This document shows, piece after piece, positions 1 through 64,000 of a stretch of 64,000 nucleotides of DNA. The DNA is from Patescibacteria group bacterium (lineage in GTDB: Bacteria; Patescibacteriota; Minisyncoccia; Portnoybacterales; UBA2143). The notes beneath the pieces are model-generated. The model was given only the letters and a program-made list of their open reading frames with translations. It had not been told where the DNA came from and did not search any database. Position numbers and translations under genes: made by a program. The stretch covers positions 1,980 to 65,979 of the forward strand of contig JAHJSM010000001.1 in NCBI GenBank assembly GCA_018830295.1, read 5' to 3'. Every line of letters begins with the position of its first letter. Within the stretch, counting starts at the first letter, position 1.

Positions 1-275
1 TCTAATTTTTTAACATTAATTATTTTCAAATCGTAAGCCACCCTTAAATGAATTCTTAATCGTTCAATTCTCGTGTTTATTTCCGGAAAATAAATCCCCT
101 TATCCTCTTTGGAATTGGTTATAATAATCCAATCCAAAAGTTCGCTGGCTGTTTCTTTTAATTTTTGGCCTAAGGAATATTTATATTCTCTGGGAAAATT
201 ATGCGTCGCGCGATAAACTTCAAGGTTTAAATCATATCCCTTTTGAAAAATTGGCAAATGAATATAGCGCGACAT
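1..275 (-). CDS. Four-helix-bundle protein (family often encoded in 23S rRNA intervening sequences); 5' partial, runs off the window edge
   Basis: Reverse-complement translation from the ATG at 273-275 gives MSRYIHLPIFQKGYDLNLEVYRATHNFPREYKYSLGQKLKETASELLDWII..., matching the conserved N-terminal region of four-helix-bundle / rRNA-IVS proteins. Absent from the ORF track because it has no stop in the window. Confidence 0.55.
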   Translation of the reverse strand, partial: MSRYIHLPIFQKGYDLNLEVYRATHNFPREYKYSLGQKLKETASELLDWIIITNSKEDKGIYFPEINTRIERLRIHLRVAYDLKIINVKKL

Positions 276-285
276 ATCCCTCCCT

Positions 286-812
286 CCCCCACAAATCTAT
301 AAATCTACAACAAATCTACAAATTTCTGGGAGATAGAACTCTAAAAAATTTAACACCGTTTGATGTAAAATTAGCAAGTATTGCCAACTTCATATCTGTT
401 GCTTTTAAATATCCCTTGACTTGTTCTATATTTCTCTTTGAAAAGTAATTCCCTTTTTTGATTTCAAGTACTATTTTATCCTCAATAATAAAATCTAAAT
501 AATATCTGCCTATAACTTCATTTTTAACGGATATTTTATAAGGAGCTTGTCTTCTAAATTTTATCTTTTCCGCAATAAAATATTTTTCTATCGCTTTTTC
601 GTAATACTTTTCTTGATAGCCGTAACCTAATTCATTATAGACATCAAATAATACACCGACAATTTTATAGCTTAATCTTTTATAAATTACTTTGTTTGTG
701 TTTTGTCTTTCTTCTATCATTGTTCATATTATACATTTTTCCCATAAATCAACCAGCCCCCACAAATCTATAAATATTCAACATCCATCTTATTCGGTAT
801 TTGTAGATTTGT
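286..812. repeat. Inverted/direct repeat frame around the GxxExxY gene: 14-bp perfect inverted repeats (310-323 ACAAATCTACAAAT and 799-812 ATTTGTAGATTTGT) plus 19-bp direct repeats CCCCCACAAATCTATAAAT (286-304 and 757-775)
   Basis: Exact string matches read directly from the sequence. There is also a local tandem AAATCTA(C/T)A x3 at 292-320. Confidence 0.8.
316..720 (-). CDS. GxxExxY family protein (PD-(D/E)XK-like)
   Basis: 134-aa ORF carrying the motif ...NELGYGYQEKYYEKA... (G-x-x-E-x-x-Y). This family is commonly found beside four-helix-bundle proteins. Confidence 0.7.
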   Translation of the reverse strand: MIEERQNTNKVIYKRLSYKIVGVLFDVYNELGYGYQEKYYEKAIEKYFIAEKIKFRRQAPYKISVKNEVIGRYYLDFIIEDKIVLEIKKGNYFSKRNIEQVKGYLKATDMKLAILANFTSNGVKFFRVLSPRNL

Positions 813-894
813 GAGATGATTTGTTGATTTGCGGGAGATTAAGAAAATAATTAAATTAAGAGAATTATCAAATCATAAAATATTGCCAGGGGGG

Positions 895-2286
895 CTAACG
901 CACACAGCGCGAGTCATACTCATTAGTCTTAAGATTGGTGTCCGTGCTCCCGTGGCGCAAGTCCGTGTACCAAGCGCTGTGGGTACTGTAAGATTTAGTA
1001 GTAGCCGACCAAAAGTTGAAGTTAGCGTGAGGGAGATTCCCCCAGGAACCGTCAATATAGGCCTGCATTAACTCCTTTTGGTGCGGCAAACGCCAATTAC
1101 CGTCTCCTATGGCTTTGCAACCTGTAATATTCGGCGTGCTGGTCGCGGTGACGCATTGACAAGCGTCATCGCCATCGGCGGTACAAGTTCCCGGATTTGC
1201 CCAACTTCCTGGCGCCCAGCAATTATTCGCCCACCACCAATTATGATTGGTCCCGCTATCTAAATAATCAGACCAAATCTGACCCGTATTATTATCTTGA
1301 TAACAAACATCGCCCGTACATGCCGTAGAATCTCCTGTTTTGCAATAATTATTGGCCGCGGCGCATTGTGTCCAAGAAGCGGCAAAACTGTCAGTCGGTC
1401 TTGCGCCATTATCATTATAATCATCTACCCCGCCTAAGGCCTGCGTGTAAAAAGCGAAATCAGTCGCGGGACTAGTCGCCGAGCCGTTTTTTATATTCAC
1501 AACCGAAAACATACTTCTGTTATTCAAATATTCCAGCCGCTCTAAAATATTTCCATCTATATTGGCGGCTATTGTGGTTGAACTGTAGCCCGACTGAGCG
1601 AGCGCGTCTAAATAACCCGCCCGCGCGTCTGTCCAAGTGTTGGTTGTTAAAGCGGTTGAAGAAGGCGCTGTGTAATCATAATTGGTTTTAAACCAGCCAA
1701 AAAGCGTATCGGTGCTGGTGGCAACCGTGGAAGAGCCGAGATGATAAGCGATACTGCCGGCGAACGGAGTGGTTGAAGCGGTTGAACTTGAAATTAAAAA
1801 TCTCAAATCTGAATTAAGCAAATCTAAATAATTGGCTCTTGCGTCTGTCCAAGTATTGGTCGTTAAGGCGGTTGAAGAAGGAGCGGTGTAATTATAAGTT
1901 GTCTTGAACCAGCCAAAAAGCGTATCAGTGCTGGTGGCGGCGGTCATATCCATATTATCCACAATCAGTTTGCCAATGCTTCCGGCAGTAGTCAATTCCG
2001 AAGTCGCTTTGTCCCAGATATTGGCGGCCAAACTCGCTATCGCTTCGCTCATCGCCTCCAAACTATCCGTCGTTCGGTCAAAAGTGTCATTAATATCTTT
2101 CGCCGCCATTTCTAAAAGAGAATGCATTGTCCCCGCCGGACTCGCCGAGGGCTCTAAATCCCCTGCTCTAACAATCGTATAAACAGCCATTATGGAAATA
2201 ATAATCACAATCATTAAACTCCATAAACCTGGTTTATGGGCGAAGATAATCTTGCTCAAGCGCCCTTTTTTAAATTTTTTTGCCAT
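895..2286 (-). CDS. Membrane-anchored secreted protein with an internal ~70-aa tandem duplication and a Cys/Trp-rich C-terminal DUF1566-like (Lcl C-terminal-like) domain
   Basis: N-terminal KK-rich region followed by a TM helix (LWSLMIVIIISIMAVYTIV). A duplicated block (STDTLFGWFKT.Y.YTAPSSTALTTNTWTDARA.YLD) occurs twice. The C-terminal motif ...GNWRLPHQKELMQAY... fits DUF1566. Confidence 0.6.
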   Translation of the reverse strand: MAKKFKKGRLSKIIFAHKPGLWSLMIVIIISIMAVYTIVRAGDLEPSASPAGTMHSLLEMAAKDINDTFDRTTDSLEAMSEAIASLAANIWDKATSELTTAGSIGKLIVDNMDMTAATSTDTLFGWFKTTYNYTAPSSTALTTNTWTDARANYLDLLNSDLRFLISSSTASTTPFAGSIAYHLGSSTVATSTDTLFGWFKTNYDYTAPSSTALTTNTWTDARAGYLDALAQSGYSSTTIAANIDGNILERLEYLNNRSMFSVVNIKNGSATSPATDFAFYTQALGGVDDYNDNGARPTDSFAASWTQCAAANNYCKTGDSTACTGDVCYQDNNTGQIWSDYLDSGTNHNWWWANNCWAPGSWANPGTCTADGDDACQCVTATSTPNITGCKAIGDGNWRLPHQKELMQAYIDGSWGNLPHANFNFWSATTKSYSTHSAWYTDLRHGSTDTNLKTNEYDSRCVR

Positions 2287-2309
2287 AAATTTTTATCAAC
2301 AAAAAAACG

Positions 2310-2343
2310 GGCTTTTTGTTTTAAGAAAACAAAAAACCCGCTC
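2310..2343 (-). terminator. Rho-independent terminator candidate: 14-bp stem GGGCTTTTTGTTTT/AAAACAAAAAACCC, followed on the minus strand by a T-run
   Basis: Near-perfect inverted repeat. The minus-strand reading gives a hairpin followed by TTTTTTTGTTG. It lies downstream of the 2472-2873 gene. Confidence 0.5.
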
Positions 2344-2380
2344 CTCGCCAAAACTCATTATTTTTAACAAATAGCGAAAG

Positions 2381-2422
<42 letters not shown>

Positions 2423-2471
2423 TATTGCTCATATTTTATCCCTCTTGGAAGTTCGGATTCTAAGTAGGTTT

Positions 2472-2873
2472 TTAAACACTTAGTTTTAATTCTAATCTTT
2501 CAATTCTTCGTTTATGATTTTCTAATTTTTTATCTTGACGCTTATAAATTTTCATTCCTGATTTATTTTCGGTTTGTAAATCAGTAAGTTGTTTGCAAAT
2601 TTTATCTTGTCCGCTTAAAACTTTATCAAATTTTTCTTTGATTTGCTCATCAACTTTTTCAAATTTTTTGTCTATTTTGTCAAATCTTTCAGCAGCTACC
2701 TCAAATTGCCTATCTATGCCTTCAAATTTTTTGTCGTTTTTTCTAAACCCATAATCAACCGCCTCTAAAATAACCTTGCTTTGGCTCGCCAGCGCTTTAT
2801 CTAAGGTTTTTTCTAAAGTTTCTTCTAAATCTTTTTTGGTAACGAATTGATCGTCTTTATTTTTTCCTAACAT
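2472..2873 (-). CDS. Small coiled-coil protein, paralog 1 of a three-member family in this window
   Basis: Its C-terminal half (DKIDKKFEKVDEQIKEKFDKVLSGQDKICKQLTDLQTEN...LENHKRRIERLELK) aligns at about 50% identity with the 48354-48596 product and shares the GF.N.DKKF and LE.LELKL motifs with the 8323-8736 product. Confidence 0.55.
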   Translation of the reverse strand: MLGKNKDDQFVTKKDLEETLEKTLDKALASQSKVILEAVDYGFRKNDKKFEGIDRQFEVAAERFDKIDKKFEKVDEQIKEKFDKVLSGQDKICKQLTDLQTENKSGMKIYKRQDKKLENHKRRIERLELKLSV

Positions 2874-3069
2874 TTTTTTTATTTTCTTTAATTTTTAAAT
2901 ACTTTCTAATATATTTTAACATTTTTTCAGAACATTTGCCACATAAAGCAAAAGACAGCCATTCTCCTCTTCCATTTATTCGACAATCAATCCACTTGGA
3001 TTTCTCGGATATAGAAGAATGTTTTTCTTTTTTTGTTTTATTGCAAATATCGCACTTTGTAATTTCCAT
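2857..3069 (-). CDS. Small zinc-ribbon-like protein (CxxC...CxxC)
   Basis: 70-aa ORF with the pairs CDIC ... CGKC. It overlaps the upstream gene by 17 nt. No recognisable family. Confidence 0.4.
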   Translation of the reverse strand: MEITKCDICNKTKKEKHSSISEKSKWIDCRINGRGEWLSFALCGKCSEKMLKYIRKYLKIKENKKNVRKK

Positions 3070-3123
3070 ACTGGCATCTTACCACAAAACGCCCAAAACA
3101 ACAAAACAAGGTTGTGGATAAAA

Positions 3124-3303
3124 TTATTCTTCAACCTCAATCGCCTGGACCGGACAGACATCAACCGCCTCCTGGGCGCATTTCAAATCGCCGCCATCCT
3201 TAAGAACCGCTTTATTATCGCTGTCCATCTCAAAACAGTCCGAACAAACAGCGACGCAACTGCCGCACCCGATGCACTTATCTTTGTCTATTTTTATTTT
3301 CAT
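3124..3303 (-). CDS. Ferredoxin, small single [4Fe-4S]-type, 59 aa
   Basis: Manual translation gives MKIKIDKDKCIGCGSCVAVCSDCFEMDSDNKAVLKDGGDLKCAQEAVDVCPVQAIEVEE, with a CxxCxxC...C pattern. It starts 2 nt after the fba stop and was missed by the ORF track because it is under 60 aa. Confidence 0.6.
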   Translation of the reverse strand: MKIKIDKDKCIGCGSCVAVCSDCFEMDSDNKAVLKDGGDLKCAQEAVDVCPVQAIEVEE

Positions 3304-3305
3304 AT

Positions 3306-4157
3306 TTATAATTTAAATAATTTTATTTTCTCTTCAACGACCTTTTGGACCGCCTCAACAACAGGCGCCATAATATTATGCGGTTTTGTCTCGTCTGGAT
3401 TTTTTTGGAGAAATTTTCTTAACGACCCCGCGTAAGCCATTCTTAATTCTGTATTAATATTAATCTTAACGATTCCTAATTCAATCGCTTTTTTAATATC
3501 CTCTTCTGGAGTGCCCGAACCGCCATGCAGGCATAAAAACGCTTTTTCGCCTAAAATATCGCTAATTTCCTTTAATCGCTCAAGAAAAAGATGCGGATTT
3601 TTTAAGTTTTCATTTTTAACAATCCCGTGAATGTTCCCAATAGCAATCGCCAAAGTGTCAATTCCCGTCTCTTGAACAAACCTCAACGCCTCCTCGGGAA
3701 CAGTCAAATCCTCCTCTTTTATTTCCACCGCCTCATGCAATTCCGAACCGCCCCTTAAATATCCCATCTCGCCTTCAACATTCAAAACGCCATTGTTTTT
3801 GGCAAACTCAACAACTCTTTTCGTTATTTCCGCGTTCTCCTTAAAACTCAACGCCGAACCGTCAAAATGAACTGAATCGTATCCGTCTTGAATCGCTTCT
3901 TCAACAATCTCAAACGATTTTCCATGGTCTAAATGCAAAACAATCGGCAGACCTGTTTCTTCCCGCCAAGCATCAATCGCCGCCTTGATTTGTTTGCCGC
4001 CAATAAACTTTTTTTCGCTTTCAGAGGTGGAGATAATAACGGGGCTTTTTAATTTTCGCGCCGCTTGAACAATCGCCCTAACCCCTTCTAAACCTGACGC
4101 GTTAAAAGCGCCAATCGCGTTCTTATTTTGTCTTGCTTCTTTAAATATGTTTAACAT
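3306..4157 (-). CDS. fba: Class II fructose-bisphosphate aldolase
   Basis: HLDHG, GNIHG and LHGGSG motifs; 283 aa. Confidence 0.9.
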   Translation of the reverse strand: MLNIFKEARQNKNAIGAFNASGLEGVRAIVQAARKLKSPVIISTSESEKKFIGGKQIKAAIDAWREETGLPIVLHLDHGKSFEIVEEAIQDGYDSVHFDGSALSFKENAEITKRVVEFAKNNGVLNVEGEMGYLRGGSELHEAVEIKEEDLTVPEEALRFVQETGIDTLAIAIGNIHGIVKNENLKNPHLFLERLKEISDILGEKAFLCLHGGSGTPEEDIKKAIELGIVKININTELRMAYAGSLRKFLQKNPDETKPHNIMAPVVEAVQKVVEEKIKLFKL

Positions 4158-4161
4158 AGTT

Positions 4162-5433
4162 TTATAAACTAATATATCCCTTATCTAAATTCTCCATCGT
4201 TAATTTATTAATCGTCTTCTCGCCCATATATTCGGAAAAAACCTTATTCCAAAGCGCTTCTTTTTGATGGTAAAGATGTCTGGAATTAAAATCCGCCTTC
4301 CTTAAAAAAGAAATTCCATTATCAAACAAATCAAAACTAATTAACTCCCCCTTCGCGGATTTGCCAGATGGAAAATATTGGGCGACCATATCTAACCCCT
4401 GCCAAAACCCAAGTTCCAAATCGTTAAACCGCTGAGCAAACTTCTCAATTGTCGCCGCCGCTTGGGTGTAATGTAATGACTCTGGATTGATGTGGGGCTC
4501 GGCCAACAAAGGGTCTTCTGGATTTTTCTTGCCTAAATATTTCGGAATAATCCGCCAATTAATTTCGTCCTTGCCTGATGGGGGCATCTCCCCGACTCCC
4601 ACTTTGAGCGCGCCAACTAATTTACGAGCGAAATCCGATTTCTGGCTATATATCTCAAAAAGACGCGAATGCCAATTTACTTCATAAATGTAATGAAGAA
4701 TCATAAAAAATAGATAAAGCATTTCATTCGGACCGCTCGCGCCAGTCGGGATAATAAAAACCATCCCCGCTTCTTTAAGATGGCTCATGTGGTGGAGTTT
4801 GTTGCCAAAAAAATTTTTGCCAAGCCCTGTCCACCTTTCCGGCAAAACCATAACTTTTATTTCTCTCTTTTCAAAATCATCTTTTTTGAGTTCGCTATAT
4901 GGTTTAAAAAAAACATTGTTCAGCCATTCCCCGTCCTCCGCGAACCTCAAAGCGGAAAAAATTTCAAAGCAATCCTCTTTTTCAATCATTTTATCAATGT
5001 CGCTGCCATAGCCCAAACTATTCATAATTTGCTTAGGAGGATTTAGTTTAAGCAGTTCTTCGGCTTTTTCTTTTTTAAGGTAAAATCCATTTAAATTGCC
5101 CGTTAATTCGCCGGTAGCGTGAATTAAACTGCGACAACCAGCTGCTGTCATGAGGTCTGGCTTTTGAAAATGTTCAAAAAGAGATTGATTTGTTTTTTTT
5201 GTTTTCTTTATAAGCGCCTGATAAACCTCTTCCGCTTGAATATCAAAAAAATTCTCATCCGCTCCAAACCCTAAGCCAACCAATGATTGCCTAACTTTAT
5301 GCTCGTTCTCGCGAACAATACTTTCTATAACCCCCTCTTTCCCGCTCGCCCGCCCCATTACCTTCTCCAAATCCAAAACAACCTTCTCGGATGTCCCCAA
5401 TAACTTCGCTAATTGTAAAACTTCCGTCCGCAT
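4162..5433 (-). CDS. Conserved hypothetical protein (423 aa) embedded in the sugar-phosphate operon
   Basis: Long intact ORF tightly packed between the PfkB kinase and fba genes. No family recognised by eye. Confidence 0.6.
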   Translation of the reverse strand: MRTEVLQLAKLLGTSEKVVLDLEKVMGRASGKEGVIESIVRENEHKVRQSLVGLGFGADENFFDIQAEEVYQALIKKTKKTNQSLFEHFQKPDLMTAAGCRSLIHATGELTGNLNGFYLKKEKAEELLKLNPPKQIMNSLGYGSDIDKMIEKEDCFEIFSALRFAEDGEWLNNVFFKPYSELKKDDFEKREIKVMVLPERWTGLGKNFFGNKLHHMSHLKEAGMVFIIPTGASGPNEMLYLFFMILHYIYEVNWHSRLFEIYSQKSDFARKLVGALKVGVGEMPPSGKDEINWRIIPKYLGKKNPEDPLLAEPHINPESLHYTQAAATIEKFAQRFNDLELGFWQGLDMVAQYFPSGKSAKGELISFDLFDNGISFLRKADFNSRHLYHQKEALWNKVFSEYMGEKTINKLTMENLDKGYISL

Positions 5434-5445
5434 AAAATTAATATT

Positions 5446-6435
5446 TTAATGTATTACAACTTTGACTTTTTCCCACTCTCCCCATTCGCCCCTTTTTAAG
5501 AGGCCGTTGGTGGCGCCCATTTTTTGGACGACTGATGTGGCGTTGGCAGTCGCTAATTGGATGGCGTAAGAAATATCTTCTTTTTCAATCCAGCCCGCGA
5601 CAAAAGCAGCGCTAAAAGCGTCTCCTGCGCCGGTGCGGTCAACTAATCCCGATTTTGGAATACCGGCTGAATATATTTTTTTGCCGTCCGAGACAACCAC
5701 TCCCTCGGGGCCTTTTGTCATAACCGCAATTCCTTTAACTAATTTATCTAATTTCTTAAAAATTTCTTCTTCATTCTTAAAATCAACTTGAGTTAAAAGA
5801 GAGGCCTCTTCTTGATTAACTATTAAAATATCAACTTTATCAAGCAAAGCGCGCGTTTTCTCCAACCCTTCGCCTAACTGGCTTTCGCCAACCGGACTTG
5901 CGGCTATTTTAATCTTGTTTTCCACGGCAAAATCAAACAAGGCGCCAAGCGATTTATACGCCTCGCCCGATAAAGAACCAGCGTAAATCCATTTTGTTTT
6001 AATTTTTTCAAACGGAATATCTTGTTCGGTCATTTCATGGCAAGCCCCTAATTTTTTTAAAATACTTCGCTCGGTTTCAGGCAAAGAGAGAATAACCGAA
6101 AAAGCGGTTGGATATTTATCTGTTTCAATTAATAAATCGGTTGAAACGCCTTGAGCCGCGAGTTCATCCTTAATCATTTGCCCAGGATAATCCTTGCCAA
6201 CCAAACCCAAATAAGCCGTTTTTAATCCCTGCCTGGCGAATGTCACAGCCGCGTTTGTCCCGCATCCCCCCATGGCGAAATGAACGCTATCAACTTTCAT
6301 TTTTGAACCCAAGGGAACGCAAAGCCCTTTTTTGGTAATGAATTTTTCGCTTTCAATCACTTTTAAATTCTTGCTACTCATAAAAATATCTTGAGTAGCC
6401 GAACCAAGAGTTATAATGTCGTATTCCATAAGCAA
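5446..6435 (-). CDS. PfkB-family carbohydrate kinase (ribokinase/fructokinase-like)
   Basis: C-terminal DRTGAGDAF signature of the PfkB family; 329 aa. Confidence 0.85.
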   Translation of the reverse strand: MLMEYDIITLGSATQDIFMSSKNLKVIESEKFITKKGLCVPLGSKMKVDSVHFAMGGCGTNAAVTFARQGLKTAYLGLVGKDYPGQMIKDELAAQGVSTDLLIETDKYPTAFSVILSLPETERSILKKLGACHEMTEQDIPFEKIKTKWIYAGSLSGEAYKSLGALFDFAVENKIKIAASPVGESQLGEGLEKTRALLDKVDILIVNQEEASLLTQVDFKNEEEIFKKLDKLVKGIAVMTKGPEGVVVSDGKKIYSAGIPKSGLVDRTGAGDAFSAAFVAGWIEKEDISYAIQLATANATSVVQKMGATNGLLKRGEWGEWEKVKVVIH

Positions 6436-6438
6436 AAT

Positions 6439-7410
6439 TTATTTTCTTTTCAAAACCCTCATGACCGCTTTTTGAATGTGTTTTGCGGTTAATCCGAATT
6501 TATCCATTAATTCGTCAGTTGTTCCCGACTCGCCCCAGCGATCTTGAACGCCAATCATTTCCACGGGAACCGGACATTCTCTCGCCAAAACCTCGCAAAC
6601 GGCGCTCCCCATTCCACCCTGAACTTGATGGTCTTCCGCTGTGACGATCGCGCCTGTTCTTTCAGCCGCCTCAATAATCGTTTCTTCGTCAATCGGCTTG
6701 ATAGTGTGATTATTGATTACACCTATGGAAAGACCTTTTTCTTCTAAATTATGAGCCGCCAAAAGCGCTTCGTGAACAGTCGGGCCGCAAGCGATAATTG
6801 TCGCGTCAGCGCCCTTGCGGAAAACATTCGCTTTTCCAATTTTAAAAGGTGTTTCTTTTGTGGTAAAAATCGGTGTCGCTTCTCGCGCGAACCTCAAATA
6901 GACCGGTCCGTTCATTTCCCCCGCCGCGATTGTCGCTTTTTTCGTCTCAATCATATCACAAGGAGCCAAAACAGTCATATTAGGCAAACAGCGAGTAATG
7001 GCGATATCTTCCAGTCCTTGATGAGTAGCGCCATCCGCTCCGACGGAAATCCCCGCATGCGCGCCAGTTAATTTAACATTCGCCTTGTTATAGGCGACGC
7101 TAATTCGTATCTGGTCCCAGTTCCGCCCCGGACAAAAAACCGAATAAGTTGAAGCAAAAGGAACCTTCCCCGCCAAAGCCAATCCAACCGCCACGCCCGC
7201 CATATTCTGCTCGGCAATCCCGCATTGAATAAACCTGTCCGGATATTTATCCCTAAACCAATCAACCCTCGTTGAGGCGGTTAAATCAGCGCCCAAAGCG
7301 ACCACATTCTCGTTTTTATCCCCAAGTTCAACCAACCCCTCGCCGAACCCGTCGCGAGTCGGCTTTTGTTCTAACTTTTCTTTTTGATAAACATTTTTGT
7401 CTAAGTTCAT
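6439..7410 (-). CDS. Transketolase, C-terminal (pyrimidine-binding) subunit. The ORF-track start at 7461 is an artefact of the upstream palindromic repeat; the likely start is M18 (MNLDKN...)
   Basis: Pyrimidine-binding and C-terminal domain motifs (GIAEQNM, GPTHQG-like GATHQG). The first 17 codons of the tracked ORF (MGAAPATGAAP...) are the translated repeat. Confidence 0.85.
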   Translation of the reverse strand: MNLDKNVYQKEKLEQKPTRDGFGEGLVELGDKNENVVALGADLTASTRVDWFRDKYPDRFIQCGIAEQNMAGVAVGLALAGKVPFASTYSVFCPGRNWDQIRISVAYNKANVKLTGAHAGISVGADGATHQGLEDIAITRCLPNMTVLAPCDMIETKKATIAAGEMNGPVYLRFAREATPIFTTKETPFKIGKANVFRKGADATIIACGPTVHEALLAAHNLEEKGLSIGVINNHTIKPIDEETIIEAAERTGAIVTAEDHQVQGGMGSAVCEVLARECPVPVEMIGVQDRWGESGTTDELMDKFGLTAKHIQKAVMRVLKRK

Positions 7411-7428
7411 AATATTATTGGTTAAATT

Positions 7429-7459
7429 GGGGGCTGCCCCCGTTGCGGGGGCAGCCCCC
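7429..7459. repeat. Family-A GC-rich perfect palindrome GGGGGCTGCCCCC-GTTGC-GGGGGCAGCCCCC
   Basis: Read directly; 13-bp arms. It lies in the spacer between the two transketolase subunit genes. Confidence 0.95.
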
Positions 7460-7467
7460 AAACTTAC

Positions 7468-8316
7468 TTAATCATTTTCACTTTTAATCTTTCCGCCTAA
7501 AGTCCTTAAACAAGCAAGCGCTTTCTTTGCTTCTTCAGGGCAAGGCGTTTTGCCGTGCCATGAATATTCCCATTCTATAAAATCAACTCCCTTGCCCGGA
7601 ATCGTATGGGCAATAATCAAAGTTGGTTTCTCAAAAATCGCTTTTGATTTATTGCAAGCGTCAATAATTTCCCTAATATTATGCCCGTCAACATCCAAAA
7701 CATGCCACCCAAACGCCTCGTATTTTTCTTTGAGCGGCTCTATTGGCATAACATCTTCTGTATAACCGTCAATTTGAATATTATTCCTATCCATAATTTG
7801 CGTCAGATTAAAAAGACGATACTTGCCCGCAAACATAACCGCTTCCCAAACCTGACCCTCATTATGTTCGCCGTCGCTCCCTAAACACCAAACCCAATTA
7901 TCTTTTTTATCAATCTTGCTAAACGAATAAGCCATTCCGCAAGCGATTGACAACCCCTGCCCCAAAGAACCGCCCGAGGTCTCAAGCCCCGGCAATTCCA
8001 ATCGGTTAGGATGTCCTTGCAAACGGCTGCCTAATTTTCGCAGTGTCTTTAATTCGCTCACGGGAAAATATCCCGCGCGCGCCATCGCCGCGTACATGAC
8101 TGGACAAATATGAGCGTTAGAAAGAATGAGGCGGTCTCTTTCTTCCCAGTCGGGTTTTTTGGGATTATGCTTCATTACCCCGCCTAAATAAAGAGCGGTA
8201 AAAACATCCGCCATCCCAAGCGACCCCGCCGAATGCCCCGACTTTGCTTCGGTCAGCATTTTAATAATATCCTCCCTAATCTCATTCGCCTTTTTGTCTA
8301 ATTCTTGTGTGTCCAT
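7468..8316 (-). CDS. Transketolase, N-terminal (thiamine diphosphate-binding) subunit
   Basis: GHSAGSLG and GSDGE...NEG motifs; 282 aa. Forms a split transketolase with the 6439-7410 product. Confidence 0.85.
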   Translation of the reverse strand: MDTQELDKKANEIREDIIKMLTEAKSGHSAGSLGMADVFTALYLGGVMKHNPKKPDWEERDRLILSNAHICPVMYAAMARAGYFPVSELKTLRKLGSRLQGHPNRLELPGLETSGGSLGQGLSIACGMAYSFSKIDKKDNWVWCLGSDGEHNEGQVWEAVMFAGKYRLFNLTQIMDRNNIQIDGYTEDVMPIEPLKEKYEAFGWHVLDVDGHNIREIIDACNKSKAIFEKPTLIIAHTIPGKGVDFIEWEYSWHGKTPCPEEAKKALACLRTLGGKIKSEND

Positions 8317-8322
8317 ATTTTT

Positions 8323-8736
8323 TTATGTTAATTTTAATTCTAATTTTTCAACTCTATTTTCTAAATTAAGCAATTGTTTTTTGTCATTTTTTTGATTAAG
8401 TTTAATTTCTCTTATGTCAGCTTTAATGTCCGCAAATTCCTGACTGTGTTTTCTTATAATTTTGCCGTGCTTTGTTAAAATATCTTCTATCGCTAAAACC
8501 CTTCGTTCTATGCTATTTAATTTAGTTTTTATATCTGATATATCTTCCTTCATTTTATCAAATTTCTCGTCCATCTTATTGAATTTTTTATCAACATTAT
8601 CAAATCCATTTTTAGTTATCATAGCCAAATTCTCAATCTCTTTTTTAAGATTTTTGTCAACATTTTCAAAACCTTGTTTGACTATAGAAGCCAAATTCTC
8701 AATTGTCATTTTTTTCTTTTCTTTTATAAATGGCAT
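8323..8736 (-). CDS. Small coiled-coil protein, paralog 2
   Basis: Repeated GF.NVDKK blocks and a C-terminal LENRVEKLELKLT, comparable to IERLELKLSV at the end of the 2472-2873 product. Confidence 0.5.
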   Translation of the reverse strand: MPFIKEKKKMTIENLASIVKQGFENVDKNLKKEIENLAMITKNGFDNVDKKFNKMDEKFDKMKEDISDIKTKLNSIERRVLAIEDILTKHGKIIRKHSQEFADIKADIREIKLNQKNDKKQLLNLENRVEKLELKLT

Positions 8737-9365
8737 GATTTTAATTCCTCAATTGATTTTTTGATATCTTCGCTTTTAAAAATGGCGCTTCCGACGGCTA
8801 AAATATCCGCGCCCGCTCGAACGACTTTTTGAGCCGTTTCTAAATTAATTCCTCCATCAACCTCTATTTTAACATTTTCATCCCTCTCCCGCAAAGCCCT
8901 AATTTTCCCCAAGGTCGCTTCTATAAATTCTTGTCCGCCGCGGCCAGGACGGACGGTCATTATTAAAACACTTAAAATACTTGAAACATTAAGAAATGGG
9001 CTTAACTCGTTTGCGGAGGTTTCGGGGTTGATGGCGATACTCGCTTCCAGACCGGCGTCTTGAATTTTTTTAATCACTTCGCCTAATTTTTTTGTCGCTT
9101 CGTAGTGGATAATAATCCTTTTGACGCCTGATTTAATCCAACTATCAATTACATCCTCCGGTTTCTCAACCATTAAATGCGCTTCCAGTTTTAAGTTTGT
9201 TTTTAACTTTTTTAAATCGGATGGATGATTCCATGTTATATTATCCACAAATTTCCCGTCCATCACATCTAATTGCGCCCACTCAACAAACGGCTCAATT
9301 TGCTTGATTTTATCTTTCAATTCCTCAAAATCTTTCGCGATAATAGCGGGAATAACTTGTATCAT
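8724..9365 (-). CDS. rpe: Ribulose-phosphate 3-epimerase
   Basis: DVMDGKFV and HLMV motifs; 213 aa. Confidence 0.9.
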   Translation of the reverse strand: MIQVIPAIIAKDFEELKDKIKQIEPFVEWAQLDVMDGKFVDNITWNHPSDLKKLKTNLKLEAHLMVEKPEDVIDSWIKSGVKRIIIHYEATKKLGEVIKKIQDAGLEASIAINPETSANELSPFLNVSSILSVLIMTVRPGRGGQEFIEATLGKIRALRERDENVKIEVDGGINLETAQKVVRAGADILAVGSAIFKSEDIKKSIEELKSCHL

Positions 9366-9368
9366 AAA

Positions 9369-9809
9369 TTATCTATTATCTATCTCTTTAATTTTACTCA
9401 ACCTCCTCTTATGCCTCTCTTCTCCGCTGAATTCTGTTTCTAGCCAGACGCGCGTAATTTTTTTAGCCGTTTCGGTGTCTAACGCTTTTCCCGCCAAGCA
9501 AAGGACATTCGTATCGTTATGCTCGCGCGATTGCAAGGCGGTAAAATCATCCCAGCAAACCGCCGCCCGAACCCCCGCAACTTTATTGGCGGCAATCGCC
9601 ATTCCCAACCCAGTGGAACAAATTAAAAGCCCCCTTCCTCCCGTTTCAGATACTTTCTTCCCCACGGCCAACGCAAAATCAGGATAATCATCCAAAGGAT
9701 CCAAATCCTTATTGCCTAAATCTTCAAACTCGTATCCTAATTCTAAAAGATATTTTTTAAGCTCTTCTTTTAAATAAAAGCCCGCGTGGTCACTGCCAAT
9801 GTAAAGCAT
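9369..9809 (-). CDS. rpiB: Ribose-5-phosphate isomerase B
   Basis: MLYIGSDHAGF... with LICSTG and VLCLAG motifs; 146 aa. Confidence 0.9.
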   Translation of the reverse strand: MLYIGSDHAGFYLKEELKKYLLELGYEFEDLGNKDLDPLDDYPDFALAVGKKVSETGGRGLLICSTGLGMAIAANKVAGVRAAVCWDDFTALQSREHNDTNVLCLAGKALDTETAKKITRVWLETEFSGEERHKRRLSKIKEIDNR

Positions 9810-9825
9810 AATAATAAAAATTTAA

Positions 9826-10833
9826 TTATTTCCCTCCAATAAACGCCGCGAAATCCGCTAAACGACAGGCGTATCCCCACTCATTGTCATACCATGCCAA
9901 AACCTTAACCAAATTTTTTCCTTGAACCATTGTTGACGACGCATCTATAATCGCCGAATAGGAATCTTCTTTGTAGTCAATAGAAACCAAAGGCGCCTCT
10001 TCAACTCTCAAAATCCCTTTCCATTTTTCTTCCTCCGCCGCTTTTTTGAAAACCGCGTTCACTTCTTCAACACTCGTTTCTTTTTTAACCCGAGCCGTAA
10101 AATCAACTAAAGAAACGGTTGGAGTTGGAACGCGAATCGCCATCCCGTGTATTTTTCCTTTTAATTCCGGGATTGTTTTTGTCACGGCGATAGCCGCTCC
10201 CGTAGTCGTCGGGACTAAAGACAAAGCCGCCGCCCTCGCCCGACGCAAATCTTTATGCGGAGAATCAAGCAAGCGTTGGTCGTTGGTATAACTATGAATT
10301 GTCGTCATTAACCCCGTTTCTATTTCAAAATTGTCGTTCAAAATTTTTGCCACTGGCGCCAAACAATTGGTCGTGCAAGAACCCATGGAAACAACATCGT
10401 CTTTTCCAAAATCATATTTATCGCTATTAACGCCTAAGATAAAATGAGGAACTTCCGAACCCTTGCAAGGCGCGGAAATAATCGCTTTTTGGGCTCCCGC
10501 CGCAAGATGCTTTTGCCCGCCTTCTAAATTCGTAAAAAATCCCGTGCACTCCAAAACAACTTCCACGCCCAAGTCCTTCCAGGGAAGTTTGCTTGGGTCT
10601 CTTTCCGCCAAGACCTTGACCGCTTTGCCGCCGACAACTATGCCGCTCTCGGTAAAATCAATCTCTTTGTCGTAGATTCCATAAACAGAATCATACTTCA
10701 AAAGATGAGCCAATGTCTTCGTGTCTGTCAAATCATTAACAACAGAAATATCCAAATCAGGATATTTTTCCAAAATCCTCCGAAAAACCGCCCGCCCAAT
10801 CCGCCCAAAACCATTTATCGCAATTTTTGTCAT
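9826..10833 (-). CDS. gap: Glyceraldehyde-3-phosphate dehydrogenase
   Basis: NGFGRIGR and SCTTNCLAP motifs; 335 aa. Confidence 0.95.
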   Translation of the reverse strand: MTKIAINGFGRIGRAVFRRILEKYPDLDISVVNDLTDTKTLAHLLKYDSVYGIYDKEIDFTESGIVVGGKAVKVLAERDPSKLPWKDLGVEVVLECTGFFTNLEGGQKHLAAGAQKAIISAPCKGSEVPHFILGVNSDKYDFGKDDVVSMGSCTTNCLAPVAKILNDNFEIETGLMTTIHSYTNDQRLLDSPHKDLRRARAAALSLVPTTTGAAIAVTKTIPELKGKIHGMAIRVPTPTVSLVDFTARVKKETSVEEVNAVFKKAAEEEKWKGILRVEEAPLVSIDYKEDSYSAIIDASSTMVQGKNLVKVLAWYDNEWGYACRLADFAAFIGGK

Positions 10834-10847
10834 ATTTTTTTTATAAT

Positions 10848-11381
10848 TTAACCCTCAAATCCACCTGTCACCCAATCCATTTCATTTTGCCAATTTCTGC
10901 TTGGGCAGCTCCATCCAGAACTTTCTGGATGAGGCCTGCCGCTTGTTTCCATATCTACAACACCTAAAACGAAAAATGCTCCTCGGGAAGAATCACAGCC
11001 AGAACTTCCTGCGCCGTAGCGATAATATCTATATCCGCCGCAAGATGCTGTAGTTTTTGGATCTCCCGATACGCTCGCTATAATTCCAGCTGTTTCTAAT
11101 GGCAAAATGAAAGGATCTCCGCTCCCTGGTCCACCGTTATATCCCACATCCCAGCCGCCACAATCATTATCTGTATTTCCTGGATAAACGCCATTGCTGT
11201 CATAATACAAATTCAAACCAAGAATTATTTGTCGCATATCTGATAATCTTGTCGCGTCCCGGCTCTTCTTCCGCGCGCTATTAATGCTGACCAAAACAAT
11301 GCTCGCCAAAATCCCGATAATAGCGATAACGACGAGAAGTTCAATTAGAGTAAAACCTTTTTTGTTTTTGAGATATTTCAT
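10848..11381 (-). CDS. Type IV pilin / pseudopilin-like protein with a prepilin N-terminal methylation motif
   Basis: KGFTLIELLVVIAIIGILASI at the N-terminus, with a Gly/Cys-rich C-terminal domain. Confidence 0.85.
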   Translation of the reverse strand: MKYLKNKKGFTLIELLVVIAIIGILASIVLVSINSARKKSRDATRLSDMRQIILGLNLYYDSNGVYPGNTDNDCGGWDVGYNGGPGSGDPFILPLETAGIIASVSGDPKTTASCGGYRYYRYGAGSSGCDSSRGAFFVLGVVDMETSGRPHPESSGWSCPSRNWQNEMDWVTGGFEG

Positions 11382-11389
11382 GCTAATTA

Positions 11390-11420
11390 GGGGGCTGCCC
11401 CCGCAACGGGGGCAGCCCCC
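11390..11420. repeat. Family-A palindrome (GCAAC spacer)
   Basis: Exact copy of GGGGGCTGCCCCCGCAACGGGGGCAGCCCCC, between the pilin start and the glutaredoxin stop. Confidence 0.95.
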
Positions 11421-11428
11421 GTCTTAAA

Positions 11429-11683
11429 TTACAACCCTAATTTTTCAACAATCTTATCCCTGTCAAATCCGACGATCATTTCTCCGTTAATTTCAATCAC
11501 AGGCACGCCCATTTGTCCTGATTTTTCAATCATTTCCTCCCTCGCTTTTTCATCCTCCGCCACATTAATATGTTCGTACTGAACGCCTTTTTCGTCCAAA
11601 AACGCCCCCAAAGTTACGCAATATGGGCAAGATGGAGTGCTGAAAACTCTAACTTTATTTTGACTATTTGTATTGTTTTCCAT
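11429..11683 (-). CDS. Glutaredoxin / NrdH-like redoxin. The likely start is M10 (MENN...); the tracked N-terminus MGTVPG is the translated B-repeat
   Basis: CPYC active site in a thioredoxin-fold context. Confidence 0.75.
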   Translation of the reverse strand: MENNTNSQNKVRVFSTPSCPYCVTLGAFLDEKGVQYEHINVAEDEKAREEMIEKSGQMGVPVIEINGEMIVGFDRDKIVEKLGL

Positions 11684-11695
11684 AATTTTAACACC

Positions 11696-11730
11696 GGGGA
11701 CAGTCCCCATTCAGAATGGGGACTGTCCCC
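11696..11730. repeat. Family-B palindrome GGGGACAGTCCCC-ATTCAGAAT-GGGGACTGTCCCC
   Basis: Read directly; 13-bp arms with a 9-nt spacer. Confidence 0.95.
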
Positions 11731-11747
11731 TTTTAATTACTGTCCCC

Positions 11748-12662
11748 TCACTCATTATTACTGATATACTTATACGCGCTTAACGCCGCTTTTGCCCCTT
11801 CGCCCGCCGCGATAATCATTTGTTTGTATAAGACCCCGCTCACATCTCCCGCGGCGAAAATATTAGGTCGCGAGGACGCGTTGCGTGAATTAATTTTTAT
11901 CTCGCCCCACTCATTTAATTCTACCACATTTTTAACTAAAGAGGAATTGGGGATAGAACCGATTGCGACAAAAATCCCTTCCACCGACATTTCTTTCATT
12001 TCTTCGGAAGCGCCGTTCTGATAAACCAAGCCGCTCACAAATTTATCCCCCTTTATTTCCTGAACCGTCGCGCCCGTCATAATCTCAATTTTGTCCGACT
12101 TTTCAAGCCGCTCCTGGAGAACCTCATCCGCCCTTAAAACCGAACGCGCCAAAAGATAGACCTTAGAAGCGTAAACAGCCGCCTCCAAAGCCGTATTCGC
12201 CGCCGAATTGCCCCCGCCAATCACAGCGACTTCTTTATCTTTAAACATGGGCGCGTCGCAGGTCGCGCAGAAAACAATTCCCTTCCCGATAAATTTTTCC
12301 TCATTTGGAAGACCCAATCTTTTTGGCGTTCTGCCCGTCGCAATAATAAGCGCCCTTCCCTCATAAGAACCGTCTTCCGTTTCCACCTCAACCGTCAATC
12401 CGTTATCCACAAGCAAGACATTTTTAACCCCCAAACCTTCTTTAATTTCTATTTCGTTTTTTTTCAACTGCCCAACCATCCTCTCAACCAATTCCGCGCC
12501 AGAGACCGGTTCAACCCCCGCGTAATTCTCAACCAAAGGCGCCAAGGCCGCCTGCCCGCCCCAACTCTTGGCAATCAAAAGCGTCTTCATTTTTTTCCGA
12601 GCCGCATAAATCCCCGCCGAAATAGCAGCCGGCCCCCCACCGATAATAATTAAATCATACAT
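11748..12662 (-). CDS. trxB: Thioredoxin-disulfide reductase
   Basis: GGGPAA FAD-binding site, CATCD redox motif and GGGNSA NADPH-binding site. Confidence 0.9.
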   Translation of the reverse strand: MYDLIIIGGGPAAISAGIYAARKKMKTLLIAKSWGGQAALAPLVENYAGVEPVSGAELVERMVGQLKKNEIEIKEGLGVKNVLLVDNGLTVEVETEDGSYEGRALIIATGRTPKRLGLPNEEKFIGKGIVFCATCDAPMFKDKEVAVIGGGNSAANTALEAAVYASKVYLLARSVLRADEVLQERLEKSDKIEIMTGATVQEIKGDKFVSGLVYQNGASEEMKEMSVEGIFVAIGSIPNSSLVKNVVELNEWGEIKINSRNASSRPNIFAAGDVSGVLYKQMIIAAGEGAKAALSAYKYISNNE

Positions 12663-12673
12663 AAGGTTATTTA

Positions 12674-13165
12674 CTATTTTAATTGGTTTTCTTTTGTTAA
12701 ATCAATCTTTAACTGATCAACCACCACAACTTTACTTTTTTCAAAAATATTCATCAAATTAGAATATTCTTTAAATAAATCCGGTGTATTAATGTTTTTA
12801 TAATCAAATTGAATTTGTAAATACTTGTCTTTTTGAATTTGTTCAATAAAATTATCAAAGTTGAAATCAACAACAGGATACAGGGTTTTATTAAAATCTA
12901 CAAATCCATACATTCTTATATTTAATTTGCCTTTTAATTTATCGAATAATTCTAAACTGAATGTTTTTGAATTTACAATAAAAACAAAATAAATTTCATT
13001 ATTATACAAACCAATTTCGCAAAAATCTGTTGTAATTGTTGGTAAATCTTCTTTAATCAGATTTCCATTATTATCATAATTATTTTTCGTATATTCTAAT
13101 TTAGAAACAAATTCCTTATTCTTGATCAGTATTTTGCGAAATTGGTTCAAGTCTTCAATGTTCAT
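12674..13165 (-). CDS. Hypothetical protein in a very AT-rich region
   Basis: 163-aa ORF rich in N, K, I and F. No family recognised. Its composition differs from the flanking core genes. Confidence 0.5.
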   Translation of the reverse strand: MNIEDLNQFRKILIKNKEFVSKLEYTKNNYDNNGNLIKEDLPTITTDFCEIGLYNNEIYFVFIVNSKTFSLELFDKLKGKLNIRMYGFVDFNKTLYPVVDFNFDNFIEQIQKDKYLQIQFDYKNINTPDLFKEYSNLMNIFEKSKVVVVDQLKIDLTKENQLK

Positions 13166-13326
13166 ATATAAATTTATTCTATTATAAACTCTGTCGGCTA
13201 TCCTATAGCCGACCTACATCGCGGGTTGTAAAATTTTGACTTCATAGCGCAATCTTTCGGATAGTTGTTCCGCAATGTTAAACCCCCGAGGTCTAACACC
13301 TCACCTTATCTGTGTATAAATAGATA

Positions 13327-13415
13327 TTGACAATAACAGTTATTTTGATACAATATAGTTAATCACTACGAAAAAGACCCTGATGCGGTTTCGTCCGCAT
13401 TGGGGGCTTTTTTGT
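13327..13415 (+). ncRNA. Candidate small antisense RNA: a strong sigma70-like promoter (TTGACA-N16-TGaTACAAT, 13327-13354) followed about 30 nt later by a hairpin plus T-run (13384-13415)
   Basis: Motifs read on the plus strand. There is no plus-strand ORF here. The transcript would overlap the 3' end of the BRO-N gene on the opposite strand. Confidence 0.3.
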
Positions 13416-14253
13416 TTTCAAGCATTTTTTTATCTTGCGGTTGTTTTAAATAATTTCTTTTTGTTGATACTTGTTTGCCTGTCCTTCTTTCAATGTCTTT
13501 TCTGGTTGACCCAGCCACTTCTCCACCTTCGTTGGCATCCTTTTTTAATGGAATAAATCCTTTTGAATTTCTGTCCTTGGTTATTTTAGTTGTTGTCGCT
13601 TCGCCTAACATGGTTAAAATCAACTCTAAATCTTCCATGTGGTCTCTTAAATTCTCTCTTTTTAATTTCTTAAACTTTTTATATTCCGATGGCGTCATGC
13701 CAAAAGTCGCTTTTGAAATTTCTGCTGTTAAAATCTCATATTCTTTTTGCTGTTTAACGCCCCGTTTCTGCCATTCATCAGTCAATGTATCGCGAACTTC
13801 AATCCCACGCATTCTTTTGGCAATCCATGAATCAGAATATCCCTTTGCTTTGTATAAAAATCTTGTTCTTTTGGTCGCCAATTCAGGGTCCTCAATTTCC
13901 TGAATTCTTTCATAGCCAACTCGCGCCAGCCATCGTTTGAAAGGTTCTGCTTTTGGAGAAGGGATAGATTGAACAATACGCAAAATCCCTTCGGCATTGG
14001 CGCAATTCAACTTTTGCTTGCCGCCAGCCGTATTTATGGAAAGGGGGGTGGCAATTTGCCCCCACCCTTTGTTTAATTCTAAGTCGCGCCTGCGCATATC
14101 TTTCAAATATCCATCGGACTGAACAGAATCAGTTAATACAGCCACCACATCAACAATCGCAAACCACCATTCATTATTATGAATAATTTTTCTAATCTCT
14201 TTCTTGTGGAAAATTGCTATTTGGGTTGTAGTTTTTATTTTTTTCTTAGGCAT
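13366..14253 (-). CDS. BRO-N domain protein (phage antirepressor/DinD-like family)
   Basis: The N-terminal segment FHKKEIRKIIHNNEWWFAIVDVVAVL...GILRIVQSIPSPKAEPFKRWLARV matches the BRO-N architecture. Confidence 0.7.
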   Translation of the reverse strand: MPKKKIKTTTQIAIFHKKEIRKIIHNNEWWFAIVDVVAVLTDSVQSDGYLKDMRRRDLELNKGWGQIATPLSINTAGGKQKLNCANAEGILRIVQSIPSPKAEPFKRWLARVGYERIQEIEDPELATKRTRFLYKAKGYSDSWIAKRMRGIEVRDTLTDEWQKRGVKQQKEYEILTAEISKATFGMTPSEYKKFKKLKRENLRDHMEDLELILTMLGEATTTKITKDRNSKGFIPLKKDANEGGEVAGSTRKDIERRTGKQVSTKRNYLKQPQDKKMLENKKAPNADETASGSFS

Positions 14254-14268
14254 AATTTATGGCAAAAA

Positions 14269-15036
14269 TTATCCTTTATTCGCTAAATTTATACTTTCCT
14301 GCGTATATTTTTTTAAATAATTAATTTGTTTTTTATTTAAGAACTCGCAAGCGAATTCCCAGTGGAAGGAAACCCATTGACCAATTCGCGGCTCTTTGAT
14401 AAAACCGTCTTGATTCATCTCAAATAAAATTTTTTGCGGAATTAAATTCCCAAGTTTTAACTCATCTTTTTCCAAAATCAACGGCTGATATTCCACTTCC
14501 AAATACGGCTTTTTAATTTTCTTAATTTTCCCCCAACTAATCCGACATAAATCCATCGTGCTTAATGTGTGCGCGACATCTAAATTTCCCGTCCGTTTCC
14601 AAACATTAAAAACATGAAAACTATGATGCGGCTTGGCGCCCAAGGGAATCTTGCTAACCGTTTGCTTAAATAATTTAGGGTTTAATTTTTTCTTAAGTTG
14701 CTGCTCGTCAATTAAATGATGATACAACGCCGATTTATCAATATTTTCCAAAAGTTGATTGCCGATCCAATACGCTTCAATTACTCTTTCGTCAAAAGGA
14801 TCTCTAATCTGATTAGCGCGCGCGATTAATTCCAAATACGGATAAAGCGTTTGAAATTTTTCTAAAATTAAATTTAATCCCCCGTCAACCTCTCCTGTCT
14901 GGCAATAATAGAGCAAGTCCCTGTTTTTATCCGGCCCGCAAAAACTTAATTTGTTGGGCATAAAAGCGTATCGCGCGCATCTTAAAATTCCTTCGCAATT
15001 AAGCGACAATCGCTGATTTTCTTTCTTTTCCAACAT
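14269..15036 (-). CDS. Hypothetical protein (255 aa, Cys-containing N-terminus)
   Basis: Intact ORF. It overlaps the upstream transporter gene by about 38 nt; an alternative start at M26 would remove the overlap. Confidence 0.5.
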   Translation of the reverse strand: MLEKKENQRLSLNCEGILRCARYAFMPNKLSFCGPDKNRDLLYYCQTGEVDGGLNLILEKFQTLYPYLELIARANQIRDPFDERVIEAYWIGNQLLENIDKSALYHHLIDEQQLKKKLNPKLFKQTVSKIPLGAKPHHSFHVFNVWKRTGNLDVAHTLSTMDLCRISWGKIKKIKKPYLEVEYQPLILEKDELKLGNLIPQKILFEMNQDGFIKEPRIGQWVSFHWEFACEFLNKKQINYLKKYTQESINLANKG

Positions 15037-15895
15037 AAAAGTAGATTATTCCGAGCGCCGTAAAAATCAAAGAAATACCTAAAATCTGATTAACCGCCAA
15101 ACTTCCGCCCAAAAACAAAACTGACAGCAGTGTTGTAATCGGACTCGCCAAAAGCAGAATTGTCGCCGCGACGGAAACTTTGACATATTTCAATCCAGTA
15201 TACCATGTCGCGACATACCCAAAAAGCAAAACTGCCGTGATCATAACCCATCCCGTTTGTTCTAAATTTAAAGAGCCAAGCGAACTAAATTGTCCCGTCG
15301 CCAGCAAGAAGAGAATAATAAAAATTGAGCCAAAAAACATTCTTCCCCATATAACAATTCTTGCGGGAAGTTCTTTGAGCAGATGCTTGCTTAAAACATT
15401 TTCAGAAGCCCAAAGCAAGGTCGCTAAAAAAATGAGCAAGTCGCCATATCCAAATTGATGGGGTAATATTTTCAAGAGAAAAATGTTGCCTAAAAACAAA
15501 AGTAATCCGCCAATTAAAAAATTTTTGCTAATTTTTTCTTTCAAAAAAACAACCGCTAAAAGAGCGACAAAAACAAACATCGTTTTGTGGATAAAAGCGG
15601 CTTGTATCGGAGCGGTTAAAGACAATCCTTTAAAGTATAAAAGAAAAGGAATTGAGCCGCCGACCAATCCAACCGCCAAAAGCGAGAGCCATTGCGTTTT
15701 CCCGAGCTCTTTTAAAACACGCCAGTCCTTCATCATTAAAAGCCAGCAAACAACCAACAAGGCGACAATAATATTTTTTAGTCCCGTGAAAATATACGGG
15801 TTAACCACACTCACGCCAAACTTGCTAATAAAGACAACCCCACCCGAAATAAATGCTGTAATTAAAATTAAAAGAAACCCTTTGTTTTTGTTCAT
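14999..15895 (-). CDS. EamA/DMT-family transporter (10 predicted TM helices)
   Basis: Two repeated 5-TM halves of hydrophobic helices, typical of EamA. Confidence 0.8.
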   Translation of the reverse strand: MNKNKGFLLILITAFISGGVVFISKFGVSVVNPYIFTGLKNIIVALLVVCWLLMMKDWRVLKELGKTQWLSLLAVGLVGGSIPFLLYFKGLSLTAPIQAAFIHKTMFVFVALLAVVFLKEKISKNFLIGGLLLFLGNIFLLKILPHQFGYGDLLIFLATLLWASENVLSKHLLKELPARIVIWGRMFFGSIFIILFLLATGQFSSLGSLNLEQTGWVMITAVLLFGYVATWYTGLKYVKVSVAATILLLASPITTLLSVLFLGGSLAVNQILGISLIFTALGIIYFYVGKERKSAIVA

Positions 15896-15915
15896 ATTTG
15901 TATTATAATATTTTT

Positions 15916-16146
15916 ATGTGTTTAGCTATTCCAAGCAAGGTTGTTAAAATTGAAGGAAAATGGGCGAATGTCCAAGCGGGCGACCATCAACATCGGGTTG
16001 ATTTGAGTTTGCTTAAAAATGTAAAAGTCGGCGATTATATTTTCATCCACGACGAACTGGCAATTAACAAAATTCCCAAGACCGAAGCGAAGAAAATCCT
16101 GAAAATGATAAAAGACCATACTCATACCTGCGACCATCATCATTAA
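15916..16146 (+). CDS. hypC: Hydrogenase maturation chaperone HypC/HupF family, with a His-rich C-terminal tail
   Basis: Begins MCLAIPSKVVKI, the canonical HypC N-terminus, and ends ...DHTHTCDHHH. The tracked ORF starts 18 nt earlier at a non-conserved Met. Confidence 0.8.
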   Translation: MCLAIPSKVVKIEGKWANVQAGDHQHRVDLSLLKNVKVGDYIFIHDELAINKIPKTEAKKILKMIKDHTHTCDHHH

Positions 16147-17348
16147 TGCGCTGAACAACTAATACAGGGATCGTACGCCCTGACTAACATTGTCAACAAT
16201 TTCTCCATCTCTTCTCGCGATTTATTTTTCGTTTGTCCCAAAAGCGCCTTGGCGCTTTTTTCAATTGATGTCAAATTCTGAACCGTCGGCGTAATAATGT
16301 TGGCGTAAATAATATCGTTATCCTGACTCAAATGAACCTCATGATAAAGCCCGCCTCGCGGCGCCTCCGTAGAACCAATCCCCTTTAATGACGGATTGGA
16401 TGATTGTTTAATCGCTTCAGCGTTAATTTTCATTTCAAGCAATTTTTCAACAATTTCTATCGCTTTTTGGTGGTAATAAAGGGTCTCAATCGCTTGGGCG
16501 ATATTATTATGAAAAGGATTGGCAAAATCTATTTTTTCGCCCCTTTTAATTTTTTCGTTAACCGCCAAGCGCGCCAAAGAACCGACTAGGGTTTCTTCGC
16601 CTTTGTATTTGCTGAATTTAGCGGTTGAATATTCTCTGACTTCTTCTTCTATGTTTTTTTTGTAATCCGTAATGAGCGACTTGTCTTTCTTCTCTATATC
16701 TGTTGAAGAAACTGCAATAATATATTCCCCTTCTTGAGCGGCCAATTTCAAATCCACTTTTAATTCGGGATACTCAATCCCTTCAAAAATCTGAATTGTT
16801 TTTCGCGCCGCGTCTTCGGTCTCTTTTAATTTTTTGAGAAGAACTTTCAGAGCGGATTTGGTCGGGACTTTATGAAAACCGCCAATTGTGGTCGTAGTCG
16901 GATGAACAATTCGCCCGCCGACAATTTGAACAATTTTATCGGAAACCTCTTTCAGCGATAAAGCGTCCTTAAAAGCGGCTGGATTTTTTGGAGCCAATTC
17001 AGTCGCTCGGTCAATGCCGATATAATCAGGCAAAACCAAAAAGAAAAGATGAAGTACATGACTCTGAATCATCTGTCCGCATTGCATTAAATCGCGCAAA
17101 AGAACGGTCGTTTTGCTCGGCTTAATTCCCAAAGCGTTTTCAATCGCGTTCAAAGAAGCCAAATTATGAGCGGTCGGACAAACGCCGCAAATCCGCGGAG
17201 TAATCCACGCCATTTCTTCGGCTGTTCTGCCAACCAAGATTCCCTCAAAAAGCCGCTCTCCCTCAAAAATATTGAGTTTGACCTCGCCCGCGTCCCAATC
17301 AATATTCAAATTCCCATGCCCCTCAATTTTCGCGATAAAATTTTGCAT
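16143..17348 (-). CDS. [NiFe] hydrogenase large (alpha) subunit, group 3 (sulfhydrogenase-like)
   Basis: N-terminal RICGVCPTAH and C-terminal DPCISCSAH Ni-Fe ligand motifs. Confidence 0.9.
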   Translation of the reverse strand: MQNFIAKIEGHGNLNIDWDAGEVKLNIFEGERLFEGILVGRTAEEMAWITPRICGVCPTAHNLASLNAIENALGIKPSKTTVLLRDLMQCGQMIQSHVLHLFFLVLPDYIGIDRATELAPKNPAAFKDALSLKEVSDKIVQIVGGRIVHPTTTTIGGFHKVPTKSALKVLLKKLKETEDAARKTIQIFEGIEYPELKVDLKLAAQEGEYIIAVSSTDIEKKDKSLITDYKKNIEEEVREYSTAKFSKYKGEETLVGSLARLAVNEKIKRGEKIDFANPFHNNIAQAIETLYYHQKAIEIVEKLLEMKINAEAIKQSSNPSLKGIGSTEAPRGGLYHEVHLSQDNDIIYANIITPTVQNLTSIEKSAKALLGQTKNKSREEMEKLLTMLVRAYDPCISCSAH

Positions 17349-17441
17349 TTTTAAAAATAAGTATTCTGAAATTTATGAGCGTGTTGGGAGCCCTTTGGGC
17401 TAAAACGCGAAAAAATTTAGAATACGAAGTTTTTGTTTGTT

Positions 17442-18188
17442 TTATTCCTGATCTACTTTATTTAAGAACATACTAAAATATCTCTCAATTTCTTTTTTGT
17501 CCGTGATATTATTTAAAATTTTTAATAAAGCGTCAATATTCGCGTCCTCGCGTAAGCCAAAGCAACCATAACAGGGCGAACCGCCGTTGACGCAAACAGC
17601 CCCGCATCCGCCTTGGGTAATCGGTCCTAAACAAGGTTTCTCGTCTATAAGACGGCAAGGATTGCCCGCCTGCTTACATTCAAAACAAACCGAATAGCCG
17701 CGATAAGACGGCTTTTTCCCGCTTAATAATTCTTCCACTGTTCTGACTAATTCGCTTTCTTCAATCGGACAGCCGTGAATTAAAAAATCAACATGGATAT
17801 AGGCGCTTAATGGCAAGGCGTCAATTCCTCTCGGCTTGTATTTTTCTCCGTAAATTTTCTTGCACCATTTCTCCCTCTCGCTCTTTTCCATAATCGCCGG
17901 AATACCGCCCAGGGTGGCGCAACTTCCCAACCCAATCAAAAACTTTGATTTCTCGCGCAATGATTTAATTAAATCAATCTCTTCTTGCGTAATCGGCGCT
18001 CCTTCAATGAGCGTCACATCAAATGGCCCGTCTTCTTTCCGCTCCTGCCCCAAACGCCAGTCAACAATATCAATTCTTTTTTCCAAAACCAAAAGTTTCT
18101 CCCTTAAAGAGACGATTTTCACCTCACACCCCTCGCAATCAGTCAGGTCGTAAATAGCAACTCTTGGATTTGAATTTTTTTTAGTCAT
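17442..18188 (-). CDS. [NiFe] hydrogenase small (delta) subunit. The likely start is M47 (MTKKN...); the tracked extension overlaps the gamma-subunit gene
   Basis: DCEGCE and GSCATLGG motifs, with C-terminal Cys clusters. Confidence 0.85.
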   Translation of the reverse strand: MTKKNSNPRVAIYDLTDCEGCEVKIVSLREKLLVLEKRIDIVDWRLGQERKEDGPFDVTLIEGAPITQEEIDLIKSLREKSKFLIGLGSCATLGGIPAIMEKSEREKWCKKIYGEKYKPRGIDALPLSAYIHVDFLIHGCPIEESELVRTVEELLSGKKPSYRGYSVCFECKQAGNPCRLIDEKPCLGPITQGGCGAVCVNGGSPCYGCFGLREDANIDALLKILNNITDKKEIERYFSMFLNKVDQE

Positions 18189-19014
18189 GATTTTTATCAA
18201 TCTCGTCAAAATTAAAAACTGGACCGTCTTGGCAGACATATTTGCTCCCAGTCGCGCAGTGCTGGCACTTGCCCAACCCGCACTGCATCTTTCTTTCCAC
18301 ATTAACAAAAATTCTTCTATCGGCAATTCCCAATGGCCTCAATATTTTTTCAAGCGCCTCCATCATGGGCCCGGGGCCGCACATCGCCGCGACCGCATCA
18401 ACCGCGTTTATCTTTATATCATCAATTAATTCCGAAACCATTCCGACATATCCCTTCCAATTTTTATCCGGCTTATCAACCGTCAACAAAACCTTAATAT
18501 CTTTTTCCCATTTCTTAATCGCGTCCATCATTAATAAGTCCTTGGGCGTTCGCGCTCCGTAAATTAAATAGACATTCCCAAAATCTCCCCTGTTTTTAAT
18601 AATATACTCAATCAAAGCGGCAATGGGAGGAATGCCACATCCGCCCGTAACCATGACGACATCCTTGCCCGACATAAAATCAACGGGAAATCCATTTCCA
18701 TAAGGACCTCGCAAAAACGCTTCATCGCCTTCTTTTAATTGATGCAACTTCTCCGTCAAAACACCGGCCTTTCTAACAACCAAATCCAGATACCTTTTTT
18801 CATAAGGTGAGGAAGCCGCCCCAAAAGGCGCTTCGCCCCAGCCAAAAAGCCCAAACAAAAGAAATTGCCCCGGATTAAAAACCAGACCATTTTCATCCGC
18901 CTTAAACACACTCTTGCCTGGCTTCGGCGAGGCAAGGCGAAAACGGCTCACATTAGAAGAAAGTTTTTCTATCTTAATAATTTTAACTTTTTCTGGTTCG
19001 TAAATATTTTTCAT
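18181..19014 (-). CDS. Hydrogenase gamma subunit (FAD/NAD(P)-binding oxidoreductase with a [2Fe-2S] cluster)
   Basis: Flavin/NAD-binding fold, with CGLGKCQHC...C at the C-terminus. Confidence 0.85.
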   Translation of the reverse strand: MKNIYEPEKVKIIKIEKLSSNVSRFRLASPKPGKSVFKADENGLVFNPGQFLLFGLFGWGEAPFGAASSPYEKRYLDLVVRKAGVLTEKLHQLKEGDEAFLRGPYGNGFPVDFMSGKDVVMVTGGCGIPPIAALIEYIIKNRGDFGNVYLIYGARTPKDLLMMDAIKKWEKDIKVLLTVDKPDKNWKGYVGMVSELIDDIKINAVDAVAAMCGPGPMMEALEKILRPLGIADRRIFVNVERKMQCGLGKCQHCATGSKYVCQDGPVFNFDEIDKNHD

Positions 19015-19912
19015 AATCCTCCACTATCTCCATTAAAACGCCTGCGATTCCGATGCCGGCGGGACAGTTGTTTTTGCAATTTCCGCAGGCGACACATTGC
19101 GATTTTCCATATTCCTTGTAGGCGCGGACGAATTTGTGATAAAACCAATTGTAATACCGCTCTTTAACCGTCGGATGAAATTTATGCCCTCCGGCGATTT
19201 TTGAAAAATTAGGCAGAGTACAAGCGTCCCACTGGCGACAACGAGAACAACTCTCGCCGTCTAAATTAACTCTGTCCTCAATAGAAAAACAATGACATAA
19301 GGGACAAACATAAGTGCAAATTCCGCAACCCAAACATTTTTTCGCCAATTCGTCCCAAATTTTATGATTCGCCGACCAGGCGACCGCTTCCGCCAGCAAC
19401 TCCGAATCAAGAAGCATCTCTTTCATTGGATTTGAATCGGTTGAATATTTCTTAATAACTGGCTTGGCTATTTTTTTAATCAATTTACTTTTAATCGCCT
19501 TCTTTCCTTTTTCTGTTAAAACCAAAACCTGATATTGTTTAGAATTTATTTTTTCTAAAATAATATCCCCGCCCATTGGGACAATAACTGTATTATCAGT
19601 CAAACCGACTAAAACCGATTTTTCTCTTCTTCGCCAATAATAAAAATCTTTTCGCGGCTTCTCCATGATTTCGTCCAACTGCGTCATCGCTTCCAAATGC
19701 GCCATATTTAAACCAAAAAGCAAAACTCGCCCCTCATAATCGGGAACGCTTAACTTTTGGCTTTTCAAGTCAAAGTTAAATGTTTCTTCCTTAGGCGGAA
19801 AAAAATATTGCTTCGGAGGCAAGACGCTTTTCCGAACATCAAAAACCGCGAAGCCCTTTTTTAACTCCTTCAGCCAGTTTTTTATTTCTTTTTTTTCTAT
19901 TACTAAAGGCAT
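18983..19912 (-). CDS. Hydrogenase beta subunit (multi-cluster Fe-S protein)
   Basis: Several CxxCxxC...CP clusters (CLGCGICTYVCP, CVACGNCKNNCP). Confidence 0.85.
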   Translation of the reverse strand: MPLVIEKKEIKNWLKELKKGFAVFDVRKSVLPPKQYFFPPKEETFNFDLKSQKLSVPDYEGRVLLFGLNMAHLEAMTQLDEIMEKPRKDFYYWRRREKSVLVGLTDNTVIVPMGGDIILEKINSKQYQVLVLTEKGKKAIKSKLIKKIAKPVIKKYSTDSNPMKEMLLDSELLAEAVAWSANHKIWDELAKKCLGCGICTYVCPLCHCFSIEDRVNLDGESCSRCRQWDACTLPNFSKIAGGHKFHPTVKERYYNWFYHKFVRAYKEYGKSQCVACGNCKNNCPAGIGIAGVLMEIVEDYEKYLRTRKS

Positions 19913-19946
19913 TATTATTATAATATCACAAAACTCAAAAAAACAA

Positions 19947-19982
19947 AAATCCTGATTCTATTTTTATTTAAGAATCAGGATT
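19947..19982 (-). terminator. Rho-independent terminator: 12-bp stem AAATCCTGATTCT/AGAATCAGGATT, followed on the minus strand by TTTTGTTTTTTT
   Basis: Perfect inverted repeat spanning the stop of the 19975-20391 gene, just upstream of the hydrogenase operon. Confidence 0.55.
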
Positions 19983-20391
19983 CGTTCCGAATTTTTTTTA
20001 AAATTTTAACACAGAGATCCTCCACAGAATCTCTCTCGTTGACAATAACTGCCGGTATTCTGCTAAACATATTTCTTCTTCCTCTCCCTCGCGTTCTCGC
20101 TCGCGCTGTTATATTTTCGTGTTCCAACGCTCCAATCCAGGAACTTTTCGCATTCAATCCCACCGCCAAGTGATAGGCGCCCTTTATAATAATGACGATA
20201 AAATCAATTTTGCGTTTATCTATTGATTTAATTGTTGATGTCTTAAAAAAGTTAACAATTAATCTCTTTCTCTTAAGACGCCCAAGGGCTTCTTCCACTT
20301 TTTTTTCTGAAATATTGCCCCTCTCTCTTGTTCCGATATCACTCCTAAAAAAATCTTTCTTTTTGATTAAGTCAAAACCTATTCTTGCCAA
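19975..20391 (-). CDS. Hypothetical protein, possibly nuclease-like (weak)
   Basis: 138-aa basic protein with no firm family match. Confidence 0.4.
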   Translation of the reverse strand: MARIGFDLIKKKDFFRSDIGTRERGNISEKKVEEALGRLKRKRLIVNFFKTSTIKSIDKRKIDFIVIIIKGAYHLAVGLNAKSSWIGALEHENITARARTRGRGRRNMFSRIPAVIVNERDSVEDLCVKILKKIRNES

Positions 20392-20421
20392 GAGACCACC
20401 TCCTTTTTAATTATTAAAAAA

Positions 20422-21063
20422 CTACTTCGCAAGCGCTTTTTCAATCGCGTCTCTAAAAACGCTATACGGTTGATTACCGACAATTTGCTCGCCATTAACA
20501 AAGAAATTAGGCGTTCCGCTCACGCCATCTTCCTGCGCTTGTTCAAACCATTTTTCCACGCTCGTTTTATATTTCTCCGCGTCAAAACACAAATTAAATT
20601 CTTTCTGGTTTAATCCCAAATCAGCCGCTATTATTTTGATATCCTCCGCCGCCTTAAGTTCTGCCGCTTTTTCAAAAAGCTTCTCGTTAAATTCCGCGAA
20701 TTTGCCCTGGTCTTGCGCGCACAAAATGGCCATTCCTAATTCAAGCGGGGAAAGCAAACGGGAAATAAATTTAACCTTTCCTGTTTTAATATATTCATCC
20801 ATAATCAAGGGCAGGGTATCCCTGTGAAAATTAGCGCAATGCCCGCAAAAATGACTTGAATAATCTATGAGCGTTACTGGCGCGTCTGGGTTGCCTAAAA
20901 AAAACTCTTCGCCTAAAACAGCGTCTGTCTGCTTCTCGCCGCTTCCCAAAACAGAAGCCGCCTGCTTTGCCACATCCAACCCGTAATTCCCCGCGTACCA
21001 AACAACACCCGCCAAAAACGCGATTGCCACCACTCCGAAAATAATTGTTTTATTGTTTTGCAT
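20422..21063 (-). CDS. DsbA-family thiol:disulfide oxidoreductase (membrane-anchored)
   Basis: N-terminal TM helix and a CGHC active site. Confidence 0.8.
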   Translation of the reverse strand: MQNNKTIIFGVVAIAFLAGVVWYAGNYGLDVAKQAASVLGSGEKQTDAVLGEEFFLGNPDAPVTLIDYSSHFCGHCANFHRDTLPLIMDEYIKTGKVKFISRLLSPLELGMAILCAQDQGKFAEFNEKLFEKAAELKAAEDIKIIAADLGLNQKEFNLCFDAEKYKTSVEKWFEQAQEDGVSGTPNFFVNGEQIVGNQPYSVFRDAIEKALAK

Positions 21064-21097
21064 AAATTTAAGTTTAAAGTTTTATTTTTATTTCCCC

Positions 21098-21134
21098 CAT
21101 TTTACCACTAATCAAAAATCAACGCAAATTTTTC
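21098..21134 (-). promoter_or_regulatory. 37-bp repeat copy 1. Its reverse complement contains TTGCGT-N17-TGgTAAAAT, an extended -10 sigma70-like promoter, about 35 nt upstream of the dsbA-like start
   Basis: Identical to 22250-22286. Motif spacing was read directly. Confidence 0.5.
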
Positions 21135-21171
21135 AAAACAAAAAAACAACCCAAGCAAAAGGATTGTTTTT

Positions 21172-21555
21172 TTATTTAACGAAATCTTTTTTTAATTCCT
21201 TGGAAACGCACGGACTGCTTCTTATCAAGGCCTTCAATTCTTTAATGTCTTTGTCCGATACGGATATTCCAATAGGTTCAATTCCTGTCGCTTTAATAAG
21301 GTCATTTCCTGTCATATGAAATGACGCAATTCTTTTTTTAAATTCTTTCGTGTCTAAAGTTACAAAAGCAAATATTGTTCTACTCTCAAGGTCCCTTCCG
21401 CCATTAGATATTCTGCGATTATAAAGAGATGATATTTTTTCACTATCCTTTTTGTTTAAAATCCAAGCCGCGTATATTGTATCAGGGGTAATCTTTAAAA
21501 ATATGTATTCTTTGCCATTGTATCTAAAGACATCGCCAAAAGTTATAGTTATCAT
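21172..21555 (-). CDS. Hypothetical 127-aa protein, translationally coupled to the Panacea-domain gene; candidate toxin partner
   Basis: Its start codon lies 1 nt after the stop of the 21557-22099 gene. No recognisable family. Confidence 0.55.
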   Translation of the reverse strand: MITITFGDVFRYNGKEYIFLKITPDTIYAAWILNKKDSEKISSLYNRRISNGGRDLESRTIFAFVTLDTKEFKKRIASFHMTGNDLIKATGIEPIGISVSDKDIKELKALIRSSPCVSKELKKDFVK

Positions 21556-21556
21556 C

Positions 21557-22099
21557 TTATTTGATTAAATCCATTAGCAATTTTATTTCTTCCTTAGTAA
21601 CCTTGCAATCAGCATCATCAGCAGCGAGTATATATGGAATTTTGTCTAAAAGTTCCGTGCTATTCCATGGAGATTCTTTATGCGATTCATCCTCTATTTT
21701 TCTTGTGTTAACATTTCCAAATCTAATACATACTTTTTGAAGTATATCTAATTCGTTTTCAGAAAAATATTTTTCATCATCTTTGCTAAATTTTCTTAGC
21801 GGCAAAATTCTATGTATTTTTTGTCCTTCTAATGTTTCTATTTTTATCGTATCTGACAAAATTGCGTCATCCATATCGTCATCAACATTATCAACTAAAT
21901 TTTTTATGTTTGATGGTATTGGCCCGCGTTCTAAATGAACATAATCGTCATAAGTTACCGGCGATCCATACTGTTTTACATGCATAAAATCCAAAAAGTA
22001 GAAAAGTTTCATCAACTTAACTTTGCCCAAAAATCTAGGATTAGTATGCGCGCAAAAATACAAAAGAATAGCTTTTAATTTTGATATAGATATACGCAT
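21557..22099 (-). CDS. Panacea (DUF4065, SocA-like) antitoxin-domain protein
   Basis: KLMKLFYFLDFMHVKQYGSPVTYDDYVHLERGPIPS matches the Panacea/DUF4065 core (KLqKLlYfad...GrPit...Y.a...GPV). Confidence 0.7.
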   Translation of the reverse strand: MRISISKLKAILLYFCAHTNPRFLGKVKLMKLFYFLDFMHVKQYGSPVTYDDYVHLERGPIPSNIKNLVDNVDDDMDDAILSDTIKIETLEGQKIHRILPLRKFSKDDEKYFSENELDILQKVCIRFGNVNTRKIEDESHKESPWNSTELLDKIPYILAADDADCKVTKEEIKLLMDLIK

Positions 22100-22210
22100 T
22101 TTTATAATTTAGGCAAGACTCAAAACCACTCAAGATGATTATAACACATTAGAAACCCGCAAAAAAGGGTTCCTGACACCTTTTTCTTCCTTCTATGTTG
22201 ATTTTATTAC

Positions 22211-22237
22211 ATTATCAACATTGCCAATGTTGATAAT
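22211..22237. promoter_or_regulatory. 27-bp perfect palindrome ATTATCAACATTG-C-CAATGTTGATAAT in the leader between the promoter repeat and the Panacea gene; operator candidate
   Basis: 13-bp arms, read directly. Confidence 0.45.
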
Positions 22238-22249
22238 ACATTTATTTGA

Positions 22250-22286
22250 CATTTTACCACTAATCAAAAATCAACGCAAATTTTTG
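22250..22286 (-). promoter_or_regulatory. 37-bp repeat copy 2 (same promoter-like sequence), about 150 nt upstream of the Panacea gene
   Basis: Exact duplicate of 21098-21134. Confidence 0.5.
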
Positions 22287-22294
22287 TAAATAAA

Positions 22295-22323
22295 AAAGTG
22301 TTCAACCCTGAAGGTTGAACACT
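22295..22323 (-). terminator. Terminator hairpin GTGTTCAACC-CTGA-AGGTTGAACAC with a minus-strand T-run; a second copy lies at 30540-30566
   Basis: Perfect 10-bp stem. It lies just downstream of the 22337-23143 gene. Confidence 0.6.
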
Positions 22324-22336
22324 TTTTACTCTTCTC

Positions 22337-23143
22337 TTATTGTATTTTCCGCTTTCTCTTCCTAATCACAATCAAAACGCACAAAACTAATAAAACAATT
22401 CCTAAAATAATCAGCCATTCGCCTGAACCCAATCCCGCAATGCCGGCCAAAAGACCATTCTGATTATTTTCTTCCTCTTGGTCTAAAACTATTACTTGTT
22501 CATCGTCCTGCTTCTCGCTAACCTCATCTTTTGTTCCCAAACCCTCTCCTTCGTCTTTCCCCTCATCTTCTTTCGCGTCTTCTGAAAAAACTGGCGTTTC
22601 CGCTTTTGGCGTCTTTACCGATGGCGCAACTGGCGCGGCTGGAATTGTTGGAACTGGCGCTGGCGCCGCAATATTCACAGCCGTTTGAACTATTGAACCG
22701 CTTAAAATGTCTTGATTTTCCGCGTTAAGAACCATTGAATTACTTCCTAATCCAATCACTCCGCTACCAGATTTTTTGGCTGTAAACGAAACTGTCCCAA
22801 AAGCAACCGCCGAAGACAGCCCGCCCGGGTAGCCAGCCGTTTTAATAAGAATGCCGTTGGTATTATCAATTAAATCGTATCCCGACGCAGAAAGAGCCAT
22901 CCAGTTACTGCCAAAATTAAACGACTTTACTTCTAATAAATCAGCGGGATACTCAAGTTCTGCTTTCGTTGTATAACTTTTAACCCCTTGAGGATTGATT
23001 GACACAACCAAATCAAAATTCTCTCCTTGAACAACATTGACATTAACTGGCGAAAATGAAATAGTCGCCGCCGCAAAAACAGAACTCGCTAAAACAATTC
23101 CTCCTAAAACAGTTAGTATAGTTATTAATTTAGTTTTATTCAT
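22337..23143 (-). CDS. Cell-surface protein with a cohesin-like N-terminal domain, a Pro/Ala linker, an acidic region and a C-terminal TM anchor plus basic tail
   Basis: Signal peptide. GENFDLVVSINPQGVKSYTTKAELEYPADLLEV resembles the cohesin core. C-terminal LIILGIVLLVLCVLIVIRKRKRK. Confidence 0.6.
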   Translation of the reverse strand: MNKTKLITILTVLGGIVLASSVFAAATISFSPVNVNVVQGENFDLVVSINPQGVKSYTTKAELEYPADLLEVKSFNFGSNWMALSASGYDLIDNTNGILIKTAGYPGGLSSAVAFGTVSFTAKKSGSGVIGLGSNSMVLNAENQDILSGSIVQTAVNIAAPAPVPTIPAAPVAPSVKTPKAETPVFSEDAKEDEGKDEGEGLGTKDEVSEKQDDEQVIVLDQEEENNQNGLLAGIAGLGSGEWLIILGIVLLVLCVLIVIRKRKRKIQ

Positions 23144-23157
23144 AATTTTTTGTCAAC

Positions 23158-23781
23158 CTATCCCGTCCAATAAGTCATTAATAAATTAAAGTCAAAAATA
23201 TCAACTGTTCCATTATTATCAAAGTCAGCCACATTACCACTCCCCGTCTTTCCCCAATTAATTACTAATGAGTTAAAGTCCAAAATATCAATTTTGTCAT
23301 CTCCATTAGTATCTACTACTTGAGCCGCCGCGCTAAGCGGACTTACTGGAGAAGGAGTTGACGAACCGCCGCTGCTGCTACCGCCAGAAGACACAGGAGG
23401 CGCCGGGGGTGGAGAAACTGGACTAATAACAGATAAATCAAGATAAACAATTGGATTCGTAGCAACATTAAGAGATTCGCATTGATTAGCATCATCAGCA
23501 ATCCCAATAACTTTGAATTTTATCATTTTGCCTTCATTAACGCTACCATCAGGGACATCAATAGAATATCTACCCTGAATTGTTACTGTTGTATTAGCAA
23601 CTTCTTTATCTTCTATTTCCGCTGTGATTATAGCGCCAACCGGCGCTAAACTACCATCAACTTCAACACTACCATAAACCAAAAGAGGTATTGATGGAGG
23701 AGAAGATTGGGCTAACGCCATCACAGGTATAATCAAAGCAGAAATTGTTAAGATAGTTAATAATTGTAATTTTGTTTTCAT
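23158..23781 (-). CDS. Secreted protein with a C-terminal dockerin-like tandem Ca-binding repeat
   Basis: Signal peptide. DTNGDDKIDILDFNSLVINWG ... DFDNNGTVDIFDFNLLMTYW is a dockerin type I-like duplicated EF-hand-like segment. Confidence 0.65.
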   Translation of the reverse strand: MKTKLQLLTILTISALIIPVMALAQSSPPSIPLLVYGSVEVDGSLAPVGAIITAEIEDKEVANTTVTIQGRYSIDVPDGSVNEGKMIKFKVIGIADDANQCESLNVATNPIVYLDLSVISPVSPPPAPPVSSGGSSSGGSSTPSPVSPLSAAAQVVDTNGDDKIDILDFNSLVINWGKTGSGNVADFDNNGTVDIFDFNLLMTYWTG

Positions 23782-23823
23782 AATTATTTTCTTAATGTTA
23801 AATACACCAAGTATTTAAGCATT

Positions 23824-26800
23824 TTATTTTTCGTTAAAAGTTACAATATTTCCTGCTTGATTCATCCACAACCAATATCCTTCTCCTGAATTCATATAGT
23901 CATCAGTTCTATTTACATTATTCTCATCTGATAGTATATAACTTCCTGTTAAACTTTGAAGATAAGTTGAGCTTAACATGCGAGCTGAAGTCGATTTCAA
24001 TCCAATAAGATTCCATCCTTGTACCACTTCATAGGTAGGCGATGGATTAGAAAATTCTGGCATCTCTGTCCCTGTTACAGTCAAAACAGCAGGGTTGGTC
24101 ATGTTTACCCAATAACCTTTTCCGTCTTCCATTGTTGTTAATGTTTTTACTTGACCAGGAACATAGTTTAACCATTCACCTGAATTATAATATTTTACTA
24201 ATATAATCTTATCGTTTATACCAGTAAGCACTGTGGCTATGTCAGTATTGCTAAATATCACTGGCAATGAAATTAAGTTCCAACCAGTGTTTAATTGAAT
24301 ATCGCAAGTCCATGTTCCACCGCCATTATCAGTACAAATCGGAGTTGGTTCAACCACCGCTTCTGTAATACTAATACTTCTAGCACTTGAGCCTTCCTTG
24401 CCAACTTCATCAGTAACAATAATTCTTATTGCTACATTCTCCCCAATAGCTTCTTCTGGCACAGTCCATTGGTAAAATGGTTGTGGATTATTATCGCTTT
24501 CTATAATCGTTGTCCAATTTGTTCCGCCATCCTTGGAATAATCTAATTTTGTTTTCAAATCTCCCATTGCAGTAATATTATCCGAAGCGTCCCAAGTAAT
24601 ATTATGGACTGAACCTGCTTGCCAATTCTCGCCTCCGTTAGGATTAATTAATTCAACGGTTGGAGAAGTGCTATCAACGCTTATTCCAAAAGCATCCACA
24701 TTTTGAGATATAATATTGTTTCCCGCTAAATCAGTAACTGTTATTTTTATATAACATTTAGAACTATTAACATTGGGAACAAGCCATGAATATTCACCAT
24801 CATTTGCTGTATTTATCACAATATCGTTCCAACTGTATTTATTATCATCAGAATATTTTAGTTTAATAGGCGCATTACTAAAATTATCATCTATGGCATC
24901 CCATTTTATAAGATATTGAGAACCGCCTTGTAGTGTTGAAGGGAAAACAAGAAGCGCGACTGTCGGCGTGTTGGCATCAATAGTTTTAGCAACATCACTT
25001 CCATCAACTGCAATTGAAACATTGCCTGCTGGGTCAGTTGCTTGCGCTCCTGTTAATTGTAAGGTAGTAGTTTGATCACTTTGCCCCTCTTCTACTGTAT
25101 AAGTTGCGGTATAAATATCTCCGCCGCTAACTGCAGTCCAAGTTAAATTTCCGCCGTTATAAGTGGCAGGGGTAATAGTTAAACCAGTTTCAGTAGTAGC
25201 GACATCAACTGTAAAAGTGACAGTATCTCCGATTTTTAACCAGCCTGCGCCAGTAGCGTCTGAAGTAACTGAACTGATTACTGGGGTATTAGCGTCAATT
25301 GCTAAAGTGTTGGCAGTTACGGTCGTATAGGCGATATTTTCATTACCTGCTGTGTCTTTTAGAATTACACTCGCTGTGATTGCGCCAGAAGCTACATCAA
25401 GATTTCCTTCTACCACAAGATAAGTTGCCGTATATGTATTATCGTTATTATCAACTAACGGGGCAGTAACATCTACGCTATTTACAGTGATAACACTGGC
25501 AGTATAACCAACCGCATCGGCAGTAATAGTTAAAATGACTGTATCGCCTACTTTAGCGGTTCCCGAATTTGGACTAACTTCAATTTTACTGATAGTCGGT
25601 GCGACTGTATCTACCGTCCAAGTATAAGTTGTCGCGCTTCCTTCTGCCTGCCAATTACCTGCTTGATCTCTTCCAATTACAGAAATTATATGAGAATCCT
25701 CGCTTAATCCGGTCTCACTTATTGCGGTAGCGAACGGTGTTTCTGCTCCATAACCTCTATCGTCTAAATCATATTTATAATAAACAACTTGATCACCGCT
25801 TACACTTAAAGTAATTTCATCACTGCTAATTGGACTAACTACATCTGGTAATATTGCAATTGGCGCAGTTTCGTCAATCAGATCGCAACTTTCATTAGTA
25901 CACCAAGGTCTGTAATTAAAATTACCACTTAAACTACCGATGCCGATTCCGTTTGGATTATCCGCATGAATTGGTCCTGAGGCGCTTCCCCACCAATTTT
26001 CCGCAAAAGCTTGACTAATTGACCCATAATTAATTACTGGGGAATTAAATTTATTTCTTTGTACTAAATAATTACTAGCATAATCAGCAATTCCTATATC
26101 TTCCGCATTGTCATGAAAATAATTTAACTTTACAGTCGCGTAGTTGATAGCGCCTATGCCAGCCGTATTATTATAGAATTCATTATTCTCTATATTAACA
26201 ATCCCGCTTCCGCTATTACCTAAATAAACCCCGGAAGTTAAATCGTGTATTGTATTATTTGTTATATTAACTCCATATACACCGGGTCTATCAAATAATA
26301 CACCTCTTCCACCAACGCTTGCTCCTTGCCCTACAAGAATATTATTAGATATTACAACACTAGTTACGCCAACTGGCAAATCTATTAAAACGCCGCCTGC
26401 GGATATTGTAAATTCCGTTACAGATACATCGTTGGCTGTAATTTCTAAATTACCATTAATAGTAGTGATGTTTTTTCCAGCGCCAACTAGATTTAACGCT
26501 TTATTAATTGTTAAATTTTCAGCATAAGTCCCAGCCGAGACATTAATTGTATCTCCCTCTGTCGCCTTGTTAATCGCTTCTTGAATGTTTATAAAATCAA
26601 CATCAGTTGTCCCAAAAGTAACATCAACAATCAATATTTTATTATAATTATAAACAAAAGAAACTGAATCTTTACTAACAGTATTCCCAGCAGAATCAGT
26701 AGCCGAAAGAACTAATGCATTTCTTCCATCATTTAAGTTAGCATTAGGAATCATTGCACCTAAACAACTAACATCAATTAGTGTTCCGCCATTTATAGTG

Positions 26801-29800
26801 TAGGAACAAGCAACTGAATTAGCATCGGTCGCTGTAAATGTTAGTGGTATATCAGCGATGTAAACAGTGTCTGCCACAGGGGAAATAAAGCTACTAATAA
26901 CTGGATTCGTTTTATCCCAAACCAAAGTCATTGTATCAGAAGAACTTTTTCCTGCATTATCAACAACTGTTAAACGGATTGTATAAGTATCGTCTGGGTT
27001 TGTTCCGTTTGCTTCAATTGTTGTATCTTCTGTGCTTGGTGTTCCAAAAGTAATTGTTCCAGCTCCACTTGTGGTTACATCTGTCCATAAATAACTTGCT
27101 ACTCCAGAAACACTATCATCAACTGTTGCATCTTGAGTAAATAGAGCGTTAACAATTTTATTTGTTCCAGCCTCTACATTAGGATCAGTTAAATCAACTT
27201 TAAATGTTTGATTTGCTATTTCTTCGTCATTCCCTGCAACATCTACTGAGTAATAATACAAAGTATCAGTGCCTTCTGAAGCAGTTAATATTCCTGTATA
27301 TTCTGCATAAGTTCCAGATGTCCCCCATTTATAATAAATTTTATCACAACCGCTTGTATCATCAGCGCAAGTCAATGTTATTGTTGGTTGCGTCACATAC
27401 CAGTTGCTCGTTCCATTTGGACTTACAGGACTTGTAATAAGAGTTGTTGCCGGAACAACTGTGTCCTTGATAATTCCACCCTCGCTGTCAGCTCCTATAT
27501 TTCCAGATGTATCAGCATCTTTGAAATATAAAGTAAATGAAGCGCCTTCTACCACTCCGCTAAATTCAGCGATAGCAGACATTTTTGTGACCCCGCTTGC
27601 GCAAACTGTCCAATTAGTGTCATCAACAGAACATTGCGAATTAGTTGAATCAGTTGCAAAAGTTATTACAGTATCACTATTTACATAAGCGCCAGTCAAC
27701 GGAGCAGTTATATTTACTACTGGAGCAATCATATCTTTAGTTGCGATACTGATTCCGGCTGAACTAACATTTCCCGCCGCATCAGTTAAAGTCGCGGAAG
27801 CTGTTAAATTTCCATCAGCCAAAGCTGAAACATCTATACTGGTAATATTAATATTCTCGCTTCCATCAACACTACTTACTCCCGTTATTTCTAAGGCTTC
27901 TTTATCTTTTACTGAATAACTTACAACAGCATTTGCTTCGCCAGTACCAGTAATAGTCATTGTTGAATTAACAATATTAATATCTGTTGCTAATATAGTC
28001 GGAGCGCCCGGCGTATTCGCGTCAATAGTTTTTACAACATCAATTCCATTTATTGAACCGCCGATATTTCCAACCAAATCAGTTAATGTAACGCCTGTTA
28101 ATTGCAAAGGTGAAGTTTGGTCCAATTGATCTTCCTCAACCGTATAAGTCGCCGTATAAGTTGTGCCATCAACAGTTAACCAAATCAAAGTTCCGCCATT
28201 ATAAACAGTTGGGCTAATAACCAAACCTGTTTCTGGAATAGTAGGGGTAACTGTAAAAATAATAGTATTCCCTACTTTTAATATTCCTGCTGTTGTTGCA
28301 TTAGAAATTACCGATGTTATAGCGGGAGCAAATGTATCAATATCATAACTAGCAGAACTTGTAGGTCCAACTGGAGCATTTCCGGCTACATCAGTCCAGT
28401 TAGTGCCAACGGTGATAACATTTTCATTATCATCAATATCTATTGCAGGAGTAAGGGTAGCTGTATAGATTTTTGCATCTCCATTGTCAATAGTAAAATT
28501 AGATAATGTCCCGTTTTCAATAACCGTCACATCATCGACAGTAAATCCAGTTGGTACTTCTGAAAATGCAAAGGTTACTGCGGCGGTTTCTCCGACTTTT
28601 AGAGCTGTGTCATTAAGAGTAATTGTAACTGTTGGTTCTAATGTATCAACATCAAATATTCCTGTGCTATCAGCATCCATCACATTCCCAGGTGTAGCTA
28701 AATCTACCGCGTCAGACACAATAATTATTGCCGTTGCTTCTTCGTTCGCATCTGAGAGAGTGAATATTTCTGTCCAAGTATTTCCAGACCAAGCGCCATC
28801 ACTTTGAGTTATTATAACGCCTATTATTCCCGTAAAGCTAAAAGTCGGGGCTGTAGAATTCATCGCCTCGCTAAATACAACAGTTATCGTAACATCTCCC
28901 ACTTTTGCCAAACTTGGGTTTGCTGTCACGCTAACAATAGTTGGCTTTGCTCCATCACTTACATCTTGATTTTCTACTTGAAGCAAGGCATTCTTTGAAT
29001 TATCCTCAAATGCGCCAACTGCAATTTCTAAATCTTCAGAATCGTCTGTAATCGCTGATGTTCCTAAATCTGAACCAAAAGTCAATACCACTACATCATC
29101 TTTGAATTCATTAATAAAAAACCCTGTCGGATTAATCCCTTTTAAAGTTATATTTTCAAGAGGATCTATGTAACCCCCAATGTCGTCTTCGCTAAATGTT
29201 AATTCAACGGTGGTTGAATTTGTTAAAACAGCTGTTTCCAATATTGGAGCAATACCATCAAAAGTAATAGGGCTTGCCACTGGAGCAGAAAGTCCAGCTA
29301 AATCTTTAACATCCCCAACGTAACCTACATTAGGAGTTTCTCCTGTCCCGAAATTAGTTCCCAACGTTAAAGTGATAACCCCATTTAATTCACTAGTGCC
29401 TGTTATTGTATAGCCCTCTACACTAAAATCAGCTATTGCATCTGTAGTTCCATCCAAATCCTCAGAAAATGCCAATTCAATAGTATTTATCGTTTTAGTT
29501 CTGGTTGACCAAAGTACAGGGTTAGCCTCATCTGTAGAAGTTTGAGAAAAACTTGCCAATGGATTACCAACCATATCTGCTCCACTTCCAGCAGTATAAA
29601 CAACAACTTTCGCTTCCGTTCCAGTTGCTTTATTTTCCACAACAATATCAAAAGTATTATCGTTTACTATGCCTCCAGTATCTATGGTAATTACAGGAGC
29701 TGAACCACATATAAAATCGCCTGCAGAAAAAGTTGAGTCATCTACTGCTTCACTAAATACAATAGTAGCCATTTCCACATTTCCATCACCATTGGTATCT

Positions 29801-30351
29801 TTAGTGGTGATTGATAAAATTGTCGGCGCTGTCACATCAACAGTTGTTTTTGTATCAGTGTTAAATGTATAACCCTCATTTACATCTCTTGTCGCAACAC
29901 CCCATGTATATTCCGTGTCTACTGTAGGCGTTGGAGATGTAGCATTAAAAGCAACATTAACGCTATTGTCAGCAGTTAAAATACTATCGCTAAATACATC
30001 TGTCATGCAAACAGCTTGTAAACTAGAAGATTCTGAATCATTTGTCCACCCCGCAGGGCAAGAAATAGTGCTTGTGTCTATTAAAAAACCAGATCCACTT
30101 TCAACGCTTATAGTGATTTTATACACAGAATCCGCTCCATTATTCGTCACTGTAAATCCATAAGCATCAGTAGAACCGCCAGCAACAAATTCCGGCGCAG
30201 TAGTCGCTGTCGCCGTATGTTCCGCCAAAACAAAATTATAAACAAAAAAACCGCCCATGATTAAGACGGCAAACAAAATTAAAAAAGGCGACCACCTAAG
30301 CCCCCCCCCAGAAACTTTTTCCCTCCAACGAGAAATATGAGAATTATTCAT
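23824..30351 (-). CDS. Giant (2175 aa) surface adhesin-like protein with Ig-like (Big) repeats and a right-handed beta-helix segment
   Basis: N-terminal TM/signal region. A ~105-aa repeat unit ending in TIDANTP occurs three times. The NxxNxI.NN repeats (NITNNTIHD...NIENNEFYNN) are typical of parallel beta-helix. Confidence 0.85.
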   Translation of the reverse strand: MNNSHISRWREKVSGGGLRWSPFLILFAVLIMGGFFVYNFVLAEHTATATTAPEFVAGGSTDAYGFTVTNNGADSVYKITISVESGSGFLIDTSTISCPAGWTNDSESSSLQAVCMTDVFSDSILTADNSVNVAFNATSPTPTVDTEYTWGVATRDVNEGYTFNTDTKTTVDVTAPTILSITTKDTNGDGNVEMATIVFSEAVDDSTFSAGDFICGSAPVITIDTGGIVNDNTFDIVVENKATGTEAKVVVYTAGSGADMVGNPLASFSQTSTDEANPVLWSTRTKTINTIELAFSEDLDGTTDAIADFSVEGYTITGTSELNGVITLTLGTNFGTGETPNVGYVGDVKDLAGLSAPVASPITFDGIAPILETAVLTNSTTVELTFSEDDIGGYIDPLENITLKGINPTGFFINEFKDDVVVLTFGSDLGTSAITDDSEDLEIAVGAFEDNSKNALLQVENQDVSDGAKPTIVSVTANPSLAKVGDVTITVVFSEAMNSTAPTFSFTGIIGVIITQSDGAWSGNTWTEIFTLSDANEEATAIIIVSDAVDLATPGNVMDADSTGIFDVDTLEPTVTITLNDTALKVGETAAVTFAFSEVPTGFTVDDVTVIENGTLSNFTIDNGDAKIYTATLTPAIDIDDNENVITVGTNWTDVAGNAPVGPTSSASYDIDTFAPAITSVISNATTAGILKVGNTIIFTVTPTIPETGLVISPTVYNGGTLIWLTVDGTTYTATYTVEEDQLDQTSPLQLTGVTLTDLVGNIGGSINGIDVVKTIDANTPGAPTILATDINIVNSTMTITGTGEANAVVSYSVKDKEALEITGVSSVDGSENINITSIDVSALADGNLTASATLTDAAGNVSSAGISIATKDMIAPVVNITAPLTGAYVNSDTVITFATDSTNSQCSVDDTNWTVCASGVTKMSAIAEFSGVVEGASFTLYFKDADTSGNIGADSEGGIIKDTVVPATTLITSPVSPNGTSNWYVTQPTITLTCADDTSGCDKIYYKWGTSGTYAEYTGILTASEGTDTLYYYSVDVAGNDEEIANQTFKVDLTDPNVEAGTNKIVNALFTQDATVDDSVSGVASYLWTDVTTSGAGTITFGTPSTEDTTIEANGTNPDDTYTIRLTVVDNAGKSSSDTMTLVWDKTNPVISSFISPVADTVYIADIPLTFTATDANSVACSYTINGGTLIDVSCLGAMIPNANLNDGRNALVLSATDSAGNTVSKDSVSFVYNYNKILIVDVTFGTTDVDFINIQEAINKATEGDTINVSAGTYAENLTINKALNLVGAGKNITTINGNLEITANDVSVTEFTISAGGVLIDLPVGVTSVVISNNILVGQGASVGGRGVLFDRPGVYGVNITNNTIHDLTSGVYLGNSGSGIVNIENNEFYNNTAGIGAINYATVKLNYFHDNAEDIGIADYASNYLVQRNKFNSPVINYGSISQAFAENWWGSASGPIHADNPNGIGIGSLSGNFNYRPWCTNESCDLIDETAPIAILPDVVSPISSDEITLSVSGDQVVYYKYDLDDRGYGAETPFATAISETGLSEDSHIISVIGRDQAGNWQAEGSATTYTWTVDTVAPTISKIEVSPNSGTAKVGDTVILTITADAVGYTASVITVNSVDVTAPLVDNNDNTYTATYLVVEGNLDVASGAITASVILKDTAGNENIAYTTVTANTLAIDANTPVISSVTSDATGAGWLKIGDTVTFTVDVATTETGLTITPATYNGGNLTWTAVSGGDIYTATYTVEEGQSDQTTTLQLTGAQATDPAGNVSIAVDGSDVAKTIDANTPTVALLVFPSTLQGGSQYLIKWDAIDDNFSNAPIKLKYSDDNKYSWNDIVINTANDGEYSWLVPNVNSSKCYIKITVTDLAGNNIISQNVDAFGISVDSTSPTVELINPNGGENWQAGSVHNITWDASDNITAMGDLKTKLDYSKDGGTNWTTIIESDNNPQPFYQWTVPEEAIGENVAIRIIVTDEVGKEGSSARSISITEAVVEPTPICTDNGGGTWTCDIQLNTGWNLISLPVIFSNTDIATVLTGINDKIILVKYYNSGEWLNYVPGQVKTLTTMEDGKGYWVNMTNPAVLTVTGTEMPEFSNPSPTYEVVQGWNLIGLKSTSARMLSSTYLQSLTGSYILSDENNVNRTDDYMNSGEGYWLWMNQAGNIVTFNEK

Positions 30352-30539
30352 GATGTCTTTTTTGCAAACGCCTGACCAAGTAGAAAATAATTTTTCACTC
30401 GCGCCGAAAACGATTACAAAATTTTATTTATTAAATTTTAATTTTTACAAAAAACCAAAAAGTAAAATTCTAACTTAATTACATCCTATATTTTCAATCC
30501 TAAAATGTCAAGTGTTTTGGGCGCGATTGCTTGCTGAAA

Positions 30540-30566
30540 AGTGTTCAACCCTGAAGGTTGAACACC
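30540..30566 (-). terminator. Second copy of the GTGTTCAACC...GGTTGAACAC hairpin (terminator candidate)
   Basis: Same stem as 22295-22323, downstream of the 30567-31781 gene. Confidence 0.5.
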
Positions 30567-31781
30567 TTATTTCTCCAACTGTCTAATATCAACAACTGGA
30601 ATGTTATTAATTTTTTCCTTAATCCTATTGATAGTGGCAATATAAAATTTTATTTTAGGATAGGTTTCAATAAATTTTTTATACTTATTCTTATTGAATT
30701 TCTCTGAATTTACTTTAACTTCGTAAGCTGTCTCTTCCTCAACCACAAAATCAACTTCGTGTTTCTGGATAGTTCGCCAAAATTTTATCTCTGAAAAATC
30801 ATACTTTTCCAACAACTCTCTATACAAAGCATTTTCTAAGAGCTGTCCTTTGTCTTCGCGCAAATCATAAGAATCTAAATTTTTTAATAAAAAATTTCTC
30901 AATCCCAAATCCAAAAAATAAACTTTTGGCATTTTAGTAATTTCCTTTCTTAAATTTCCGTAAAAAGGACTAACTAATCTGATATGAAATGACCTCTCCA
31001 TAATAGACAAATAGTCCTCTACCGTCGAACGGGATATTTTTAAGGTTGAGGCAAGTTCCGAACTATTAACCAAATTGCCAGTTTGAGAAGCCAAAATTCT
31101 CATTAAATTATAAAACACTTCTTCCTGTTTAATGTTGGCCTCAAAAATATCTTTTTTAATGTAAGAATGAACCAAGTCCCCTAAAACTTCTTTTTTCTGG
31201 GCTCTATCCGATAAAACAACTCTTGGATATCCGCCATAAGTTAAATACTCGCGGTAATATAAATCAACTTTCTCTTTTTCAGATAAACTAATTTTGTTAA
31301 AATTCTTTTTTGCCAAATCCTCTTTATTTTTAAATTTTAAAAACTCTCTAAAGGACAAAGGCAATAATCTAAAAATCTTTTTGCGGCCAACTAAAGAATC
31401 TTTAAATCTGCGGTCTATGTAAAAAGCAGATGAGCCAGTCGCGATAATTTTTATCTTTCCCTTATATTCATCATAAAAATATTTTAAGAAATTAGTCGGG
31501 TCATCAAGATATTGAACTTCATCAACTAAAACATAAGTTTTTTGTTTCAAATCAAAAGGAAAGATTTTAAAAAGATTTTTGGGCGTTTTTTTTAACAAAG
31601 AAAGATATTCATAATCCTCTAAGTTGAGAAAATGAACAGCATTGCCTTTTTCTTGAATAAAATCCTCTATTTGACGCAAAATAGTCGTCTTGCCAGATTG
31701 CCTCGGACCAATAATCAGCGCTATTTCGTTGTTGTCAATTTCTTTTTTAATTTTAATAGTCAAATCCCTTATAATACTCAT
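30567..31781 (-). CDS. AAA-family ATPase (AAA_14 plus DUF4143 architecture)
   Basis: Walker A GPRQSGKTT and Walker B LVDEVQ; 404 aa. Confidence 0.85.
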   Translation of the reverse strand: MSIIRDLTIKIKKEIDNNEIALIIGPRQSGKTTILRQIEDFIQEKGNAVHFLNLEDYEYLSLLKKTPKNLFKIFPFDLKQKTYVLVDEVQYLDDPTNFLKYFYDEYKGKIKIIATGSSAFYIDRRFKDSLVGRKKIFRLLPLSFREFLKFKNKEDLAKKNFNKISLSEKEKVDLYYREYLTYGGYPRVVLSDRAQKKEVLGDLVHSYIKKDIFEANIKQEEVFYNLMRILASQTGNLVNSSELASTLKISRSTVEDYLSIMERSFHIRLVSPFYGNLRKEITKMPKVYFLDLGLRNFLLKNLDSYDLREDKGQLLENALYRELLEKYDFSEIKFWRTIQKHEVDFVVEEETAYEVKVNSEKFNKNKYKKFIETYPKIKFYIATINRIKEKINNIPVVDIRQLEK

Positions 31782-31910
31782 AAAAAATACTTTAATTTAA
31801 TTATTAACCTCATATTATCAGATATTATGTTCTTGTCAAGAGCATAATATCCACAAATTTTTAGACGCTATTTAGGGATTGGTATAAATAATGCGCCTTG
31901 CGCGGTTTTC

Positions 31911-32741
31911 CTATTTCAAATCTTTTATTTTGTTTCTTAAAATATCTTTAATATTTTTGCCCAATTTTTTTACAAACGCTATGTCGCTAATAAAATTTTC
32001 TAAATCCAAGGTAATGCTTTTATAGTCAATTTTTTCCACGATTGCCAGAAGTTTCTTCTTTAAATCATCAATTGTCTCCACCTCTTCAATACAATCTAAA
32101 TTAGGACTTATTCCCTGCTCTAAATACCACATCAAATCAAAATAGTCGCGACCCTTAACGCTAATTAACTTTTTTCCTTTTTTATCTGTCTTTCCCCATT
32201 TTCTGCGCAAAACGGCCTTGATTTTGGTCGCCATTAATGTCGGCAAATCAAAAGTTTTTATTAAAATAGATTTATTGTTTTTAAACAACGGCTTAATTTC
32301 AGTTTTGTATTTACGGCAAAAATTAAAATTCTTGAATATTTCTATTTTTAAATGTAAAAAATCAGATTCAGCGCCGCTTGATAATCCAAAATCTTTTAGA
32401 ATCGGAAATTTTAAGTATATTCTAAACTTCTGCGGTTTAATTGAAACAGAAAAATCTGTTTTTTTACAGAAAAAGTTTTTTAAATCATCAGCCAATTCTT
32501 CTATTGATACTTTTTTTTCAATATCAACAAAGTCAAGATCCTCGGAGAGTCGTGGCAGAGAATAGCATTGGGAAAGGCAAGAACCGCCATAGAACACCAA
32601 TTTATTATATTTTTCATTAGAATATATGTAGTCAAGCGCGAGAACCTGAAAATATTCCTTTAATAAGTTTCTTTTATATAAGTTTGATTTTTCAAAATTT
32701 TTTTTGATTATATCTTTGATAATTGTTTCTGTTTCGTTCAT
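31911..32741 (-). CDS. Nucleotidyltransferase AbiEii/AbiGii toxin family (DUF1814)
   Basis: LVFYGGSCLSQCYSLPRLSEDLDF matches the AbiEii GG(T)..(R)(F)SED(I/L)D signature. Overlaps the upstream gene by 4 nt. Confidence 0.75.
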   Translation of the reverse strand: MNETETIIKDIIKKNFEKSNLYKRNLLKEYFQVLALDYIYSNEKYNKLVFYGGSCLSQCYSLPRLSEDLDFVDIEKKVSIEELADDLKNFFCKKTDFSVSIKPQKFRIYLKFPILKDFGLSSGAESDFLHLKIEIFKNFNFCRKYKTEIKPLFKNNKSILIKTFDLPTLMATKIKAVLRRKWGKTDKKGKKLISVKGRDYFDLMWYLEQGISPNLDCIEEVETIDDLKKKLLAIVEKIDYKSITLDLENFISDIAFVKKLGKNIKDILRNKIKDLK

Positions 32742-33406
32742 ATTCTTGATTTAAATAAATAATTAAATATGTCAGTCATTTTTTTACTGCTTTCTAATTT
32801 GACATATTTTTCCAATTCTTTAATATCTTTTTTTCTAAAATCGCCAAGATTAAGCCGCAGTTCTTTAACTGCCGTTTTATGTCGCAAAATATTTTTTCTT
32901 AAATACAAAAAATCAAATAATGCTTTCGCTAAACTGGCTTTTTTAATTAAGTACTCGCCTTTTCTATGAAGTTCAAAACCGATAAATAAATTTTCTTTAA
33001 TGTGATGATAATCAAAAAGTCCCAGTTTATTGGAAAACTTTTTTGTCTTTTTTTCGGTGATTAATGTGAAGCTGTTTGAGGTCTCGCTTAAAATATTATT
33101 TTTCCCAAGCGCGTATTCAAGGCTGATATAAGCGGGCTCATATAAAATATTAGCAATAAATTCCAAATATTCATTCATGCCATTGCTTTTTTCAATAAAT
33201 TCCAAATATTTTTTGGAAACATAAACTCCCTTTTTCAAAGAAATTACTTCGCCTTTTTTTGACAACCTGGACAATAATATTCTTAGATATTTTTTATTTT
33301 CTTCAATAACGGTTAAATTTTCAATACGAAAATAAGGCAAATTTTTTATCGCGCTTTTAATTTTTTCTGAACGAAAACCTTTGGATTTTTTATTTATTTT
33401 TACCAT
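32738..33406 (-). CDS. AbiEi-like antitoxin / transcriptional regulator partner
   Basis: The position and 4-nt overlap with AbiEii are typical of abiEi-abiEii operons; 222 aa with the N-terminal wHTH-like region of this class. Confidence 0.6.
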   Translation of the reverse strand: MVKINKKSKGFRSEKIKSAIKNLPYFRIENLTVIEENKKYLRILLSRLSKKGEVISLKKGVYVSKKYLEFIEKSNGMNEYLEFIANILYEPAYISLEYALGKNNILSETSNSFTLITEKKTKKFSNKLGLFDYHHIKENLFIGFELHRKGEYLIKKASLAKALFDFLYLRKNILRHKTAVKELRLNLGDFRKKDIKELEKYVKLESSKKMTDIFNYLFKSRI

Positions 33407-33458
33407 AAAACTTGTTTCTTATAATATACATATATTGTATATTATGAGAAACAGATTG

Positions 33459-34751
33459 TCAACATTTATCCACGATTTTCTGAACCTGTCTCAAAACCGC
33501 CTTCTCGTCAACGCCTTGAATTTTTCCCTTTTCCATAACTATTTTCCCGTTGATGATTATTGTCTCCACATCGCTTCCTTGAGCGGCGTAAACTATATTT
33601 GAGACCAAATTATGGCAAGGTGTCAAACGCGGTTTTTCAAAATCAAGAATGATTATATCCGCCTTTTTGCCTTCTTCTAAGGAACCGAGTTCTTTTTCTA
33701 ATCCCAACGCTTTGGCTCCGTTGATTGTCGCCATATCTAAAACAGTTTGCGCGTCAGCAATGAGCGGATTAAGACGATACCCTTTGTGCGTCAAGGCGGC
33801 GACTTTCATTTCTCCAAACATATCCAAGCAATTATTTGAACAAGCGCCATCCGTCCCAAGACAAACATTCACGCCCGCTTCCATCATTTCTTCCAAGGGC
33901 ATTATTCCAGAACCCAGCTTCATGTTTGAAATCGGACAGTGCGCGACCGAGGCGCCCGAACGCGCTAAAATTTTAATTTCTTTTTTATTTAACCAACAAC
34001 AATGCGCTAAAAGCGTTTTTTCGTCCAAAATACCTGCCTCGTCCAGCGCTTCCACAGGCCTTTTTTTGTATTTTTTTAGCGAAAAATCAACCTCTTGTTT
34101 TGTTTCGCTTAAATGAGTTGTTAAAAGAAGATTGCGGCGGCGCGCGATTTCTTTCGCCTTTTTGTATGTCTTCAACGAGGTTGTCTGAAACATATGCGGC
34201 GCAAGCGCGTAATCGGTCAGACCGATTTTTGTTTTTGCTAATTTCTCAATTTTCCTGAAAGCATCCGCAGGGTTTTTGGAATAGAAAGAAGGAAAATCCA
34301 AAACAGCGCAACCAAGCGCGCCCCTCATTCCCACTTTTTGAGCCGCTTTTCCGACTTCGTCTTCGTGATAATAGAAATCGGTAAAATAGGTCGTTCCCGA
34401 TTTTACCATTTCCATGAGCGCTAAAAGAGAACCCCAATAGACCTCCTTTCGGCCGAACTTGGATTCAATTGGATAGATATAGTTTTGCCACCAATCCTCC
34501 AAAGACAAGTCGTCGGCATAGCCGCGCAAAAGAGACATCGCTAAGTGCGTATGCGCGTTAACTAAGCCAGGCAAAGCAACCCGTCCCCGCCCATCAATTA
34601 TTTTTTTCGCCTGGCTCCTGTATTTCTTTCCAATCTCCGCGCTCGCTCCAATTTCTTTTATCTTATTCCCGTTAATAAGAATTGCTCCGTTTTTAATAAT
34701 CTCTCGCTTTTTGTTTTGAGTGATAACATTAATGTTTTCAATTAAAATCAT
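33459..34751 (-). CDS. Amidohydrolase, MTA/SAH deaminase-like (MtaD/TM0936 family)
   Basis: [11 protein letters not shown] metal-binding motif, plus HCPISN and GTDG motifs. Confidence 0.8.
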
Positions 34752-34754
34752 GGG

Positions 34755-35258
34755 TTATCTTAAATTCAATAACGCATCCAACTCTTCAATCACGGATTGC
34801 CTTTTATGATAATGAATAATATGGCAGATGTCACCGGCCTTTTTTCTCAAAAAATCAACAATGTCCCATCTGTCTTCAACATAAAAAGCGCAATTTGTCT
34901 CCTTAATTTTTTCCAGTTTGAATTTTTTATGCGAATCTCCGTTAGGGCAAAGATACAAATCGTGAAAGAAAATATTGTTCCTCTTTAAACAGTCGGTCAC
35001 ATCTGCTTCACACTCGGCGGAATGTCCAGAAATAGCCACTATTTTATAGCCCTTCTTTTTTAAATTTTTCAACAACTCTTTGATTTGGCTATTAATTTTC
35101 ATGCCGTCGTAAAAAAATTTTCTAAAAGCGTTTTTTCCTTTTAATTTACTCACCAAAAAATTAAAATCAATCCCTTTAATTAAGCCATAAAAAGGCACGG
35201 GCGGTCTAAAGACCACCCCATCTAAATCAAAACCGATAATATTTATTTTTCTCCCCAT
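34755..35258 (-). CDS. HAD-superfamily hydrolase-like small protein
   Basis: N-terminal FDLDGV motif. Confidence 0.55.
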   Translation of the reverse strand: MGRKINIIGFDLDGVVFRPPVPFYGLIKGIDFNFLVSKLKGKNAFRKFFYDGMKINSQIKELLKNLKKKGYKIVAISGHSAECEADVTDCLKRNNIFFHDLYLCPNGDSHKKFKLEKIKETNCAFYVEDRWDIVDFLRKKAGDICHIIHYHKRQSVIEELDALLNLR

Positions 35259-35908
35259 TTAAACATTTTAAAACTTTTTCTGTGGATTGGACATAAACCA
35301 AATTCTTTTAATTTTTCTGAATGTATTTTTGTTCCGTATCCTTTATGCCGCGCGAATTCGTATTGAGGATATTCTTGGTGAAATTTTCGCATCAAGCGGT
35401 CGCGGCTGACTTTGGCAATAATGGAAGCGAGAGAAACCAAGAAAATTTTTTTATCGGCGCCGACGATGGGCATCTGTGTTAGTCCATTATTGAACGCTGG
35501 TTTTGAACATCTGCAAAAACTGCCATCTAAATAGAAATTGCCGTCTAAAAACAAAAAATTCGGCTGGCAATCTAATTTCTTAAGACACCCATTCCACGCC
35601 GCGAGCGTCGCTTGCCAAATGTTAACTTTGTCAATAATCGCGGAATGAATAAAACTAACTTTCCATTCTATATTCGGATTTTTAATAATCGCGTCAAAAA
35701 CCTCTTCTCTTCTCTTTTCAGAAAGTTGTTTAGAATCAGTAATAAATTTGCCAGTTTCTCCAAAAGATATTTTCTCCAACGCGTCTTTTCTGACCGCCAC
35801 AACAGCAGCTGCCACCGGACCAGCCAACGCTCCCCTTCCCGCCTCATCAATTCCGGCAACCACATCATATCCGTCTCCAAAAACCTTTTTTTCTAAATCA
35901 GAAAACAT
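35243..35908 (-). CDS. rnhB: Ribonuclease HII
   Basis: GIDEAGRGALAGPV motif. Confidence 0.9.
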   Translation of the reverse strand: MFSDLEKKVFGDGYDVVAGIDEAGRGALAGPVAAAVVAVRKDALEKISFGETGKFITDSKQLSEKRREEVFDAIIKNPNIEWKVSFIHSAIIDKVNIWQATLAAWNGCLKKLDCQPNFLFLDGNFYLDGSFCRCSKPAFNNGLTQMPIVGADKKIFLVSLASIIAKVSRDRLMRKFHQEYPQYEFARHKGYGTKIHSEKLKEFGLCPIHRKSFKMFKWGEK

Positions 35909-35913
35909 AATCT

Positions 35914-36873
35914 CTACTCCACCAAATTAGACGGCGTCTGACCTTCAAGCGAGGCAATAATATTTTGCGCTGCCATTTCCGACATTTTATTTCTCGTCCC
36001 AATCGTCGCCGAAGCGATATGTGGCGTTAAAATCGCGTTGTCTAATTCTATCAAACCGGGCGACAATTCGGGTTCGTTTTCAAAAACATCCAAAGCCGCG
36101 CCAGCAATCCCTTTATTTTTTAAAACTTCTACCAACGCCTTCTCATCAATAATCGGACCGCGCGAAGTATTAACCAAATAAGCAGTTGGCTTCATTAATT
36201 CCAGCCGTTCAGCATTAATCAAATGTTTTGTTTCGTCAGTCAAGGCAGTGTGCAAACTCACGAAATCCGCTTCTTTCAATAAATCATTAATTTCGCGATA
36301 TTCTATATTATGTTCTTTCTCTAATTCCTCATTTCTTTTTATATCATAATAGATAACTTTCATCTCAAAGCCCTTCATTAGTCGTTCCGCAACCGCGAAA
36401 CCAATCCTGCCTAAACCAACGATGCCAAGCGTCTTACCCTTGATATCGCCTCCTAAAAATAATTTCGGTCCCCACGCTTTGTATTTTCCCTCTCGCGTAT
36501 ATTTATCCCCCTCCGCGATTCTTTGCGCGACTGCTAAAATTAAACCAACCGCGTGGTCCGCGACCGTGTCCGTTAAAACACCGGGCGTATTTGTCACCAC
36601 CACTCCGCGCTTCTTCGCTTCCGCGACATCAATATTATTATATCCAACCGCGTAATTGGCGACTATTTTCAATTGCGAACCAGCCGCGTCCATGACTTCT
36701 CCATCAATTTTTTCTGTCAAAACGGAAAGAATGGCGTCAACCCCCTTTACTCCCTCTAACAAATCCTCTCGCGAAATACTTCCTTCGGGACCAACCAAAA
36801 CATCCCACCCCTTTTCCTCTAACAAATTAATCCCAACTTCGGGAATCTGTCGTGTCACAAATATTTTTGGCAT
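35914..36873 (-). CDS. D-isomer-specific 2-hydroxyacid dehydrogenase (glyoxylate/hydroxypyruvate reductase-like)
   Basis: GIVGLGRIG NAD-binding motif and the catalytic R/E/H pattern. Confidence 0.85.
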   Translation of the reverse strand: MPKIFVTRQIPEVGINLLEEKGWDVLVGPEGSISREDLLEGVKGVDAILSVLTEKIDGEVMDAAGSQLKIVANYAVGYNNIDVAEAKKRGVVVTNTPGVLTDTVADHAVGLILAVAQRIAEGDKYTREGKYKAWGPKLFLGGDIKGKTLGIVGLGRIGFAVAERLMKGFEMKVIYYDIKRNEELEKEHNIEYREINDLLKEADFVSLHTALTDETKHLINAERLELMKPTAYLVNTSRGPIIDEKALVEVLKNKGIAGAALDVFENEPELSPGLIELDNAILTPHIASATIGTRNKMSEMAAQNIIASLEGQTPSNLVE

Positions 36874-37120
36874 ATTATTATTTATTTATTAATTTATTAT
36901 TTCTTCTTCAAGACCTTTTCAATTTCTTCAACCACTTGCGAAGGCGTCACATTGGACTTTAAGCCAATTCCTTTGAATTATAATAACATAATTAATAAAA
37001 TATACAAAACACTCTCCAAAAAAATGGCTGGTGTTGTTGTGAAAAATAATCTGGAAAGCGTAAAAAATTTGGAAATAAAAAGGACAGAGTTTATTAGACC
37101 TCTGCCCTTTTTGTTAAGAG

Positions 37121-37747
37121 TTAAAAGTTTATTTTAATTAGTGCTGTACAAAAACCGCCGCTTGTTTCCCAATCGCGATTGGTAAACATTTCAATATCTC
37201 CGCCATAACGATATCCTCCGCTAATACCAAGCACAATTTTAGAAACAACAGGAATGCTTGCCCCTACTTTAACATACCCACCCCAAGCGCCACCACTGTC
37301 CGATTCGGTGGATTCCGGATCTGAAACCTTAATATCAACAAGGCATAGGTACCCTCCTAACCCGGCATTTAAGGTAATTTTCTCCGCGATTTTATAAGAA
37401 AAAACAGGTCCCAAGGAAATATAATCCACGTCTACATCGGCCACCTCTTGATTTTCAGCAAGTAGATCAAGATCTGATTCGTCAAGCCTGAATCCAGACC
37501 AAGACGCTTCAATTCCGATACTATCAGTAATTTTAACTCCCATTCCTACATTAAGGCCTAGTTTGCCGTCAATATTAATATCAGATTTGTCATCAACCTT
37601 TAAGCTTCCGAAAAACATATATTCCGGACCGGCAAAGATGGTGACTCTTCCAAAATCTTCCTCGGCTCTTTCTTCTGCCAATGAGATTGGAACCGCAAAA
37701 CAAACTACCATAAACAACGCAAATACTAAAACTATAATCCTTTTCAT
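37121..37747 (-). CDS. Outer-membrane-type beta-barrel protein (OmpA-like porin family, PF13505-like)
   Basis: Signal peptide, alternating hydrophobic beta-strand pattern, Gly/aromatic-rich, and a C-terminal ...LIKINF ending in Phe. Confidence 0.6.
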   Translation of the reverse strand: MKRIIVLVFALFMVVCFAVPISLAEERAEEDFGRVTIFAGPEYMFFGSLKVDDKSDINIDGKLGLNVGMGVKITDSIGIEASWSGFRLDESDLDLLAENQEVADVDVDYISLGPVFSYKIAEKITLNAGLGGYLCLVDIKVSDPESTESDSGGAWGGYVKVGASIPVVSKIVLGISGGYRYGGDIEMFTNRDWETSGGFCTALIKINF

Positions 37748-38000
37748 AACAATGCCCTCCTTACAAGCATAATACTATTATTAATAAAAATAAAAAATCT
37801 GAACAAATTGTCTACCTCCTTTCATTTGCTTAAATTATTTCGTTAACAATAGCGAAAAATTTTAAAAGATCAGAAATTATAACAAAAAAAACATTAATCC
37901 AATGAATTCTTGTTTAATTTTGAATAAACACTATATTATAACTTAAATCTTGTCAAGTTTATTTAGTAATACGCAAAAACTTATGGCAGTTTTTCAAAAA

Positions 38001-39437
38001 CTACTCTACAATTTCCAACAATCTAATTTTACACCTCTCCGCCATGTCTTCAATGATAATTCCCTCTTTTAGTAAATCCCCCCTGATTTTATCCGCCTCC
38101 GCGTAATTTTTTTCTTTTCTCGCTTTCCCTCTATTTGAAATCATCGTTTGAACCGTTTTAGTCGCCAATATTTTAGTCAGCCGCTCCTGATAATTTTCAA
38201 AAAGCGGTTTGATAAATCCGAAAACTTGGTCAATTTCAAAAATATATTTTTCTATCTCCCGCGCTTGGCTAGATGATATTCGCGGCATTATTTTATAAAC
38301 CTCTTCTATAAAATCAAAGAGAGCCGCCAGAGCTAAACTAATATTTAAATCACTATCCATCGCTTTTTTAAATTCTTCCCTATTTCGCGATATTGTATTT
38401 TTAATATCTAAATTATTACTCCCGCCGTTAGTAATAAAAGAAAGCTCCGCCAAAAAACTCAAAAACTTTTCCGCAATTATTTTCGCTTCCTTAAAATCAT
38501 CAAAAGAAAAATCCAGAATCTTGCGGTAATGCGTTTTTAATAAAACCAATCTTAATAAAAGCGGATTGCATCCCTTCTCTTGAATGTCGCGCAGAGTGTA
38601 AAAATTCCCGAGCGACTTGCTCATTTTTTTGCCATTCACAAGCAAATGCTCGTTATGCGCCCAGTAATTGACGAATTTTTTTTCCGTCGCCGCTTCCGAT
38701 TGGGCGATTTCGTTCGTGTGGTGCGGAAAAACCAAATCCGCCCCGCCCGTGTGAATATCAAACCGTTCTCCTAAATATTTCATTGACATTGCCGAACATT
38801 CAATATGCCAGCCCGGCCGTCCTTTTCCAAGTTCCGTCTCCCAAAAAACATCCCCGTCCTCCTTCTGCCACGCCTTCCATAAAACAAAATCATTCGCTTC
38901 TTCTTTTTCATATTCGTCGCTAATATTTAGCCGCCCGCTAGCATTCTTTTTTAATGTTCTTTTTTCTAATCGCGCCAATTCGCCGTATTTTTTAAATTTC
39001 GAAATATCAAAATAGATTGAACCGCCTGACTCGTAGGCAGAGCCATTTTTAAGTAATTTTTGAACCAAAGCGACCATTTCGGAAATATGCTCCGTCGCCT
39101 TGGGCAGAACATTCGGCATTTCCACATTCAACGCCTCCATGTCTTTAATAAATTCTTTTGTGTAAAATTCAGTAAATTCTTTAAGCGTCTGGCCTTTTTT
39201 TTGGCTATCTCTAATCGTCTTATCGTCAATATCTGTAATATTCATCACCTGCTCAACCTCAAAACCGCTGAACGCCAAATACCGCCTCAAAAGGTCGGCA
39301 AAAACATACGCTCTCAAATTTCCGATATGGGCGAAATCATAAACAGTCGGTCCGCAAGAATACATCCCGACCTTGCCTTTTTTAATCGGCTTAAAAACCT
39401 CGCTTTTCCTCGTTAGGGTATTAAACAATCTCAACAT
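38001..39437 (-). CDS. cysS: Cysteine--tRNA ligase
   Basis: HIGN (HIGH-type) and KMSKSLGN motifs; 478 aa. Confidence 0.95.
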   Translation of the reverse strand: MLRLFNTLTRKSEVFKPIKKGKVGMYSCGPTVYDFAHIGNLRAYVFADLLRRYLAFSGFEVEQVMNITDIDDKTIRDSQKKGQTLKEFTEFYTKEFIKDMEALNVEMPNVLPKATEHISEMVALVQKLLKNGSAYESGGSIYFDISKFKKYGELARLEKRTLKKNASGRLNISDEYEKEEANDFVLWKAWQKEDGDVFWETELGKGRPGWHIECSAMSMKYLGERFDIHTGGADLVFPHHTNEIAQSEAATEKKFVNYWAHNEHLLVNGKKMSKSLGNFYTLRDIQEKGCNPLLLRLVLLKTHYRKILDFSFDDFKEAKIIAEKFLSFLAELSFITNGGSNNLDIKNTISRNREEFKKAMDSDLNISLALAALFDFIEEVYKIMPRISSSQAREIEKYIFEIDQVFGFIKPLFENYQERLTKILATKTVQTMISNRGKARKEKNYAEADKIRGDLLKEGIIIEDMAERCKIRLLEIVE

Positions 39438-39508
39438 ATTTTTATTCTATCATACAAACAAAAACCGCGAAAGTTAAAAGCGGCCTTTTGGACCGCTTTG
39501 TTGTGTTA

Positions 39509-39757
39509 TTATAGTGGAAGCCCTCCGCCGCCAGGCTCAAGTTCTTTTCCGCATTTTGGGCATTTTCCGGGACGGTTAACTACCACTCTCTGGTTATGAT
39601 CATGACCGCTGATATTGTAACAAAAATGCCATTTAGAATTAATCGGCGCGAGATAACGCCCTTCCTCGCAAACCCCTTGATTGCGATTGTCCATATAATC
39701 ATTTACTATCACGCTTCTTTCCTCTTCGCCATGTTCTGTGTCAAGCATATCGACCAT
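39509..39757 (-). CDS. Small hypothetical protein with a CPKCG motif
   Basis: 82-aa ORF; weak. Confidence 0.35.
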   Translation of the reverse strand: MVDMLDTEHGEEERSVIVNDYMDNRNQGVCEEGRYLAPINSKWHFCYNISGHDHNQRVVVNRPGKCPKCGKELEPGGGGLPL

Positions 39758-39793
39758 AAATACCCCTTTTTTCTCCCTAAAATTGTTAAAAAA

Positions 39794-40954
39794 CTATATC
39801 CTCTTATCTTTTTTAATATCCTGCCTTATTTTCTCCATAAAATCAAACATAAAACGCAAATTATGAATTGTCGCCAGGCGCGCCGCGAGTATTTCTTTTG
39901 CTCTGAAAAGATGATGTAAATAGGCGCGAGTGAAATTTTGACAAGTATAACACTGGCAATTTTTCATAATTGGTTTTTTATCTATTTTATAAGTTGTTTT
40001 AAAAATATCCAATTTGCCTCGCTCAGTCAATAGCGTCCCATGCCTCGCCAGTCGCGTCGGCTCAACGCAGTCAAAAAGGTCAATTCCTCTTTTAACCGCT
40101 TCTCTAACATCTTCTAAATACCCAATACCTAATAAATGGCGCAGCTTGTTTTCGGGAAGATAGGGAATAATCCAATCAAGCGCCTTTTTCATCTCGCCTT
40201 TCCCAAACGAACCTCCTATTCCAAATCCATCAAAAGGCATTTCGCCGATAAAGCGCGCGCTTTCTTTTCTTAAATCCTCAAAAAGACCGCCTTGAACAAT
40301 GCCAAAAAGAAATTGATTATCTTTATTTTTCGCCTTTAAACATCTTTCTGCCCAGCGATGCGTCCGTCCCATCGCCTTTTTTGTGTAATCATAATCTGCC
40401 AAAGGAGAAGAACATTCATCAAAAGCGAAAATAATATCAGCGCCTAAGTCCTCTTGAATCTTGATTGAAATTTCTGGCGTAAAGCGATGCGCGGAACCGT
40501 CCAAATGAGAGGTAAAATCAACCCCCTCCTCATCAATCTTGACTAATGAAGCATGGGAGGAATGGGGACAGTCCCCAATTTTTGGGGACTGTCCCCATTC
40601 CTTTTCCCCCTCTTTCAAAATCTTACCAACCTTATCTTGAATCGCCATCCCTAAACTAAAAACCTGAAAACCGCCACTATCAGTCGCCGTCACTCCTTGC
40701 CAATTCATAAATTTATGCAGCCCGCCCATCTTCTTTACAATTTTATTCCCCGGCTGAAGATACAAATGATAAGCGTTAGCCAAAACGCCCTCAAAACCAA
40801 TTTTTTTAATATCTTCCGGGGTTAATCCTTTAACCGACGCCTTAGTCGCCACGGGAAAAAACGCCGGCGTTCTCATTACCCCGTTAGCGGTTTTAATCAC
40901 TCCCAACCGCGCCTGCGATTTTGAATGTTTTTTTGTAATTTTGAAAAATGACAT
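39794..40954 (-). CDS. tgt: Queuine tRNA-ribosyltransferase. The likely start is M17 (MSFFKIT...); the tracked N-terminus MGAAPVAGAAP is repeat-derived. The gene carries an in-frame 33-nt palindromic insertion
   Basis: DSGGFQV, FDEC and CxCxxC...H zinc site motifs, collinear with E. coli Tgt. Confidence 0.9.
   Translation of the reverse strand: MSFFKITKKHSKSQARLGVIKTANGVMRTPAFFPVATKASVKGLTPEDIKKIGFEGVLANAYHLYLQPGNKIVKKMGGLHKFMNWQGVTATDSGGFQVFSLGMAIQDKVGKILKEGEKEWGQSPKIGDCPHSSHASLVKIDEEGVDFTSHLDGSAHRFTPEISIKIQEDLGADIIFAFDECSSPLADYDYTKKAMGRTHRWAERCLKAKNKDNQFLFGIVQGGLFEDLRKESARFIGEMPFDGFGIGGSFGKGEMKKALDWIIPYLPENKLRHLLGIGYLEDVREAVKRGIDLFDCVEPTRLARHGTLLTERGKLDIFKTTYKIDKKPIMKNCQCYTCQNFTRAYLHHLFRAKEILAARLATIHNLRFMFDFMEKIRQDIKKDKRI
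40564..40596. repeat. Family-B palindrome GGGGACAGTCCCC-AATTTTT-GGGGACTGTCCCC lying inside the tgt coding sequence (33 nt, in frame)
   Basis: Read directly. It translates as ...EWGQSPKIGDCPH... within a region that is about 27 aa longer than in E. coli Tgt. Confidence 0.9.
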
Positions 40955-40969
40955 AAATTTATGCTTGTT

Positions 40970-41000
40970 GGGGGCTGCCCCCGCAACGGGGGCAGCCCCC
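40970..41000. repeat. Family-A palindrome (GCAAC spacer)
   Basis: Exact copy, in the tgt / SpoU methyltransferase spacer. Confidence 0.95.
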
Positions 41001-41006
41001 AACTCT

Positions 41007-41462
41007 TTATTCTCTTATTTTATATCCCGCCACTCCAAACGCGACTACCACATTAAGCGACTCTTTCTTCCCCGCCATCGGCAAATGAATAATCTTATCT
41101 GATTTTTTCAAAACCGAAAGCGAGACGCCTTTAACTTCATTTCCAATCACCAAAGCCATCGGAAATTTCGGCTTGAATTTATTATAAGCGACGCTATTTT
41201 TCGTCTGCTCTAAAGCGACGATAAAAACGCCTTCTTTCTTAAGTTTGTCAATGACTCGCCATATTTGCGAATGATATTCCCACGGAATATTTTTTTCCGC
41301 GCCTAAAGCGGTCTTTGAAATTTTATCTCGCGGCGGCTTTCCGCAAATCCCGCATAAAAAAATTTTATCAACGCCCAAAGCATCGGCTGTCCTAAAGACC
41401 GAACCGATATTCTCCAAACTGCGAATATTATCGCAAACAACATAAAATTTATTTTTTCCCAT
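41007..41462 (-). CDS. SpoU/TrmH-family RNA 2'-O-methyltransferase. The likely start is M18; the tracked N-terminus is repeat-derived
   Basis: NIGSVFRTADALG and the C-terminal SPOUT knot motifs (LVIGNE, LNVVVA). Confidence 0.8.
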   Translation of the reverse strand: MGKNKFYVVCDNIRSLENIGSVFRTADALGVDKIFLCGICGKPPRDKISKTALGAEKNIPWEYHSQIWRVIDKLKKEGVFIVALEQTKNSVAYNKFKPKFPMALVIGNEVKGVSLSVLKKSDKIIHLPMAGKKESLNVVVAFGVAGYKIRE

Positions 41463-41476
41463 ATCGTCCTGAGTTT

Positions 41477-41507
41477 GGGGGCTGCCCCCGCAGCGGGGGC
41501 AGCCCCC
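41477..41507. repeat. Family-A palindrome (GCAGC spacer)
   Basis: GGGGGCTGCCCCCGCAGCGGGGGCAGCCCCC. Confidence 0.95.
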
Positions 41508-41557
41508 AAACAAATCAAAGTTAAAGGGCTGTCGGCATTTCCAACAACCCTTTTTTG

Positions 41558-41941
41558 TTATAAATCATACTTTAAAACCCCATCGTGATGCGCCTGCGCT
41601 CCCCTCGCTCCACTTAACATTCCACGCGTCACAACCGACTTCCCGCGAACCGGCTTTTCTTTTTGAGCGACAACCTTAAGATGTCTGCCTAAAATCTCGT
41701 CTTTAACTTCTATCCCCAATTCGCCAATAATTTCCAGAAAAACCTCCTCTTCTCTTTTGTATCCGTAGATAAGAGACTTAGAGGTGTTAATTTCCCCGCC
41801 AGCATCCTTAAATGCTAGCACGCATCTTGAAAAAAAAGCGCGGGGACGGGTTGATTGATATCTCCCTGTTTTGATAATTTGCTTAACGATATTTTTGAGT
41901 AAAACTCTGCCCTTCTCTGAAAAAATAGTCATTTTCTCCAT
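41558..41941 (-). CDS. Hypothetical protein (127 aa)
   Basis: Intact ORF. A weak LAF.D.GGE resemblance to LAGLIDADG was not judged convincing. Confidence 0.45.
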   Translation of the reverse strand: MEKMTIFSEKGRVLLKNIVKQIIKTGRYQSTRPRAFFSRCVLAFKDAGGEINTSKSLIYGYKREEEVFLEIIGELGIEVKDEILGRHLKVVAQKEKPVRGKSVVTRGMLSGARGAQAHHDGVLKYDL

Positions 41942-42035
41942 ACTCCCCCCCTTTTTTTAAAAGTTAAAGGTTAAAGAAATTTAAAGAACCAAACTTGGCT
42001 AGATTATAACAAAATGTTTTCTATTTGTCAAGCCC

Positions 42036-43067
42036 TTATTCCCACAGTTTTTTTGCCTCGGCCCAGATCGCGTTGTTCCCCTGTTCCTTTTTTTGGTACC
42101 ACCATTCAACACCCCACAAATAAAATTCATCGAGACCAGTCTGACGCGCGTATTCAATTACATCTTTAAATTTTTCTAAATCCATTGACTTTGCCTGTTC
42201 CTCTGCGCTTGTTTCTTGAATTGAGGTTTGACTCCACGGCTCGGCTTGAAGTTCAATCACAATCACTCTTTCTATTTCTGTAAAAAACCTTACGAAATCA
42301 GCCCTTTTTTTATAAAAAACAGGCGGAATAGGATACTCAACTCGTCCAAATGTATCGCTCCAAACATTACGATAAAGAGTCGTTCCTAAAACATCGCCTC
42401 GCAAAGCAGGTTGAATCCAACTACTCAATTCCCCACTGGCTGTCATAATAATTGTTTTTCCAGAGATATTCAATTCCCGAACCAAAGCAACTTCTTTATC
42501 TAAAAATTGCTTATCCAACGGCGGACATTCGCCAAATCCTCTTAAAAATGGTTCGTTTTCAACTTGCCATGCCTTAATGGTTTCGCTCTCGCTATAATGA
42601 TTAACAATTTCCTCCAACATCAACAAAATTCGCTCCTGTTGTTCAGAGACCATCAAATTATCCGCCCATTCTGGAGAATGACATTCTGGCCATCTGGGTA
42701 CTTTTCGCCCGACGACTAAAATAACATCTGCGTCCCTTTCTTCCGCTCGCGCAATCTGCCAATCCAAATCATCAAAAAAATATTCCCCTTGGCTTGGTTC
42801 TATCTTGTCCCAATAGGCGACCAAGCGAAGTTTTTTTACGCCCAATCCGTCCAAGATATCCAAATAAGCCGCCTGCCAATCAAGCCCCATTTCCTCGGCA
42901 AACTTTTGACTGAAGGTGACGCCAAAGACGGCATTCTCGGCGGGAACAGCTTCCCCCGTGAACAGATAAACAAAAACGCCCGCCAAAAGAATAACAATTA
43001 AAAGAATTGTTATAAGCAAAATGCGGAGCGGATTAAAAATATCTTTAAATAATTTTCGTTCTTCCAT
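42036..43067 (-). CDS. Membrane-anchored glycoside hydrolase, clan GH-A (GH5-like TIM barrel)
   Basis: N-terminal TM helix and the VENEP catalytic acid/base motif. Confidence 0.65.
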   Translation of the reverse strand: MEERKLFKDIFNPLRILLITILLIVILLAGVFVYLFTGEAVPAENAVFGVTFSQKFAEEMGLDWQAAYLDILDGLGVKKLRLVAYWDKIEPSQGEYFFDDLDWQIARAEERDADVILVVGRKVPRWPECHSPEWADNLMVSEQQERILLMLEEIVNHYSESETIKAWQVENEPFLRGFGECPPLDKQFLDKEVALVRELNISGKTIIMTASGELSSWIQPALRGDVLGTTLYRNVWSDTFGRVEYPIPPVFYKKRADFVRFFTEIERVIVIELQAEPWSQTSIQETSAEEQAKSMDLEKFKDVIEYARQTGLDEFYLWGVEWWYQKKEQGNNAIWAEAKKLWE

Positions 43068-43071
43068 AAAA

Positions 43072-43968
43072 CTACAACGCTAAAATTCCCAAACCGAAAA
43101 CAATAAATAAAATCGCCGTTAATTTTTGTAAAATAATTTTATAATTAACCCTCTCCTGAATAATTTTCGGAAATTTTTTGGAAAGAAATAAAACAATAAT
43201 TAAAAGAAAAACATATTGAACCCCCTGCAAAGCGTTCACTATCGAAACGCTCCCTAAATAAATGGCATAATTAAGCAAAACAAACGCGCAAGCGGAAAGA
43301 ATTTTATTGGAAATAAACAACCCGCCTATTCCTATTTTAACAGATTTTGATGTTTTGAAAATAGTCGTGCGCGCGGAGGGAATTAAGAGCAAAGAACAAG
43401 CGCCTAAAACGCCGCCTAGCCGAACCCAAATAAAGCCGTTAATAAACGACTGCCCGTTAAAAACAAACTTGGTTAAAACAAAAGAAAGAGCGAATAAAAA
43501 CGCGGCCGAAACAGCAATTAATAAGCCCTTGGATAAAAAGGTTTGAGCGCTTTTTTGAGGCAAAAACATAATTACTCCTCCAAAAACAAGAAAGCAAAAA
43601 GATATTAACTGGTGAGACGCCAATCGTTCGTTTAGAAAAAAATATGTTAAAAATAGCGTAAAAATAGGAACCAATCCGCCCACAATCGGAGCGACAACCG
43701 ACACCTCGTTCGTTTGAATAGTCCGATAAAAAAACAAAATCGCGAAGACAAAAGCGATTCCCGCGGCAAAACCACCGACCATTTGCCAAAAGGACATTAA
43801 AGAAAAACCGAACGGGATCAAAAACAAAGAAGCCGCCCCGCCCAAAAGCCCGACAAAAAAAGCGGCGGCCGCTGGTCGCAAAACCGTCTTTGAAAGCAAA
43901 AATTTATCAACTGTAAAAACAACAGCCAATAAAAAATGCGCGATGATAGCAATAAATAACCAGTCCAT
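43072..43968 (-). CDS. Polytopic membrane protein (EamA/DMT-like, about 10 TM helices). The likely start is M15
   Basis: Hydrophobic helices throughout. The tracked start overlaps the GH1 gene; M15 gives a 4-nt spacing. Confidence 0.6.
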   Translation of the reverse strand: MDWLFIAIIAHFLLAVVFTVDKFLLSKTVLRPAAAAFFVGLLGGAASLFLIPFGFSLMSFWQMVGGFAAGIAFVFAILFFYRTIQTNEVSVVAPIVGGLVPIFTLFLTYFFLNERLASHQLISFCFLVFGGVIMFLPQKSAQTFLSKGLLIAVSAAFLFALSFVLTKFVFNGQSFINGFIWVRLGGVLGACSLLLIPSARTTIFKTSKSVKIGIGGLFISNKILSACAFVLLNYAIYLGSVSIVNALQGVQYVFLLIIVLFLSKKFPKIIQERVNYKIILQKLTAILFIVFGLGILAL

Positions 43969-43972
43969 AAAA

Positions 43973-45103
43973 TTACATCTCCAGCTCATTCCGCCCGCAA
44001 ATCTCCGCATAAACGCGCGCGCTTCGCCTGACCCGTCTCTCCATTGTTTTGTAATCCACCTCCACTAATCCAAATCTCGGCCAAAAACCTTTATCCCACT
44101 CAAAATTATCAATCAGCGACCAGTGTAAATATCCCTTCACATTTACTCCATTCTTAATCGCTTTGTGAATCCAAAATAAATGCTCTTTAATAAATTTTTC
44201 TCTCCTTTTGTCTTGAGCGTCGGCTAATCCGTTTTCGGTAATATAAATCGGCTTTTCGTATTTTTCCAAATCCTTGAGAACATAATAAATGCCTTTTGGA
44301 TAAATTTCCCAACCCATATCAGTAAGTTCTTTGTTTTTGTTTTGGTTAAACCTGAACCACTTATAATAGTTAAGACCGATAAAATCCTGCTTCTCTTTAA
44401 TTTTATTCAGAAAATATTTATTCCAAAAATAATCAGCGAACTTTGCCAACAATCCGCCCTCAAAATAGATATTGTTTTTAGCGACGCCCACTTGGCAATC
44501 CAAGTCAATCAAATGCAAGGAACGATAAGCCAAGTGATGCGCTTTGGCTAAATTATTCAAAACCTTAAAATATTTAAAAATATTTTTATTCTGCGGCGTC
44601 CATTTTCCTGTCAAAAAAGATTGCGCCGTGTAAATATTCGGCTCGTTCAAAGTAATCCAAAAATCAACCAAATCAAATAAATTCTCGCTAATAATTTTTA
44701 CAAATCTATCAAAATAATAAGGCGCCTTTGGATTAAGCCACCCGCCTTTTTCTGCGAACCAAATAGGCAAGGTCCAATGATTAAGCGTGACAAATGGTTC
44801 TATTCCTCTTTTTTTCAAAGCCAAAAGAACTTGGCGGTAATGTTCAATTTCTCCCTTATTAATCATCCCTTCCTTCGGCTCAATCCGCGACCACTCAATT
44901 GAAAAACGATGCGCATTATGATTAAGCGATTTGGCAAGAGCAAAATCCTCCTCAAATCTCTGATAATGCTCGCAAGCCCGGCCAGCATCCCCTTTCTCCC
45001 ACTCCGACCAATTATTAACATTCCCGCCCTCAACCTGATGAGCGGCCGTCCCCGCCCCCCACAAAAACCCGTCTGGAAATTTATATGTTTTAATTTTAGA
45101 CAT
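43973..45103 (-). CDS. GH1-family beta-glucosidase. The likely start is M25 (MSKIKTYKFPDGFLWG...)
   Basis: FLWGAGTAAHQVEG N-terminal signature, TLNEP acid/base motif and ITENG nucleophile motif. Confidence 0.85.
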   Translation of the reverse strand: MSKIKTYKFPDGFLWGAGTAAHQVEGGNVNNWSEWEKGDAGRACEHYQRFEEDFALAKSLNHNAHRFSIEWSRIEPKEGMINKGEIEHYRQVLLALKKRGIEPFVTLNHWTLPIWFAEKGGWLNPKAPYYFDRFVKIISENLFDLVDFWITLNEPNIYTAQSFLTGKWTPQNKNIFKYFKVLNNLAKAHHLAYRSLHLIDLDCQVGVAKNNIYFEGGLLAKFADYFWNKYFLNKIKEKQDFIGLNYYKWFRFNQNKNKELTDMGWEIYPKGIYYVLKDLEKYEKPIYITENGLADAQDKRREKFIKEHLFWIHKAIKNGVNVKGYLHWSLIDNFEWDKGFWPRFGLVEVDYKTMERRVRRSARVYAEICGRNELEM

Positions 45104-45115
45104 TTTCTTAAATTT

Positions 45116-45146
45116 GGGGGCTGCCCCCGCAACGGGGGCAGCCCCC
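45116..45146. repeat. Family-A palindrome (GCAAC spacer)
   Basis: Exact copy, between the GH1 start and the mutM stop. Confidence 0.95.
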
Positions 45147-45153
45147 AAATTTC

Positions 45154-45960
45154 TTACCTCTGACATCGCGGACAAAAATACGATGAACGACTGCCTGTTT
45201 TTACCCTTTTAATTTTTTCTCCGCAAACGCGGCAATCTTCTCCCTCACGCTGATAAACCTTCGCAAGCGGCATATACCCTCCCTTTCTCCCGTAAGCGTC
45301 AAGATAATCCCTGTCCGAACTCCCTTTCTTTTTTAAAGCAAGCGACAAAACATTTTTAATCGCCTCATAAATCGCCTTTATCTCTTTTTCTTTTAATGTC
45401 CCCGCGTTTCTATCAGGCAAAACCCCGGCAGAAAACAAAATCTCGCAAGCGTAAATATTGCCAATCCCCGCGATAAATTTTTGGTCCATCAAAAGCGTTT
45501 TAATGACCGACTTTTTCCTTTTCTCAATCCGTTCCTTAAATAAATTAAAAGAAAAACTTTTATCAAGCGGCTCGGGACCAAAATTCATTTCATCAAAAAA
45601 ATTGCCCAAATCTTTTTCCGAAATCAATTTAACAAAACCAAACTTCCGCAAGTCATTATGAAGCAAATAACTCCCGTCCGTAAAATAATAAACAATATGA
45701 CTATGCTTCCCCACCTCTCCGTTAAAAATCAGTTGCCCGCTCAATTTCAAATGAATAACTAAAAAGTTCCCACTAGACAGTTTAATCAAAAGCAACTTCG
45801 CCCGCCTCTCAACACCCTCTATTTTCGCCCCCACGACCGCCTTCTTAAATTTCCCCAAAGACGCCTTAACCATTCCTGGCAAAGAAACCAAAACCCGCTC
45901 AATCTTTTTCCCTTTGAGCGCCTGCCCCAACTGCCTCCCAATTGTCTCCACCTCCGGCAT
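45154..45960 (-). CDS. mutM: Formamidopyrimidine-DNA glycosylase
   Basis: MPEVET N-terminus (the catalytic Pro after Met) and a C-terminal CxxC...CxxC zinc finger. Confidence 0.85.
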   Translation of the reverse strand: MPEVETIGRQLGQALKGKKIERVLVSLPGMVKASLGKFKKAVVGAKIEGVERRAKLLLIKLSSGNFLVIHLKLSGQLIFNGEVGKHSHIVYYFTDGSYLLHNDLRKFGFVKLISEKDLGNFFDEMNFGPEPLDKSFSFNLFKERIEKRKKSVIKTLLMDQKFIAGIGNIYACEILFSAGVLPDRNAGTLKEKEIKAIYEAIKNVLSLALKKKGSSDRDYLDAYGRKGGYMPLAKVYQREGEDCRVCGEKIKRVKTGSRSSYFCPRCQR

Positions 45961-45980
45961 TTCCGGCATAGTAATTAATT

Positions 45981-47033
45981 TTATCTTGGCGTTTCTTTGT
46001 ATTGAGTAGCGACGAGAACGCCTTTTAGCGCATCTATGTCTTCTAAGACCACTCCTGTCCCGCGGACGACTGCCGTAAGGGGGTCTTCAACCAATTTAAC
46101 TGGCATTTCTGTTTGCTCGGCAATTAATCGGTCAAGCCCTCGCAACAAACCGCCACCGCCCACTAAAAAGATACCTCGGGTCATAATATCAGCCACTAAT
46201 TCCGGAGGCGTTTCTTCAATAGTCGCTTTAATTGAATTAACTAATAATTTAATTGAATGATTTAACGCTTTTCGGATTTGGCTGTCATTCACAATAACCT
46301 CTTTTGGCAGGCCGGTAATAATATCTCTCCCTCTCATCGCTGTTTCTATTGGTTCATCTAACGCGCAAGCCGAACCAACCGCTATCTTTATATCCTCCGC
46401 CGTTTTTTCGCCTAAAAGAAGATTAAATTCTTCGCGCGCGTAATTAACAATATCCTCGTTAAATTTATCTCCGGCAATCCGCAAACTGCGGCTAACGACA
46501 ATCCCGCCCAGAGAAATGACAGCGACTTCCGATGTCCCGCCGCCAATATCAACGATCATATTGCCCGTCGCTTCTTGAACAGGCATTCTGACTCCAATCG
46601 CCGCCGCCATCGGTTCTTCAATTAGATAGACCTCGCGCGCGCCGGCGTTTCTGACCGCATCTTCAACCGCCCTTTTCTCCACTTCCGTCACGCCCGAAGG
46701 GATGCCAACCACGACGCGCGGTCGCGGCAAAATAGAAAAACTTTCTCGGTGAACTTTATCAATAAAAAATTTGAGCATCTGCTCGGTCACTTCAAAATCG
46801 GAAACAACCCCCGCCACCAAAGGCCGCGAAGCGACAATGTGCGCCGGCGTCCGTCCAACCATTTTTTTCGCTTCCTGCCCAATAGACAAAATCTGACCTG
46901 TTTTTTGGTTAATCGCCACGACTGACGGCTCATTAATAACAATCCCTCGTCCTTTGACATAGACGAGAGTGTTCGCTGTCCCTAAATCAATTCCGATATC
47001 CTTTGAAAAAAATCCGAAAAATTTATTAAGCAT
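45981..47033 (-). CDS. mreB: Rod-shape-determining protein MreB
   Basis: DLGTANTLV and DIGGGT actin-fold motifs. Confidence 0.9.
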   Translation of the reverse strand: MLNKFFGFFSKDIGIDLGTANTLVYVKGRGIVINEPSVVAINQKTGQILSIGQEAKKMVGRTPAHIVASRPLVAGVVSDFEVTEQMLKFFIDKVHRESFSILPRPRVVVGIPSGVTEVEKRAVEDAVRNAGAREVYLIEEPMAAAIGVRMPVQEATGNMIVDIGGGTSEVAVISLGGIVVSRSLRIAGDKFNEDIVNYAREEFNLLLGEKTAEDIKIAVGSACALDEPIETAMRGRDIITGLPKEVIVNDSQIRKALNHSIKLLVNSIKATIEETPPELVADIMTRGIFLVGGGGLLRGLDRLIAEQTEMPVKLVEDPLTAVVRGTGVVLEDIDALKGVLVATQYKETPR

Positions 47034-48270
47034 TGATTTCTTCTAATAAGTTCTGTTTTTTGACTAATTTTATCTCTTCGCTGTCTCTTTTTTTAATTTC
47101 AACCGAATCTGATTCAACCGTTTTCCCGCTAACCACTAAACGCCAAGGAATGCCAATTAAGTCGGCGTCGGCAAACTTCGCGCCAGGAGAAGCGTTGTCT
47201 CGGTCATCATAAAGAACCTCTATTTTATTTTCTATTAATTTATTATAAATATCATCGGCGAAATCTCGCGTTTCTTTTTCTTTGCCCAAAGACAACAAAT
47301 GAACAGCGTAAGGGGCCACTTCTTCAGGCCAAATAATTCCTTTCTCATCATGATGAACTTCAACGATCGTCCCCATTGTTCGACTCGGTCCAAGACCATA
47401 ACATCCCATCTCAACAAAATGGATTTTATCGCTCGCATCTGCATACGAAAAACCAAACGGCTCGGAAAATCGCGTTCCCAGTTTAAAAATATTTCCGACT
47501 TCAACCGCTTTTTCCACTCGCAAATCGCCGCTTTGACAAACGGGGCATTCTTTTTGCTCTTCAATGATTTCTTTATTAACCGCCACCTTGCATTTATCGC
47601 AGATATAAATCGTATCTTCGCCGGCGTCCGTTAGCGTTTGAAATTCATGGGAATATTTTGAAAACGCTCCACCCGAAGCAAAGGTCAGATAAGTGATGTC
47701 TCCCAATCCGCATCTTTTGTAAACCTTAAAATACGCTTCCTTCGCTACTTCGTAAAATTTATCCAAGTCCTCTTTGTCGGTATGAAAAGAATACAAATCC
47801 TTCATGGAAAATTCCCTCCCCCGAATCAGTCCTGCTTTGGCGCGCAACTCGTTTCTGAATTTGGTTTGAATTTGATAGACATAAGCGGGCAATTCTTTGT
47901 ATGAAGAAACATATTTTTTAACTAAGGGGACAACGATTTCCTCGTGGGTCGCGCCCAAAGCGTATTCTTTTTTGTCGGCGCCCGCCAACTTGAAAAGAAC
48001 ATCAAAGTTATCCCAACGACCTGTTTGCTCCCAAACCTTTTTCGGCGTCAGAGAAGGCATCAAAATTTCCTGCCCGCCAATCGCATTCATCTCTTCGCGA
48101 ATTATATGACAAATCTTGTTATGAACTCTCAACCCCAAAGGCAAAAACGAGTAAACGCCCGCGCTCACTTTTTCTATAAAACCGCCTCTAATTAAAACTT
48201 CCGCGTTAAAACTGGTCTCATCCTTCGGCGCCTCTTTAATTGTTTTTGTAAAAAGTTTTGATTGTCTCAT
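47026..48270 (-). CDS. proS: Proline--tRNA ligase, short form without an editing insertion and with a CxxC...CxxC zinc-ribbon insert
   Basis: Collinear with the ProRS class II catalytic core (YQIQTKFRNE, GREFSMKD) and anticodon-binding domain. Confidence 0.85.
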   Translation of the reverse strand: MRQSKLFTKTIKEAPKDETSFNAEVLIRGGFIEKVSAGVYSFLPLGLRVHNKICHIIREEMNAIGGQEILMPSLTPKKVWEQTGRWDNFDVLFKLAGADKKEYALGATHEEIVVPLVKKYVSSYKELPAYVYQIQTKFRNELRAKAGLIRGREFSMKDLYSFHTDKEDLDKFYEVAKEAYFKVYKRCGLGDITYLTFASGGAFSKYSHEFQTLTDAGEDTIYICDKCKVAVNKEIIEEQKECPVCQSGDLRVEKAVEVGNIFKLGTRFSEPFGFSYADASDKIHFVEMGCYGLGPSRTMGTIVEVHHDEKGIIWPEEVAPYAVHLLSLGKEKETRDFADDIYNKLIENKIEVLYDDRDNASPGAKFADADLIGIPWRLVVSGKTVESDSVEIKKRDSEEIKLVKKQNLLEEINA

Positions 48271-48279
48271 AAGTTAATT

Positions 48280-48310
48280 GGGGGCTGCCCCCGCAACGGG
48301 GGCAGCCCCC
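48280..48310. repeat. Family-A palindrome (GCAAC spacer)
   Basis: Exact copy, upstream of the proS start. Confidence 0.95.
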
Positions 48311-48353
48311 AATTTTAACTAAAACAACCACTCAATGGGGTTGTTTTTTTGCT

Positions 48354-48596
48354 TTATGATTTAATTTCCAGCGCGAGTATTCTTTCGTCGTGTTCTTCTA
48401 TTTTATTGTCATGTCTTTTATAAAGTTCAGTTGATGCTGTGTTCTCCTGCTCTAAATCACCCAATTTTTTAAAAATCTTATCTTGACCAGTTAAAATTTT
48501 ATCAAACTTATCTTTAATTTGATTATCAACACTAGCAAATTTCTTATCAATATTATTAAATTTTTTATCTAAGTAATCTACAAATTCTTTATCCAT
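48354..48596 (-). CDS. Small coiled-coil protein, paralog 3 (80 aa)
   Basis: NIDKKFASVDNQIKDKFDKILTGQDKIFKKLGDLEQEN...IEEHDERILALE aligns with the C-terminal half of the 2472-2873 product. Confidence 0.5.
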   Translation of the reverse strand: MDKEFVDYLDKKFNNIDKKFASVDNQIKDKFDKILTGQDKIFKKLGDLEQENTASTELYKRHDNKIEEHDERILALEIKS

Positions 48597-48641
48597 TTTG
48601 TTTTCCCTCCTTATTTTTATTCTACCACAAAATCAACAAAA

Positions 48642-49742
48642 CTAAAACAGCCGCGCCACATCTCTCCATGTAATCGCGACCATTAGAAGAATTAAAAGCG
48701 CGAAGCCAGCCGTGTGCGTAATTCTTTCAATATTTTGGCTAATCGGCGAACCCTTGATTTTCTCAATTCCCAAGAAAAGCAATCGCCCCCCGTCAAGCGC
48801 CGGGAAAGGAAGAATGTTAATAATCGCCAAGTTAATATTAAGAACAGCCGCCAATTGGATGATATAAATCAAGCCGAGCTGCGCCGCCTGACCGGTTAAA
48901 TTGAAAATATAGACGGGACCGCCGCCTTCTATCGCTGACTTTCCCGTTGAAACCAATTGCCAAAGCAAACCACCCAAAGCGATCACAATGGCATAAGTCA
49001 TATAAAAAACATCCGCGACGCCCGAATAAATCGCCTGATACCACGGTTGAGAAACAATCGTCGTTCTCGCCAAAGCGACTCCCAAACTGCCTTCACCCGA
49101 TGGCGGATTAACTCGCGCGAACATTTTCTTTTCCAAGACCTCATCTCCTCTGTGGATAACCGCCGTAATCTCTTCGCCCTCATGCGCGGTAATAAAATAT
49201 TGCATCTCTCCAACCATCTCCACTTCTATTTCTTCATCCCCCGCCTTGAGTCGCGCAACTGTGTCGCCCATCTGAATTCCCGCTTGCTCGGCGGGAGAAC
49301 CAAAAGCGACCTGGACAATCTGAACCTTCGCTCCGCTCGCGCCTACCGCATCTTCATCCTCAATCATCGTCGGAAGTCCAACCCAATGCCCAACGCCCAA
49401 AAGAAAAGCCGCCAAAACCAAATTCATCGTCACCCCCGCGACCAAAACAATCGCGCGAGTTCCGATCGGTTTGTCGCCAAAAGCCCGCCCTTTATCGGCT
49501 GGTTGAATATCTTTTTTATCAAGCCCATCCTCGCCGTAAATTTTAACAAACCCGCCCAAAGGCAAAAGATTAATGGAGTAAATTGTCTCTCCCCGCTTAA
49601 TCCCAAAAACCCTCGGCGGAAAACCAAATCCAAACTCCTCCACCTTAATCCCCGCCCGCTTCGCCATAACAAAATGCCCCAACTCATGGACAAAAACAAG
49701 CAACCCTAAAATCAAAACAAAAACAATAATAGTTAAAAACAT
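48642..49742 (-). CDS. rseP: RIP zinc metalloprotease RseP (site-2 protease)
   Basis: HELGHF motif in TM1, PDZ-like middle region and a C-terminal LDGG motif. Confidence 0.85.
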   Translation of the reverse strand: MFLTIIVFVLILGLLVFVHELGHFVMAKRAGIKVEEFGFGFPPRVFGIKRGETIYSINLLPLGGFVKIYGEDGLDKKDIQPADKGRAFGDKPIGTRAIVLVAGVTMNLVLAAFLLGVGHWVGLPTMIEDEDAVGASGAKVQIVQVAFGSPAEQAGIQMGDTVARLKAGDEEIEVEMVGEMQYFITAHEGEEITAVIHRGDEVLEKKMFARVNPPSGEGSLGVALARTTIVSQPWYQAIYSGVADVFYMTYAIVIALGGLLWQLVSTGKSAIEGGGPVYIFNLTGQAAQLGLIYIIQLAAVLNINLAIINILPFPALDGGRLLFLGIEKIKGSPISQNIERITHTAGFALLILLMVAITWRDVARLF

Positions 49743-49745
49743 ATT

Positions 49746-50303
49746 TTATACCTTCATTATCTCCTCTTCTTTTTTCTTTTTTAATTCCTCTATTTTTTTA
49801 TTATACTCATCAACTATTTTTTGGATTTCGTCTTTGGCTCGGAATTTGGCGTCTTCGGAAATTTCTTTGGCGCGCTCCAAGTCCTGAATTTGACGCCAGA
49901 TTTCTTCTCTCTGACGGCGAATACTAATGCGCGATTCTTCTGTTTTTTCTTGAAGAATTTTGACCAGTTCGCGCCTTCTTTCCTCACTTAAAGGCGGGAT
50001 GTTCAAGCGAATGGAATCCTCGTCCACCATCGGTGTTATCCCTAAACTGGATTGCTTAATGGCTTGCGTAATTTGAGTAATAATTTCTTTATCCCACGGG
50101 CGGATAATAATCATCCGCGGCTCGGGCGTTTGAATCGCCGCCAATTGCTTGATCGGCAATTGTTGGTTATAGCAATCAACCGTCAAATTTTCTATCAGGC
50201 CCGGCGTCGCCCGCCCAACTTGCAAAGAAGCCAGTTCGCTCTTCAAATACTCGTATGACTTTTCTAAATTTGGTTTTAGTTTTTTGATTATTTCTTGATG
50301 CAT
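49746..50303 (-). CDS. frr: Ribosome recycling factor
   Basis: 185 aa; the conserved RRF core with a C-terminal extension. Confidence 0.9.
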   Translation of the reverse strand: MHQEIIKKLKPNLEKSYEYLKSELASLQVGRATPGLIENLTVDCYNQQLPIKQLAAIQTPEPRMIIIRPWDKEIITQITQAIKQSSLGITPMVDEDSIRLNIPPLSEERRRELVKILQEKTEESRISIRRQREEIWRQIQDLERAKEISEDAKFRAKDEIQKIVDEYNKKIEELKKKKEEEIMKV

Positions 50304-50330
50304 AGTTTTAAATTTTTGATTTTATAATTT

Positions 50331-51122
50331 CTACTTACTCACTCCCGCGTAAATTAAATTGGGATTTTGGGGGTCAATGACTATTTCTTTAATTTTGCGG
50401 CTGGTGGGCAATTGGCGGATTGTCCAATTTTCTCCTCCGTCTAAACTGCGATACAAAACTGAATCCGCTTTGTAAAATAATTGGCTCGCGTTGCTCAACA
50501 CTAACTCTGCCTCCGGGTTAATCGCGATTTTCGAAATAGCGTCTTCAAACCATTTAACTATCTGCCATGTTTTGCCGTAATCGGCGCTTTTTAAAAATTC
50601 ACCCTCGCTTGTTTTAATATAAATTACTGACGAGTCGTAATTGTCAATTGCAATTTCAGAAACAATTTGCTTTTTATCCGCGATAATATAAACCTCTTCC
50701 CATGAGCCCCCGCCATCCTCGCTTCTTAAAACTCTCCCTCTTTTATTCTGCCCGACAGCCAAATAAATTCTATCTGGATTTTCCGAATCAATGGCAATGT
50801 CATAAATATCAGCCCCATCAGAAAGCTCTTCTCCCTCGCCCGTGATTTGATGCCAATACTTTCCGCGCGAATAACTTTTATAAAGCCCGCCTCCTTTAGA
50901 GCCCAAATAAAGAATCTCCGCATCATCAGGATGAACCGCCAAACTCAAAACATCTAAGGAGGTAATTAAAAAGCGGTTTTCCATAACGGCCATTTGTTCC
51001 CATGTTTCCCCTCCATTTTCCGAATAATAAATCCCTCCATCGCCAATTCTTTTCTCAATTTCCGCCGGAACAATATTCCAAAGAACAAAAAGAAAAGCGG
51101 CAACTATAAAAAATTCTTTCAT
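50331..51122 (-). CDS. Secreted BNR/Asp-box repeat beta-propeller protein
   Basis: Signal peptide and four S.DGG.TW-type Asp-box motifs (SENGGETW, SEDGGGSW, SADYGKTW, SLDGGENW). Confidence 0.7.
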   Translation of the reverse strand: MKEFFIVAAFLFVLWNIVPAEIEKRIGDGGIYYSENGGETWEQMAVMENRFLITSLDVLSLAVHPDDAEILYLGSKGGGLYKSYSRGKYWHQITGEGEELSDGADIYDIAIDSENPDRIYLAVGQNKRGRVLRSEDGGGSWEEVYIIADKKQIVSEIAIDNYDSSVIYIKTSEGEFLKSADYGKTWQIVKWFEDAISKIAINPEAELVLSNASQLFYKADSVLYRSLDGGENWTIRQLPTSRKIKEIVIDPQNPNLIYAGVSK

Positions 51123-51125
51123 AAT

Positions 51126-52052
51126 CTAAAATTCCATCATCAGAACTTCCAAAGATAATCGCGCGTTGATGCTTGAATTGGACAAAAGATTGTCTGTCTT
51201 TCTAATCGCTTGAATAATATTTTTTAATTTTGGCAAAGAATAAAATCCGCTAGCTCGCGACGACTCGGGGTAAAGAGATAAATCAGCGCATCCAGCGGCC
51301 GATAAAAGCAAATCCCTAAACCAGATTGTCCAATATCCTAAATTCCTTCGCGCTTCGGGCGTGTTTTTCGCCGCTTTCTCGGCATACTGACATCGCTCGT
51401 TGAAGTTCGCCCTTAATAATTTTTCTAAATCAGCAATCGCTTCATTTTGTTCTTCTAAAAGTTTCGGATTTTTGCAATATTCTATCGCCAAGCCCGGACG
51501 GCCATTCGCCAACCGCGCCGCTTTCTTCGCCTCTGAACTGCCGCAAAGAGAAACGAGCCCTTTTTCTATTTCCTCTCCTGCCACCGGCAAAAAATTAATC
51601 AACTGGCAGCGAGAAACAATTGTCGGCAGAAGCGATTGGAAAGACGAGGTGATTAAAATCAAAACCGTTCCGCCCGTCGGCTCTTCCAAAGTTTTTAAAA
51701 GACAATTGCTCGCCTCTCTTGTCATCCGATCCGCCTGATTGATAATCGCGATTTTATGAGACGACTGACAGGCGAACAAGCTTATCCGCCGCTGGGCTTC
51801 CCTAATTTGCGGAATGCCTATTTCCATCTCTTTTTGAACGCCCTCTTTTTCAATAATTTGCGGCTCAATGATTAAAATATCTGGATGAACCGTTTCGCTA
51901 ATTTCTATCCCCGTCAACATCTTCACGAATTCAGACGCGACCGCCTTCTTGCCTAAATGAGCGGGACCGGAAAATAAATAGGCGTGAGAAAGCCGCTCAT
52001 GCTCAATGCTCTTTTCTAAGAAATTTAAAATTCGTTTATGCCCGATTATCAT
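51126..52052 (-). CDS. holB: DNA polymerase III delta-prime subunit-like AAA+ protein. The likely start is M17
   Basis: Clamp-loader P-loop-like GPAHLGKK and SRC motif; the tracked N-terminus MGTVPATGTVP is repeat-derived. Confidence 0.7.
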   Translation of the reverse strand: MIIGHKRILNFLEKSIEHERLSHAYLFSGPAHLGKKAVASEFVKMLTGIEISETVHPDILIIEPQIIEKEGVQKEMEIGIPQIREAQRRISLFACQSSHKIAIINQADRMTREASNCLLKTLEEPTGGTVLILITSSFQSLLPTIVSRCQLINFLPVAGEEIEKGLVSLCGSSEAKKAARLANGRPGLAIEYCKNPKLLEEQNEAIADLEKLLRANFNERCQYAEKAAKNTPEARRNLGYWTIWFRDLLLSAAGCADLSLYPESSRASGFYSLPKLKNIIQAIRKTDNLLSNSSINARLSLEVLMMEF

Positions 52053-52067
52053 AAGGAAATGAAATTT

Positions 52068-52098
52068 GGGGACTGTCCCTGTTGCGGGGACAGTCCCC
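52068..52098. repeat. Family-B palindrome with the A-type spacer (GGGGACTGTCCCT-GTTGC-GGGGACAGTCCCC)
   Basis: Read directly. It links the A and B families, which share the GTTGC/GCAAC spacer. Confidence 0.95.
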
Positions 52099-52116
52099 AA
52101 TCTGGTTTACATTATA

Positions 52117-53229
52117 TCACGCTACCTTATTTTCCTCAATGATTTTTATAATCGCCTCCTTTATTCCTATCTCAAACCTCTCCTCGGAAAATTTCTCAGC
52201 TCTTTTTCTGATAACAGCAGGACTGTAGGCGTCAAAATTTATTAGCAACCTGCGAACGCCATCCGCCAGAACTTCTGTCACTGGCTCGTCAAAAAATTCG
52301 CCAGTGATTCCTTCTATGACCGTTTCAACGGCGCCGCCTTTGCGGTATGCTAAAACCGGTTTGCCAAAACTCATCGCTTCAACAGGCGCGATGCCAAAAT
52401 CATCCTCGCCGGGAAAAATAAAAGCGCGGCAATTTTTAAGACATTCTCGCGCTGTCTCATCCGATTGCCAGCCCAAAAACCTAACATTAGAATGAGCCAT
52501 TTTTTTAAGCCGTTTAGAATCAGGACCTTCGCCGATAATAACCAAAGGCAATTCCAATTTATTAAAAGCGTCAATCGCCAAATCAATCCTCTTGTAAGGG
52601 GTTAATTGGGAAATAATCAAAAAGAAGCCATCATCGCGAGCGGACTGCCAATCAGCGCCCGTCAAAAAAGCCGGCGGGTAAATCACTTTTGCTTCCCGCC
52701 CGTAATATTTTTTAATCCGCTCGGCTGTTGTTTTTGAATTGGCGATAAAATAGTCAACGCGATTAGAGGCCGCTCTATCCCACATTCGGATATAGTGCAT
52801 GACAATCTTAATCGCCGCGTTAGTGAAAAATCCTTTTTTCTGCTCTTTAATATAGCGGCAATACCTGTCCCAACTAAAACTCATCGGGCTGTGACAATAG
52901 CAAATATGAACCGTTTTCGGTCGTGTAATCACGCCCTTGATAAAACTACTTGAAGAGGAAATAACCAAATCAAAATCCCTCAAATCAATCGTCTCGGCCG
53001 CCGTCGGAATAAAAGGCAAAAGATATTTCTGCCGCCGACGCCAAAACTTCGGAAACTTCTGTAAAAAAGAAGTCCTGATTTTTTTCCCGGGAAAATACTT
53101 TCCCATTTTCTCCTCATCATAAAGAAGAGTATAAATCTCCGCCTTTGGAAAAATTTTCCGCAAACATAAAAAGACCCTCTCGGCCCCTCCAAAGCGGATT
53201 AAATAATCATGCAATAAAGCGATTTTCAT
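52117..53229 (-). CDS. GT4-family glycosyltransferase. The likely start is M17 (MKIALLHDY...), giving an ATGA overlap with the upstream gene
   Basis: GT-B fold; the EDDFGIAPVEAMSFGKPV segment fits the E-x7-E GT4 motif. Confidence 0.8.
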   Translation of the reverse strand: MKIALLHDYLIRFGGAERVFLCLRKIFPKAEIYTLLYDEEKMGKYFPGKKIRTSFLQKFPKFWRRRQKYLLPFIPTAAETIDLRDFDLVISSSSSFIKGVITRPKTVHICYCHSPMSFSWDRYCRYIKEQKKGFFTNAAIKIVMHYIRMWDRAASNRVDYFIANSKTTAERIKKYYGREAKVIYPPAFLTGADWQSARDDGFFLIISQLTPYKRIDLAIDAFNKLELPLVIIGEGPDSKRLKKMAHSNVRFLGWQSDETARECLKNCRAFIFPGEDDFGIAPVEAMSFGKPVLAYRKGGAVETVIEGITGEFFDEPVTEVLADGVRRLLINFDAYSPAVIRKRAEKFSEERFEIGIKEAIIKIIEENKVA

Positions 53230-54356
53230 CTTGACATATTTTGTTTGGTTAAAACTCCCAGCGTTTCCCGCGCGCATTTTTCCCAGGAGAATTTTTTAAT
53301 GTTCTGAAAGCCCTTTTCAATTAAACCCCTTCTCAACTCCCCGTCGCTTATTACTTTATACACTGCTTCTGATATTTTTTCAATGTTTTTTGGCGAAACG
53401 AAGAGCGCGCCCTCGCCCGCTACCTCCGGCAAAGAAGATGTCTCTGAAGCAATGACTGGACAACCCATCGCCTGCGCTTCCAAAATCGGCATTCCAAAGC
53501 CCTCGTAAAAAACAGGAAAAAGAAAAGCGGCGGCGTTTTTTAACAACTCCCATTTCTTCGCCTCGCTCACAAAACCCATTTCAACAATATCTTTATTCCC
53601 CGCAATTCTCCCAGCGAACGCCTCATAACCATACCCTCTTCCCCCCGCCAAAACCAACTTATGCGGCAACCCGTATTTTTTTTTAAACAACTCAAACGCC
53701 CCAATCATCCCCCCAATATTCTTCTTCCCCTCCAACCGCCCAATAAAAAGAATATAGGGACTGGAAAATGGGGGCTGCCCCCGAAACGGGGGGCAGCCCC
53801 CATTTTTATCAGGGGACAGTCCCCCGCCGCGGGGGCTGCCCCCGTCTTCATAGCCGTGATAAACAACTGATATTTTCTCCGGATTGGCTTTATATATTTT
53901 AACTAAATCGTTTTTAGTGTTTTGGGAAATGGCGATAACGCGCGCTGAATTTTTTAACGCGTATTTTGCGCTCCAACGGAGATACGCCAAACGCTTTTTG
54001 GGATACATTTCGGGGTAATGCTCATACTCCAATCCGTGAATAGTTGTGACTGAGTTTTTTGGATGAACAAGCGGCAGAACATGGACAGGAATAAAAAGAA
54101 TATCTGGCTCACGCGCCGCCATTTCAGCGGACAACCTGCATTGCGTCCACGACGGCAAGCCCCAGCGAAGCCGCTTAATTTTAAAATTCTCCGGCAATGG
54201 AAAATCAAAAATTTTGTTAAAAGGAGAATATAAAACAAAACGATGCTCTTCGCTTTCCTTAAGCATCGTTAAATGTTTAATTAACTGATAAGTATATTCT
54301 TCAACGCCCGTCCGCGGCTCAACAAAAGCCGCCATAGCGTTAATGCCGATTTTCAT
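53226..54356 (-). CDS. GT4-family glycosyltransferase carrying an in-frame 75-nt insertion built from palindromic repeats
   Basis: The GT4 C-terminal domain (FYEGFGMPILEAQAMGCPVIAS). The segment DGGSPRGGGLSPDKNGGCPPFRGQPPFS is encoded by the repeats at 53770-53844. Confidence 0.75.
   Translation of the reverse strand: MKIGINAMAAFVEPRTGVEEYTYQLIKHLTMLKESEEHRFVLYSPFNKIFDFPLPENFKIKRLRWGLPSWTQCRLSAEMAAREPDILFIPVHVLPLVHPKNSVTTIHGLEYEHYPEMYPKKRLAYLRWSAKYALKNSARVIAISQNTKNDLVKIYKANPEKISVVYHGYEDGGSPRGGGLSPDKNGGCPPFRGQPPFSSPYILFIGRLEGKKNIGGMIGAFELFKKKYGLPHKLVLAGGRGYGYEAFAGRIAGNKDIVEMGFVSEAKKWELLKNAAAFLFPVFYEGFGMPILEAQAMGCPVIASETSSLPEVAGEGALFVSPKNIEKISEAVYKVISDGELRRGLIEKGFQNIKKFSWEKCARETLGVLTKQNMSR
53770..53844. 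repeat. Family-A palindrome (GAAAC spacer, one extra G) fused to a chimeric B-left/A-left unit (GGGGACAGTCCCCC-GCCGC-GGGGGCTGCCCCC), all inside a coding sequence
   Basis: Read directly; 75 nt, a multiple of three. Confidence 0.9.
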
Positions 54357-54360
54357 AGGT

Positions 54361-55374
54361 TTACATCTGTTTCTTAGACATAATGCTTCTTTTGTAAACA
54401 TCTAAATGTTCCAAAGCAAGACCAGTTCCTTTTGCTACGCAAAGCAGGGGCTCTTTCGCGATGCGGCAATTAACGCCTGTCGCTTCGGTAATTAGAGCGT
54501 CCAAATTTCTTAACAACGCGCCGCCGCCGCTTAAAACCATACCCATATCCATAATATCAGCCACCAGTTCCGGAGGCGTCCCGCGCAAAACGGTTTTGAC
54601 CGTTTTAATAATTTCTCTAAGATTTTCCGACATCGCTTCCGTGATCTCGTTGCTTTTAACTTCAATCGTTTTAGGCAGTCCGCCGACCAAATCGCGACCC
54701 TGGATTTTCAAAGTCGTTTCTTCTTTTTGCGGCAAAGCGCTCCCTATTTTAATTTTAATCCTTTCCGCCGTTCCGTCGCCAATTGCTAAATTATGTTTTT
54801 TTCTAATATACTCGCTAATCGCCTGGTCAAGTTTGTCTCCGCCCACCCGAACCGATTCGCAGGAAACGATCCCGCCTAAAGAAATAACAGCCATCTCCGA
54901 AGTTCCGCCGCCAATGTCAATAATCATGTTACCCGCCGGTTTGTTGATGGCAAGCCCCGCCCCAATCGCCGCCAAAACCGGCTCTTTGACGATGTATGCG
55001 TTCTTGGCGCCCGCTTTAATAGTCGCCTCAATTACAGCTCGCCTTTCGGTGGACGAAACGCCCGCCGGAACAGAAACCATAATGTCTGGCTTAATAATCC
55101 GCCAACGCCCCAAAACCTTGCTGATAAAATAGCGAAGCATCGCCTCAGTAATGCGATAATCGGCGATTACCCCATCCTTCATTGGTCTGGAAACATTAAT
55201 CGTTTCAGGCGCTTTCCCAAGCATTTCTTTCGCTTGATTGCCAACCGCCAAAATTCTATTGTCTTCAATAGAAACAGCCACCACCGTCGGCTCGTTGACA
55301 ACAACGCCCTTTTTAGGAAGAAAAACCAAAGTATTAGCCGTCCCTAAGTCAATACCAATTTTTGTGATAAACAT
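54361..55374 (-). CDS. Second MreB-family actin homolog (Mbl/MreB paralog)
   Basis: DLGTANTLV and DIGGGTSE motifs; about 45% identical to the 45981-47033 product by eye. Confidence 0.85.
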   Translation of the reverse strand: MFITKIGIDLGTANTLVFLPKKGVVVNEPTVVAVSIEDNRILAVGNQAKEMLGKAPETINVSRPMKDGVIADYRITEAMLRYFISKVLGRWRIIKPDIMVSVPAGVSSTERRAVIEATIKAGAKNAYIVKEPVLAAIGAGLAINKPAGNMIIDIGGGTSEMAVISLGGIVSCESVRVGGDKLDQAISEYIRKKHNLAIGDGTAERIKIKIGSALPQKEETTLKIQGRDLVGGLPKTIEVKSNEITEAMSENLREIIKTVKTVLRGTPPELVADIMDMGMVLSGGGALLRNLDALITEATGVNCRIAKEPLLCVAKGTGLALEHLDVYKRSIMSKKQM

Positions 55375-55379
55375 AATAA

Positions 55380-56642
55380 TTAAGTGTTGACGCGCTTTAT
55401 TTCCGCTCCCATTTTTCTCAATCTTTCCTCAATCCTCTCGTATCCGCGGTCTATTTGGTAGATGTTTTCAATGACCGATTCGCCTTGAGCGGAGAGAGCG
55501 GCCGAGACCAACGCGATGCCGGCGCGAATATCGGGACTGACTAATCGCCGGCCATATAATTTCGTTGGACCTTGGACAATCACGCGATGAGGATCGCACA
55601 TAATAATATTCGCCCCCATTTGTTTGAGCGTATCAGTATAAAAAAGGCGTCCTTCAAAAATCGTTTCGTGAATTAAAGAAATTCCTTTCGCTTGAGTCAT
55701 TAAAACGGTAAATGGCGCTTGTAAATCGGTGGGAAATCCTGGATATTCATGCGTTTTTAAATCAACCGATTTCAATCGCGGCGACGGTTTGACCAAAACA
55801 AAATCCTTGCCTATTTCCAAATTAGCGCCCGCCTTATCAAGCAAAGACCAAAGCGCGTCCAAGTGATTCGGGTTCAACCCCGAAACCTTAATCGCGCTGC
55901 CCGCGGTTAATCCCAAGAGAACAAAACTCCCCGCTTCAATCCTGTCTGGAATAATTTGGCAATCCCCTTTGGTTAAATTTTCAACTCCTTCAATCTCCAC
56001 AAAAGGCGTTCCCGCTCCCTTTATTTTCGCGCCACGATCGTTTAAAAAATCAGCCAAAGAGGCGACTTCCGGTTCGCAGGCCGCGTTTTTTAAAAGTGTT
56101 TTTCCTTTAGCTAAAACGGCCGTTAAAATCATTGTCTCGGTGGCAGTCACGCTAATGACGGGAAATGTAAAATTAATTCCTTGAAGCCGTTTTTTTGCCG
56201 TTAAATTATACCCTTCTCCGTTTTCTTTAATCTTAACCCCAAACGCTCTGAACCCGTCCAAAAATATATCTCTCGGTCTTTGCCCAATGACGCATCCGCC
56301 CGGTCGCGGGAAAACAGCTGAACCGCAACGCGCCAATAATGGCCCTGTCATTAAAATTGAGCCCTTCAATCTGCTGGCGATGTCTGAATCAAAAGAAGCA
56401 GTTTGAATATTTTTTGCCCTGACCGTATAGACGCCCTTTAAGCCGTTTTTTATTTCAACGCCCACTCCTTTTAAAAGTTCCAACAAACGGAAAATATCTT
56501 CAATTTGAGGAACATTGGAAATCTTCCATTCTTGGTCCGTTAAAAGCGAAGCCGCCAAAACCTTCAAAGCGGCGTTCTTAGCGCCGTTCACTTTAATCTC
56601 CCCGCTCAATTTTCGCCCGCCTTGGATAATAAACTTTTCCAT
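55380..56642 (-). CDS. murA: UDP-N-acetylglucosamine 1-carboxyvinyltransferase
   Basis: GAKNAALK N-terminal motif and a Cys-containing active-site loop; 420 aa. Confidence 0.95.
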   Translation of the reverse strand: MEKFIIQGGRKLSGEIKVNGAKNAALKVLAASLLTDQEWKISNVPQIEDIFRLLELLKGVGVEIKNGLKGVYTVRAKNIQTASFDSDIASRLKGSILMTGPLLARCGSAVFPRPGGCVIGQRPRDIFLDGFRAFGVKIKENGEGYNLTAKKRLQGINFTFPVISVTATETMILTAVLAKGKTLLKNAACEPEVASLADFLNDRGAKIKGAGTPFVEIEGVENLTKGDCQIIPDRIEAGSFVLLGLTAGSAIKVSGLNPNHLDALWSLLDKAGANLEIGKDFVLVKPSPRLKSVDLKTHEYPGFPTDLQAPFTVLMTQAKGISLIHETIFEGRLFYTDTLKQMGANIIMCDPHRVIVQGPTKLYGRRLVSPDIRAGIALVSAALSAQGESVIENIYQIDRGYERIEERLRKMGAEIKRVNT

Positions 56643-56711
56643 TAAGTTTATATTATCTCATCGCAACCCGCTTGGCAAGACGGTTAATCGGTGTTAAAAT
56701 CGTAAAAGTAT

Positions 56712-57701
56712 ATGACTTTAAGAACGCGCCGCATTATTCTTTGTTTTGTTTTCCTTCTTTTTGTTTTTGCCGCGCCGGCAATCCTTTTTTATTCGTGGGG
56801 ATACGGCTTTGATTGGCAAAAGAAAAAACCCGTCTTAACTGGCGGATTTTATTTTGAATCCATCCCAAAAAAAGCGCGAATCGCGCTCAATGACAAACCG
56901 TCAAAAGAAACCCCTGTTTTTATTAAACGGCTTCTGCCTGGGGAATATCAGGTTAAGATAACCAAAGACGAATTTCAGCCCTGGCAAAAAAAATTAAAAA
57001 TTGAATCGGGACTGGTCGGCGAAGCGAGAAATATTCTTCTCATTCCTTTATCTCCTCAAATTGAGGTGATAGACGAAAATCTGCCCGATGATTTTTCTCT
57101 TGAAAAATTTCTTCTCCAAGAAAAAACAAATACCGATATTTTTTATATTGAAAAGCAAAATTATATTCTCTACAAAACAAACGCGAACAATTCCGCGCAA
57201 GAGCAAATCTGTCTCACCCCTTTGCCCGCGCAAGAATATAGCATTATCATTTCTCCTGTTCAAAAAATCTCCGTTTTGGGCGAAAACAATGAAATGTATC
57301 TCCTGAACCCCGAAACAAAGGCCTTTGAATTAATCGCGCGCGATGTCCAGAATGTTCAATTTTCCAGCGATAATAAAAAAGTCCTCTATTCCACGCCCAA
57401 TGAAATCTGGGTCTATTACTTGGAAGATATTTTAGGCCAGCCAAACAAAAAAGCAAAAGATAAAGAACTCATCACCCGCCTCGGAGAAAAAATTAAAAAC
57501 GCGGTCTGGTATGGAAAAACCAACGAACATATTATTTTCTCAACTGGACAAACCATTAAAATCGCTGAATTAGATGGACGCGACGAAAGAAACATCACTG
57601 ATATCATTAAATTAAACACTGACCAAATCGCCTACGACCCCAAAAAAGAAACCATCCTCGCCGTCAAAAACAAAAAACTCATCCAAATTTCCTTGAAGTA
57701 G
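56712..57701 (+). CDS. Membrane-anchored PEGA-domain protein
   Basis: N-terminal TM helix. IALNDKPSKETPVFIKRLLPGEYQVKITKDEFQPW fits the PEGA domain pattern. One of only two plus-strand genes. Confidence 0.7.
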   Translation: MTLRTRRIILCFVFLLFVFAAPAILFYSWGYGFDWQKKKPVLTGGFYFESIPKKARIALNDKPSKETPVFIKRLLPGEYQVKITKDEFQPWQKKLKIESGLVGEARNILLIPLSPQIEVIDENLPDDFSLEKFLLQEKTNTDIFYIEKQNYILYKTNANNSAQEQICLTPLPAQEYSIIISPVQKISVLGENNEMYLLNPETKAFELIARDVQNVQFSSDNKKVLYSTPNEIWVYYLEDILGQPNKKAKDKELITRLGEKIKNAVWYGKTNEHIIFSTGQTIKIAELDGRDERNITDIIKLNTDQIAYDPKKETILAVKNKKLIQISLK

Positions 57702-57706
57702 TTTTT

Positions 57707-57786
57707 GGGGACAGTCCCTCGCAACAGAGAGGGACTGTCCCCGAAACGCGTGATCGGGGGCTGCCCCCGCAACGGGGGCAGCCCCC
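57707..57786. repeat. Composite element copy 1: B-palindrome (GGGGACAGTCCCTC-GCAACAGAG-AGGGACTGTCCCC), linker GAAACGCGTGATC, then A-palindrome
   Basis: Read directly; AGATTA follows it. Confidence 0.95.
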
Positions 57787-57792
57787 AGATTA

Positions 57793-58000
57793 AAGATCTC
57801 TGTTATAAGGTCAGACCTTCTGAGCGCGACCTTTAGAAAGAAATAAAAGGTCAGACCTTTCCATCAGTTTGTCACGAGAAAATAAACTGTTACGAGTTGT
57901 CGTCTTGAAAGGTCTGACCTTTTATTTCTTTCAGAAGGTCTGACATCGCAAGTAGCGACATTTCTTAAGGTCGCGCTTGAGAGGTCTGACCTTTGAATTT
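57793..58000. repeat. About 200-bp nested imperfect palindrome built from AAGGTCAGACCTT / AAGGTCTGACCTT units between convergent genes
   Basis: At least six copies of the 13-bp palindrome. Arms of about 60 nt (57810-57862 against the reverse complement of 57905-57996) with a 35-nt extra segment in the right arm. Confidence 0.8.
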
Positions 58001-58008
58001 TGAATTGA

Positions 58009-58115
58009 AAAACCCCGCGAAAGCGGGGTTTTATCTTTGGGGACAGTCCCTCGCCGCGAGGGACTGTCCCCGGAACGCGTGATCGGGGGCTGCCCCCGCA
58101 ACGGGGGCAGCCCCC
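58009..58115. repeat. Hairpin AAAACCCCGCGAAAGCGGGGTTTTATC followed by composite element copy 2 (B-palindrome, GGAACGCGTGATC, A-palindrome)
   Basis: Read directly. The ORF-track peptide MGTVPRREGLSPERVIGGCPRNGGSPQI is its translation. Confidence 0.95.
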
Positions 58116-58187
58116 AGATTAACTTTGAAATGAAAAAAGGGATATTCAATTATGAATATCCCTTTTATTTTTTTGAAAAACGAACAA

Positions 58188-60323
58188 CTAACTCCAACAA
58201 TCAGGACTTAATTGACCGCTTCTTTTTACATACGGGCACATTTGATTGAATTTATCATATACCCATTTAATTTGTTTAAGAAACTGCCATAATAAGATAA
58301 ATGGCCCAAAAAACATTTTGATGGCTTTAATAACCATTTCTCTTCTTTCATACTTTATTCTTGATTTTTCATCTATTTGATGAATCGCTTCATCAAACTC
58401 CATCCCGCCTACAACCATCTGAAATGCTTTGAACAACTTGTCTGAAAAAGAACGCGTTTGAAGTTTTCCAAACTTTCCTAAGAATTTTTCAAGAATATCT
58501 ACGATTTCCTCTGACATAACAGGCAGTAATATTCTACATGCTTGCGCTTTGTTTTCTTCGTAGGCAAAAATAGAATATATTATCAGATAAGCCCGGCGAA
58601 GCAACTTAGCTTGTTGTATTTCATCTATGTTTTTATAATAACGATTTTTGTTAAGAAGCCGTTTAAGTTTGAATCGACTAATCGGCAAAAATACCATTGT
58701 CTTGTCGTCAGAGAACCATTGACTATATCGTAGCGCTTCTGGGTCATAATTAAGCGTTAGATATACCATCCAGCCAGAAAAACATAAGCACATTATCCAC
58801 GCAGAAGTAACAAGCAATACTTGAAAAATTGACATTACTTCAACAGCAAGAATTATATTATAAATCATCAATATCAGACCACCTACAATTATCGCGCCGC
58901 TAATACCCGTGGCAAAACTAATAAGCCAATTTAACGCTTTTTCGTTCGTAATTAAAGAACATATCGCGAAAAGTAATATAGATAAAGCCATTAGCCCAAA
59001 GATAAACAATCCCGGAATTCCAAGCATAAGCAACGCTTTCCAAAATATCGCCCAAAATACGGCAATCGCCTCGCTAAACAGATGTCCATAACGCAGAAAA
59101 AGTTCCGCTACAATACGCGCGCCGAACATAAGATAGATGAATTGAAAAACAAAATGATGTTCATTAAAGTTCGGAAGCCTGTGTCTGTCGTTATAAACCG
59201 CCCAATTCCCAAAATATAAACAAAAAACCGCGATAATGGCTATAGCGCCGAGAACGCCAAATCCTGGAAATAGGAAGTCAAAAAGCATTTTAGATACCGC
59301 AGCAAAAGCAAGCAATGCGAAAACAACAACAGATACAATCAAAACTACATCGGCATATTTTTTTGTTGAATCCTCAAGCCGGTCAGAGTAAGCCCTTAAA
59401 ACTTCTCTTTTATTTGGTGGTAAAATCCAACGGATAAGCGACCATAATAAAGCGCTAACAATCCAAAGCGGCGTTATTAACCCCAAAACAAAAAGCGGTC
59501 CCGCCCATTGCAAATCCGACCATGAAGCAACTGAATCGTAGAATAACCCGCCGCAAACAGCAGCCGCAGGAGAAAGAACCCAGAATACCAAATGCGCGAT
59601 TATTGTCCACCAAAACCCGGGACAGATATGACTTTTAAGTTGGACTGTTTGATCTCTCATCCATCCATAACTGCTTCTGGCTGTCCTATACAACCACCAA
59701 TATTTCCCAAATTCCTGATTAACGATAAAATCATTCGCATGATTTTTAATAGACAAGAAGTCGCGCCATGTTTTTACCTGGGCTCTAATATCATCATTCA
59801 ATCCGTTGCGATAAGCGCTAAACCCCATATCAAGACCCATTAAATTGTATGACCAAGACCCCCTTCCTTTGTCATGAACGGAATAATCAACTTCTTCCGC
59901 TAAAAGAGATTCAACCTTAAAGCGTTTTTGCCATCGCTCAAAACGAGTCAAAACGCGCGGTTGTTTTTGGTTTACAATTAGGTCTAAATAATTTTGTCTA
60001 ATGGCGTCTATCTCCTCCTTTGATATTCGCCGCAGAAACGATGAATACGACTCAAAATTAATATTATACCTCCACAATACCCGACGCCAAATTGAGACAG
60101 GCAACGATTCAATCATTGAGATAATGAATATGTATTGATTGCTATGTCCTATAAACATATTCAAAAATTTCCCTCGTGTTTCCCTGTCCTGAATCCGAAC
60201 TTCTGTTTGCGTAAATTCCCAGAATTTTAACGCTTGATGAATACTGTCATCAGGTCGTCGCGGCGTATTATCTACGCCAATACAATCAACAACTCTTTGA
60301 TATAGATCATTAATCTTGTTCAT
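58188..60323 (-). CDS. Large polytopic membrane protein (711 aa) with an N-terminal soluble domain, about 10 TM helices and a C-terminal soluble domain; function unknown
   Basis: Long intact ORF with an extended hydrophobic core. No family recognised. Confidence 0.7.
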   Translation of the reverse strand: MNKINDLYQRVVDCIGVDNTPRRPDDSIHQALKFWEFTQTEVRIQDRETRGKFLNMFIGHSNQYIFIISMIESLPVSIWRRVLWRYNINFESYSSFLRRISKEEIDAIRQNYLDLIVNQKQPRVLTRFERWQKRFKVESLLAEEVDYSVHDKGRGSWSYNLMGLDMGFSAYRNGLNDDIRAQVKTWRDFLSIKNHANDFIVNQEFGKYWWLYRTARSSYGWMRDQTVQLKSHICPGFWWTIIAHLVFWVLSPAAAVCGGLFYDSVASWSDLQWAGPLFVLGLITPLWIVSALLWSLIRWILPPNKREVLRAYSDRLEDSTKKYADVVLIVSVVVFALLAFAAVSKMLFDFLFPGFGVLGAIAIIAVFCLYFGNWAVYNDRHRLPNFNEHHFVFQFIYLMFGARIVAELFLRYGHLFSEAIAVFWAIFWKALLMLGIPGLFIFGLMALSILLFAICSLITNEKALNWLISFATGISGAIIVGGLILMIYNIILAVEVMSIFQVLLVTSAWIMCLCFSGWMVYLTLNYDPEALRYSQWFSDDKTMVFLPISRFKLKRLLNKNRYYKNIDEIQQAKLLRRAYLIIYSIFAYEENKAQACRILLPVMSEEIVDILEKFLGKFGKLQTRSFSDKLFKAFQMVVGGMEFDEAIHQIDEKSRIKYERREMVIKAIKMFFGPFILLWQFLKQIKWVYDKFNQMCPYVKRSGQLSPDCWS

Positions 60324-60451
60324 TAGCCCCCTCCTTTTCTGATTTAATGAATTATAAGATGCTTATATTATTTATTTATTTTTAAAGATCCAACCAAAAT
60401 ATAACAAATTATGTCGTTTTTGTCAAAATTTCCTTGGAATGATTGAGATGT

Positions 60452-60566
60452 GGGGACAGTCCCTCGCAACAGAGAGGGACTGTCCCCGGAACGCGTGAAT
60501 GGGGGCTGCCCCCGCAACGGGGGCAGCCCCCAGATTAAAAAAACCCCGCGAAAGCGGGGTTTTATC
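60452..60566. repeat. Composite element copy 3 (B-palindrome, GGAACGCGTGAAT, A-palindrome), followed by the same CCCCGCGAAAGCGGGG hairpin
   Basis: Read directly; it has the same components, in the same orientation, as copy 2. Confidence 0.95.
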
Positions 60567-60575
60567 TTTTGTTTC

Positions 60576-61121
60576 TTATCTCTTCCTCCACTGCGGAGCT
60601 CGGCGGGCTTTTTTGAGTCCTGGCTTTTTTCTTTCTACACTGCGCGGGTCGCGAGTAAGATAACCTGCTCTTTTTAATTTCTTTGAAAAATCAGCGTTAA
60701 ATTTAACTAAAGCGCGCGCCAATCCATGACGAATCGCGTCCGCTTGTCCTCTCATGCCGCCGCCTTTTACCTTAGCCGTCACCTCGAACCTATTAAGCGA
60801 CTTCATTTTTGAAAGCGCGTTGATAACCGTCTGACGCAACTCAAAAGTAGTAAAAAATTCATCGTACGGCTTTCCGTTAACCGTAATTCTTCCTTTTTCA
60901 TCTTCAAACGGCTGGCAAGTAAAAAGACGAACGCGAGCCGTCGCTTCTTTGCGCCGTCCTACCGCTTCGTAATATCGTTTAACCTCGTCTTTTTTGACTA
61001 ATTTTTTTTCCACTTTCACAACTGGTTTTTTCTTTACGACTGGCTTTTTCTTCGCGACTGTTTTTTTAGACGCGACTTTTTTAGTCAAAACTTTCTTTAT
61101 AACTTTCTTTTTTTCAGTCAT
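60576..61121 (-). CDS. rpsI: 30S ribosomal protein S9 with a lysine-rich N-terminal extension
   Basis: The C-terminal ~130 aa match S9 (GGGMRGQADAIRHGLARAL...KKARRAPQWRKR). About 50 extra K/V-rich residues at the N-terminus. Confidence 0.9.
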   Translation of the reverse strand: MTEKKKVIKKVLTKKVASKKTVAKKKPVVKKKPVVKVEKKLVKKDEVKRYYEAVGRRKEATARVRLFTCQPFEDEKGRITVNGKPYDEFFTTFELRQTVINALSKMKSLNRFEVTAKVKGGGMRGQADAIRHGLARALVKFNADFSKKLKRAGYLTRDPRSVERKKPGLKKARRAPQWRKR

Positions 61122-61486
61122 TATTTTGAAATTTCTCCTTTATACAATGTCAATTTTTTAATAAACTTATCACGCAGTTTATTTTTAGGAAGCATCCCGT
61201 AAACAGCCGTCTTAATCACTTTGCGAGAATCCCTCTTAAGTAGGTTTTCCAAAACCTCTTCCTTAATTCCGCCTGGATATCCCGTGTGTCGATAATATAT
61301 TTTTTGCTTTAACTTATTTCCCGTCACTCGGATTTGATCAGTGTTTATAACAACCACATTATCGCCCATATCTAAATAAGGGACAAAATCCGCCTTGCCC
61401 TTGCCGCGCAATAAATTAGCCACCTCAACGGCCATCCGCCCTAATATTTGATTTTTTGCGTCAATAATATGCTTTTTCATAATCAT
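61121..61486 (-). CDS. rplM: 50S ribosomal protein L13
   Basis: LGRMAVEVANLLRGK and YYRHTGYPGGIK motifs. Confidence 0.9.
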   Translation of the reverse strand: MIMKKHIIDAKNQILGRMAVEVANLLRGKGKADFVPYLDMGDNVVVINTDQIRVTGNKLKQKIYYRHTGYPGGIKEEVLENLLKRDSRKVIKTAVYGMLPKNKLRDKFIKKLTLYKGEISK

Positions 61487-61836
61487 TAAGCGACCAATTC
61501 AATTATCGCCATTTTAGCTCCATCCGTTTTACGCGGGTTTAATTTAATAATCCTCGTATATCCGCCCGCTCTTTCTTTAAAGCGAGGTCCAATTTCCGTA
61601 ACAATCTTCTTGCGCGCCTTTTCAGGAAGATATTTTGCCAAATACTTAATCGCCGATAAATCGCCCTTCTTCCCTTTGGTAATTAATTTTTCAACAAAAG
61701 GCCTTGTCTCTTTCGCTTTTGCTTCAGTCGTAGTAATTTTTTCCTTCAAAATTAAATTAGCCGCCAGAGTTTTCAGCAAAGCCGCGCGTTGTCCTTTTTC
61801 ACGCCCTAATTTTCTTATTTTATTTCCGTGCTTCAT
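61486..61836 (-). CDS. rplQ: 50S ribosomal protein L17
   Basis: KLGR..G.R.ALL..L...L and GGYTRIIKL motifs. Confidence 0.9.
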   Translation of the reverse strand: MKHGNKIRKLGREKGQRAALLKTLAANLILKEKITTTEAKAKETRPFVEKLITKGKKGDLSAIKYLAKYLPEKARKKIVTEIGPRFKERAGGYTRIIKLNPRKTDGAKMAIIELVA

Positions 61837-62825
61837 TGTTTTAGAGTTAACCCTAACTTGCCCAACGCTCTTTTAATCTCAACAATACCTTTGCCGCCTA
61901 ATCCTTCAATCTCCCCTAAATCACTCTCGTTTTTTCTAATTAAACCCGCCGCTGTCTTTATTCCAGCCGCTTCAAGAACAGCAACAATTCGCGAGGACAA
62001 TTTCAAATCCTCCACTCGATGCTTCGCCATTCCTTCTTTTGTCTCAAGAGCTGGTTTAGCTTTTTGAACTGCTTTCTTTTCTTTTTTCTTTTTCTCCACA
62101 TTTTCTGCGGCAGTCTTCTTTTTCAATTTCTTTTTTTTGCTTTCCTTTTCCAAAAGAGTAAAAACCTTAAATTGATCAACCAAAATCTTGCCCGCGCTCA
62201 AAAACGCTTCTTCGGGAGTAATTGTCCCGTCCGTTTCTACATCAAAAACCAAGCGGTCATAATCTGTTCTCTCGCCCACTCGCATATTCTCTATGATATA
62301 ATTCACTTTAAGAATCGGGCTAAAAATAGCGTCAATCGCGATTTTGCCAACTTCCAACTTTTCTTTCTTGCGGCTTTCAGTGGAAGAATACCCCAAACCA
62401 AAACCAACTTCAATTTCTATTTCCAATTCCGCGTTTTTATCGCTTAAAGAAGCGATATGCGCGTCTTTATTAACAACTTCCAGTCCCGTCACCATTTTAA
62501 TATCACCCGCTTTTACTTCGCCCGCTCCTTTTGCTTTAAGCGAAACCGCGACCAGACCTTCTGTTTGCATTTTGAACCTGACTTGTTTCAGGTTAAGAAT
62601 AATTTGAACAACATCTTCCACAACGCCAGAAATGGCCGAAAACTCGTGAAGAATACCTTTAATTTTAATATTAACAATCGCCGCCCCGCCAAGCGAAGAC
62701 AAAAGAATTCTTCGAAAAGCGTTCCCTAAAGTAATCCCATATCCAGGATAGCATTCCTCTATTTCAAACGATGCCCTATTATTCCCTGTTTTGGTAATTT
62801 TTGGTTTTTTAGGTATTGTAATCAT
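61833..62825 (-). CDS. rpoA: DNA-directed RNA polymerase subunit alpha
   Basis: N-terminal domain (GYGITLGNAFRRILLSS) and C-terminal alpha-CTD (LGEIEGLGGKGIVEI). Confidence 0.95.
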   Translation of the reverse strand: MITIPKKPKITKTGNNRASFEIEECYPGYGITLGNAFRRILLSSLGGAAIVNIKIKGILHEFSAISGVVEDVVQIILNLKQVRFKMQTEGLVAVSLKAKGAGEVKAGDIKMVTGLEVVNKDAHIASLSDKNAELEIEIEVGFGLGYSSTESRKKEKLEVGKIAIDAIFSPILKVNYIIENMRVGERTDYDRLVFDVETDGTITPEEAFLSAGKILVDQFKVFTLLEKESKKKKLKKKTAAENVEKKKKEKKAVQKAKPALETKEGMAKHRVEDLKLSSRIVAVLEAAGIKTAAGLIRKNESDLGEIEGLGGKGIVEIKRALGKLGLTLKQ

Positions 62826-62855
62826 AAAATTTTTACTATTTTTTAAAATTAATTA

Positions 62856-63482
62856 TTACCGACTATAAAATTCTACAATCCTGCTTATTTCCGCGACTTT
62901 TTCCCAATTATCTAAGCCAGGCATGGTCTTTACTTCTCCAACAAATTTTTGTTTATCTGAAGAAATCCAAACGGGAATTTCGCATTTTTTTAAATTCGCT
63001 TTGATTGTTTCAAAAATAGCCAATTTTTTGGTTCTTTCTTTAATCTTAATAATATCTCCCTTTTTAACTTGATAAGAAGGAATATCAATCTTCCGCCCGT
63101 TGACTAAAATATGGCCATGATTAACTAATTGCCTAGACAGTCGTCTTGAATTCGCCCAGCCCAAACGAAAAACAATATTATCAAGGCGATTTTCCAATTT
63201 TTGGACCAAAAGTATTTCTTTGTCCCCTTCTTGCTGAACGATCTCTTTGAAATAATTTTTAAATTGCTTTTCAGAAACGCCGTAAGCATACCGCGCTTTT
63301 TGTTTCTCCGCTAATTGCAAACCATATTCTGAAGGTCTTCTTTTGAACGCTTTGCCGTGAACTCCGGGAGCGTAAGGCCGCCGCGTCATAGCGCATTTTT
63401 GGCCAAAGCACCGCTCACCCTTCAAAAAAAGCTTTTGATTGGCTCGCCTACATTTTTTACATTTAGCTTCAAGAATAATCAT
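62856..63482 (-). CDS. rpsD: 30S ribosomal protein S4 (zinc-ribbon type)
   Basis: CKKCRR...C...C N-terminus and an S4 RNA-binding domain. Confidence 0.9.
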   Translation of the reverse strand: MIILEAKCKKCRRANQKLFLKGERCFGQKCAMTRRPYAPGVHGKAFKRRPSEYGLQLAEKQKARYAYGVSEKQFKNYFKEIVQQEGDKEILLVQKLENRLDNIVFRLGWANSRRLSRQLVNHGHILVNGRKIDIPSYQVKKGDIIKIKERTKKLAIFETIKANLKKCEIPVWISSDKQKFVGEVKTMPGLDNWEKVAEISRIVEFYSR

Positions 63483-63504
63483 AACTACAAAATAAATAAA
63501 TTTA

Positions 63505-63978
63505 TTACACTCTCCTTGGTTTGCGCGGACGACAGCCGTTATGAGGAACGGGAGTCAAATCTTTAATCGCGCTTATTTCCAATCCATGGTTGACTAAGGC
63601 GCGAATGGCCGCGTCGCGACTACTCCCCACGCCCTTAACAAAAACCTCTATCTCTCTAATGTTAAATTTTTTCACTTTTTCTATCAATGTTTCTATCACC
63701 CGCGAAGCTGCGAAAGGAGTCGCTTTTTTAGGACCCTTAAAGCCAACTGAGCCGGCGCTTGACCAAGCAATCACACTTCCTTGAGCATTAGCAAAAGTGA
63801 CAATCGTATTATTATAACTTGATTGGATATAAACATGAGCGCGTCCAACTAAGCCGACTTTGCTTTTTCCGCTTTTCGGCTGGACGCTTTGGGATGCTTT
63901 TTTCTCAACCGATTCTCTGTTCTCGGCCTCCTTCAAAAGATCCTCTTTAGTGCTTTTTATAACTTTCTTTTTACCCAT
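63505..63978 (-). CDS. rpsK: 30S ribosomal protein S11 with an N-terminal extension
   Basis: HVYIQSSYNNTIVTFANAQG...GPKKATPFAA matches the S11 core. Confidence 0.9.
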   Translation of the reverse strand: MGKKKVIKSTKEDLLKEAENRESVEKKASQSVQPKSGKSKVGLVGRAHVYIQSSYNNTIVTFANAQGSVIAWSSAGSVGFKGPKKATPFAASRVIETLIEKVKKFNIREIEVFVKGVGSSRDAAIRALVNHGLEISAIKDLTPVPHNGCRPRKPRRV

Positions 63979-64000
63979 AAAAATTATTATTCTCTATTTA

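Follow-up and report, generated by a model that had tools for sequence, protein, structure and literature searches.

The window analysed here is the whole stretch of 64,000 nt from a Patescibacteria group bacterium (GCA_018830295.1, contig JAHJSM010000001.1, forward strand positions 1,980-65,979), with a G+C content of 39.6%. The contig was followed to about 9.7 kb beyond the window start in a 20-kb stretch (L001). A diversity-generating retroelement (DGR) reaches into the window with one of its ends (1-2286); its template repeat (TR) and reverse transcriptase (RT) lie just beyond the window start, and contig extension shows an Lcl_C target, GxxExxY, bAvd, GIY-YIG, TR and RVT_1. On the minus strand, a target gene with a C-terminal variable repeat (VR) is followed by avd, and the off-window TR and convergent RT complete the element. 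The target gene (895-2286, minus strand) encodes 463 aa and ends in an Lcl_C (DUF1566) domain (PF07603, 41.4 bits, residues 329-463), which carries the VR (888-1030, minus strand) in the last 45 or so codons. The VR matches the TR at L001 11300-11442 with 85% identity over 143 nt, and 14 of the 21 mismatches fall at TR adenines. Adenine makes up 45 of the 143 bases of the TR, which is rich in AAC codons. The RVT_1 gene, on the strand opposite to the TR and separated from it by 28 nt, encodes the motifs GLPIGNLTSQ and YVDD; the motif (I/L)GxxxSQ marks the RTs of DGRs.

The first 91 codons of avd occupy 1-275 of the window (minus strand), and the gene runs past the window start; the full gene (118 aa) was placed at L001 10446-10802 by contig extension. 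The top profiles of this four-helix-bundle ORF, ahead of the rRNA-IVS family, are bAvd (PF22296, 41.8 bits for the fragment, cutoff 40) and DivGenRetAVD (NF033474), the latter reaching 72.8 bits over the full profile with the full-length protein, below the cutoff of 80. This ORF is most probably the avd gene of an ordinary Patescibacteria DGR. Like other DGRs of the Patescibacteria (CPR), the L001 copy combines a DUF1566/Lcl_C target with C-terminal VR, a probable Avd, a TR that has AAC codons, and an RT of the (I/L)GxxxSQ type; unlike those, it has two extra small nuclease cassettes, one with GxxExxY between VR and avd and one with GIY-YIG in the 3' end of avd. This DGR shows signs of lapsed homing. 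Mismatches between VR and TR fall at TR adenines in 19 of 19, 19 of 20 and 9 of 11 cases in relatives, and the non-adenine mismatches number 7 in the cassette-bearing copy versus 0-2 in the relatives.

The GxxExxY cassette (283-837, equal to L001 9884-10438, minus strand) is 555 bp long, with boundaries accurate to 3 nt on either side. It adjoins the ribosome-binding stretch of avd, GAGGGAT (276-282, minus strand), which is common to L001 and the cassette-free locus L093 in their alignment. The 3' arm, on the coding strand ATTTGTAGATTTGTTGTAGATTTATAGATTTGTGGGGGAGG (283-323), overlaps the last codons and the stop of the GxxExxY ORF (316-720, minus strand, 134 aa). An additional, incomplete copy of the outer 3'-arm half, TATTTATAGATTTGTGGGGG, lies at 757-776 (minus strand). 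The 5' arm (799-837), which reads CTCCCGCAAATCAACAAATCATCTCACAAATCTACAAAT on the coding strand, is made of iterated CAAAT(C)/ACAAAT units. Beyond it, the minus-strand spacer 3' of the target-gene stop, ccccctggcaatattttatgattt..ttaattattttcttaat (838-894), is conserved with cassette-free relatives.

Both repeats of the original prediction are real and lie far above chance in shuffle tests. The 14-mer ACAAATCTACAAAT is located in the 3' arm (310-323) and its exact reverse complement in the 5' arm (799-812), where they form the inner ends of two arms of about 40 nt of iterated ACAAAT-type heptamers; 32 of the 39 aligned positions of 799-837 and 283-323 are Watson-Crick pairs. The 19-mer CCCCCACAAATCTATAAAT occurs at 286-304, within the 3' arm, and at 757-775, within the extra copy; a longer form of this repeat spans 27 nt with 93% identity. 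The 14-mer is over-represented (7 matches in the window with at most two mismatches against 1.39 expected, a count reached by 0 of 100 shuffles), 5 of the 7 matches falling within 291-832, and for the 19-mer there are 2 matches in the window where 0.04 were expected; no second copy of the arms or of the cassette genes is present in the 64-kb window, which lends no support to a recent transposition in this genome. The extra copy at 757-776 also pairs with the inner 5' arm (798-813) in a local hairpin with 16-nt arms (94% complementary) and a 21-nt loop. No sigma-70 promoter or terminator for the cassette was found above shuffle expectation.

The proposal of a discrete, roughly 500-bp cassette bounded by terminal inverted repeats is borne out by comparison with L093, the Avd of which is 97% identical. 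In L093, 20 nt (tctcttaacaaattctaatt) stand in place of the 555-bp segment 283-837 and the flanks are identical; the DNA of the avd stretch is 98% identical between the two loci, and the flanks match on both sides. A second close relative, L094 (97% identity in Avd and in RT), and the DGRs of L004, L005 and L006 are without the cassette as well. Of the 29 related DGR loci with sequence available upstream of avd, 28 have avd without GxxExxY; the RT relatives L007 and L088 are uninformative because their contigs end at the RT. No target-site duplication was found at the L001/L093 junctions. As there is none and 20 nt differ at the site, the preference for gain over loss relies on parsimony across some 33 related loci. 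One ACAAAT occurs among the 20 nt of L093 and might have been left behind by a deletion. Each of the two repeats has both of its copies within the inserted segment. In the 19-bp direct repeat, part of the 3' arm is duplicated within the cassette; the suggestion that the repeat represents a target-like duplication does not hold, since both of its copies are internal to the insert and the upstream one belongs to the partial 3'-arm copy.

The ORF at 316-720 was correctly recognized as a GxxExxY protein: it matches TIGR04256 with 97.8 bits (cutoff 35) and PF13366 (PDDEXK_3) with 96.7 bits (cutoff 22), and is predicted to be a minimal PD-(D/E)XK nuclease. The catalytic residues are intact; D76, E86 and K88, as well as G34, E37 and Y40, are invariant in 37 homologues. 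No solved structure was found by sequence search. The AlphaFold (AF2) model (pLDDT 90) has a predicted Cas4-like fold, its best solved matches being Cas4 SSO0001 and nucleases of the lambda-exonuclease type (TM about 0.5); PADLOC gave weak Cas4 matches only. Profile searches and structure comparison revealed no recognizable transposase or DNA-binding domain in the 134-aa protein, and profile searches gave no HUH family match. The large GxxExxY family has no assigned function, and literature on it is almost lacking; essentially no publications were found on GxxExxY, PDDEXK_3 or IVS proteins outside rRNA.

Packaging between heptamer arms is standard for GxxExxY genes across phyla. Among 75 GxxExxY loci from species-representative genomes of many phyla, 62 have a flank inverted-repeat score of at least 30, versus 10 of 387 other ORFs of the same loci. 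The family consensus of the heptamer is YACNRAT (ACAAAT-type in the window copy; ACGGAT/ACAGAT-type in cassettes of Flavobacterium), with about four iterated units per arm (range 3-5), and the variable fourth position changes in concert across all four units and in both arms. The closest homologues (83% and 82% identical) lie in unrelated contexts with the same arms, and three copies from a single metagenome-assembled genome share 72%, 65% and 52% identity with the query; such divergence within one genome is easier to reconcile with an element that is slow or ancient than with an active transposon. Gene-less hairpins of the form arm-loop-arm were found in L045 (1924-2001 and 3764-3850), L068, L016 and L053; L045 holds three similar elements within 3.5 kb. 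The neighbouring genes are diverse and target-site specificity is not evident; the cassettes occupy close operon junctions in sense orientation, with median gaps of 47 and 51 nt to the neighbours. Inverted tandem heptamers flank S23p-like four-helix genes as well, in L053, L059, L119 and L037.

GxxExxY has no general association with DGRs: the 5 kb around each of 80 GxxExxY loci contained no RT or Avd of the present kind. Together with the many avd genes that stand alone, this disposes of the reading of GxxExxY and the four-helix-bundle gene as a pair, and the annotation is corrected from an IVS gene pair to a DGR in which a nuclease cassette hitch-hikes. In L053 there is one faint match to a four-helix-bundle gene (26% identity), at a distance of 3.3 kb from GxxExxY.

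The insertion is likely to be a selfish cassette of the IVS type that lies outside rRNA and has entered the DGR spacer between VR and avd. A 555-bp element, consisting of an apparently promoter-less GxxExxY gene between two inverted arms of about 40 nt of heptamers, is inserted in the short VR-avd spacer and would be transcribed passively with the target-avd operon. 'IVS-type element outside rRNA' is considered the best label because the anatomy is that of the ORF-bearing 23S IVS. The IVS of the Coxiella 23S rRNA is 428 nt long; RNase III cuts its inverted-repeat stem, and three to four tandem GACAGAT heptamers immediately precede the ORF start (PMC4990558). Like the ORF-bearing 23S IVS of Coxiella burnetii, Leptospira, Brucella and Xanthomonas, GxxExxY cassettes hold a single small sense ORF with no good ribosome-binding site, enclosed by stem-forming inverted repeats; they are of the same size class (470-555 bp), carry comparable heptamers directly upstream of the start (YACNRAT, three to five copies) and have a similarly sporadic, selfish-looking distribution. 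The resemblance expected by the original prediction is thereby upheld. The two differ in location, the cassette occupying an operon spacer and not 23S helix 9, 25 or 45, and in cargo, a PD-(D/E)XK nuclease versus the S23p four-helix-bundle protein of IVS. An rRNA IVS proper was rejected: no rRNA or tRNA is present in the 64-kb window and no rRNA (Rfam) in the 20-kb L001 stretch, and the flanks are protein-coding genes. The original prediction had placed the cassette outside rRNA, which is confirmed, and the upstream extension, for which an rRNA gene would have meant an ordinary IVS, holds the TR and RT of the DGR.

The mode of movement that we infer for this IVS-type cassette carries less confidence. 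The arms are tentatively read as cis sites for movement or upkeep at the DNA level, acting either as a hairpin or cruciform or as site arrays for the cassette's own nuclease. A slightly more tentative suggestion, compatible with such a DNA role, is that in RNA the arms may also form a stem cleavable by RNase III, as in the Coxiella IVS.

A rather doubtful alternative is that the element works in RNA only: the arms would form a double-stranded stem from which RNase III frees the ORF as a loop, the nuclease would be idle in movement, and spread would occur through ordinary recombination or horizontal transfer. RNase III excision at a heptamer-bearing inverted-repeat stem is known for the Coxiella IVS (PMC4990558), and several features of the family, which also count for the IVS-type cassette in general, agree with it. 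Neighbours are co-oriented with GxxExxY at 61 of 67 loci on each side (91%), versus 300 of 399 control pairs (75%), and the arms lie directly against the start and stop codons, which leaves no room for a Shine-Dalgarno sequence before the ATG. In 20 arm pairs, changes on both sides of 18 of 32 stem pairs keep the pairing, and 95.7% of the arm cells are paired, a figure inflated by the choice of arm pairs for complementarity, against 82.3% after shuffling and 34-50% after sliding. The mismatches in the family arms show no wobble bias, however: G-U (72) is not in excess over A-C (70), as would be the signature of a sense-strand RNA. A stem would also have no need of four concerted heptamer repeats per arm, and no Rfam family was matched over the cassette or TR region, even at E <= 1. 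In the MFE fold of the window copy the local hairpin is used and the 3' arm pairs with itself; a long-range stem is not predicted as its dominant fold. The notion of an RNA stem that brings the flanks together thus finds no backing in the fold or in the mismatch counts.

A classical cut-and-paste or copy-and-paste TIR transposon with target-site duplication is improbable. Such an element would account for the inverted arms at the ends, the gene-less derivatives reminiscent of MITEs and the presence/absence polymorphism, but the junctions are without duplication and the 19-bp repeat is internal, the protein is a minimal nuclease core with no transposase domain, and near-identical copies were not seen (none in the 64-kb window).

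Still less probable is a role of GxxExxY as an accessory of the DGR, for example in nicking the target near the VR, with the inverted repeat as a hairpin or cruciform marking the target. The gene lies directly downstream of VR and upstream of avd, the corresponding spacer of the L109 DGR holds a second, unrelated GxxExxY (37% identical), and hairpins 3' of the VR assist homing in the Bordetella phage DGR. Against this, adenine-specific VR/TR differences persist where GxxExxY is absent (L093, L004-L006 and the 28 of 29 related loci), and no RT lies near any of the 80 GxxExxY loci. The cassette-bearing DGR is moreover the least adenine-specific (14 of 21), which argues against a helper role.

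That the repeats are a low-complexity coincidence, as the short, AT-rich units in a window of such G+C content might suggest, is refuted by the shuffle tests, by the arms at 62 of 75 homologue loci versus 10 of 387 controls and by the absence of the whole segment from L093, leaving this reading with next to no probability.

The IVS-type cassette has further parallels among small mobile elements. REP/REPIN sequences with RAYT likewise combine a small gene between inverted copies of a short repeated element with gene-less hairpin doublets of the same repeat in intergenic spacers; RAYT is an HUH/Y1 transposase, whereas the protein here is of the PD-(D/E)XK type, and the copy number of GxxExxY seems low, with none elsewhere in the 64-kb window. 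Free-standing homing-endonuclease genes and other small selfish genes of the GIY-YIG or PD-(D/E)XK type share the intergenic insertion and the presence/absence polymorphism between close relatives. Unlike GxxExxY, they are normally without long inverted heptamer arrays, and the GxxExxY cassette is without evident target-site specificity.

Taken together, the arms, the sense orientation, the gene-less relatives and the IVS anatomy yield a testable hypothesis for the function of GxxExxY and for the origin and movement of IVS-type elements. It is possible, at a confidence as limited as that given to the additional RNA stem, that GxxExxY nucleases, arms and gene-less hairpins constitute a phylum-spanning mobile class which is the same as the ORF-bearing rRNA IVS, and in which the nuclease recognizes the heptamer arrays and moves or maintains the element. 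S23p would then be a sister cargo of GxxExxY. If true, bacterial IVSs, which have lacked an explanation since 1990, would gain both an origin and a mechanism, and small operon spacers would join rRNA helices as an IVS habitat.

The DGR spacers of Patescibacteria are flagged as repeated landing sites for small nuclease cassettes. In a metagenome scan of 30 related DGR loci, GxxExxY was found in one and GIY-YIG in six; the L001 DGR carries both, and L006 carries GIY-YIG.

The 14-bp inverted and 19-bp direct repeats of the original prediction were recovered by sequence search of the window at exactly the positions it gave. The 14-mer and its relatives match seven times in the window versus 1.39 expected, a count reached in 0 of 100 shuffles, and five of the seven matches fall in 291-832; the 19-mer occurs twice (0.04 expected). 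Profile searches gave a clear family match for the GxxExxY/PDDEXK_3 gene (316-720, minus strand) and identified the ORF cut by the window start as a four-helix-bundle protein with bAvd and the diversity-generating retroelement (DGR) Avd model as top families. The family of rRNA intervening sequences (IVS) is not among these best matches. Neither rRNA nor tRNA is present in the window. Comparison was made with L001, the 10 kb either side of the GxxExxY gene on the 744-kb source contig (ENA ERZ27247117, exact-protein match), which runs reverse to the window (L001 position = 10721 minus window position). An rRNA gene upstream, which would have made this an ordinary rRNA IVS and refuted the original prediction, is absent from this 20-kb stretch.

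The coding-strand order in L001 is an Lcl_C/DUF1566 gene, GxxExxY, avd, an 84-aa GIY-YIG gene, 180 nt of non-coding DNA, a 143-nt repeat and a convergent reverse transcriptase (RT) gene. The system at the window start is a DGR, consisting of a target gene (window 895-2286, minus strand) with a variable repeat (VR, 888-1030) at its 3' end, avd (window 1-275 and beyond the window start, minus strand), a template repeat (TR, L001 11300-11442, plus strand) and the RT (L001 11470-12636, minus strand; motifs GLPIGNLTSQ and YVDD). The 143-nt repeat duplicates the Lcl_C gene's 3' end, the pair being 85% identical, with 14 of the 21 VR/TR differences at adenines of the downstream copy (the TR), which is full of AAC codons. 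The DGR itself is ordinary. Homologs of its RT are all from Patescibacteria. The sequence recurs with 100% identity in two short contigs of other samples, both of which break exactly at VR and TR.

Related DGRs were gathered through RT relatives and through a metagenome scan with an Avd query (30 loci). In three of them (L004, L005 and L006; RT 81-83% identical) avd directly follows the target, with spacers of 35-80 nt and without GxxExxY. The closest loci from the Avd scan, L093 (Avd 97% and RT 92% identical to L001, the RT figure coming from the 49-aa fragment that is all that contig holds) and L094 (Avd 97%, RT 97%), are without either small nuclease gene. The L001 and L093 sequences align position by position as far as ...attattttcttaat, and the alignment resumes at gagggatATG (avd); what separates the two flanks is 20 nt in L093 (tctcttaacaaattctaatt) and 555 bp in L001 (9884-10438, window 283-837). 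On this insertion polymorphism, read from aligned sequences, the GxxExxY gene is an insert in the DGR spacer. Both copies of the 14-bp inverted and of the 19-bp direct repeat lie within the 555 bp, so the direct repeat cannot be the target-like duplication it had been taken for, and no duplicated bases are present at the L001/L093 junctions.

On the coding strand the cassette begins with the 5' arm (CTCCCGCAAATCAACAAATCATCTCACAAATCTACAAAT). A 21-nt loop separates this arm from an incomplete repeat of the 3' arm's outer half (TATTTATAGATTTGTGGGGG), and the two pair as a local hairpin. The ORF follows after another 36 nt and is closed by the complete 3' arm (ATTTGTAGATTTGTTGTAGATTTATAGATTTGTGGGGGAGG), with which its stop codon overlaps. 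The 14-mer corresponds to the innermost heptamer pair of the arms and the 19-mer to the 3' arm's outer half, which is present in two copies. An RNA stem uniting the flanks, also proposed originally, is not seen in the predicted fold of the window copy, where the local hairpin is preferred to the long-range stem.

A scan of one genome per species yielded 80 GxxExxY loci (Patescibacteria, Saccharibacteria, Bacteroidota, Acidobacteriota and others). No RT lies within 5 kb of any of them, and the Avd query gave a single match, a faint one (26% identity) to an S23p-like four-helix-bundle gene at a distance of 3.3 kb in L053. Arms were scored by local alignment of the upstream flank with the reverse complement of the downstream flank; a score of at least 30 was reached by 62 of 75 GxxExxY loci (median 40) versus 10 of 387 ORFs elsewhere in these loci (median 18). 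The conserved arms are 33-45 nt long with three to five heptamer copies (typical spacing 8, 11, 8 nt), usually have CCC/GGG outer ends, and abut the start and stop codons. The heptamer shifts with protein lineage, from TACAAAT in close relatives to TACGAAT, CACTAAT, CACAGAT, TACGGAT, GCAGAT and ACGGATT, and differing heptamers in one metagenome-assembled genome (L013, L022, L043) track protein identity. Among 20 arm pairs, picked by complementarity, 18 of 32 stem positions are changed on both sides, and the fourth heptamer position switches A/G/T jointly in all four units of both arms. On either side, 61 of 67 neighbouring genes share the sense orientation of the cassette, versus 300 of 399 control pairs, and the median distances of 47 and 51 nt are just the length of an arm. 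The nearest homologs (83% and 82% identical) have the same ACAAAT arms and are placed between genes unrelated to those here. L089 has the plain form of arm, gene, arm, L090 a full arm-loop-arm hairpin on each side of the gene, and the window copy an incomplete one upstream; hairpins without a gene, about 85 nt in length, occupy intergenic junctions in L045 (twice), L068, L016, L053 and L043. Neither the family-wide arm architecture nor the gene-less hairpins were found described in the literature searched, subscription journals and database family notes lying outside the search. An unrelated GxxExxY cassette (37% identical; L109 1-700), in the VR-avd spacer of another DGR and abutting the avd ATG, is an independent insertion at the equivalent site; it has ACGCGGAT/ATGCGAAT-type arms, the 5' arm with a 52-nt tandem duplication. 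A 41-nt perfect palindrome (GGTTACAAAACTATTTCG CTA CGAAATAGTTTTGTAACC) breaks the 5' end of a GxxExxY gene in L010 (about 4930-5000) and looks like a separate miniature insertion.

The 428-nt IVS of Coxiella burnetii has inverted repeats that pair into a stem, at which RNase III cleaves, and three to four tandem GACAGAT heptamers immediately before its ORF (PMC4990558). GACAGAT fits the YACNRAT pattern of the GxxExxY cassettes, several of which use CACAGAT. Inverted tandem repeats with units of 7-8 nt and different sequences (AGCAAAC, TTAGTAT, ATCAGCT x10, TTAGTTGA) also flank S23p-like four-helix-bundle genes, distinct from Avd, in L053 (1339-1695), L059 (487-768, minus strand), L119 (269-613, 1 kb upstream of a DGR avd) and L037 (2076-2345). 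Given these genes and the Coxiella-like anatomy of the arms, the original view of IVS-type inserts outside rRNA holds for the cassette, though not for the four-helix-bundle gene, which is, by its best family matches, the DGR's Avd. The cassette is read as an IVS-type selfish element outside rRNA with nuclease cargo.

The catalytic residues of the GxxExxY protein are intact (D76, E86 and K88, invariant among homologs), and its predicted structure is a confident minimal nuclease fold, nearest to Cas4 and lambda-exonuclease-like enzymes. The reading adopted here is of a selfish IVS-type cassette that would ride passively on the target-avd transcript. The leading candidate role for the arms is as cis sites for the cassette's own nuclease; a DNA-level or protein-recognition role is favoured by the single iterated heptamer, its concerted lineage-specific change, the gene-less derivatives and the lack of a G-U excess among arm mismatches (72 G-U versus 70 A-C). 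Processing of the arm duplex by RNase III is a tentative alternative, compatible with the cis-site role; the Coxiella precedent, the sense orientation and the missing ribosome-binding site favour a role in RNA.

Non-adenine VR/TR differences number 7 (of 21) in L001 versus 0 in L004, 1 in L006 and 2 in L093. Beside the conserved 3' end, the L001 VR has the older ACTAATG, matching the TRs of L004 and L006, where its TR now reads ACGACGG; the L093 VR already equals the newer TR. The L001 VR has thus not been rewritten since the TR changed, which suggests, from sequence comparison, no recent homing. The DGR of L006, which carries a GIY-YIG cassette, seems active even now. Should an insert be responsible for the lapse, the GxxExxY cassette is, speculatively and from essentially one case, the candidate.

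The GIY-YIG gene of L001 lies just past the window start, which would have to reach about 400 nt further to take it in, in a 322-bp cassette (10793-11114) with a perfect 13-bp terminal inverted repeat (ACCCCGTTAGATA / TATCTAACGGGGT). The insertion is precise, without duplication, and falls in the final codons of avd (uninterrupted sequence in L093, ..gataattt|gaaaaggg..). Avd now ends in ..ENLPR in place of ..DNLKREIQ, and flanking bases complete the stop codon of the GIY-YIG gene. The CCCCGTTAGA inverted repeat also flanks GIY-YIG genes in L006, L035, L095 and L099. In addition to L001 and L006, 6 of the 30 related DGR loci recovered with the Avd query have a GIY-YIG cassette.

Instead of following TR and avd in the same orientation, the RT converges on them, here and in every related locus keeping both avd and RT (L004-L006, most of L093-L122). 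A 30-nt inverted repeat (87% complementary; L001 11117-11146 / 11457-11486) brackets the TR and its conserved, G+C-rich 180-nt upstream leader, and is kept with small changes in L004, L006 and L093 (AATGA(A)GCCAGAAT... / ...GGCT(T)CATT); it matches no Rfam family and may mark the ends of the DGR template RNA. Within the target gene a 116-nt stretch is directly repeated at 85% identity (window 1607-1722 and 1823-1938 on the minus strand, or L001 8999-9114 and 8783-8898), giving a protein segment in duplicate (..TDTLFGWFKT.Y.YTAPSSTALTTNTWTDARA.YLD..) that precedes the Lcl_C domain. Dinucleotide microsatellites lie at the DGR borders (window about 2385-2425, L001 about 12645-12677): a (TG)n run upstream of the target gene, reading MCVCVCVCVCVC in one frame, and a (CT)n run of about 30 nt directly upstream of the RT start. 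A gene adjoining the RT (L001 12784-14136), with a possible role in defence or regulation, encodes a 450-aa protein that has SLFN/AlbA_2, HATPase_c_4 and HTH domains and gives moderate matches to Argonaute-associated and CARF/WYL-type PADLOC models.

Follow-up and report, generated by a model that had tools for sequence, protein, structure and literature searches.

A stretch of 64,000 nucleotides from a patescibacterial genome (referred to here as the window) contains a set of GC-rich palindromic repeats that were earlier assigned to two related families located upstream of start codons, and the question raised by this locus is what kind of elements these are and whether their proximity to genes has any meaning. 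The results described below indicate that the repeats are probably miniature REP doublets (REPINs), viz. non-autonomous palindromic mobile DNA, and that the known REP/REPIN class, of which they would be very small representatives within an ultra-small Patescibacteria genome, accounts for them best.

There are 17 hairpin elements in the window, consisting of 34 arms, where the number expected by chance is 0. The arms are 13-nt near-palindromes of two types, A (GGGGGCWGCCCCC) and B (GGGGACWGTCCCC), and the change from G5/C9 in the A arm to A5/T9 in the B arm preserves the two-fold symmetry. Each arm is palindromic on its own with a W at its centre, a point absent from the original prediction. 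An exact search of the window with GGGGRCWGYCCCC identified 27 arms, as compared to 0.00 in 100 shuffles, and when up to two mismatches were allowed 35 matches were found (0.97 expected), of which 34 are arms of the family. An element is made up of two inverted units and a variable spacer of 4-9 nt, with a total length of 31-35 nt and a distance between the arm centres of 17 to 22 bp; the arms are near-invariant while the spacers vary. In single-stranded form it yields a hairpin of 14-20 bp, and a T before and an A after the stem make this stem longer. The A family shows the T...A configuration without exception, and the flanks of its copies (42 oriented copies) are AT-rich and variable, with a weak one-sided NNNTTA at +4 to +6. 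No decayed copies were found in the window at up to two mismatches, and nearly all of the arms are perfect, which fits a family that is either young or homogenised, although selection on the sequence itself could also lead to this result.

In an exact recount, the A family was found at all ten positions proposed for it (7429, 11390, 40970, 41477, 45116, 48280, 53770, 57756, 58085 and 60501), its loops on the plus strand being GCAAC in seven cases and GTTGC, GCAGC and GAAACG in one case each. For the B family the earlier description requires some correction. Perfect copies are present at 11696 and 40564, whereas the copy at 52068 has one arm with a single mismatch (GGGGACTGTCCCT), that at 53812 is a chimera of a B arm and an A arm, and those at 57707, 58039 and 60452 belong to a variant form whose arms are 14 nt long (GGGGACAGTCCCTC / GAGGGACTGTCCCC). 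An A copy is located 12-13 nt from each of these variant copies, and the two together form a composite of about 85 nt, of which there are three instances in the window (57707..57793, with a gap of 13 nt, 58039..58122 and 60452..60538). The GTTGC/GCAAC spacer supposed to be common to both families is present in some B copies, but others have ATTCAGAAT, AATTTTT or GCCGC; similarly, the arms read the same on both strands but the loop does not. However, the proposal that A and B are variants of one element type is supported, as A/B chimeras recur (besides the one at 53812, the lineage contig L153 and a further Patescibacteria genome, L055, have them) and A-type arms replace those of B type at the site within the tRNA-guanine transglycosylase (TGT) gene of one relative.

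With regard to their genomic placement, 14 of the 17 elements are found within the 7.5% of the window that is non-coding (P ~1e-13). However, only 8 of the 17, rather than most copies, precede a start codon (at a distance of 8-18 nt), while 3 are in ORFs and 6 in other non-coding DNA, four of these in the convergent-end region at 57.7-58.1 kb and two between the gene at 60576-61121 and the start at 60323. The elements preceding a start codon include A-type doublets between the split transketolase genes (7429..7459, loop GTTGC on the plus strand; 8 nt past the stop and 18 nt to the ATG), in the glutaredoxin-pilin spacer (11390..11420, loop GCAAC; 8 nt to the ATG), in the SpoU-TGT spacer (40970..41000; 15 nt), before the SpoU methylase ATG (41477..41507, loop GCAGC; 14 nt), where a conserved terminator-like hairpin lies upstream of the element, and before a class-II aminoacyl-tRNA synthetase (48280..48310; 9 nt). 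B-type doublets are found in the gap between thioredoxin reductase and glutaredoxin (11696..11730, 9-nt spacer; 12 nt to the ATG) and before the DNA polymerase III delta' subunit (52068..52098, the copy with the imperfect arm; 15 nt). A further A-type doublet is present in the Fpg-GH1 spacer (45116..45146), in which AAATTT/AAATTT lengthens the stem. The proximity of these elements to start codons should not be interpreted as showing a specific tie to them, as the gene spacers in the window are very short (median 27 nt), and for the 13 intercistronic copies the median distance from the stop codon to the hairpin (8 nt) is as short as that from the hairpin to the ATG (12 nt). Start codons beside the elements are also often mis-annotated, because gene callers run ORFs through these stop-free GC-rich sequences. 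The possibility that the elements substitute for a Shine-Dalgarno sequence was rejected, as most genes here lack one regardless.

The very stable transcript hairpins that were anticipated earlier are supported by the folding results. In the polycistronic mRNAs the predicted energies are -28 to -42 kcal/mol (z about -7), e.g. -38.1 kcal/mol for the copy at 7429 and -41.8 kcal/mol for that at 45116, although stable hairpins are predicted for the DNA as well (-27.3 kcal/mol for the latter copy) and not for RNA alone. This stability, the location of 8 copies between co-directional genes (mostly 3-17 nt past a stop codon, with a start codon following after 8-18 nt) and the fact that E. coli REPs stabilise upstream mRNA would be consistent with the hairpins being selected RNA elements that act as barriers to 3'-exonucleases, as processing sites or as modulators of translation initiation or termination. 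Further, E. coli REPs within about 15 nt of a stop codon provoke ribosome stalling. However, the regulatory role suggested earlier is not supported, and we consider selected RNA elements to be rather unlikely, since the same spacers are empty in relatives, with polymorphism seen even at 98% identity, copies also occur in ORFs and between convergent genes, the proximity to start codons is unspecific where spacers are short everywhere, and no Rfam family is matched (0 matches at the gathering score in a scan of the window; a tRNA scan likewise found nothing). The orientation of the loops with respect to the coding strand is also unbiased (18:14) in the larger copy set; an apparent bias in the window, where 5 of 6 classifiable A copies agree, disappeared in this set.

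It is most improbable that the hairpins are intrinsic, possibly bidirectional, transcription terminators. They are GC-rich stem-loops, and under loose scan settings a few copies are predicted as terminators, for the most part on the non-coding strand; however, on the coding strand the sequence 3' of the stem is A-rich and there is no U-tract, for which reason they are not regarded as terminators. Within operons the next start codon follows after only 8-18 nt and some copies are in frame in ORFs, whereas canonical U-tract terminators are found close by at 58008-58030, 58135-58166 and 60541-60563, the third composite adjoining one of these.

The copies located in frame within ORFs account for about 19% of the non-redundant copies of the lineage (about 17/91), and they are present in real genes, viz. 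those for TGT, a GT4 glycosyltransferase, a Mur ligase, UvrD, RecG and GluRS, where they are translated into Gly/Ala/Pro-rich inserts of 10-12 codons. One example of this kind is the B-type doublet at 40564..40596 (minus strand), which contributes the residues WGQSPKIGDCPH (aa 120-131) to a variable surface loop of TGT. Another is the A-type doublet with a 6-nt loop and the adjoining B/A chimera at 53770..53843 (minus strand), which are read in frame as part of the linker between the domains of the GT4 glycosyltransferase (aa 187-211) and are kept in L151 and L161.

The distribution of the elements in related genomes is informative. The 55 metagenome contigs to which the A type is restricted come from only a few samples, and no element is seen where the relatives L123, L124 and L126 have the orthologous spacers: at the 40970 site the spacer of L123 and L126 measures 4 nt, at the 41477 site all three lack the element, and at the 45116 site it is lacking in L124. 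At the TGT loop site (40564) A-type arms are present in L123 and a B copy in L124, while other relatives have none or relics. Some copies are shared with the nearest relatives, viz. that at 11390 with L169 (95-99%) and that at 48280 with L158 and L181 (95-97% identical). Among strains that are 90-98% identical, the differences consist of one empty site, tandem copy number, flipped loops and A/B chimeras. The empty site is that at 52068 in the 98%-identical L161, where the window has about 52 nt extra, and in the 58039 region two composites flank an insert of about 250 nt in the window, whereas L161 has one composite. A comparison of L148 with L153 at one locus revealed 1 versus 3 tandem copies, the inversion of a loop and the change of an A copy into a chimera. 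Four comparisons of filled and empty sites gave no consistent target-site duplication, the matches being ambiguous because the flanks are AT-rich.

These characteristics closely resemble those of REPINs, which are defined as two inverted REPs (each a palindrome of about 14 bp) with a variable spacer, in TT-AA or AA-TT configurations (PMC3337134; bioRxiv 10.1101/2021.07.10.451892), and which, together with REPs, are known in association with RAYTs from Pseudomonas, Enterobacteria and Neisseria (Bertels & Rainey 2011; Nunvar 2010; Ton-Hoang 2012). The window elements share with them an over-represented palindromic unit of this length, inverted hairpin doublets with conserved units and variable spacers, a mainly extragenic location (14/17, despite the in-frame copies of the lineage), T...A versus A...T configurations, tandem clusters, and copy sets that are unlike between close strains (L161; L148 versus L153). 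The REP cores of P. fluorescens are GGGGGCTTGCCCCC (GI) and GGGAGCTTGCTCCC (PMC3337134; bioRxiv 10.1101/2021.07.10.451892), and the A unit is one base off the former. However, the window elements are three times shorter than the usual REPINs of about 100 nt, their stems are perfect, the intragenic fraction is unusual for extragenic palindromes, and they lack the GTAG/GTGG 5' head of E. coli and Pseudomonas REPs, a proteobacterial trait which may not define the class. The likeness to REP or MITE elements suggested earlier is supported and narrowed to the REP doublet architecture. MITEs (e.g. Correia elements) are likewise short, non-autonomous inverted-repeat elements of gene spacers but have IS-derived terminal inverted repeats and target-site duplications; here the arms themselves are palindromes, and no IS bounded by them was found in the window, where every arm is paired with a close neighbour.

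Elements of comparable location have been described in another reduced genome, as Rickettsia palindromic elements (RPEs; Ogata et al. 2000) reportedly lie in frame in housekeeping genes, and like the window elements they add surface peptides. However, RPEs are 100-150 bp long, AT-richer and have no known link to a RAYT, whereas here the inserts are of only 10-12 Gly/Ala/Pro-rich codons and most copies are intergenic. RPEs are mentioned in PMC10969869.

Further evidence for the REPIN interpretation comes from related Patescibacteria, whose Y1 (RAYT-like) transposase, present in single copy and at a syntenic position, has REPINs with a GGGACWGTCCC core on its flanks, as REPINs flank such genes elsewhere. 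This sequence is also the core of the B arms of the window. On a Portnoybacteria contig, a PF01797 Y1 transposase has nested TGGAGCWGCTCCA palindromes on both sides, and its patescibacterial homologues are syntenic. A GGGACWGTCCC REPIN is borne by the transposase gene and by each of the following three spacers in L184 and L185, and the sequence GAGGGACTGTCCC of these REPINs is identical to the variant B arm of the window. A search of the window and of about 350 kb of lineage contigs (genome ~745 kb) did not reveal any RAYT or IS200-like gene, and none of the best 120 RAYT homologues is on the 744,622-bp contig of the window. The genes neighbouring the RAYT by synteny (NTP-transferase, sigma-70 and DUF5667) also have no homologue in the window; L179 and L170 carry the upstream neighbours, but these contigs end before the RAYT position, and when the giant protein of L179 was used in a protein search, none of the long contigs was found to encode an identical one. 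L173 is the sole organism in which an A-type copy and a RAYT were seen together, and because the palindrome on the flanks of this RAYT is of another kind, a cognate enzyme of the A family is putative. At 120 loci from many phyla with GGGGACWGTCCCC doublets, no RAYT is present within about 4 kb, and the only recurring neighbours are ABC ATPases, response regulators and SDRs.

The symmetry of the arms could also be accounted for if they were duplex DNA sites bound by a host protein in dimeric form (e.g. a regulator or nucleoid protein), or type IV pilus/competence uptake signals of a DNA-scavenging CPR cell. The two-fold symmetric 13-bp arms, in which the A/B change preserves the symmetry, their frequency (about 1 arm per 1.9 kb, nearly all perfect, similar to uptake sequences), the chimeric doublets suggesting that the arms are independent modules, and the presence of a pilin gene in the window are consistent with such a function. 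However, we regard it as distinctly unlikely, as single arms are never found, the variation in arm-centre spacing is ill-suited to cooperative binding, the A type is limited to a few samples, and the presence of the same core beside the RAYT genes of relatives means that a binding protein is already supplied.

Based on the interpretation that the repeats are REPINs, a single-copy RAYT-type HUH/Y1 transposase, whose action in trans is inferred, would copy and move the elements, acting on the hairpin in single-stranded DNA without target-site duplication. Their copy set turns over rapidly: copies are gained or lost, new ones accrue in tandem beside those already present, loops are inverted, and recombination between A and B gives rise to chimeras. 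Copies persist only at low-harm sites, such as short AT-rich spacers and, in frame, tolerant surface loops or linkers. The RNA hairpins of operon mRNAs would be a by-product, which may still alter the mRNA decay or translation of neighbouring genes, a plausible side effect because the hairpins would certainly form in polycistronic mRNAs.

It is also possible, although we hold this at somewhat less than an even chance, that Patescibacteria have their own vertically inherited REPIN-RAYT systems, with the RAYT in a conserved neighbourhood and the REPIN shrunk to a bare 31-nt doublet, which persists in a genome of ~0.75 Mb and routinely becomes part of essential proteins (TGT, Mur ligase, UvrD, RecG and GluRS) in the form of Gly/Ala/Pro loops. 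The core GGGGNCWGNCCCC is common to the window elements, the REPs of Pseudomonas and doublets in Planctomycetota, Actinomycetota, Omnitrophota and others, and if such systems exist, it would suggest an ancient conserved code of RAYT-DNA recognition, while the REPIN-host association would be far wider than Proteobacteria, in which REPIN-RAYT systems have so far almost wholly been analysed. Our literature searches found no paper tying these systems to the Candidate Phyla Radiation, and for the exact 13-mers they returned irrelevant eukaryotic matches only. REPINs in the ultra-reduced genome of an episymbiont bear on the question of whether they are tolerated parasites or useful partners, and the elements exemplify how short palindromes are able to remodel loops of essential proteins. 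They also provide a tangible cause of variation between strains and of broken assemblies in CPR metagenome bins; the contigs L122 and L121 terminate at or near the repeats.

Lastly, a phage origin of the region was considered and rejected, as nothing in phage records was matched by the 6.5-kb giant gene in a megablast search and the gene content is that of chromosomal housekeeping. A scan of viral contigs yielded only two GC-rich matches, both unrelated.

In their structure, distribution and dynamics, the elements in the window qualify as REP/REPIN elements, which bears out the likeness to REP elements noted in the original prediction, and the missing piece is a cognate RAYT transposase. A REPIN is made up of two inverted REPs, each defined by a palindrome of ~14 bp, separated by a variable spacer; REPINs are extragenic, and their RAYT is a single-copy, vertically inherited gene (PMC3337134; bioRxiv 10.1101/2021.07.10.451892). 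The repeat copies claimed earlier are real, as the exact sequence GGGGRCWGYCCCC occurs 27 times in the window and 0.00 times in shuffles. With up to 2 mismatches there are 35 matches versus 0.97 expected, of which only one is chance-like, and therefore essentially no decayed copies are present. The arms pair up to give 17 elements, viz. ten A doublets (GGGGGCTGCCCCC, loop, GGGGGCAGCCCCC), two perfect B doublets (GGGGACAGTCCCC ... GGGGACTGTCCCC), one B doublet with an imperfect arm (52068), one B/A chimera (53812), and three B doublets of a variant form, whose arms are 14 nt long; each of these lies 12-13 nt from an A copy and forms with it a composite of ~85 nt (three in the window). Every 13-nt arm is a palindrome in itself with a central A or T, and the A and B arms differ by G5/C9 versus A5/T9, the symmetry of the arm being kept. 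Because the first and last bases of the loop usually pair, and the flanks often lengthen the stem by A-T pairs (T before, A after), the stems reach 14-20 bp with 3-nt loops; the hairpins are predicted to have folding energies from -28 to -42 kcal/mol in RNA and from -20 to -27 in DNA (z from -7 to -9). A terminator reading of these hairpins was rejected, as a terminator would have flanks opposite to this T-before/A-after pattern and no clear U-tract lies 3' of any copy on the coding strand. A loose terminator scan of that strand flagged only the copy at 52068 (tail ATTTCATTTC), and ordinary U-tract terminators are present near the elements. An identical canonical bidirectional terminator, AAAACCCCGCGAAAGCGGGGTTTT, is found at 58008-58030 and 60541-60563, adjoining two of the three composites on opposite sides.

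The window comes from the chromosome of a member of the Patescibacteria (CPR); its G+C content is about 40%, its GC skew is strongly negative throughout, its coding fraction is 92.5%, and 65 of its 66 genes are on the minus strand. Its gene content is of housekeeping type (split transketolase, GAPDH, pilin, glutaredoxin, thioredoxin reductase, a NiFe hydrogenase subunit, TGT, SpoU methylase, Fpg, a class-II aaRS, DNA polymerase III delta' and GT4 glycosyltransferases), and no tRNA genes, Rfam matches or phage similarity were found in it. Contig JAHJOZ010000019.1 (GCA_018820055.1) is identical to it over 5.3 kb; the TGT protein of the window is found on a 744,622-bp contig, and its nearest named relatives are Candidatus Portnoybacteria. 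The 7.5% of non-coding DNA harbours 14 of the 17 elements (P ~1e-13). Eight lie between co-directional genes, three inside ORFs and six in other non-coding DNA, four of the latter between convergent gene ends at 57.7-58.1 kb and the remaining two, which make up the third composite, between the gene at 60576-61121 and the next start at 60323. Eight copies do have the proposed placement upstream of start codons, at a distance of 8-18 nt, but this is no specific feature, as spacers in the window have a median length of only 27 nt. For 13 intercistronic copies from the window and from lineage contigs (its close relatives), the median distance is 8 nt from stop codon to hairpin and 12 nt from hairpin to ATG. 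In a larger set of copies, loops face the two ways with respect to the coding strand in a ratio of 18:14. Operon mRNAs must contain the hairpins, many of them only 3-8 nt from a stop codon, a position that in E. coli is reported to affect translation termination and mRNA decay. Shine-Dalgarno sequences are absent from most window genes, whether adjoining an element or not, and the leaders are AT-rich; a strong AGGAGG-like site is seen in about six genes. ORF callers using the first start codon stretch several genes through the stop-free elements (e.g. TTG starts at 7461, 41002, 41513, 45175 and 52100).

The intragenic copies are translated in frame, and this frequent residence in essential genes, together with the minimal size of the elements and their host, is what is notable about them. 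The B copy at 40564 encodes the peptide WGQSPKIGDCPH in a loop of TGT whose length varies across 29 homologues. The corresponding loop contains GGGGGCAGCCCCC-GTTGC-GGGGGCTGCCCCC in the 81%-identical L123, a B copy with a near-identical spacer in the 75%-identical L124, and relics or no element in other relatives. In a TGT alignment (A1, columns ~140-190), the homologues P0003, P0006, P0008 and P0050 bear peptides of EIAASRTPRND or LLRRCAPRND type, which look like another family of GC-rich palindromic repeats translated in frame, so that elements of this kind have been accepted by the loop repeatedly. Two copies at 53770-53843 encode residues 187-211 of a GT4 enzyme, exactly between its two Pfam domains. 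A set of 91 non-redundant copies was drawn from the window and from related metagenome contigs. At least 40 open codons flank the copy on each side in 30 of them, and about 17 are deep within long ORFs; for the four of these checked with Pfam (Mur ligase, UvrD, RecG and glutamyl-tRNA synthetase), the domain matches span each insert. An A copy occupies the same position in the Mur ligase genes of two related strains (L133, 7311; L162, 675), with differing loops and flanking codons (QGAAPVAGAAP versus MGAAPATGAAP). In L179 (4796-4827), a gene for a giant LTD protein is frameshifted exactly at an A copy with a loop of 6 rather than 5 nt; this frameshift is either genuine or an assembly artefact at a homopolymer.

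The set of copies turns over between relatives. In those with 75-81% TGT identity the gene order is kept, and the SpoU-TGT, hyp-SpoU, Fpg-GH1 and aaRS-upstream spacers are without elements; the element counts are one in 7 kb of L123, two in 21 kb of L124 and zero in 12 kb of L126, and the corresponding 10 kb of the window holds five. The exact A doublet was found in only 55 JGI metagenome contigs from a few samples, several of them 95-98% identical to the window. The site of the 52068 copy is empty in L161, the window having ~52 extra nt, and a single composite of L161 corresponds to a pair in the window that flanks a ~250-nt insert. Between L148 and L153 (88-96% identity over aligned blocks), one locus holds a single element in one contig and three in tandem in the other, the outer flanks being precisely conserved; in addition, a loop is flipped and an A doublet is replaced by a chimera. 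No consistent target-site duplication was visible at the filled and empty sites compared. At 57802-57999 lies a ~195-nt nested inverted repeat, unique within the window, whose five units belong to a third palindrome designed like the A and B arms (AAGGTCWGACCTT). L161, at 98% identity, lacks this repeat; L151 has a shorter form of it and, beside the 52106 site, a further copy. It probably represents a separate REPIN-like or MITE family.

A local search using IS200 and RAYT sequences identified one ORF, in L131, L173 and L178 (a Portnoybacteria also carrying A-type hairpins). It is a Y1 transposase of family PF01797 (E = 3.5e-12) and has the HUH and Tyr motifs. The same perfect nested palindrome, 58-60 nt long and made of TGGAGCWGCTCCA, borders it on each side. 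Its homologues are common in Patescibacteria and are named "REP element-mobilizing transposase RayT" in some sources. In four further contigs (L184-L187) the neighbourhood is constant, viz. a giant LTD/beta-helix protein, RAYT, NTP-transferase (missing after RAYT in two of the four), sigma-70 and DUF5667, which suggests that RAYT is a vertically inherited single-copy gene. In L184 and L185, RAYT and the next three spacers each have a ~52-nt REPIN, GGGACTGTCCC-TAAGATACAGTCCTT|AAGGACTGTATCTTA-GGGACAGTCCC, whose core is that of the window B arm, and GAGGGACTGTCCC exactly matches the variant B arm. The layout in L186 and L187 is the same, but the palindromes are of AAGGACGTTCCTT and AAGGCCGTGCCTT type, so RAYT and its flanking palindrome co-vary. 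Across L173, L184, L185, L186 and L187, the palindrome beside the RAYT-like gene differs by lineage and the neighbourhood is kept. Of the two types, B has the stronger link to RAYT. No cognate RAYT was found in the window or in ~350 kb of lineage contigs, and none of the best 120 RAYT homologues is on the 744,622-bp contig.

The REP cores of P. fluorescens SBW25 are GGGGGCTTGCCCCC, GCGGGCTTGCCCCGC and GGGAGCTTGCTCCC, with doublets in TT-AA or AA-TT configuration (PMC3337134). The window A arm is identical to GGGGGCTTGCCCCC except for one central base, and the arm flanking RAYT in L173 resembles GGGAGCTTGCTCCC; however, unlike proteobacterial REPs, the window-type elements lack a GTAG head and have only a one-sided NNNTTA flank. 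When genome collections were scanned for the palindrome, GGGGACWGTCCCC doublets were found in many phyla and groups (including Planctomycetota, Actinomycetota, Omnitrophota, Coriobacteriia and Patescibacteria), often several per genome, in at least 120 stretches versus ~10 by chance on a rough estimate, a distribution accounted for by the likeness to REP cores. Among the matches listed, the palindromic A...T variant is strongly preferred over the non-palindromic variants that the pattern allows, and no RAYT lies within ~4 kb of any of the listed loci (L001-L120). An Allosphingosinicella MAG (L076) has nine such doublets in a tandem array with an 18-nt period, and a Patescibacteria locus (L055) has the same B-arm/A-arm chimera as that at 53812. 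Lastly, both ends of the short-read contig L122 are inside A copies and one end of L121 is about 80 nt beyond the 7429 copy, and therefore the repeats fragment assemblies of this organism.

Follow-up and report, generated by a model that had tools for sequence, protein, structure and literature searches.

In Ruminococcus flavefaciens, the surface-anchored protein ScaE uses a single cohesin to hold partners that end in dockerins, including an adaptor scaffoldin and the non-enzymatic adhesion protein CttA (PMC3821032). The cassette described here resembles this system, in which ScaE receives the X-dockerins of ScaB and CttA, in that one cohesin sits on a surface anchor, and the ScaE-type cohesin 2zf9 was among its Foldseek matches. 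The two differ in other respects. ScaE is joined to peptidoglycan by sortase through an LPXTG motif, whereas the anchor in our window (the whole stretch of 64,000 nucleotides that was analysed) ends in a transmembrane (TM) helix and a basic tail. No cellulosomal enzyme, carbohydrate-binding module (CBM) or multi-cohesin scaffoldin belongs to the cassette, and its host is a metagenome-assembled genome (MAG) of Patescibacteria rather than a fibre degrader. In addition, the cargo would be joined to the adaptor through a proposed pairing of two domains, here named CTD and NDOM, and not through a second cohesin-dockerin pair.

Hierarchical, multi-tier attachment to the cell envelope by cohesin-dockerin contacts is also known from Clostridium thermocellum, where the anchors SdbA, OlpB and Orf2p act together with the X-module-dockerin of CipA. 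The CipA X-Doc chains 4fl4_C and 3kcp_A were among the structural matches to the model of our adaptor. One related CTD/NDOM chain (locus L066) has an SLH-ended anchor like those of C. thermocellum, whereas the anchor in the window has a TM tail. Unlike the rigid X-Doc dyad of CipA, the beta-sandwich and the dockerin of the adaptor are separated by a flexible Gly/Ser/Pro linker (pLDDT <50), and one adhesin-like giant takes the place of an enzyme array as cargo.

A third comparison is offered by Clostridium perfringens, in which the dockerin of GH84C (NagJ) and the cohesins of GH33 and GH84 proteins join secreted proteins outside cellulose degradation. Their structures (dockerin 2jnk/2ozn, cohesins 2vo8/2jh2) were among the best matches to our proteins. 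Those pairs unite soluble glycoside hydrolases in toxin complexes, whereas the cohesin described here is membrane-anchored, and the two genes of the pair stay adjacent throughout a bacterial radiation. In 2009, Peer and co-workers reportedly catalogued cohesin and dockerin modules in all three domains of life. In the Sulfolobales, adjacent genes encode the large outer surface protein SlaA and the smaller SlaB, which has a C-terminal TM stalk. Their likeness to our cassette is one of analogy only, with no relation of sequence or fold expected, and the cassette would have three tiers instead of two, connected by cohesin-dockerin and CTD:NDOM contacts.

A cellulosome was ruled out for this locus: there is a single cohesin, and no GH, CE, PL or CBM family scored above threshold in the three proteins, the nearest carbohydrate-active matches being SusG_CBM58 and Pectinesterase-like, both sub-threshold. 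Our search of the literature on cohesins and dockerins in Patescibacteria, CPR, Parcubacteria, Nealsonbacteria and Paceibacteria found no description of such an operon. The one pertinent item was a mention of an essential dockerin-domain protein in a Saccharibacterium (PMC10633639).

Organization of the cassette

The cassette lies on the minus strand and reads, from 30351 to 22337, in the order 2175-aa giant, 207-aa protein, 268-aa protein (Table 1). A preliminary description of this DNA had placed three ORFs at these positions, and the ORF calls agree. The intergenic gaps measure 42 nt (giant to 207-aa gene) and 14 nt (207-aa to 268-aa gene). A hairpin of 25 nt occurs exactly twice in the 64-kb window, where chance alone would give 0. 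Copy 1 is followed on the minus strand by a T-run and looks like a terminator on the side of the upstream AAA_14/DUF4143 gene, while copy 2 is likely the operon terminator. A promoter-like site is located between the upstream hairpin and the ATG of the giant gene. Because of the short gaps and the identical hairpins on both sides of the cassette, we propose that the three genes form one operon.

Table 1. Coordinates of the cassette and its features in the 64,000-nucleotide window
Feature	Position	Strand	Basis or remark
Giant surface protein, 2175 aa, proposed cargo	23824..30351	-	ORF; Pfam/NCBIfam domains; NCBI name 'hypothetical protein'
Giant aa 1-44: basic N-region and 22-residue hydrophobic segment ending VLA|EH	30220..30351	-	Sequence
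Right-handed beta-helix region, giant aa ~1251-1520	25792..26601	-	NosD_copper_fam, Pectinesterase-like
CTD, internally duplicated (GWNLISLP...GKGYWV / GWNLIGL...GEGYWLW), giant aa 2006-2175	23827..24336	-	jackhmmer on locus ORFs, alignment A4
Secreted adaptor, 207 aa: signal peptide, NDOM, Gly/Ser/Pro linker, dockerin	23158..23781	-	ORF; NCBI name 'hypothetical protein'
NDOM, putative transthyretin/CarboxypepD_reg-like beta-sandwich, adaptor aa 28-120	23422..23700	-	AF2, Foldseek
Dockerin, adaptor aa 151-207	23161..23331	-	PF00404, loops, AF2, profile vs PDB
Dockerin F-hand repeats 1 and 2	23254-23313; 23167-23226	-	Ca-loop pattern
Cohesin anchor, 268 aa	22337..23143	-	ORF; NCBI (PGAP) names the exact protein 'cohesin domain-containing protein'
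Single cohesin module, anchor aa 25-160	22664..23071	-	PF00963 match, AF2 model, Foldseek
Disordered spacer, Pro/Ala-rich then Glu/Asp-rich, anchor aa 161-230	22454..22663	-	Sequence; AF2 pLDDT <50
LLAGIAGLGSG motif, TM helix, RKRKRKIQ tail, anchor aa 231-268	22340..22453	-	AF2 helix aa 242-266
Promoter-like site TTGACA-17-TAGGAT, 5' of giant gene	30483..30511	-	Consensus scan only
Hairpin copy 1, 25 nt, GTGTTCAACCCTGAAGGTTGAACAC	30541..30565	.	Directly 3' of the stop of the upstream AAA_14/DUF4143 gene
Hairpin copy 2, identical 25 nt	22298..22322	.	14 nt past the cohesin stop codon, then TTTTTT (minus strand)

A membrane-anchored cohesin beside a dockerin-ended adaptor

The 268-aa protein comprises a signal peptide, a cohesin-like domain, a linker rich first in P/A and then in E/D, a TM helix and an RKRKRK tail. 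Its match to the Pfam cohesin model PF00963 reached 19.4 bits (E=1.3e-3) against a cutoff of 24.1, with profile positions 7-139 of 139 aligned. The same model was matched at E<=0.01 by 16 of 30 close homologues (best 1.3e-6), and it is a precomputed assignment for many homologues of the anchor. We found 410 homologues, all of them from Patescibacteria where named. Single-sequence phmmer searches of the anchor and of the adaptor against the PDB returned noise only. Since a full-length profile of the cohesin family likewise retrieved no solved cohesins from the PDB, its sole match being short and Big_2-like and placing the first strands on phage lambda gpV, we used fold comparison instead. The AF2 model had pLDDT >90 across most of aa 30-160, with 85-87 in two ten-residue blocks. 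Its top 36 Foldseek matches in the PDB were all cohesins (E 3.9e-9 to 3e-5, probability 1.00), with TM(target) of 0.70-0.76 among the best of them, and the predicted fold of aa 30-160 is the nine-stranded beta-sandwich, or jelly-roll, that superposes on solved cohesins. On the strength of the homologues and the predicted structure, and not of its own Pfam score, we regard the identity of aa 25-160 as a cohesin as settled.

Members of the family differ in the length and sequence of the spacer, and a TM helix with a basic or polar tail ends nearly every complete member. The anchor has no LPXTG motif; LLAGIAGLGSG stands there, for which the family consensus is (L/F)GTG(N/D). The LPXTG_anchor model TIGR01167 scored 15.4 (cutoff 15.9) in a match that covers the TM helix and tail only. 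No TLxTC sortase signature was found among the ORFs of the window, and no known sorting-signal family among the cohesin anchors searched. A sortase-anchored LPXTG protein of the ScaE type was ruled out, as the anchor lacks the motif and the window ORFs lack the sortase signature, despite the hydrophobic segment and basic tail.

The 207-aa protein also begins with a signal peptide, and its C-terminal end consists of two repeats, DTNGDDKIDILDFNSLVINW and DFDNNGTVDIFDFNLLMTYW. Divided into calcium loop and helix, these read DTNGDDKIDILD-FNSLVINW and DFDNNGTVDIFD-FNLLMTYW, with D/N at loop positions 1, 3, 5, 9 and 12 in both, giving the tandem F-hands of about 22 residues that characterize dockerins. 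The aspartates of the loops do not vary within the family. The match to the Pfam model of type I dockerins, PF00404, scored 19.6 bits (E=1.1e-3, positions 3-55 of 57 covered) against a cutoff of 22.9. We found 57 homologues of the adaptor, and 25 of 29 homologues matched this model (best 6.2e-8). EF-hand families scored close to PF00404 on the adaptor. In a search of the PDB with a dockerin-only profile (C-terminal 64 residues), solved dockerins came first (5lxv_B at 3.1e-6, 2jnk_A/2ozn at 1.4e-5, then 5nrk_B and 4fl4_A), with calmodulins below them, from ~6e-3 only. The AF2 model had a mean pLDDT of 87.8, and the predicted dockerin helices (166-174 and 195-205) exceeded 90. The homologues and the profile search, rather than the score of the protein itself, settle the assignment of this C-terminus to the dockerins. 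A six-frame scan of the 64-kb window found no dockerin motifs other than these two repeats.

The preliminary description had read a cohesin-like domain, a Pro/Ala-rich linker and a membrane anchor in the 268-aa product, and a duplicated, dockerin-like calcium-binding end in the 207-aa one. The first reading is confirmed by the homologues, the fold comparison and the TM helix, and the second by the loops, the homologues and the ranking of solved dockerins above calmodulins. The HMM searches that it had suggested gave a divided answer, with both window proteins falling below the Pfam cutoffs and many of their homologues matching.

The pairing of the two genes is conserved. From 57 genome loci, together with the window and previously retrieved loci, we scored the 56 cohesin ORFs that are preceded by 300 bp or more of DNA. 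The MAGs carry the labels Nealson-, Yanofsky-, Vogel-, Wolfe-, Azam-, Jorgensen-, Campbell-, Brenner-, Berkel- and Kazan-. For 52 of the 56, the ORF directly upstream encodes a dockerin that ends 0-6 residues from the C-terminus, on partners of 131 to 1807 aa. Two further loci were scored as fusions. L061 is a genuine Doc-Coh fusion in one polypeptide, and the only real one; the apparent NDOM-dockerin-cohesin fusion of L036 is an artefact caused by masked N and was rejected. The paralogous loci L011 and L012 of one closed Nealsonbacteria genome are recent duplicates (~85% identical) and thus uninformative on pair-specific divergence.

These data bear on whether the likeness to cohesins and dockerins is superficial, that is, whether a spacer with an Ig-like or cohesin fold stands beside a generic EF-hand calcium-binding tail with no binding between them. 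The sub-threshold single-sequence Pfam scores and the similar scores of EF-hand families on the adaptor would fit such a reading, as would the reported abundance (Peer and co-workers 2009, cited in PMC3821032) of non-cellulosomal dockerin-like modules for which no partner is known. We nevertheless consider it highly improbable, given the structural and profile rankings, the adjacency of dockerin and cohesin across deep lineages (the dockerin invariably closing the C-terminal end of its protein), the natural fusion, and the strong conservation of both modules (27 and 11 invariant columns). Family membership and strict synteny together suggest that the adaptor dockerin binds the anchor cohesin.

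The giant protein and the CTD and NDOM domains

Matches to Pfam and NCBIfam place Big_12 (7.6e-29), PKD, Big_5/6/7/13, an OmpL47-type barrel and a NosD/pectinesterase-like beta-helix in the giant. The Ig repeats and beta-helix of the preliminary description are therefore present, the latter through NosD_copper_fam (2.8e-11, aa 1256-1320); the Pectinesterase-like match on the helix (E=1.5e-4) is below cutoff. No catalytic family exceeded its threshold in the giant with Pfam/NCBIfam. A dockerin or cohesin module, for which the preliminary description had suggested searching, was found neither by Pfam, nor by a six-frame regex scan, nor by the family HMMs. The surface assembly of the preliminary description is well supported for the membrane-anchored cohesin and the dockerin-bearing secreted protein (fold and profile matches, adjacency in >50 genomes); the link to the giant is supported as well, but indirect. 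Its further idea, that the assembly serves attachment to a host cell, is speculative. The N-terminal aa 1-44 may be a signal peptide or else a signal anchor, and the N-terminal ~176 aa are kept in the giants of L047, L001, L003, L021 and L019. Positional homologues of 900-2200 aa fill the same slot in relatives, with mosaic, highly variable middles and conserved ends.

The conserved C-terminal end of the giant is the CTD (170 aa). It matched nothing in Pfam or the PDB beyond a trivial Kelch-strand-like motif, and hhalign found no relation to the cohesin family (probability 0.2%); by these comparisons, it belongs to no described family. An exhaustive search at E<=1e-3 retrieved 5503 representative proteins, in which the match almost always lies at the very C-terminal end. 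A word-indexed homologue search with the CTD had returned 21 short proteins only, and it was the exhaustive search that revealed the true spread.

NDOM, at the other end of the adaptor, was modelled with pLDDT of 92-97 over aa 31-120 and has no Pfam match on the window protein. Foldseek related the model to the beta-subunit of pyrogallol transhydroxylase (4v4c_B, E=5.8e-5), the PapC usher C-domain, the SusC NTE and carboxypeptidase M; in the comparison with the seven-stranded, prealbumin-like sandwich, TM scores against transthyretin-like domains were 0.2-0.5 only. Where a gene follows a CTD gene, an HMM of the NDOM family matches the N-terminus of its product.

Gene order ties the two domains together. 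All 19 loci with an NDOM-type dockerin protein carry a CTD on the upstream protein, although in this set, chosen by cohesin, the detection of NDOM and CTD may in part reflect how closely the loci are related. Among loci selected from metagenomes by CTD alone (query A5, a subset of alignment A4), the next gene is NDOM-first in 54 of 72, against 12 of 131 (9%) for non-CTD ORFs (p=6e-22, uncorrected for relatedness and optimistic, as are our other p-values, since the loci are not independent). The other 18 of 72 CTD genes have no NDOM gene directly downstream. The full triad of CTD, NDOM-dockerin and cohesin reappears in three of these loci (L070, L072, L130), and in L091 and L131 a fusion places NDOM next to CTD. 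At their C-termini, NDOM-first proteins bear a TM helix with a basic tail, three SLH domains, a dockerin, or a further CTD that continues the chain. This gene order, the fusions and the kinds of C-terminal anchors suggest that CTD and NDOM bind each other. We tentatively suggest, as a serious possibility, that they form a second, undescribed docking pair, widespread in uncultivated bacteria and analogous in role to dockerin and cohesin, in which cargo of any size ends in a CTD and the next gene encodes an NDOM-headed anchor (TM tail, SLH, dockerin or further CTD), coupled in Patescibacteria to a one-cohesin membrane anchor.

A proposed three-tier surface assembly

Building on the identified domains, the layout of the operon and the conserved gene order established above, we propose, as the more probable reading, a three-tier surface-display assembly of the form giant-CTD : NDOM-adaptor-dockerin : cohesin-TM. 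The 268-aa protein would be exported and kept in the cytoplasmic membrane by its C-terminal helix and basic tail, with the disordered spacer of ~70 residues holding the single cohesin off the membrane. The calcium-binding dockerin of the 207-aa protein would plug into this cohesin, and NDOM at its other end would grip the CTD of the giant. Tethered in this way, the giant would extend its variable middle away from the cell, and an adhesin is the most plausible role for it.

We include the giant because large proteins of relatives end in dockerins themselves, and because of the co-occurrence and order of CTD and NDOM. The triad of giant, ~200-aa dockerin protein and cohesin recurs beside unrelated flanking genes. 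In L005, L006 (1807 aa), L022, L025, L029 and L037 the dockerin is on the large protein itself. A large or CTD gene lies upstream of 25 of the 34 small dockerin proteins, compared with 2 of the 9 large ones (Fisher p=0.008).

Alternatively, the system may have two components only, with the cohesin anchor displaying the adaptor, whose transthyretin-like domain is the working end (for example a binder of glycans or ligands), and with an independent, self-anchored giant that merely shares the operon. The giant does lack a dockerin and a cohesin, its N-terminal hydrophobic segment could anchor it, and some genomes (e.g. L011, L012, L026, L038 and L040) have the pair with no large gene upstream. 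Were the N-terminal anchor left uncleaved, a C-terminal tether would be needless and would loop the protein. We judge this alternative unlikely in view of the 19 of 19 loci with both domains and the CTD-to-NDOM order far above its background; in addition, the dockerin-ended giants mark large proteins as cargo of the cohesin, and NDOM proteins bear anchors and no obvious effector domains.

The same tether could also hold something other than a host adhesin, namely a structural surface layer (an S-layer-like canopy on a membrane stalk, as in SlaA/SlaB) or a beta-helix enzyme acting on polysaccharides. The three SLH domains that end the L066 chain are typical of S-layer anchoring, the beta-helix has weak pectinesterase- and NosD-like matches, and a large protein followed by a small membrane-stalk gene recalls slaAB. 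Yet no catalytic family passed its threshold, and variable middles between conserved ends are more typical of adhesins or variable surface antigens than of lattice S-layer proteins, a tendency that does not discriminate directly. We regard a layer or enzyme as distinctly unlikely, and an adhesive giant on the three-tier tether as the more plausible cargo.

Patescibacteria, or CPR, make up a large and mostly uncultivated share of bacterial diversity, and many of them spend their lives on host cells. To our knowledge, little is understood of the way in which their attachment apparatus is built and kept in place. A fixed gene pair of dockerin cargo and cohesin anchor, conserved in numerous lineages that bear labels of Parcubacteria-group candidate phyla, provides a concrete, testable mechanism for the display of giant proteins, and extends cohesin-dockerin biology well beyond the degradation of plant fibre. 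Both module pairs are small and separately expressible, which makes them testable without cultivation and possible parts for orthogonal protein scaffolds. If the CTD:NDOM gene order reflects binding, it would define a new class of connectors in thousands of proteins and offer a simple genomic rule for spotting surface cargo and their anchors in metagenomes. For the Patescibacteria themselves, it would mean that giant, fast-evolving proteins of host contact are displayed in a modular way.

Organization and surroundings of the cassette

The genes encoding the giant (a 2175-aa surface protein), the adaptor (a 207-aa secreted dockerin protein) and the anchor (a 268-aa cohesin protein) are consecutive on the minus strand, with intergenic gaps of 42 and 14 nt. 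The three genes are bracketed by two copies of a 25-nt palindromic hairpin, GTGTTCAACCCTGAAGGTTGAACAC. These are its only two exact copies in the 64 kb, against zero expected by chance, and a promoter-like site lies between the first hairpin and the ATG of the giant. Together, the hairpin pair, the promoter-like site and the gene layout make the cassette look like a single transcription unit. The hairpins are probably shared terminators; alternatively, they could delimit a cassette that has been relocated. The window is part of a Patescibacteria MAG, and close relatives are labelled Candidatus Portnoybacteria.

Coordinates of the cassette, its bracketing hairpins and its flanking genes
Feature	Position	Strand	Remarks
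Giant gene, 2175 aa	30351->23824	minus	ORF
Adaptor gene, 207 aa	23781->23158	minus	ORF
Anchor gene, 268 aa	23143->22337	minus	ORF
Hairpin copy GTGTTCAACCCTGAAGGTTGAACAC	30541-30565		right behind the stop codon that ends the upstream gene (AAA_14/DUF4143); minus-strand T-run follows
Hairpin copy GTGTTCAACCCTGAAGGTTGAACAC	22298-22322		14 nt past the anchor-gene stop codon; minus-strand T-run follows
SocA/Panacea	21557-22099		cassette flank, with 127-aa partner gene (flank span 21172-22099)
AAA_14-DUF4143 ATPase	30567-31781		opposite cassette flank (flank span 30567-33406)
AbiEii	31911-32741		same flank as AAA_14-DUF4143; overlapping 222-aa ORF beside it

Defence and toxin-antitoxin genes flank the cassette on both sides, and the genes flanking the cassettes of relatives differ from those of the window, suggesting that the surroundings are a variable genomic island. 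Elsewhere in the window, a NiFe-hydrogenase large subunit gene is adjoined by FAD/NAD-binding and 4Fe-4S subunits in a group-3b-like cluster (16143-19912), and a DsbA-like thioredoxin is encoded at 20422-21063. Nearly all genes of the window lie on the minus strand. GC skew across 1-64000 is uniformly and strongly negative (cumulative -6.7). Searches of the 64-kb window for tRNA and Rfam families found none.

Cohesin and dockerin identities and their probable pairing

The anchor is composed of a signal peptide, a beta domain of about 135 residues, a spacer rich first in Pro/Ala and then in Glu/Asp, a C-terminal TM helix and an RKRKRK tail. Meanwhile, the adaptor displays a signal peptide, a beta domain of about 90 residues (NDOM, aa 28-120), a Gly/Ser/Pro linker and the tandem repeats DTNGDDKIDILDFNSLVINW and DFDNNGTVDIFDFNLLMTYW. 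These layouts bear out the preliminary description, which had proposed a cohesin-like domain with a Pro/Ala-rich linker and C-terminal membrane anchor, next to a secreted protein ending in a duplicated dockerin-like Ca-binding segment. In the Pfam searches suggested there, both window proteins scored below the cutoff when taken singly. The anchor scored 19.4 bits against PF00963 (cutoff 24.1) and the adaptor 19.6 bits against PF00404 (cutoff 22.9), both with E of about 1e-3 and alignments spanning essentially the whole profile, whereas 16 of the 30 aligned anchor homologues matched PF00963 (best 1.3e-6) and 25 of the 29 aligned adaptor homologues matched PF00404 (best 6.2e-8). We found 410 homologues of the anchor and 57 of the adaptor; every named one belongs to Patescibacteria.

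The AF2 model of the anchor has pLDDT >90 over most of aa 30-160, followed by a disordered spacer and a helix at the end. When this model was compared with the PDB by Foldseek, the top 36 matches were cohesin modules without exception, covering types I, II and III and including non-cellulosomal cohesins of C. perfringens (best E 3.9e-9, target TM-score up to 0.76). Single-sequence PDB searches with the anchor and the adaptor gave no match. One point speaks against the cohesin identity: no solved cohesin was retrieved by sequence with the profile built from the whole length of the cohesin-protein family. For the adaptor, a profile of the last 64 residues ranked solved dockerins first in the PDB (5lxv_B at 3e-6, C. 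perfringens GH84C 2jnk/2ozn at 1.4e-5, 5nrk_B and 4fl4_A) and reached calmodulins only at about 6e-3. Both Ca loops of the adaptor carry D/N at positions 1, 3, 5, 9 and 12, and these are invariant in the family. In the AF2 model (mean pLDDT 87.8), a floppy linker connects a beta-sandwich to a part with two short helices past the Ca loops, and NDOM is predicted to adopt a transthyretin/CarboxypepD_reg-like sandwich fold. Across deep lineages, 27 columns of the cohesin-protein alignment and 11 of the 64 dockerin columns are invariant. The family-level matches, the structure comparison, and the dockerin profile and loops lead us to identify the anchor domain as a cohesin and the adaptor tail as a dockerin, at the level of sequence and predicted structure.

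Many cohesin anchors also share a motif, LLAAIGxxxx(L/F)GTG(N/D), that is semi-conserved and located immediately outside the TM helix with its basic tail (columns ~265-300 of alignment A1; 22340-22453 in the window). Its placement resembles that of a sorting signal; it is not LPXTG, and it matched none of the NCBIfam sorting-signal families.

Homologue neighbourhoods were fetched and one genome per species was scanned, the scan giving 57 loci labelled as Nealson-, Yanofsky-, Vogel-, Wolfe-, Azam-, Jorgensen-, Campbell-, Brenner- and Berkelbacteria, Kazan and others. All ORFs of the loci (designated L followed by a number) were searched with HMMs built for the cohesin domain, for the dockerin and for the N-domain of the adaptor. 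From these loci, from the window and from previously fetched loci, we scored the 56 cohesin ORFs that had 300 bp or more of DNA upstream. Of these, 52 were immediately preceded by a same-strand ORF ending in a dockerin, 0-6 residues from the C-terminus. These partners range from 131 to 1807 aa. Two further loci were scored as dockerin-cohesin fusions. One of them (L061:8606-10576, Candidatus Brennerbacteria) is a real fusion: a single 656-aa ORF in which a pair of Fn3-like repeats and a Gly-rich linker lead to a degenerate dockerin of one and a half repeats, and the cohesin domain and TM tail come after it. The other, L036, looked alike and proved to be an artefact of masked N. A cognate cohesin and dockerin would be expected to show just this arrangement, namely fixed, adjacent and co-oriented genes with the dockerin at the end of its protein, and we consider it probable that the two are cognate partners and would bind each other. 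The closed Candidatus Nealsonbacteria genome CP179889.1 (647 kb) contains two paralogous pairs (L011 and L012) about 34 kb apart, with ~85% identity. The N-domain of both dockerin proteins is Cys-rich and does not resemble NDOM, and there is no large upstream gene.

The giant and a candidate second connector

As had been proposed from the sequence, the third product is a giant Ig-repeat and beta-helix protein: a string of Ig-like domains surrounds a right-handed beta-helix, with matches to Big_12 (7.6e-29), Big_5/6/7/13, PKD and an OmpL47-type barrel. Its N-terminal hydrophobic segment may act as an anchor or may be a signal that is cleaved off. Pfam, a six-frame regex and the family HMMs found no dockerin or cohesin in it.

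Three observations tie the giant to the pair. First, the triad of giant, dockerin protein of ~200-350 aa and cohesin anchor recurs amid unrelated flanks, for example in the closed Nealsonbacteria genome CP179890.1. Second, some relatives encode, immediately before the cohesin, a large protein that has a terminal dockerin of its own (L005, L006 with 1807 aa, L022, L024, L025, L029, L034 and L037). Third, giants in this slot have conserved ends (N ~176 aa, C ~170 aa) and a mosaic, variable middle. A large or CTD-encoding gene lies upstream of 25/34 small dockerin proteins versus 2/9 large ones (Fisher p=0.008).

The CTD comprises the last 170 residues of the giant (aa 2006-2175) and is internally duplicated, with GWNLISLP...GYGYWV occurring twice. 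It had no relative in Pfam, NCBIfam or the PDB and no similarity to cohesin. In an iterative search of the locus ORFs, the protein upstream of an NDOM-type dockerin protein carried a CTD at all 19 loci with upstream DNA, C-terminally placed in each except L057. An exhaustive search of 1.84 billion representatives identified 5503 CTD proteins (1227 at E<=1e-10) of 155 to about 3400 aa, nearly always with the CTD at the extreme C-terminus.

When loci were chosen by CTD only (three by look-up and 80 via a metagenome scan), NDOM headed the next gene downstream, after a signal peptide, in 54 of 72 scorable cases, versus 12 of 131 for non-CTD ORFs of the same loci (p=6e-22, with relatedness ignored). 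The triad of CTD, NDOM-dockerin and cohesin was complete in three of these loci (L070, L072 and L130). The NDOM-first proteins end in a TM helix with basic tail (~19), a dockerin (7) or three SLH domains (L066). About 20 others end in a conserved tail of ~70 residues, 'LREFRD...WRN' (AEQIDVLREFRDVVLL...FVALYYRLSPPIADFIA...LVRELLVDPIVWIVEATGDIWRN; L074, L080, L085, L088, L093, L097, L099, L105, L106, L108, L113 and L138), which may likewise be a module for envelope anchoring; Flg_new_2 (InlB B-repeat-like) domains occur in several of these proteins. Still others have another CTD at their C-terminus, with one more NDOM gene next in line. The resulting daisy chains of the type X-CTD, NDOM-Y-CTD, NDOM-Z-anchor (L065:923-7650 and L066:567-9133, the SLH protein being the last in L066) suggest multi-subunit surface chains assembled in gene order. 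In L091 and L131, NDOM and CTD are neighbouring domains of a fused protein.

There is a clear asymmetry in that cargo carries CTD and anchors carry NDOM. From this asymmetry, the gene order and the fusions we infer, as the most economical reading, that CTD docks to NDOM. That the two form a general docking system is a tentative proposal, to which we give somewhat less than even weight.

Proposed assembly and relation to known systems

Based on these findings, we postulate that the anchor would sit in the membrane via its C-terminal helix and present its single cohesin on the ~70-residue spacer. The dockerin of the adaptor would bind this cohesin, NDOM would hold the CTD of the giant, and the variable Ig-like and beta-helix array would project outward. 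In relatives with the dockerin fused to the cargo, the adaptor step would be skipped. We moderately favour this full three-tier model. The surface assembly of the preliminary description is supported in its cohesin-dockerin part, and the giant would be linked through CTD and NDOM instead of a cohesin or dockerin of its own. The architecture and variability of the giant make a function as an adhesin plausible, which in an episymbiont might serve contact with the host; alternatively, the giant may form a structural surface layer or be an enzyme.

Cohesin-dockerin modules outside cellulosomes were reportedly described by Peer et al. in 2009 from all three domains of life, and by Adams et al. in 2008 from toxin complexes of C. 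perfringens. The closest analogue of the cassette is the ScaE system. ScaE of R. flavefaciens, a wall-anchored protein with a single cohesin, holds an adaptor scaffoldin and the adhesion protein CttA by their dockerins (PMC3821032). The window system differs in its Patescibacteria host lineage, in an anchor with a TM helix and basic tail and no LPXTG, and in the proposed extra CTD:NDOM tier. Unlike the ScaE system, it is devoid of enzymes, CBMs and multi-cohesin scaffoldins, and therefore it is not a cellulosome.

NCBI automatically names the anchor 'cohesin domain-containing' and the adaptor and giant 'hypothetical'. Our literature search found no paper on this operon, nor one that connects Paceibacteria or Nealsonbacteria with cohesin or dockerin; the sole related remark concerned a cultivated Saccharibacterium in which a dockerin-domain protein is essential (PMC10633639). 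Our data support a cohesin-dockerin pair in Patescibacteria that is widely conserved and dedicated to anchoring, and whose members would bind each other, and the cassette makes CTD:NDOM a credible candidate for a new pair of connectors.
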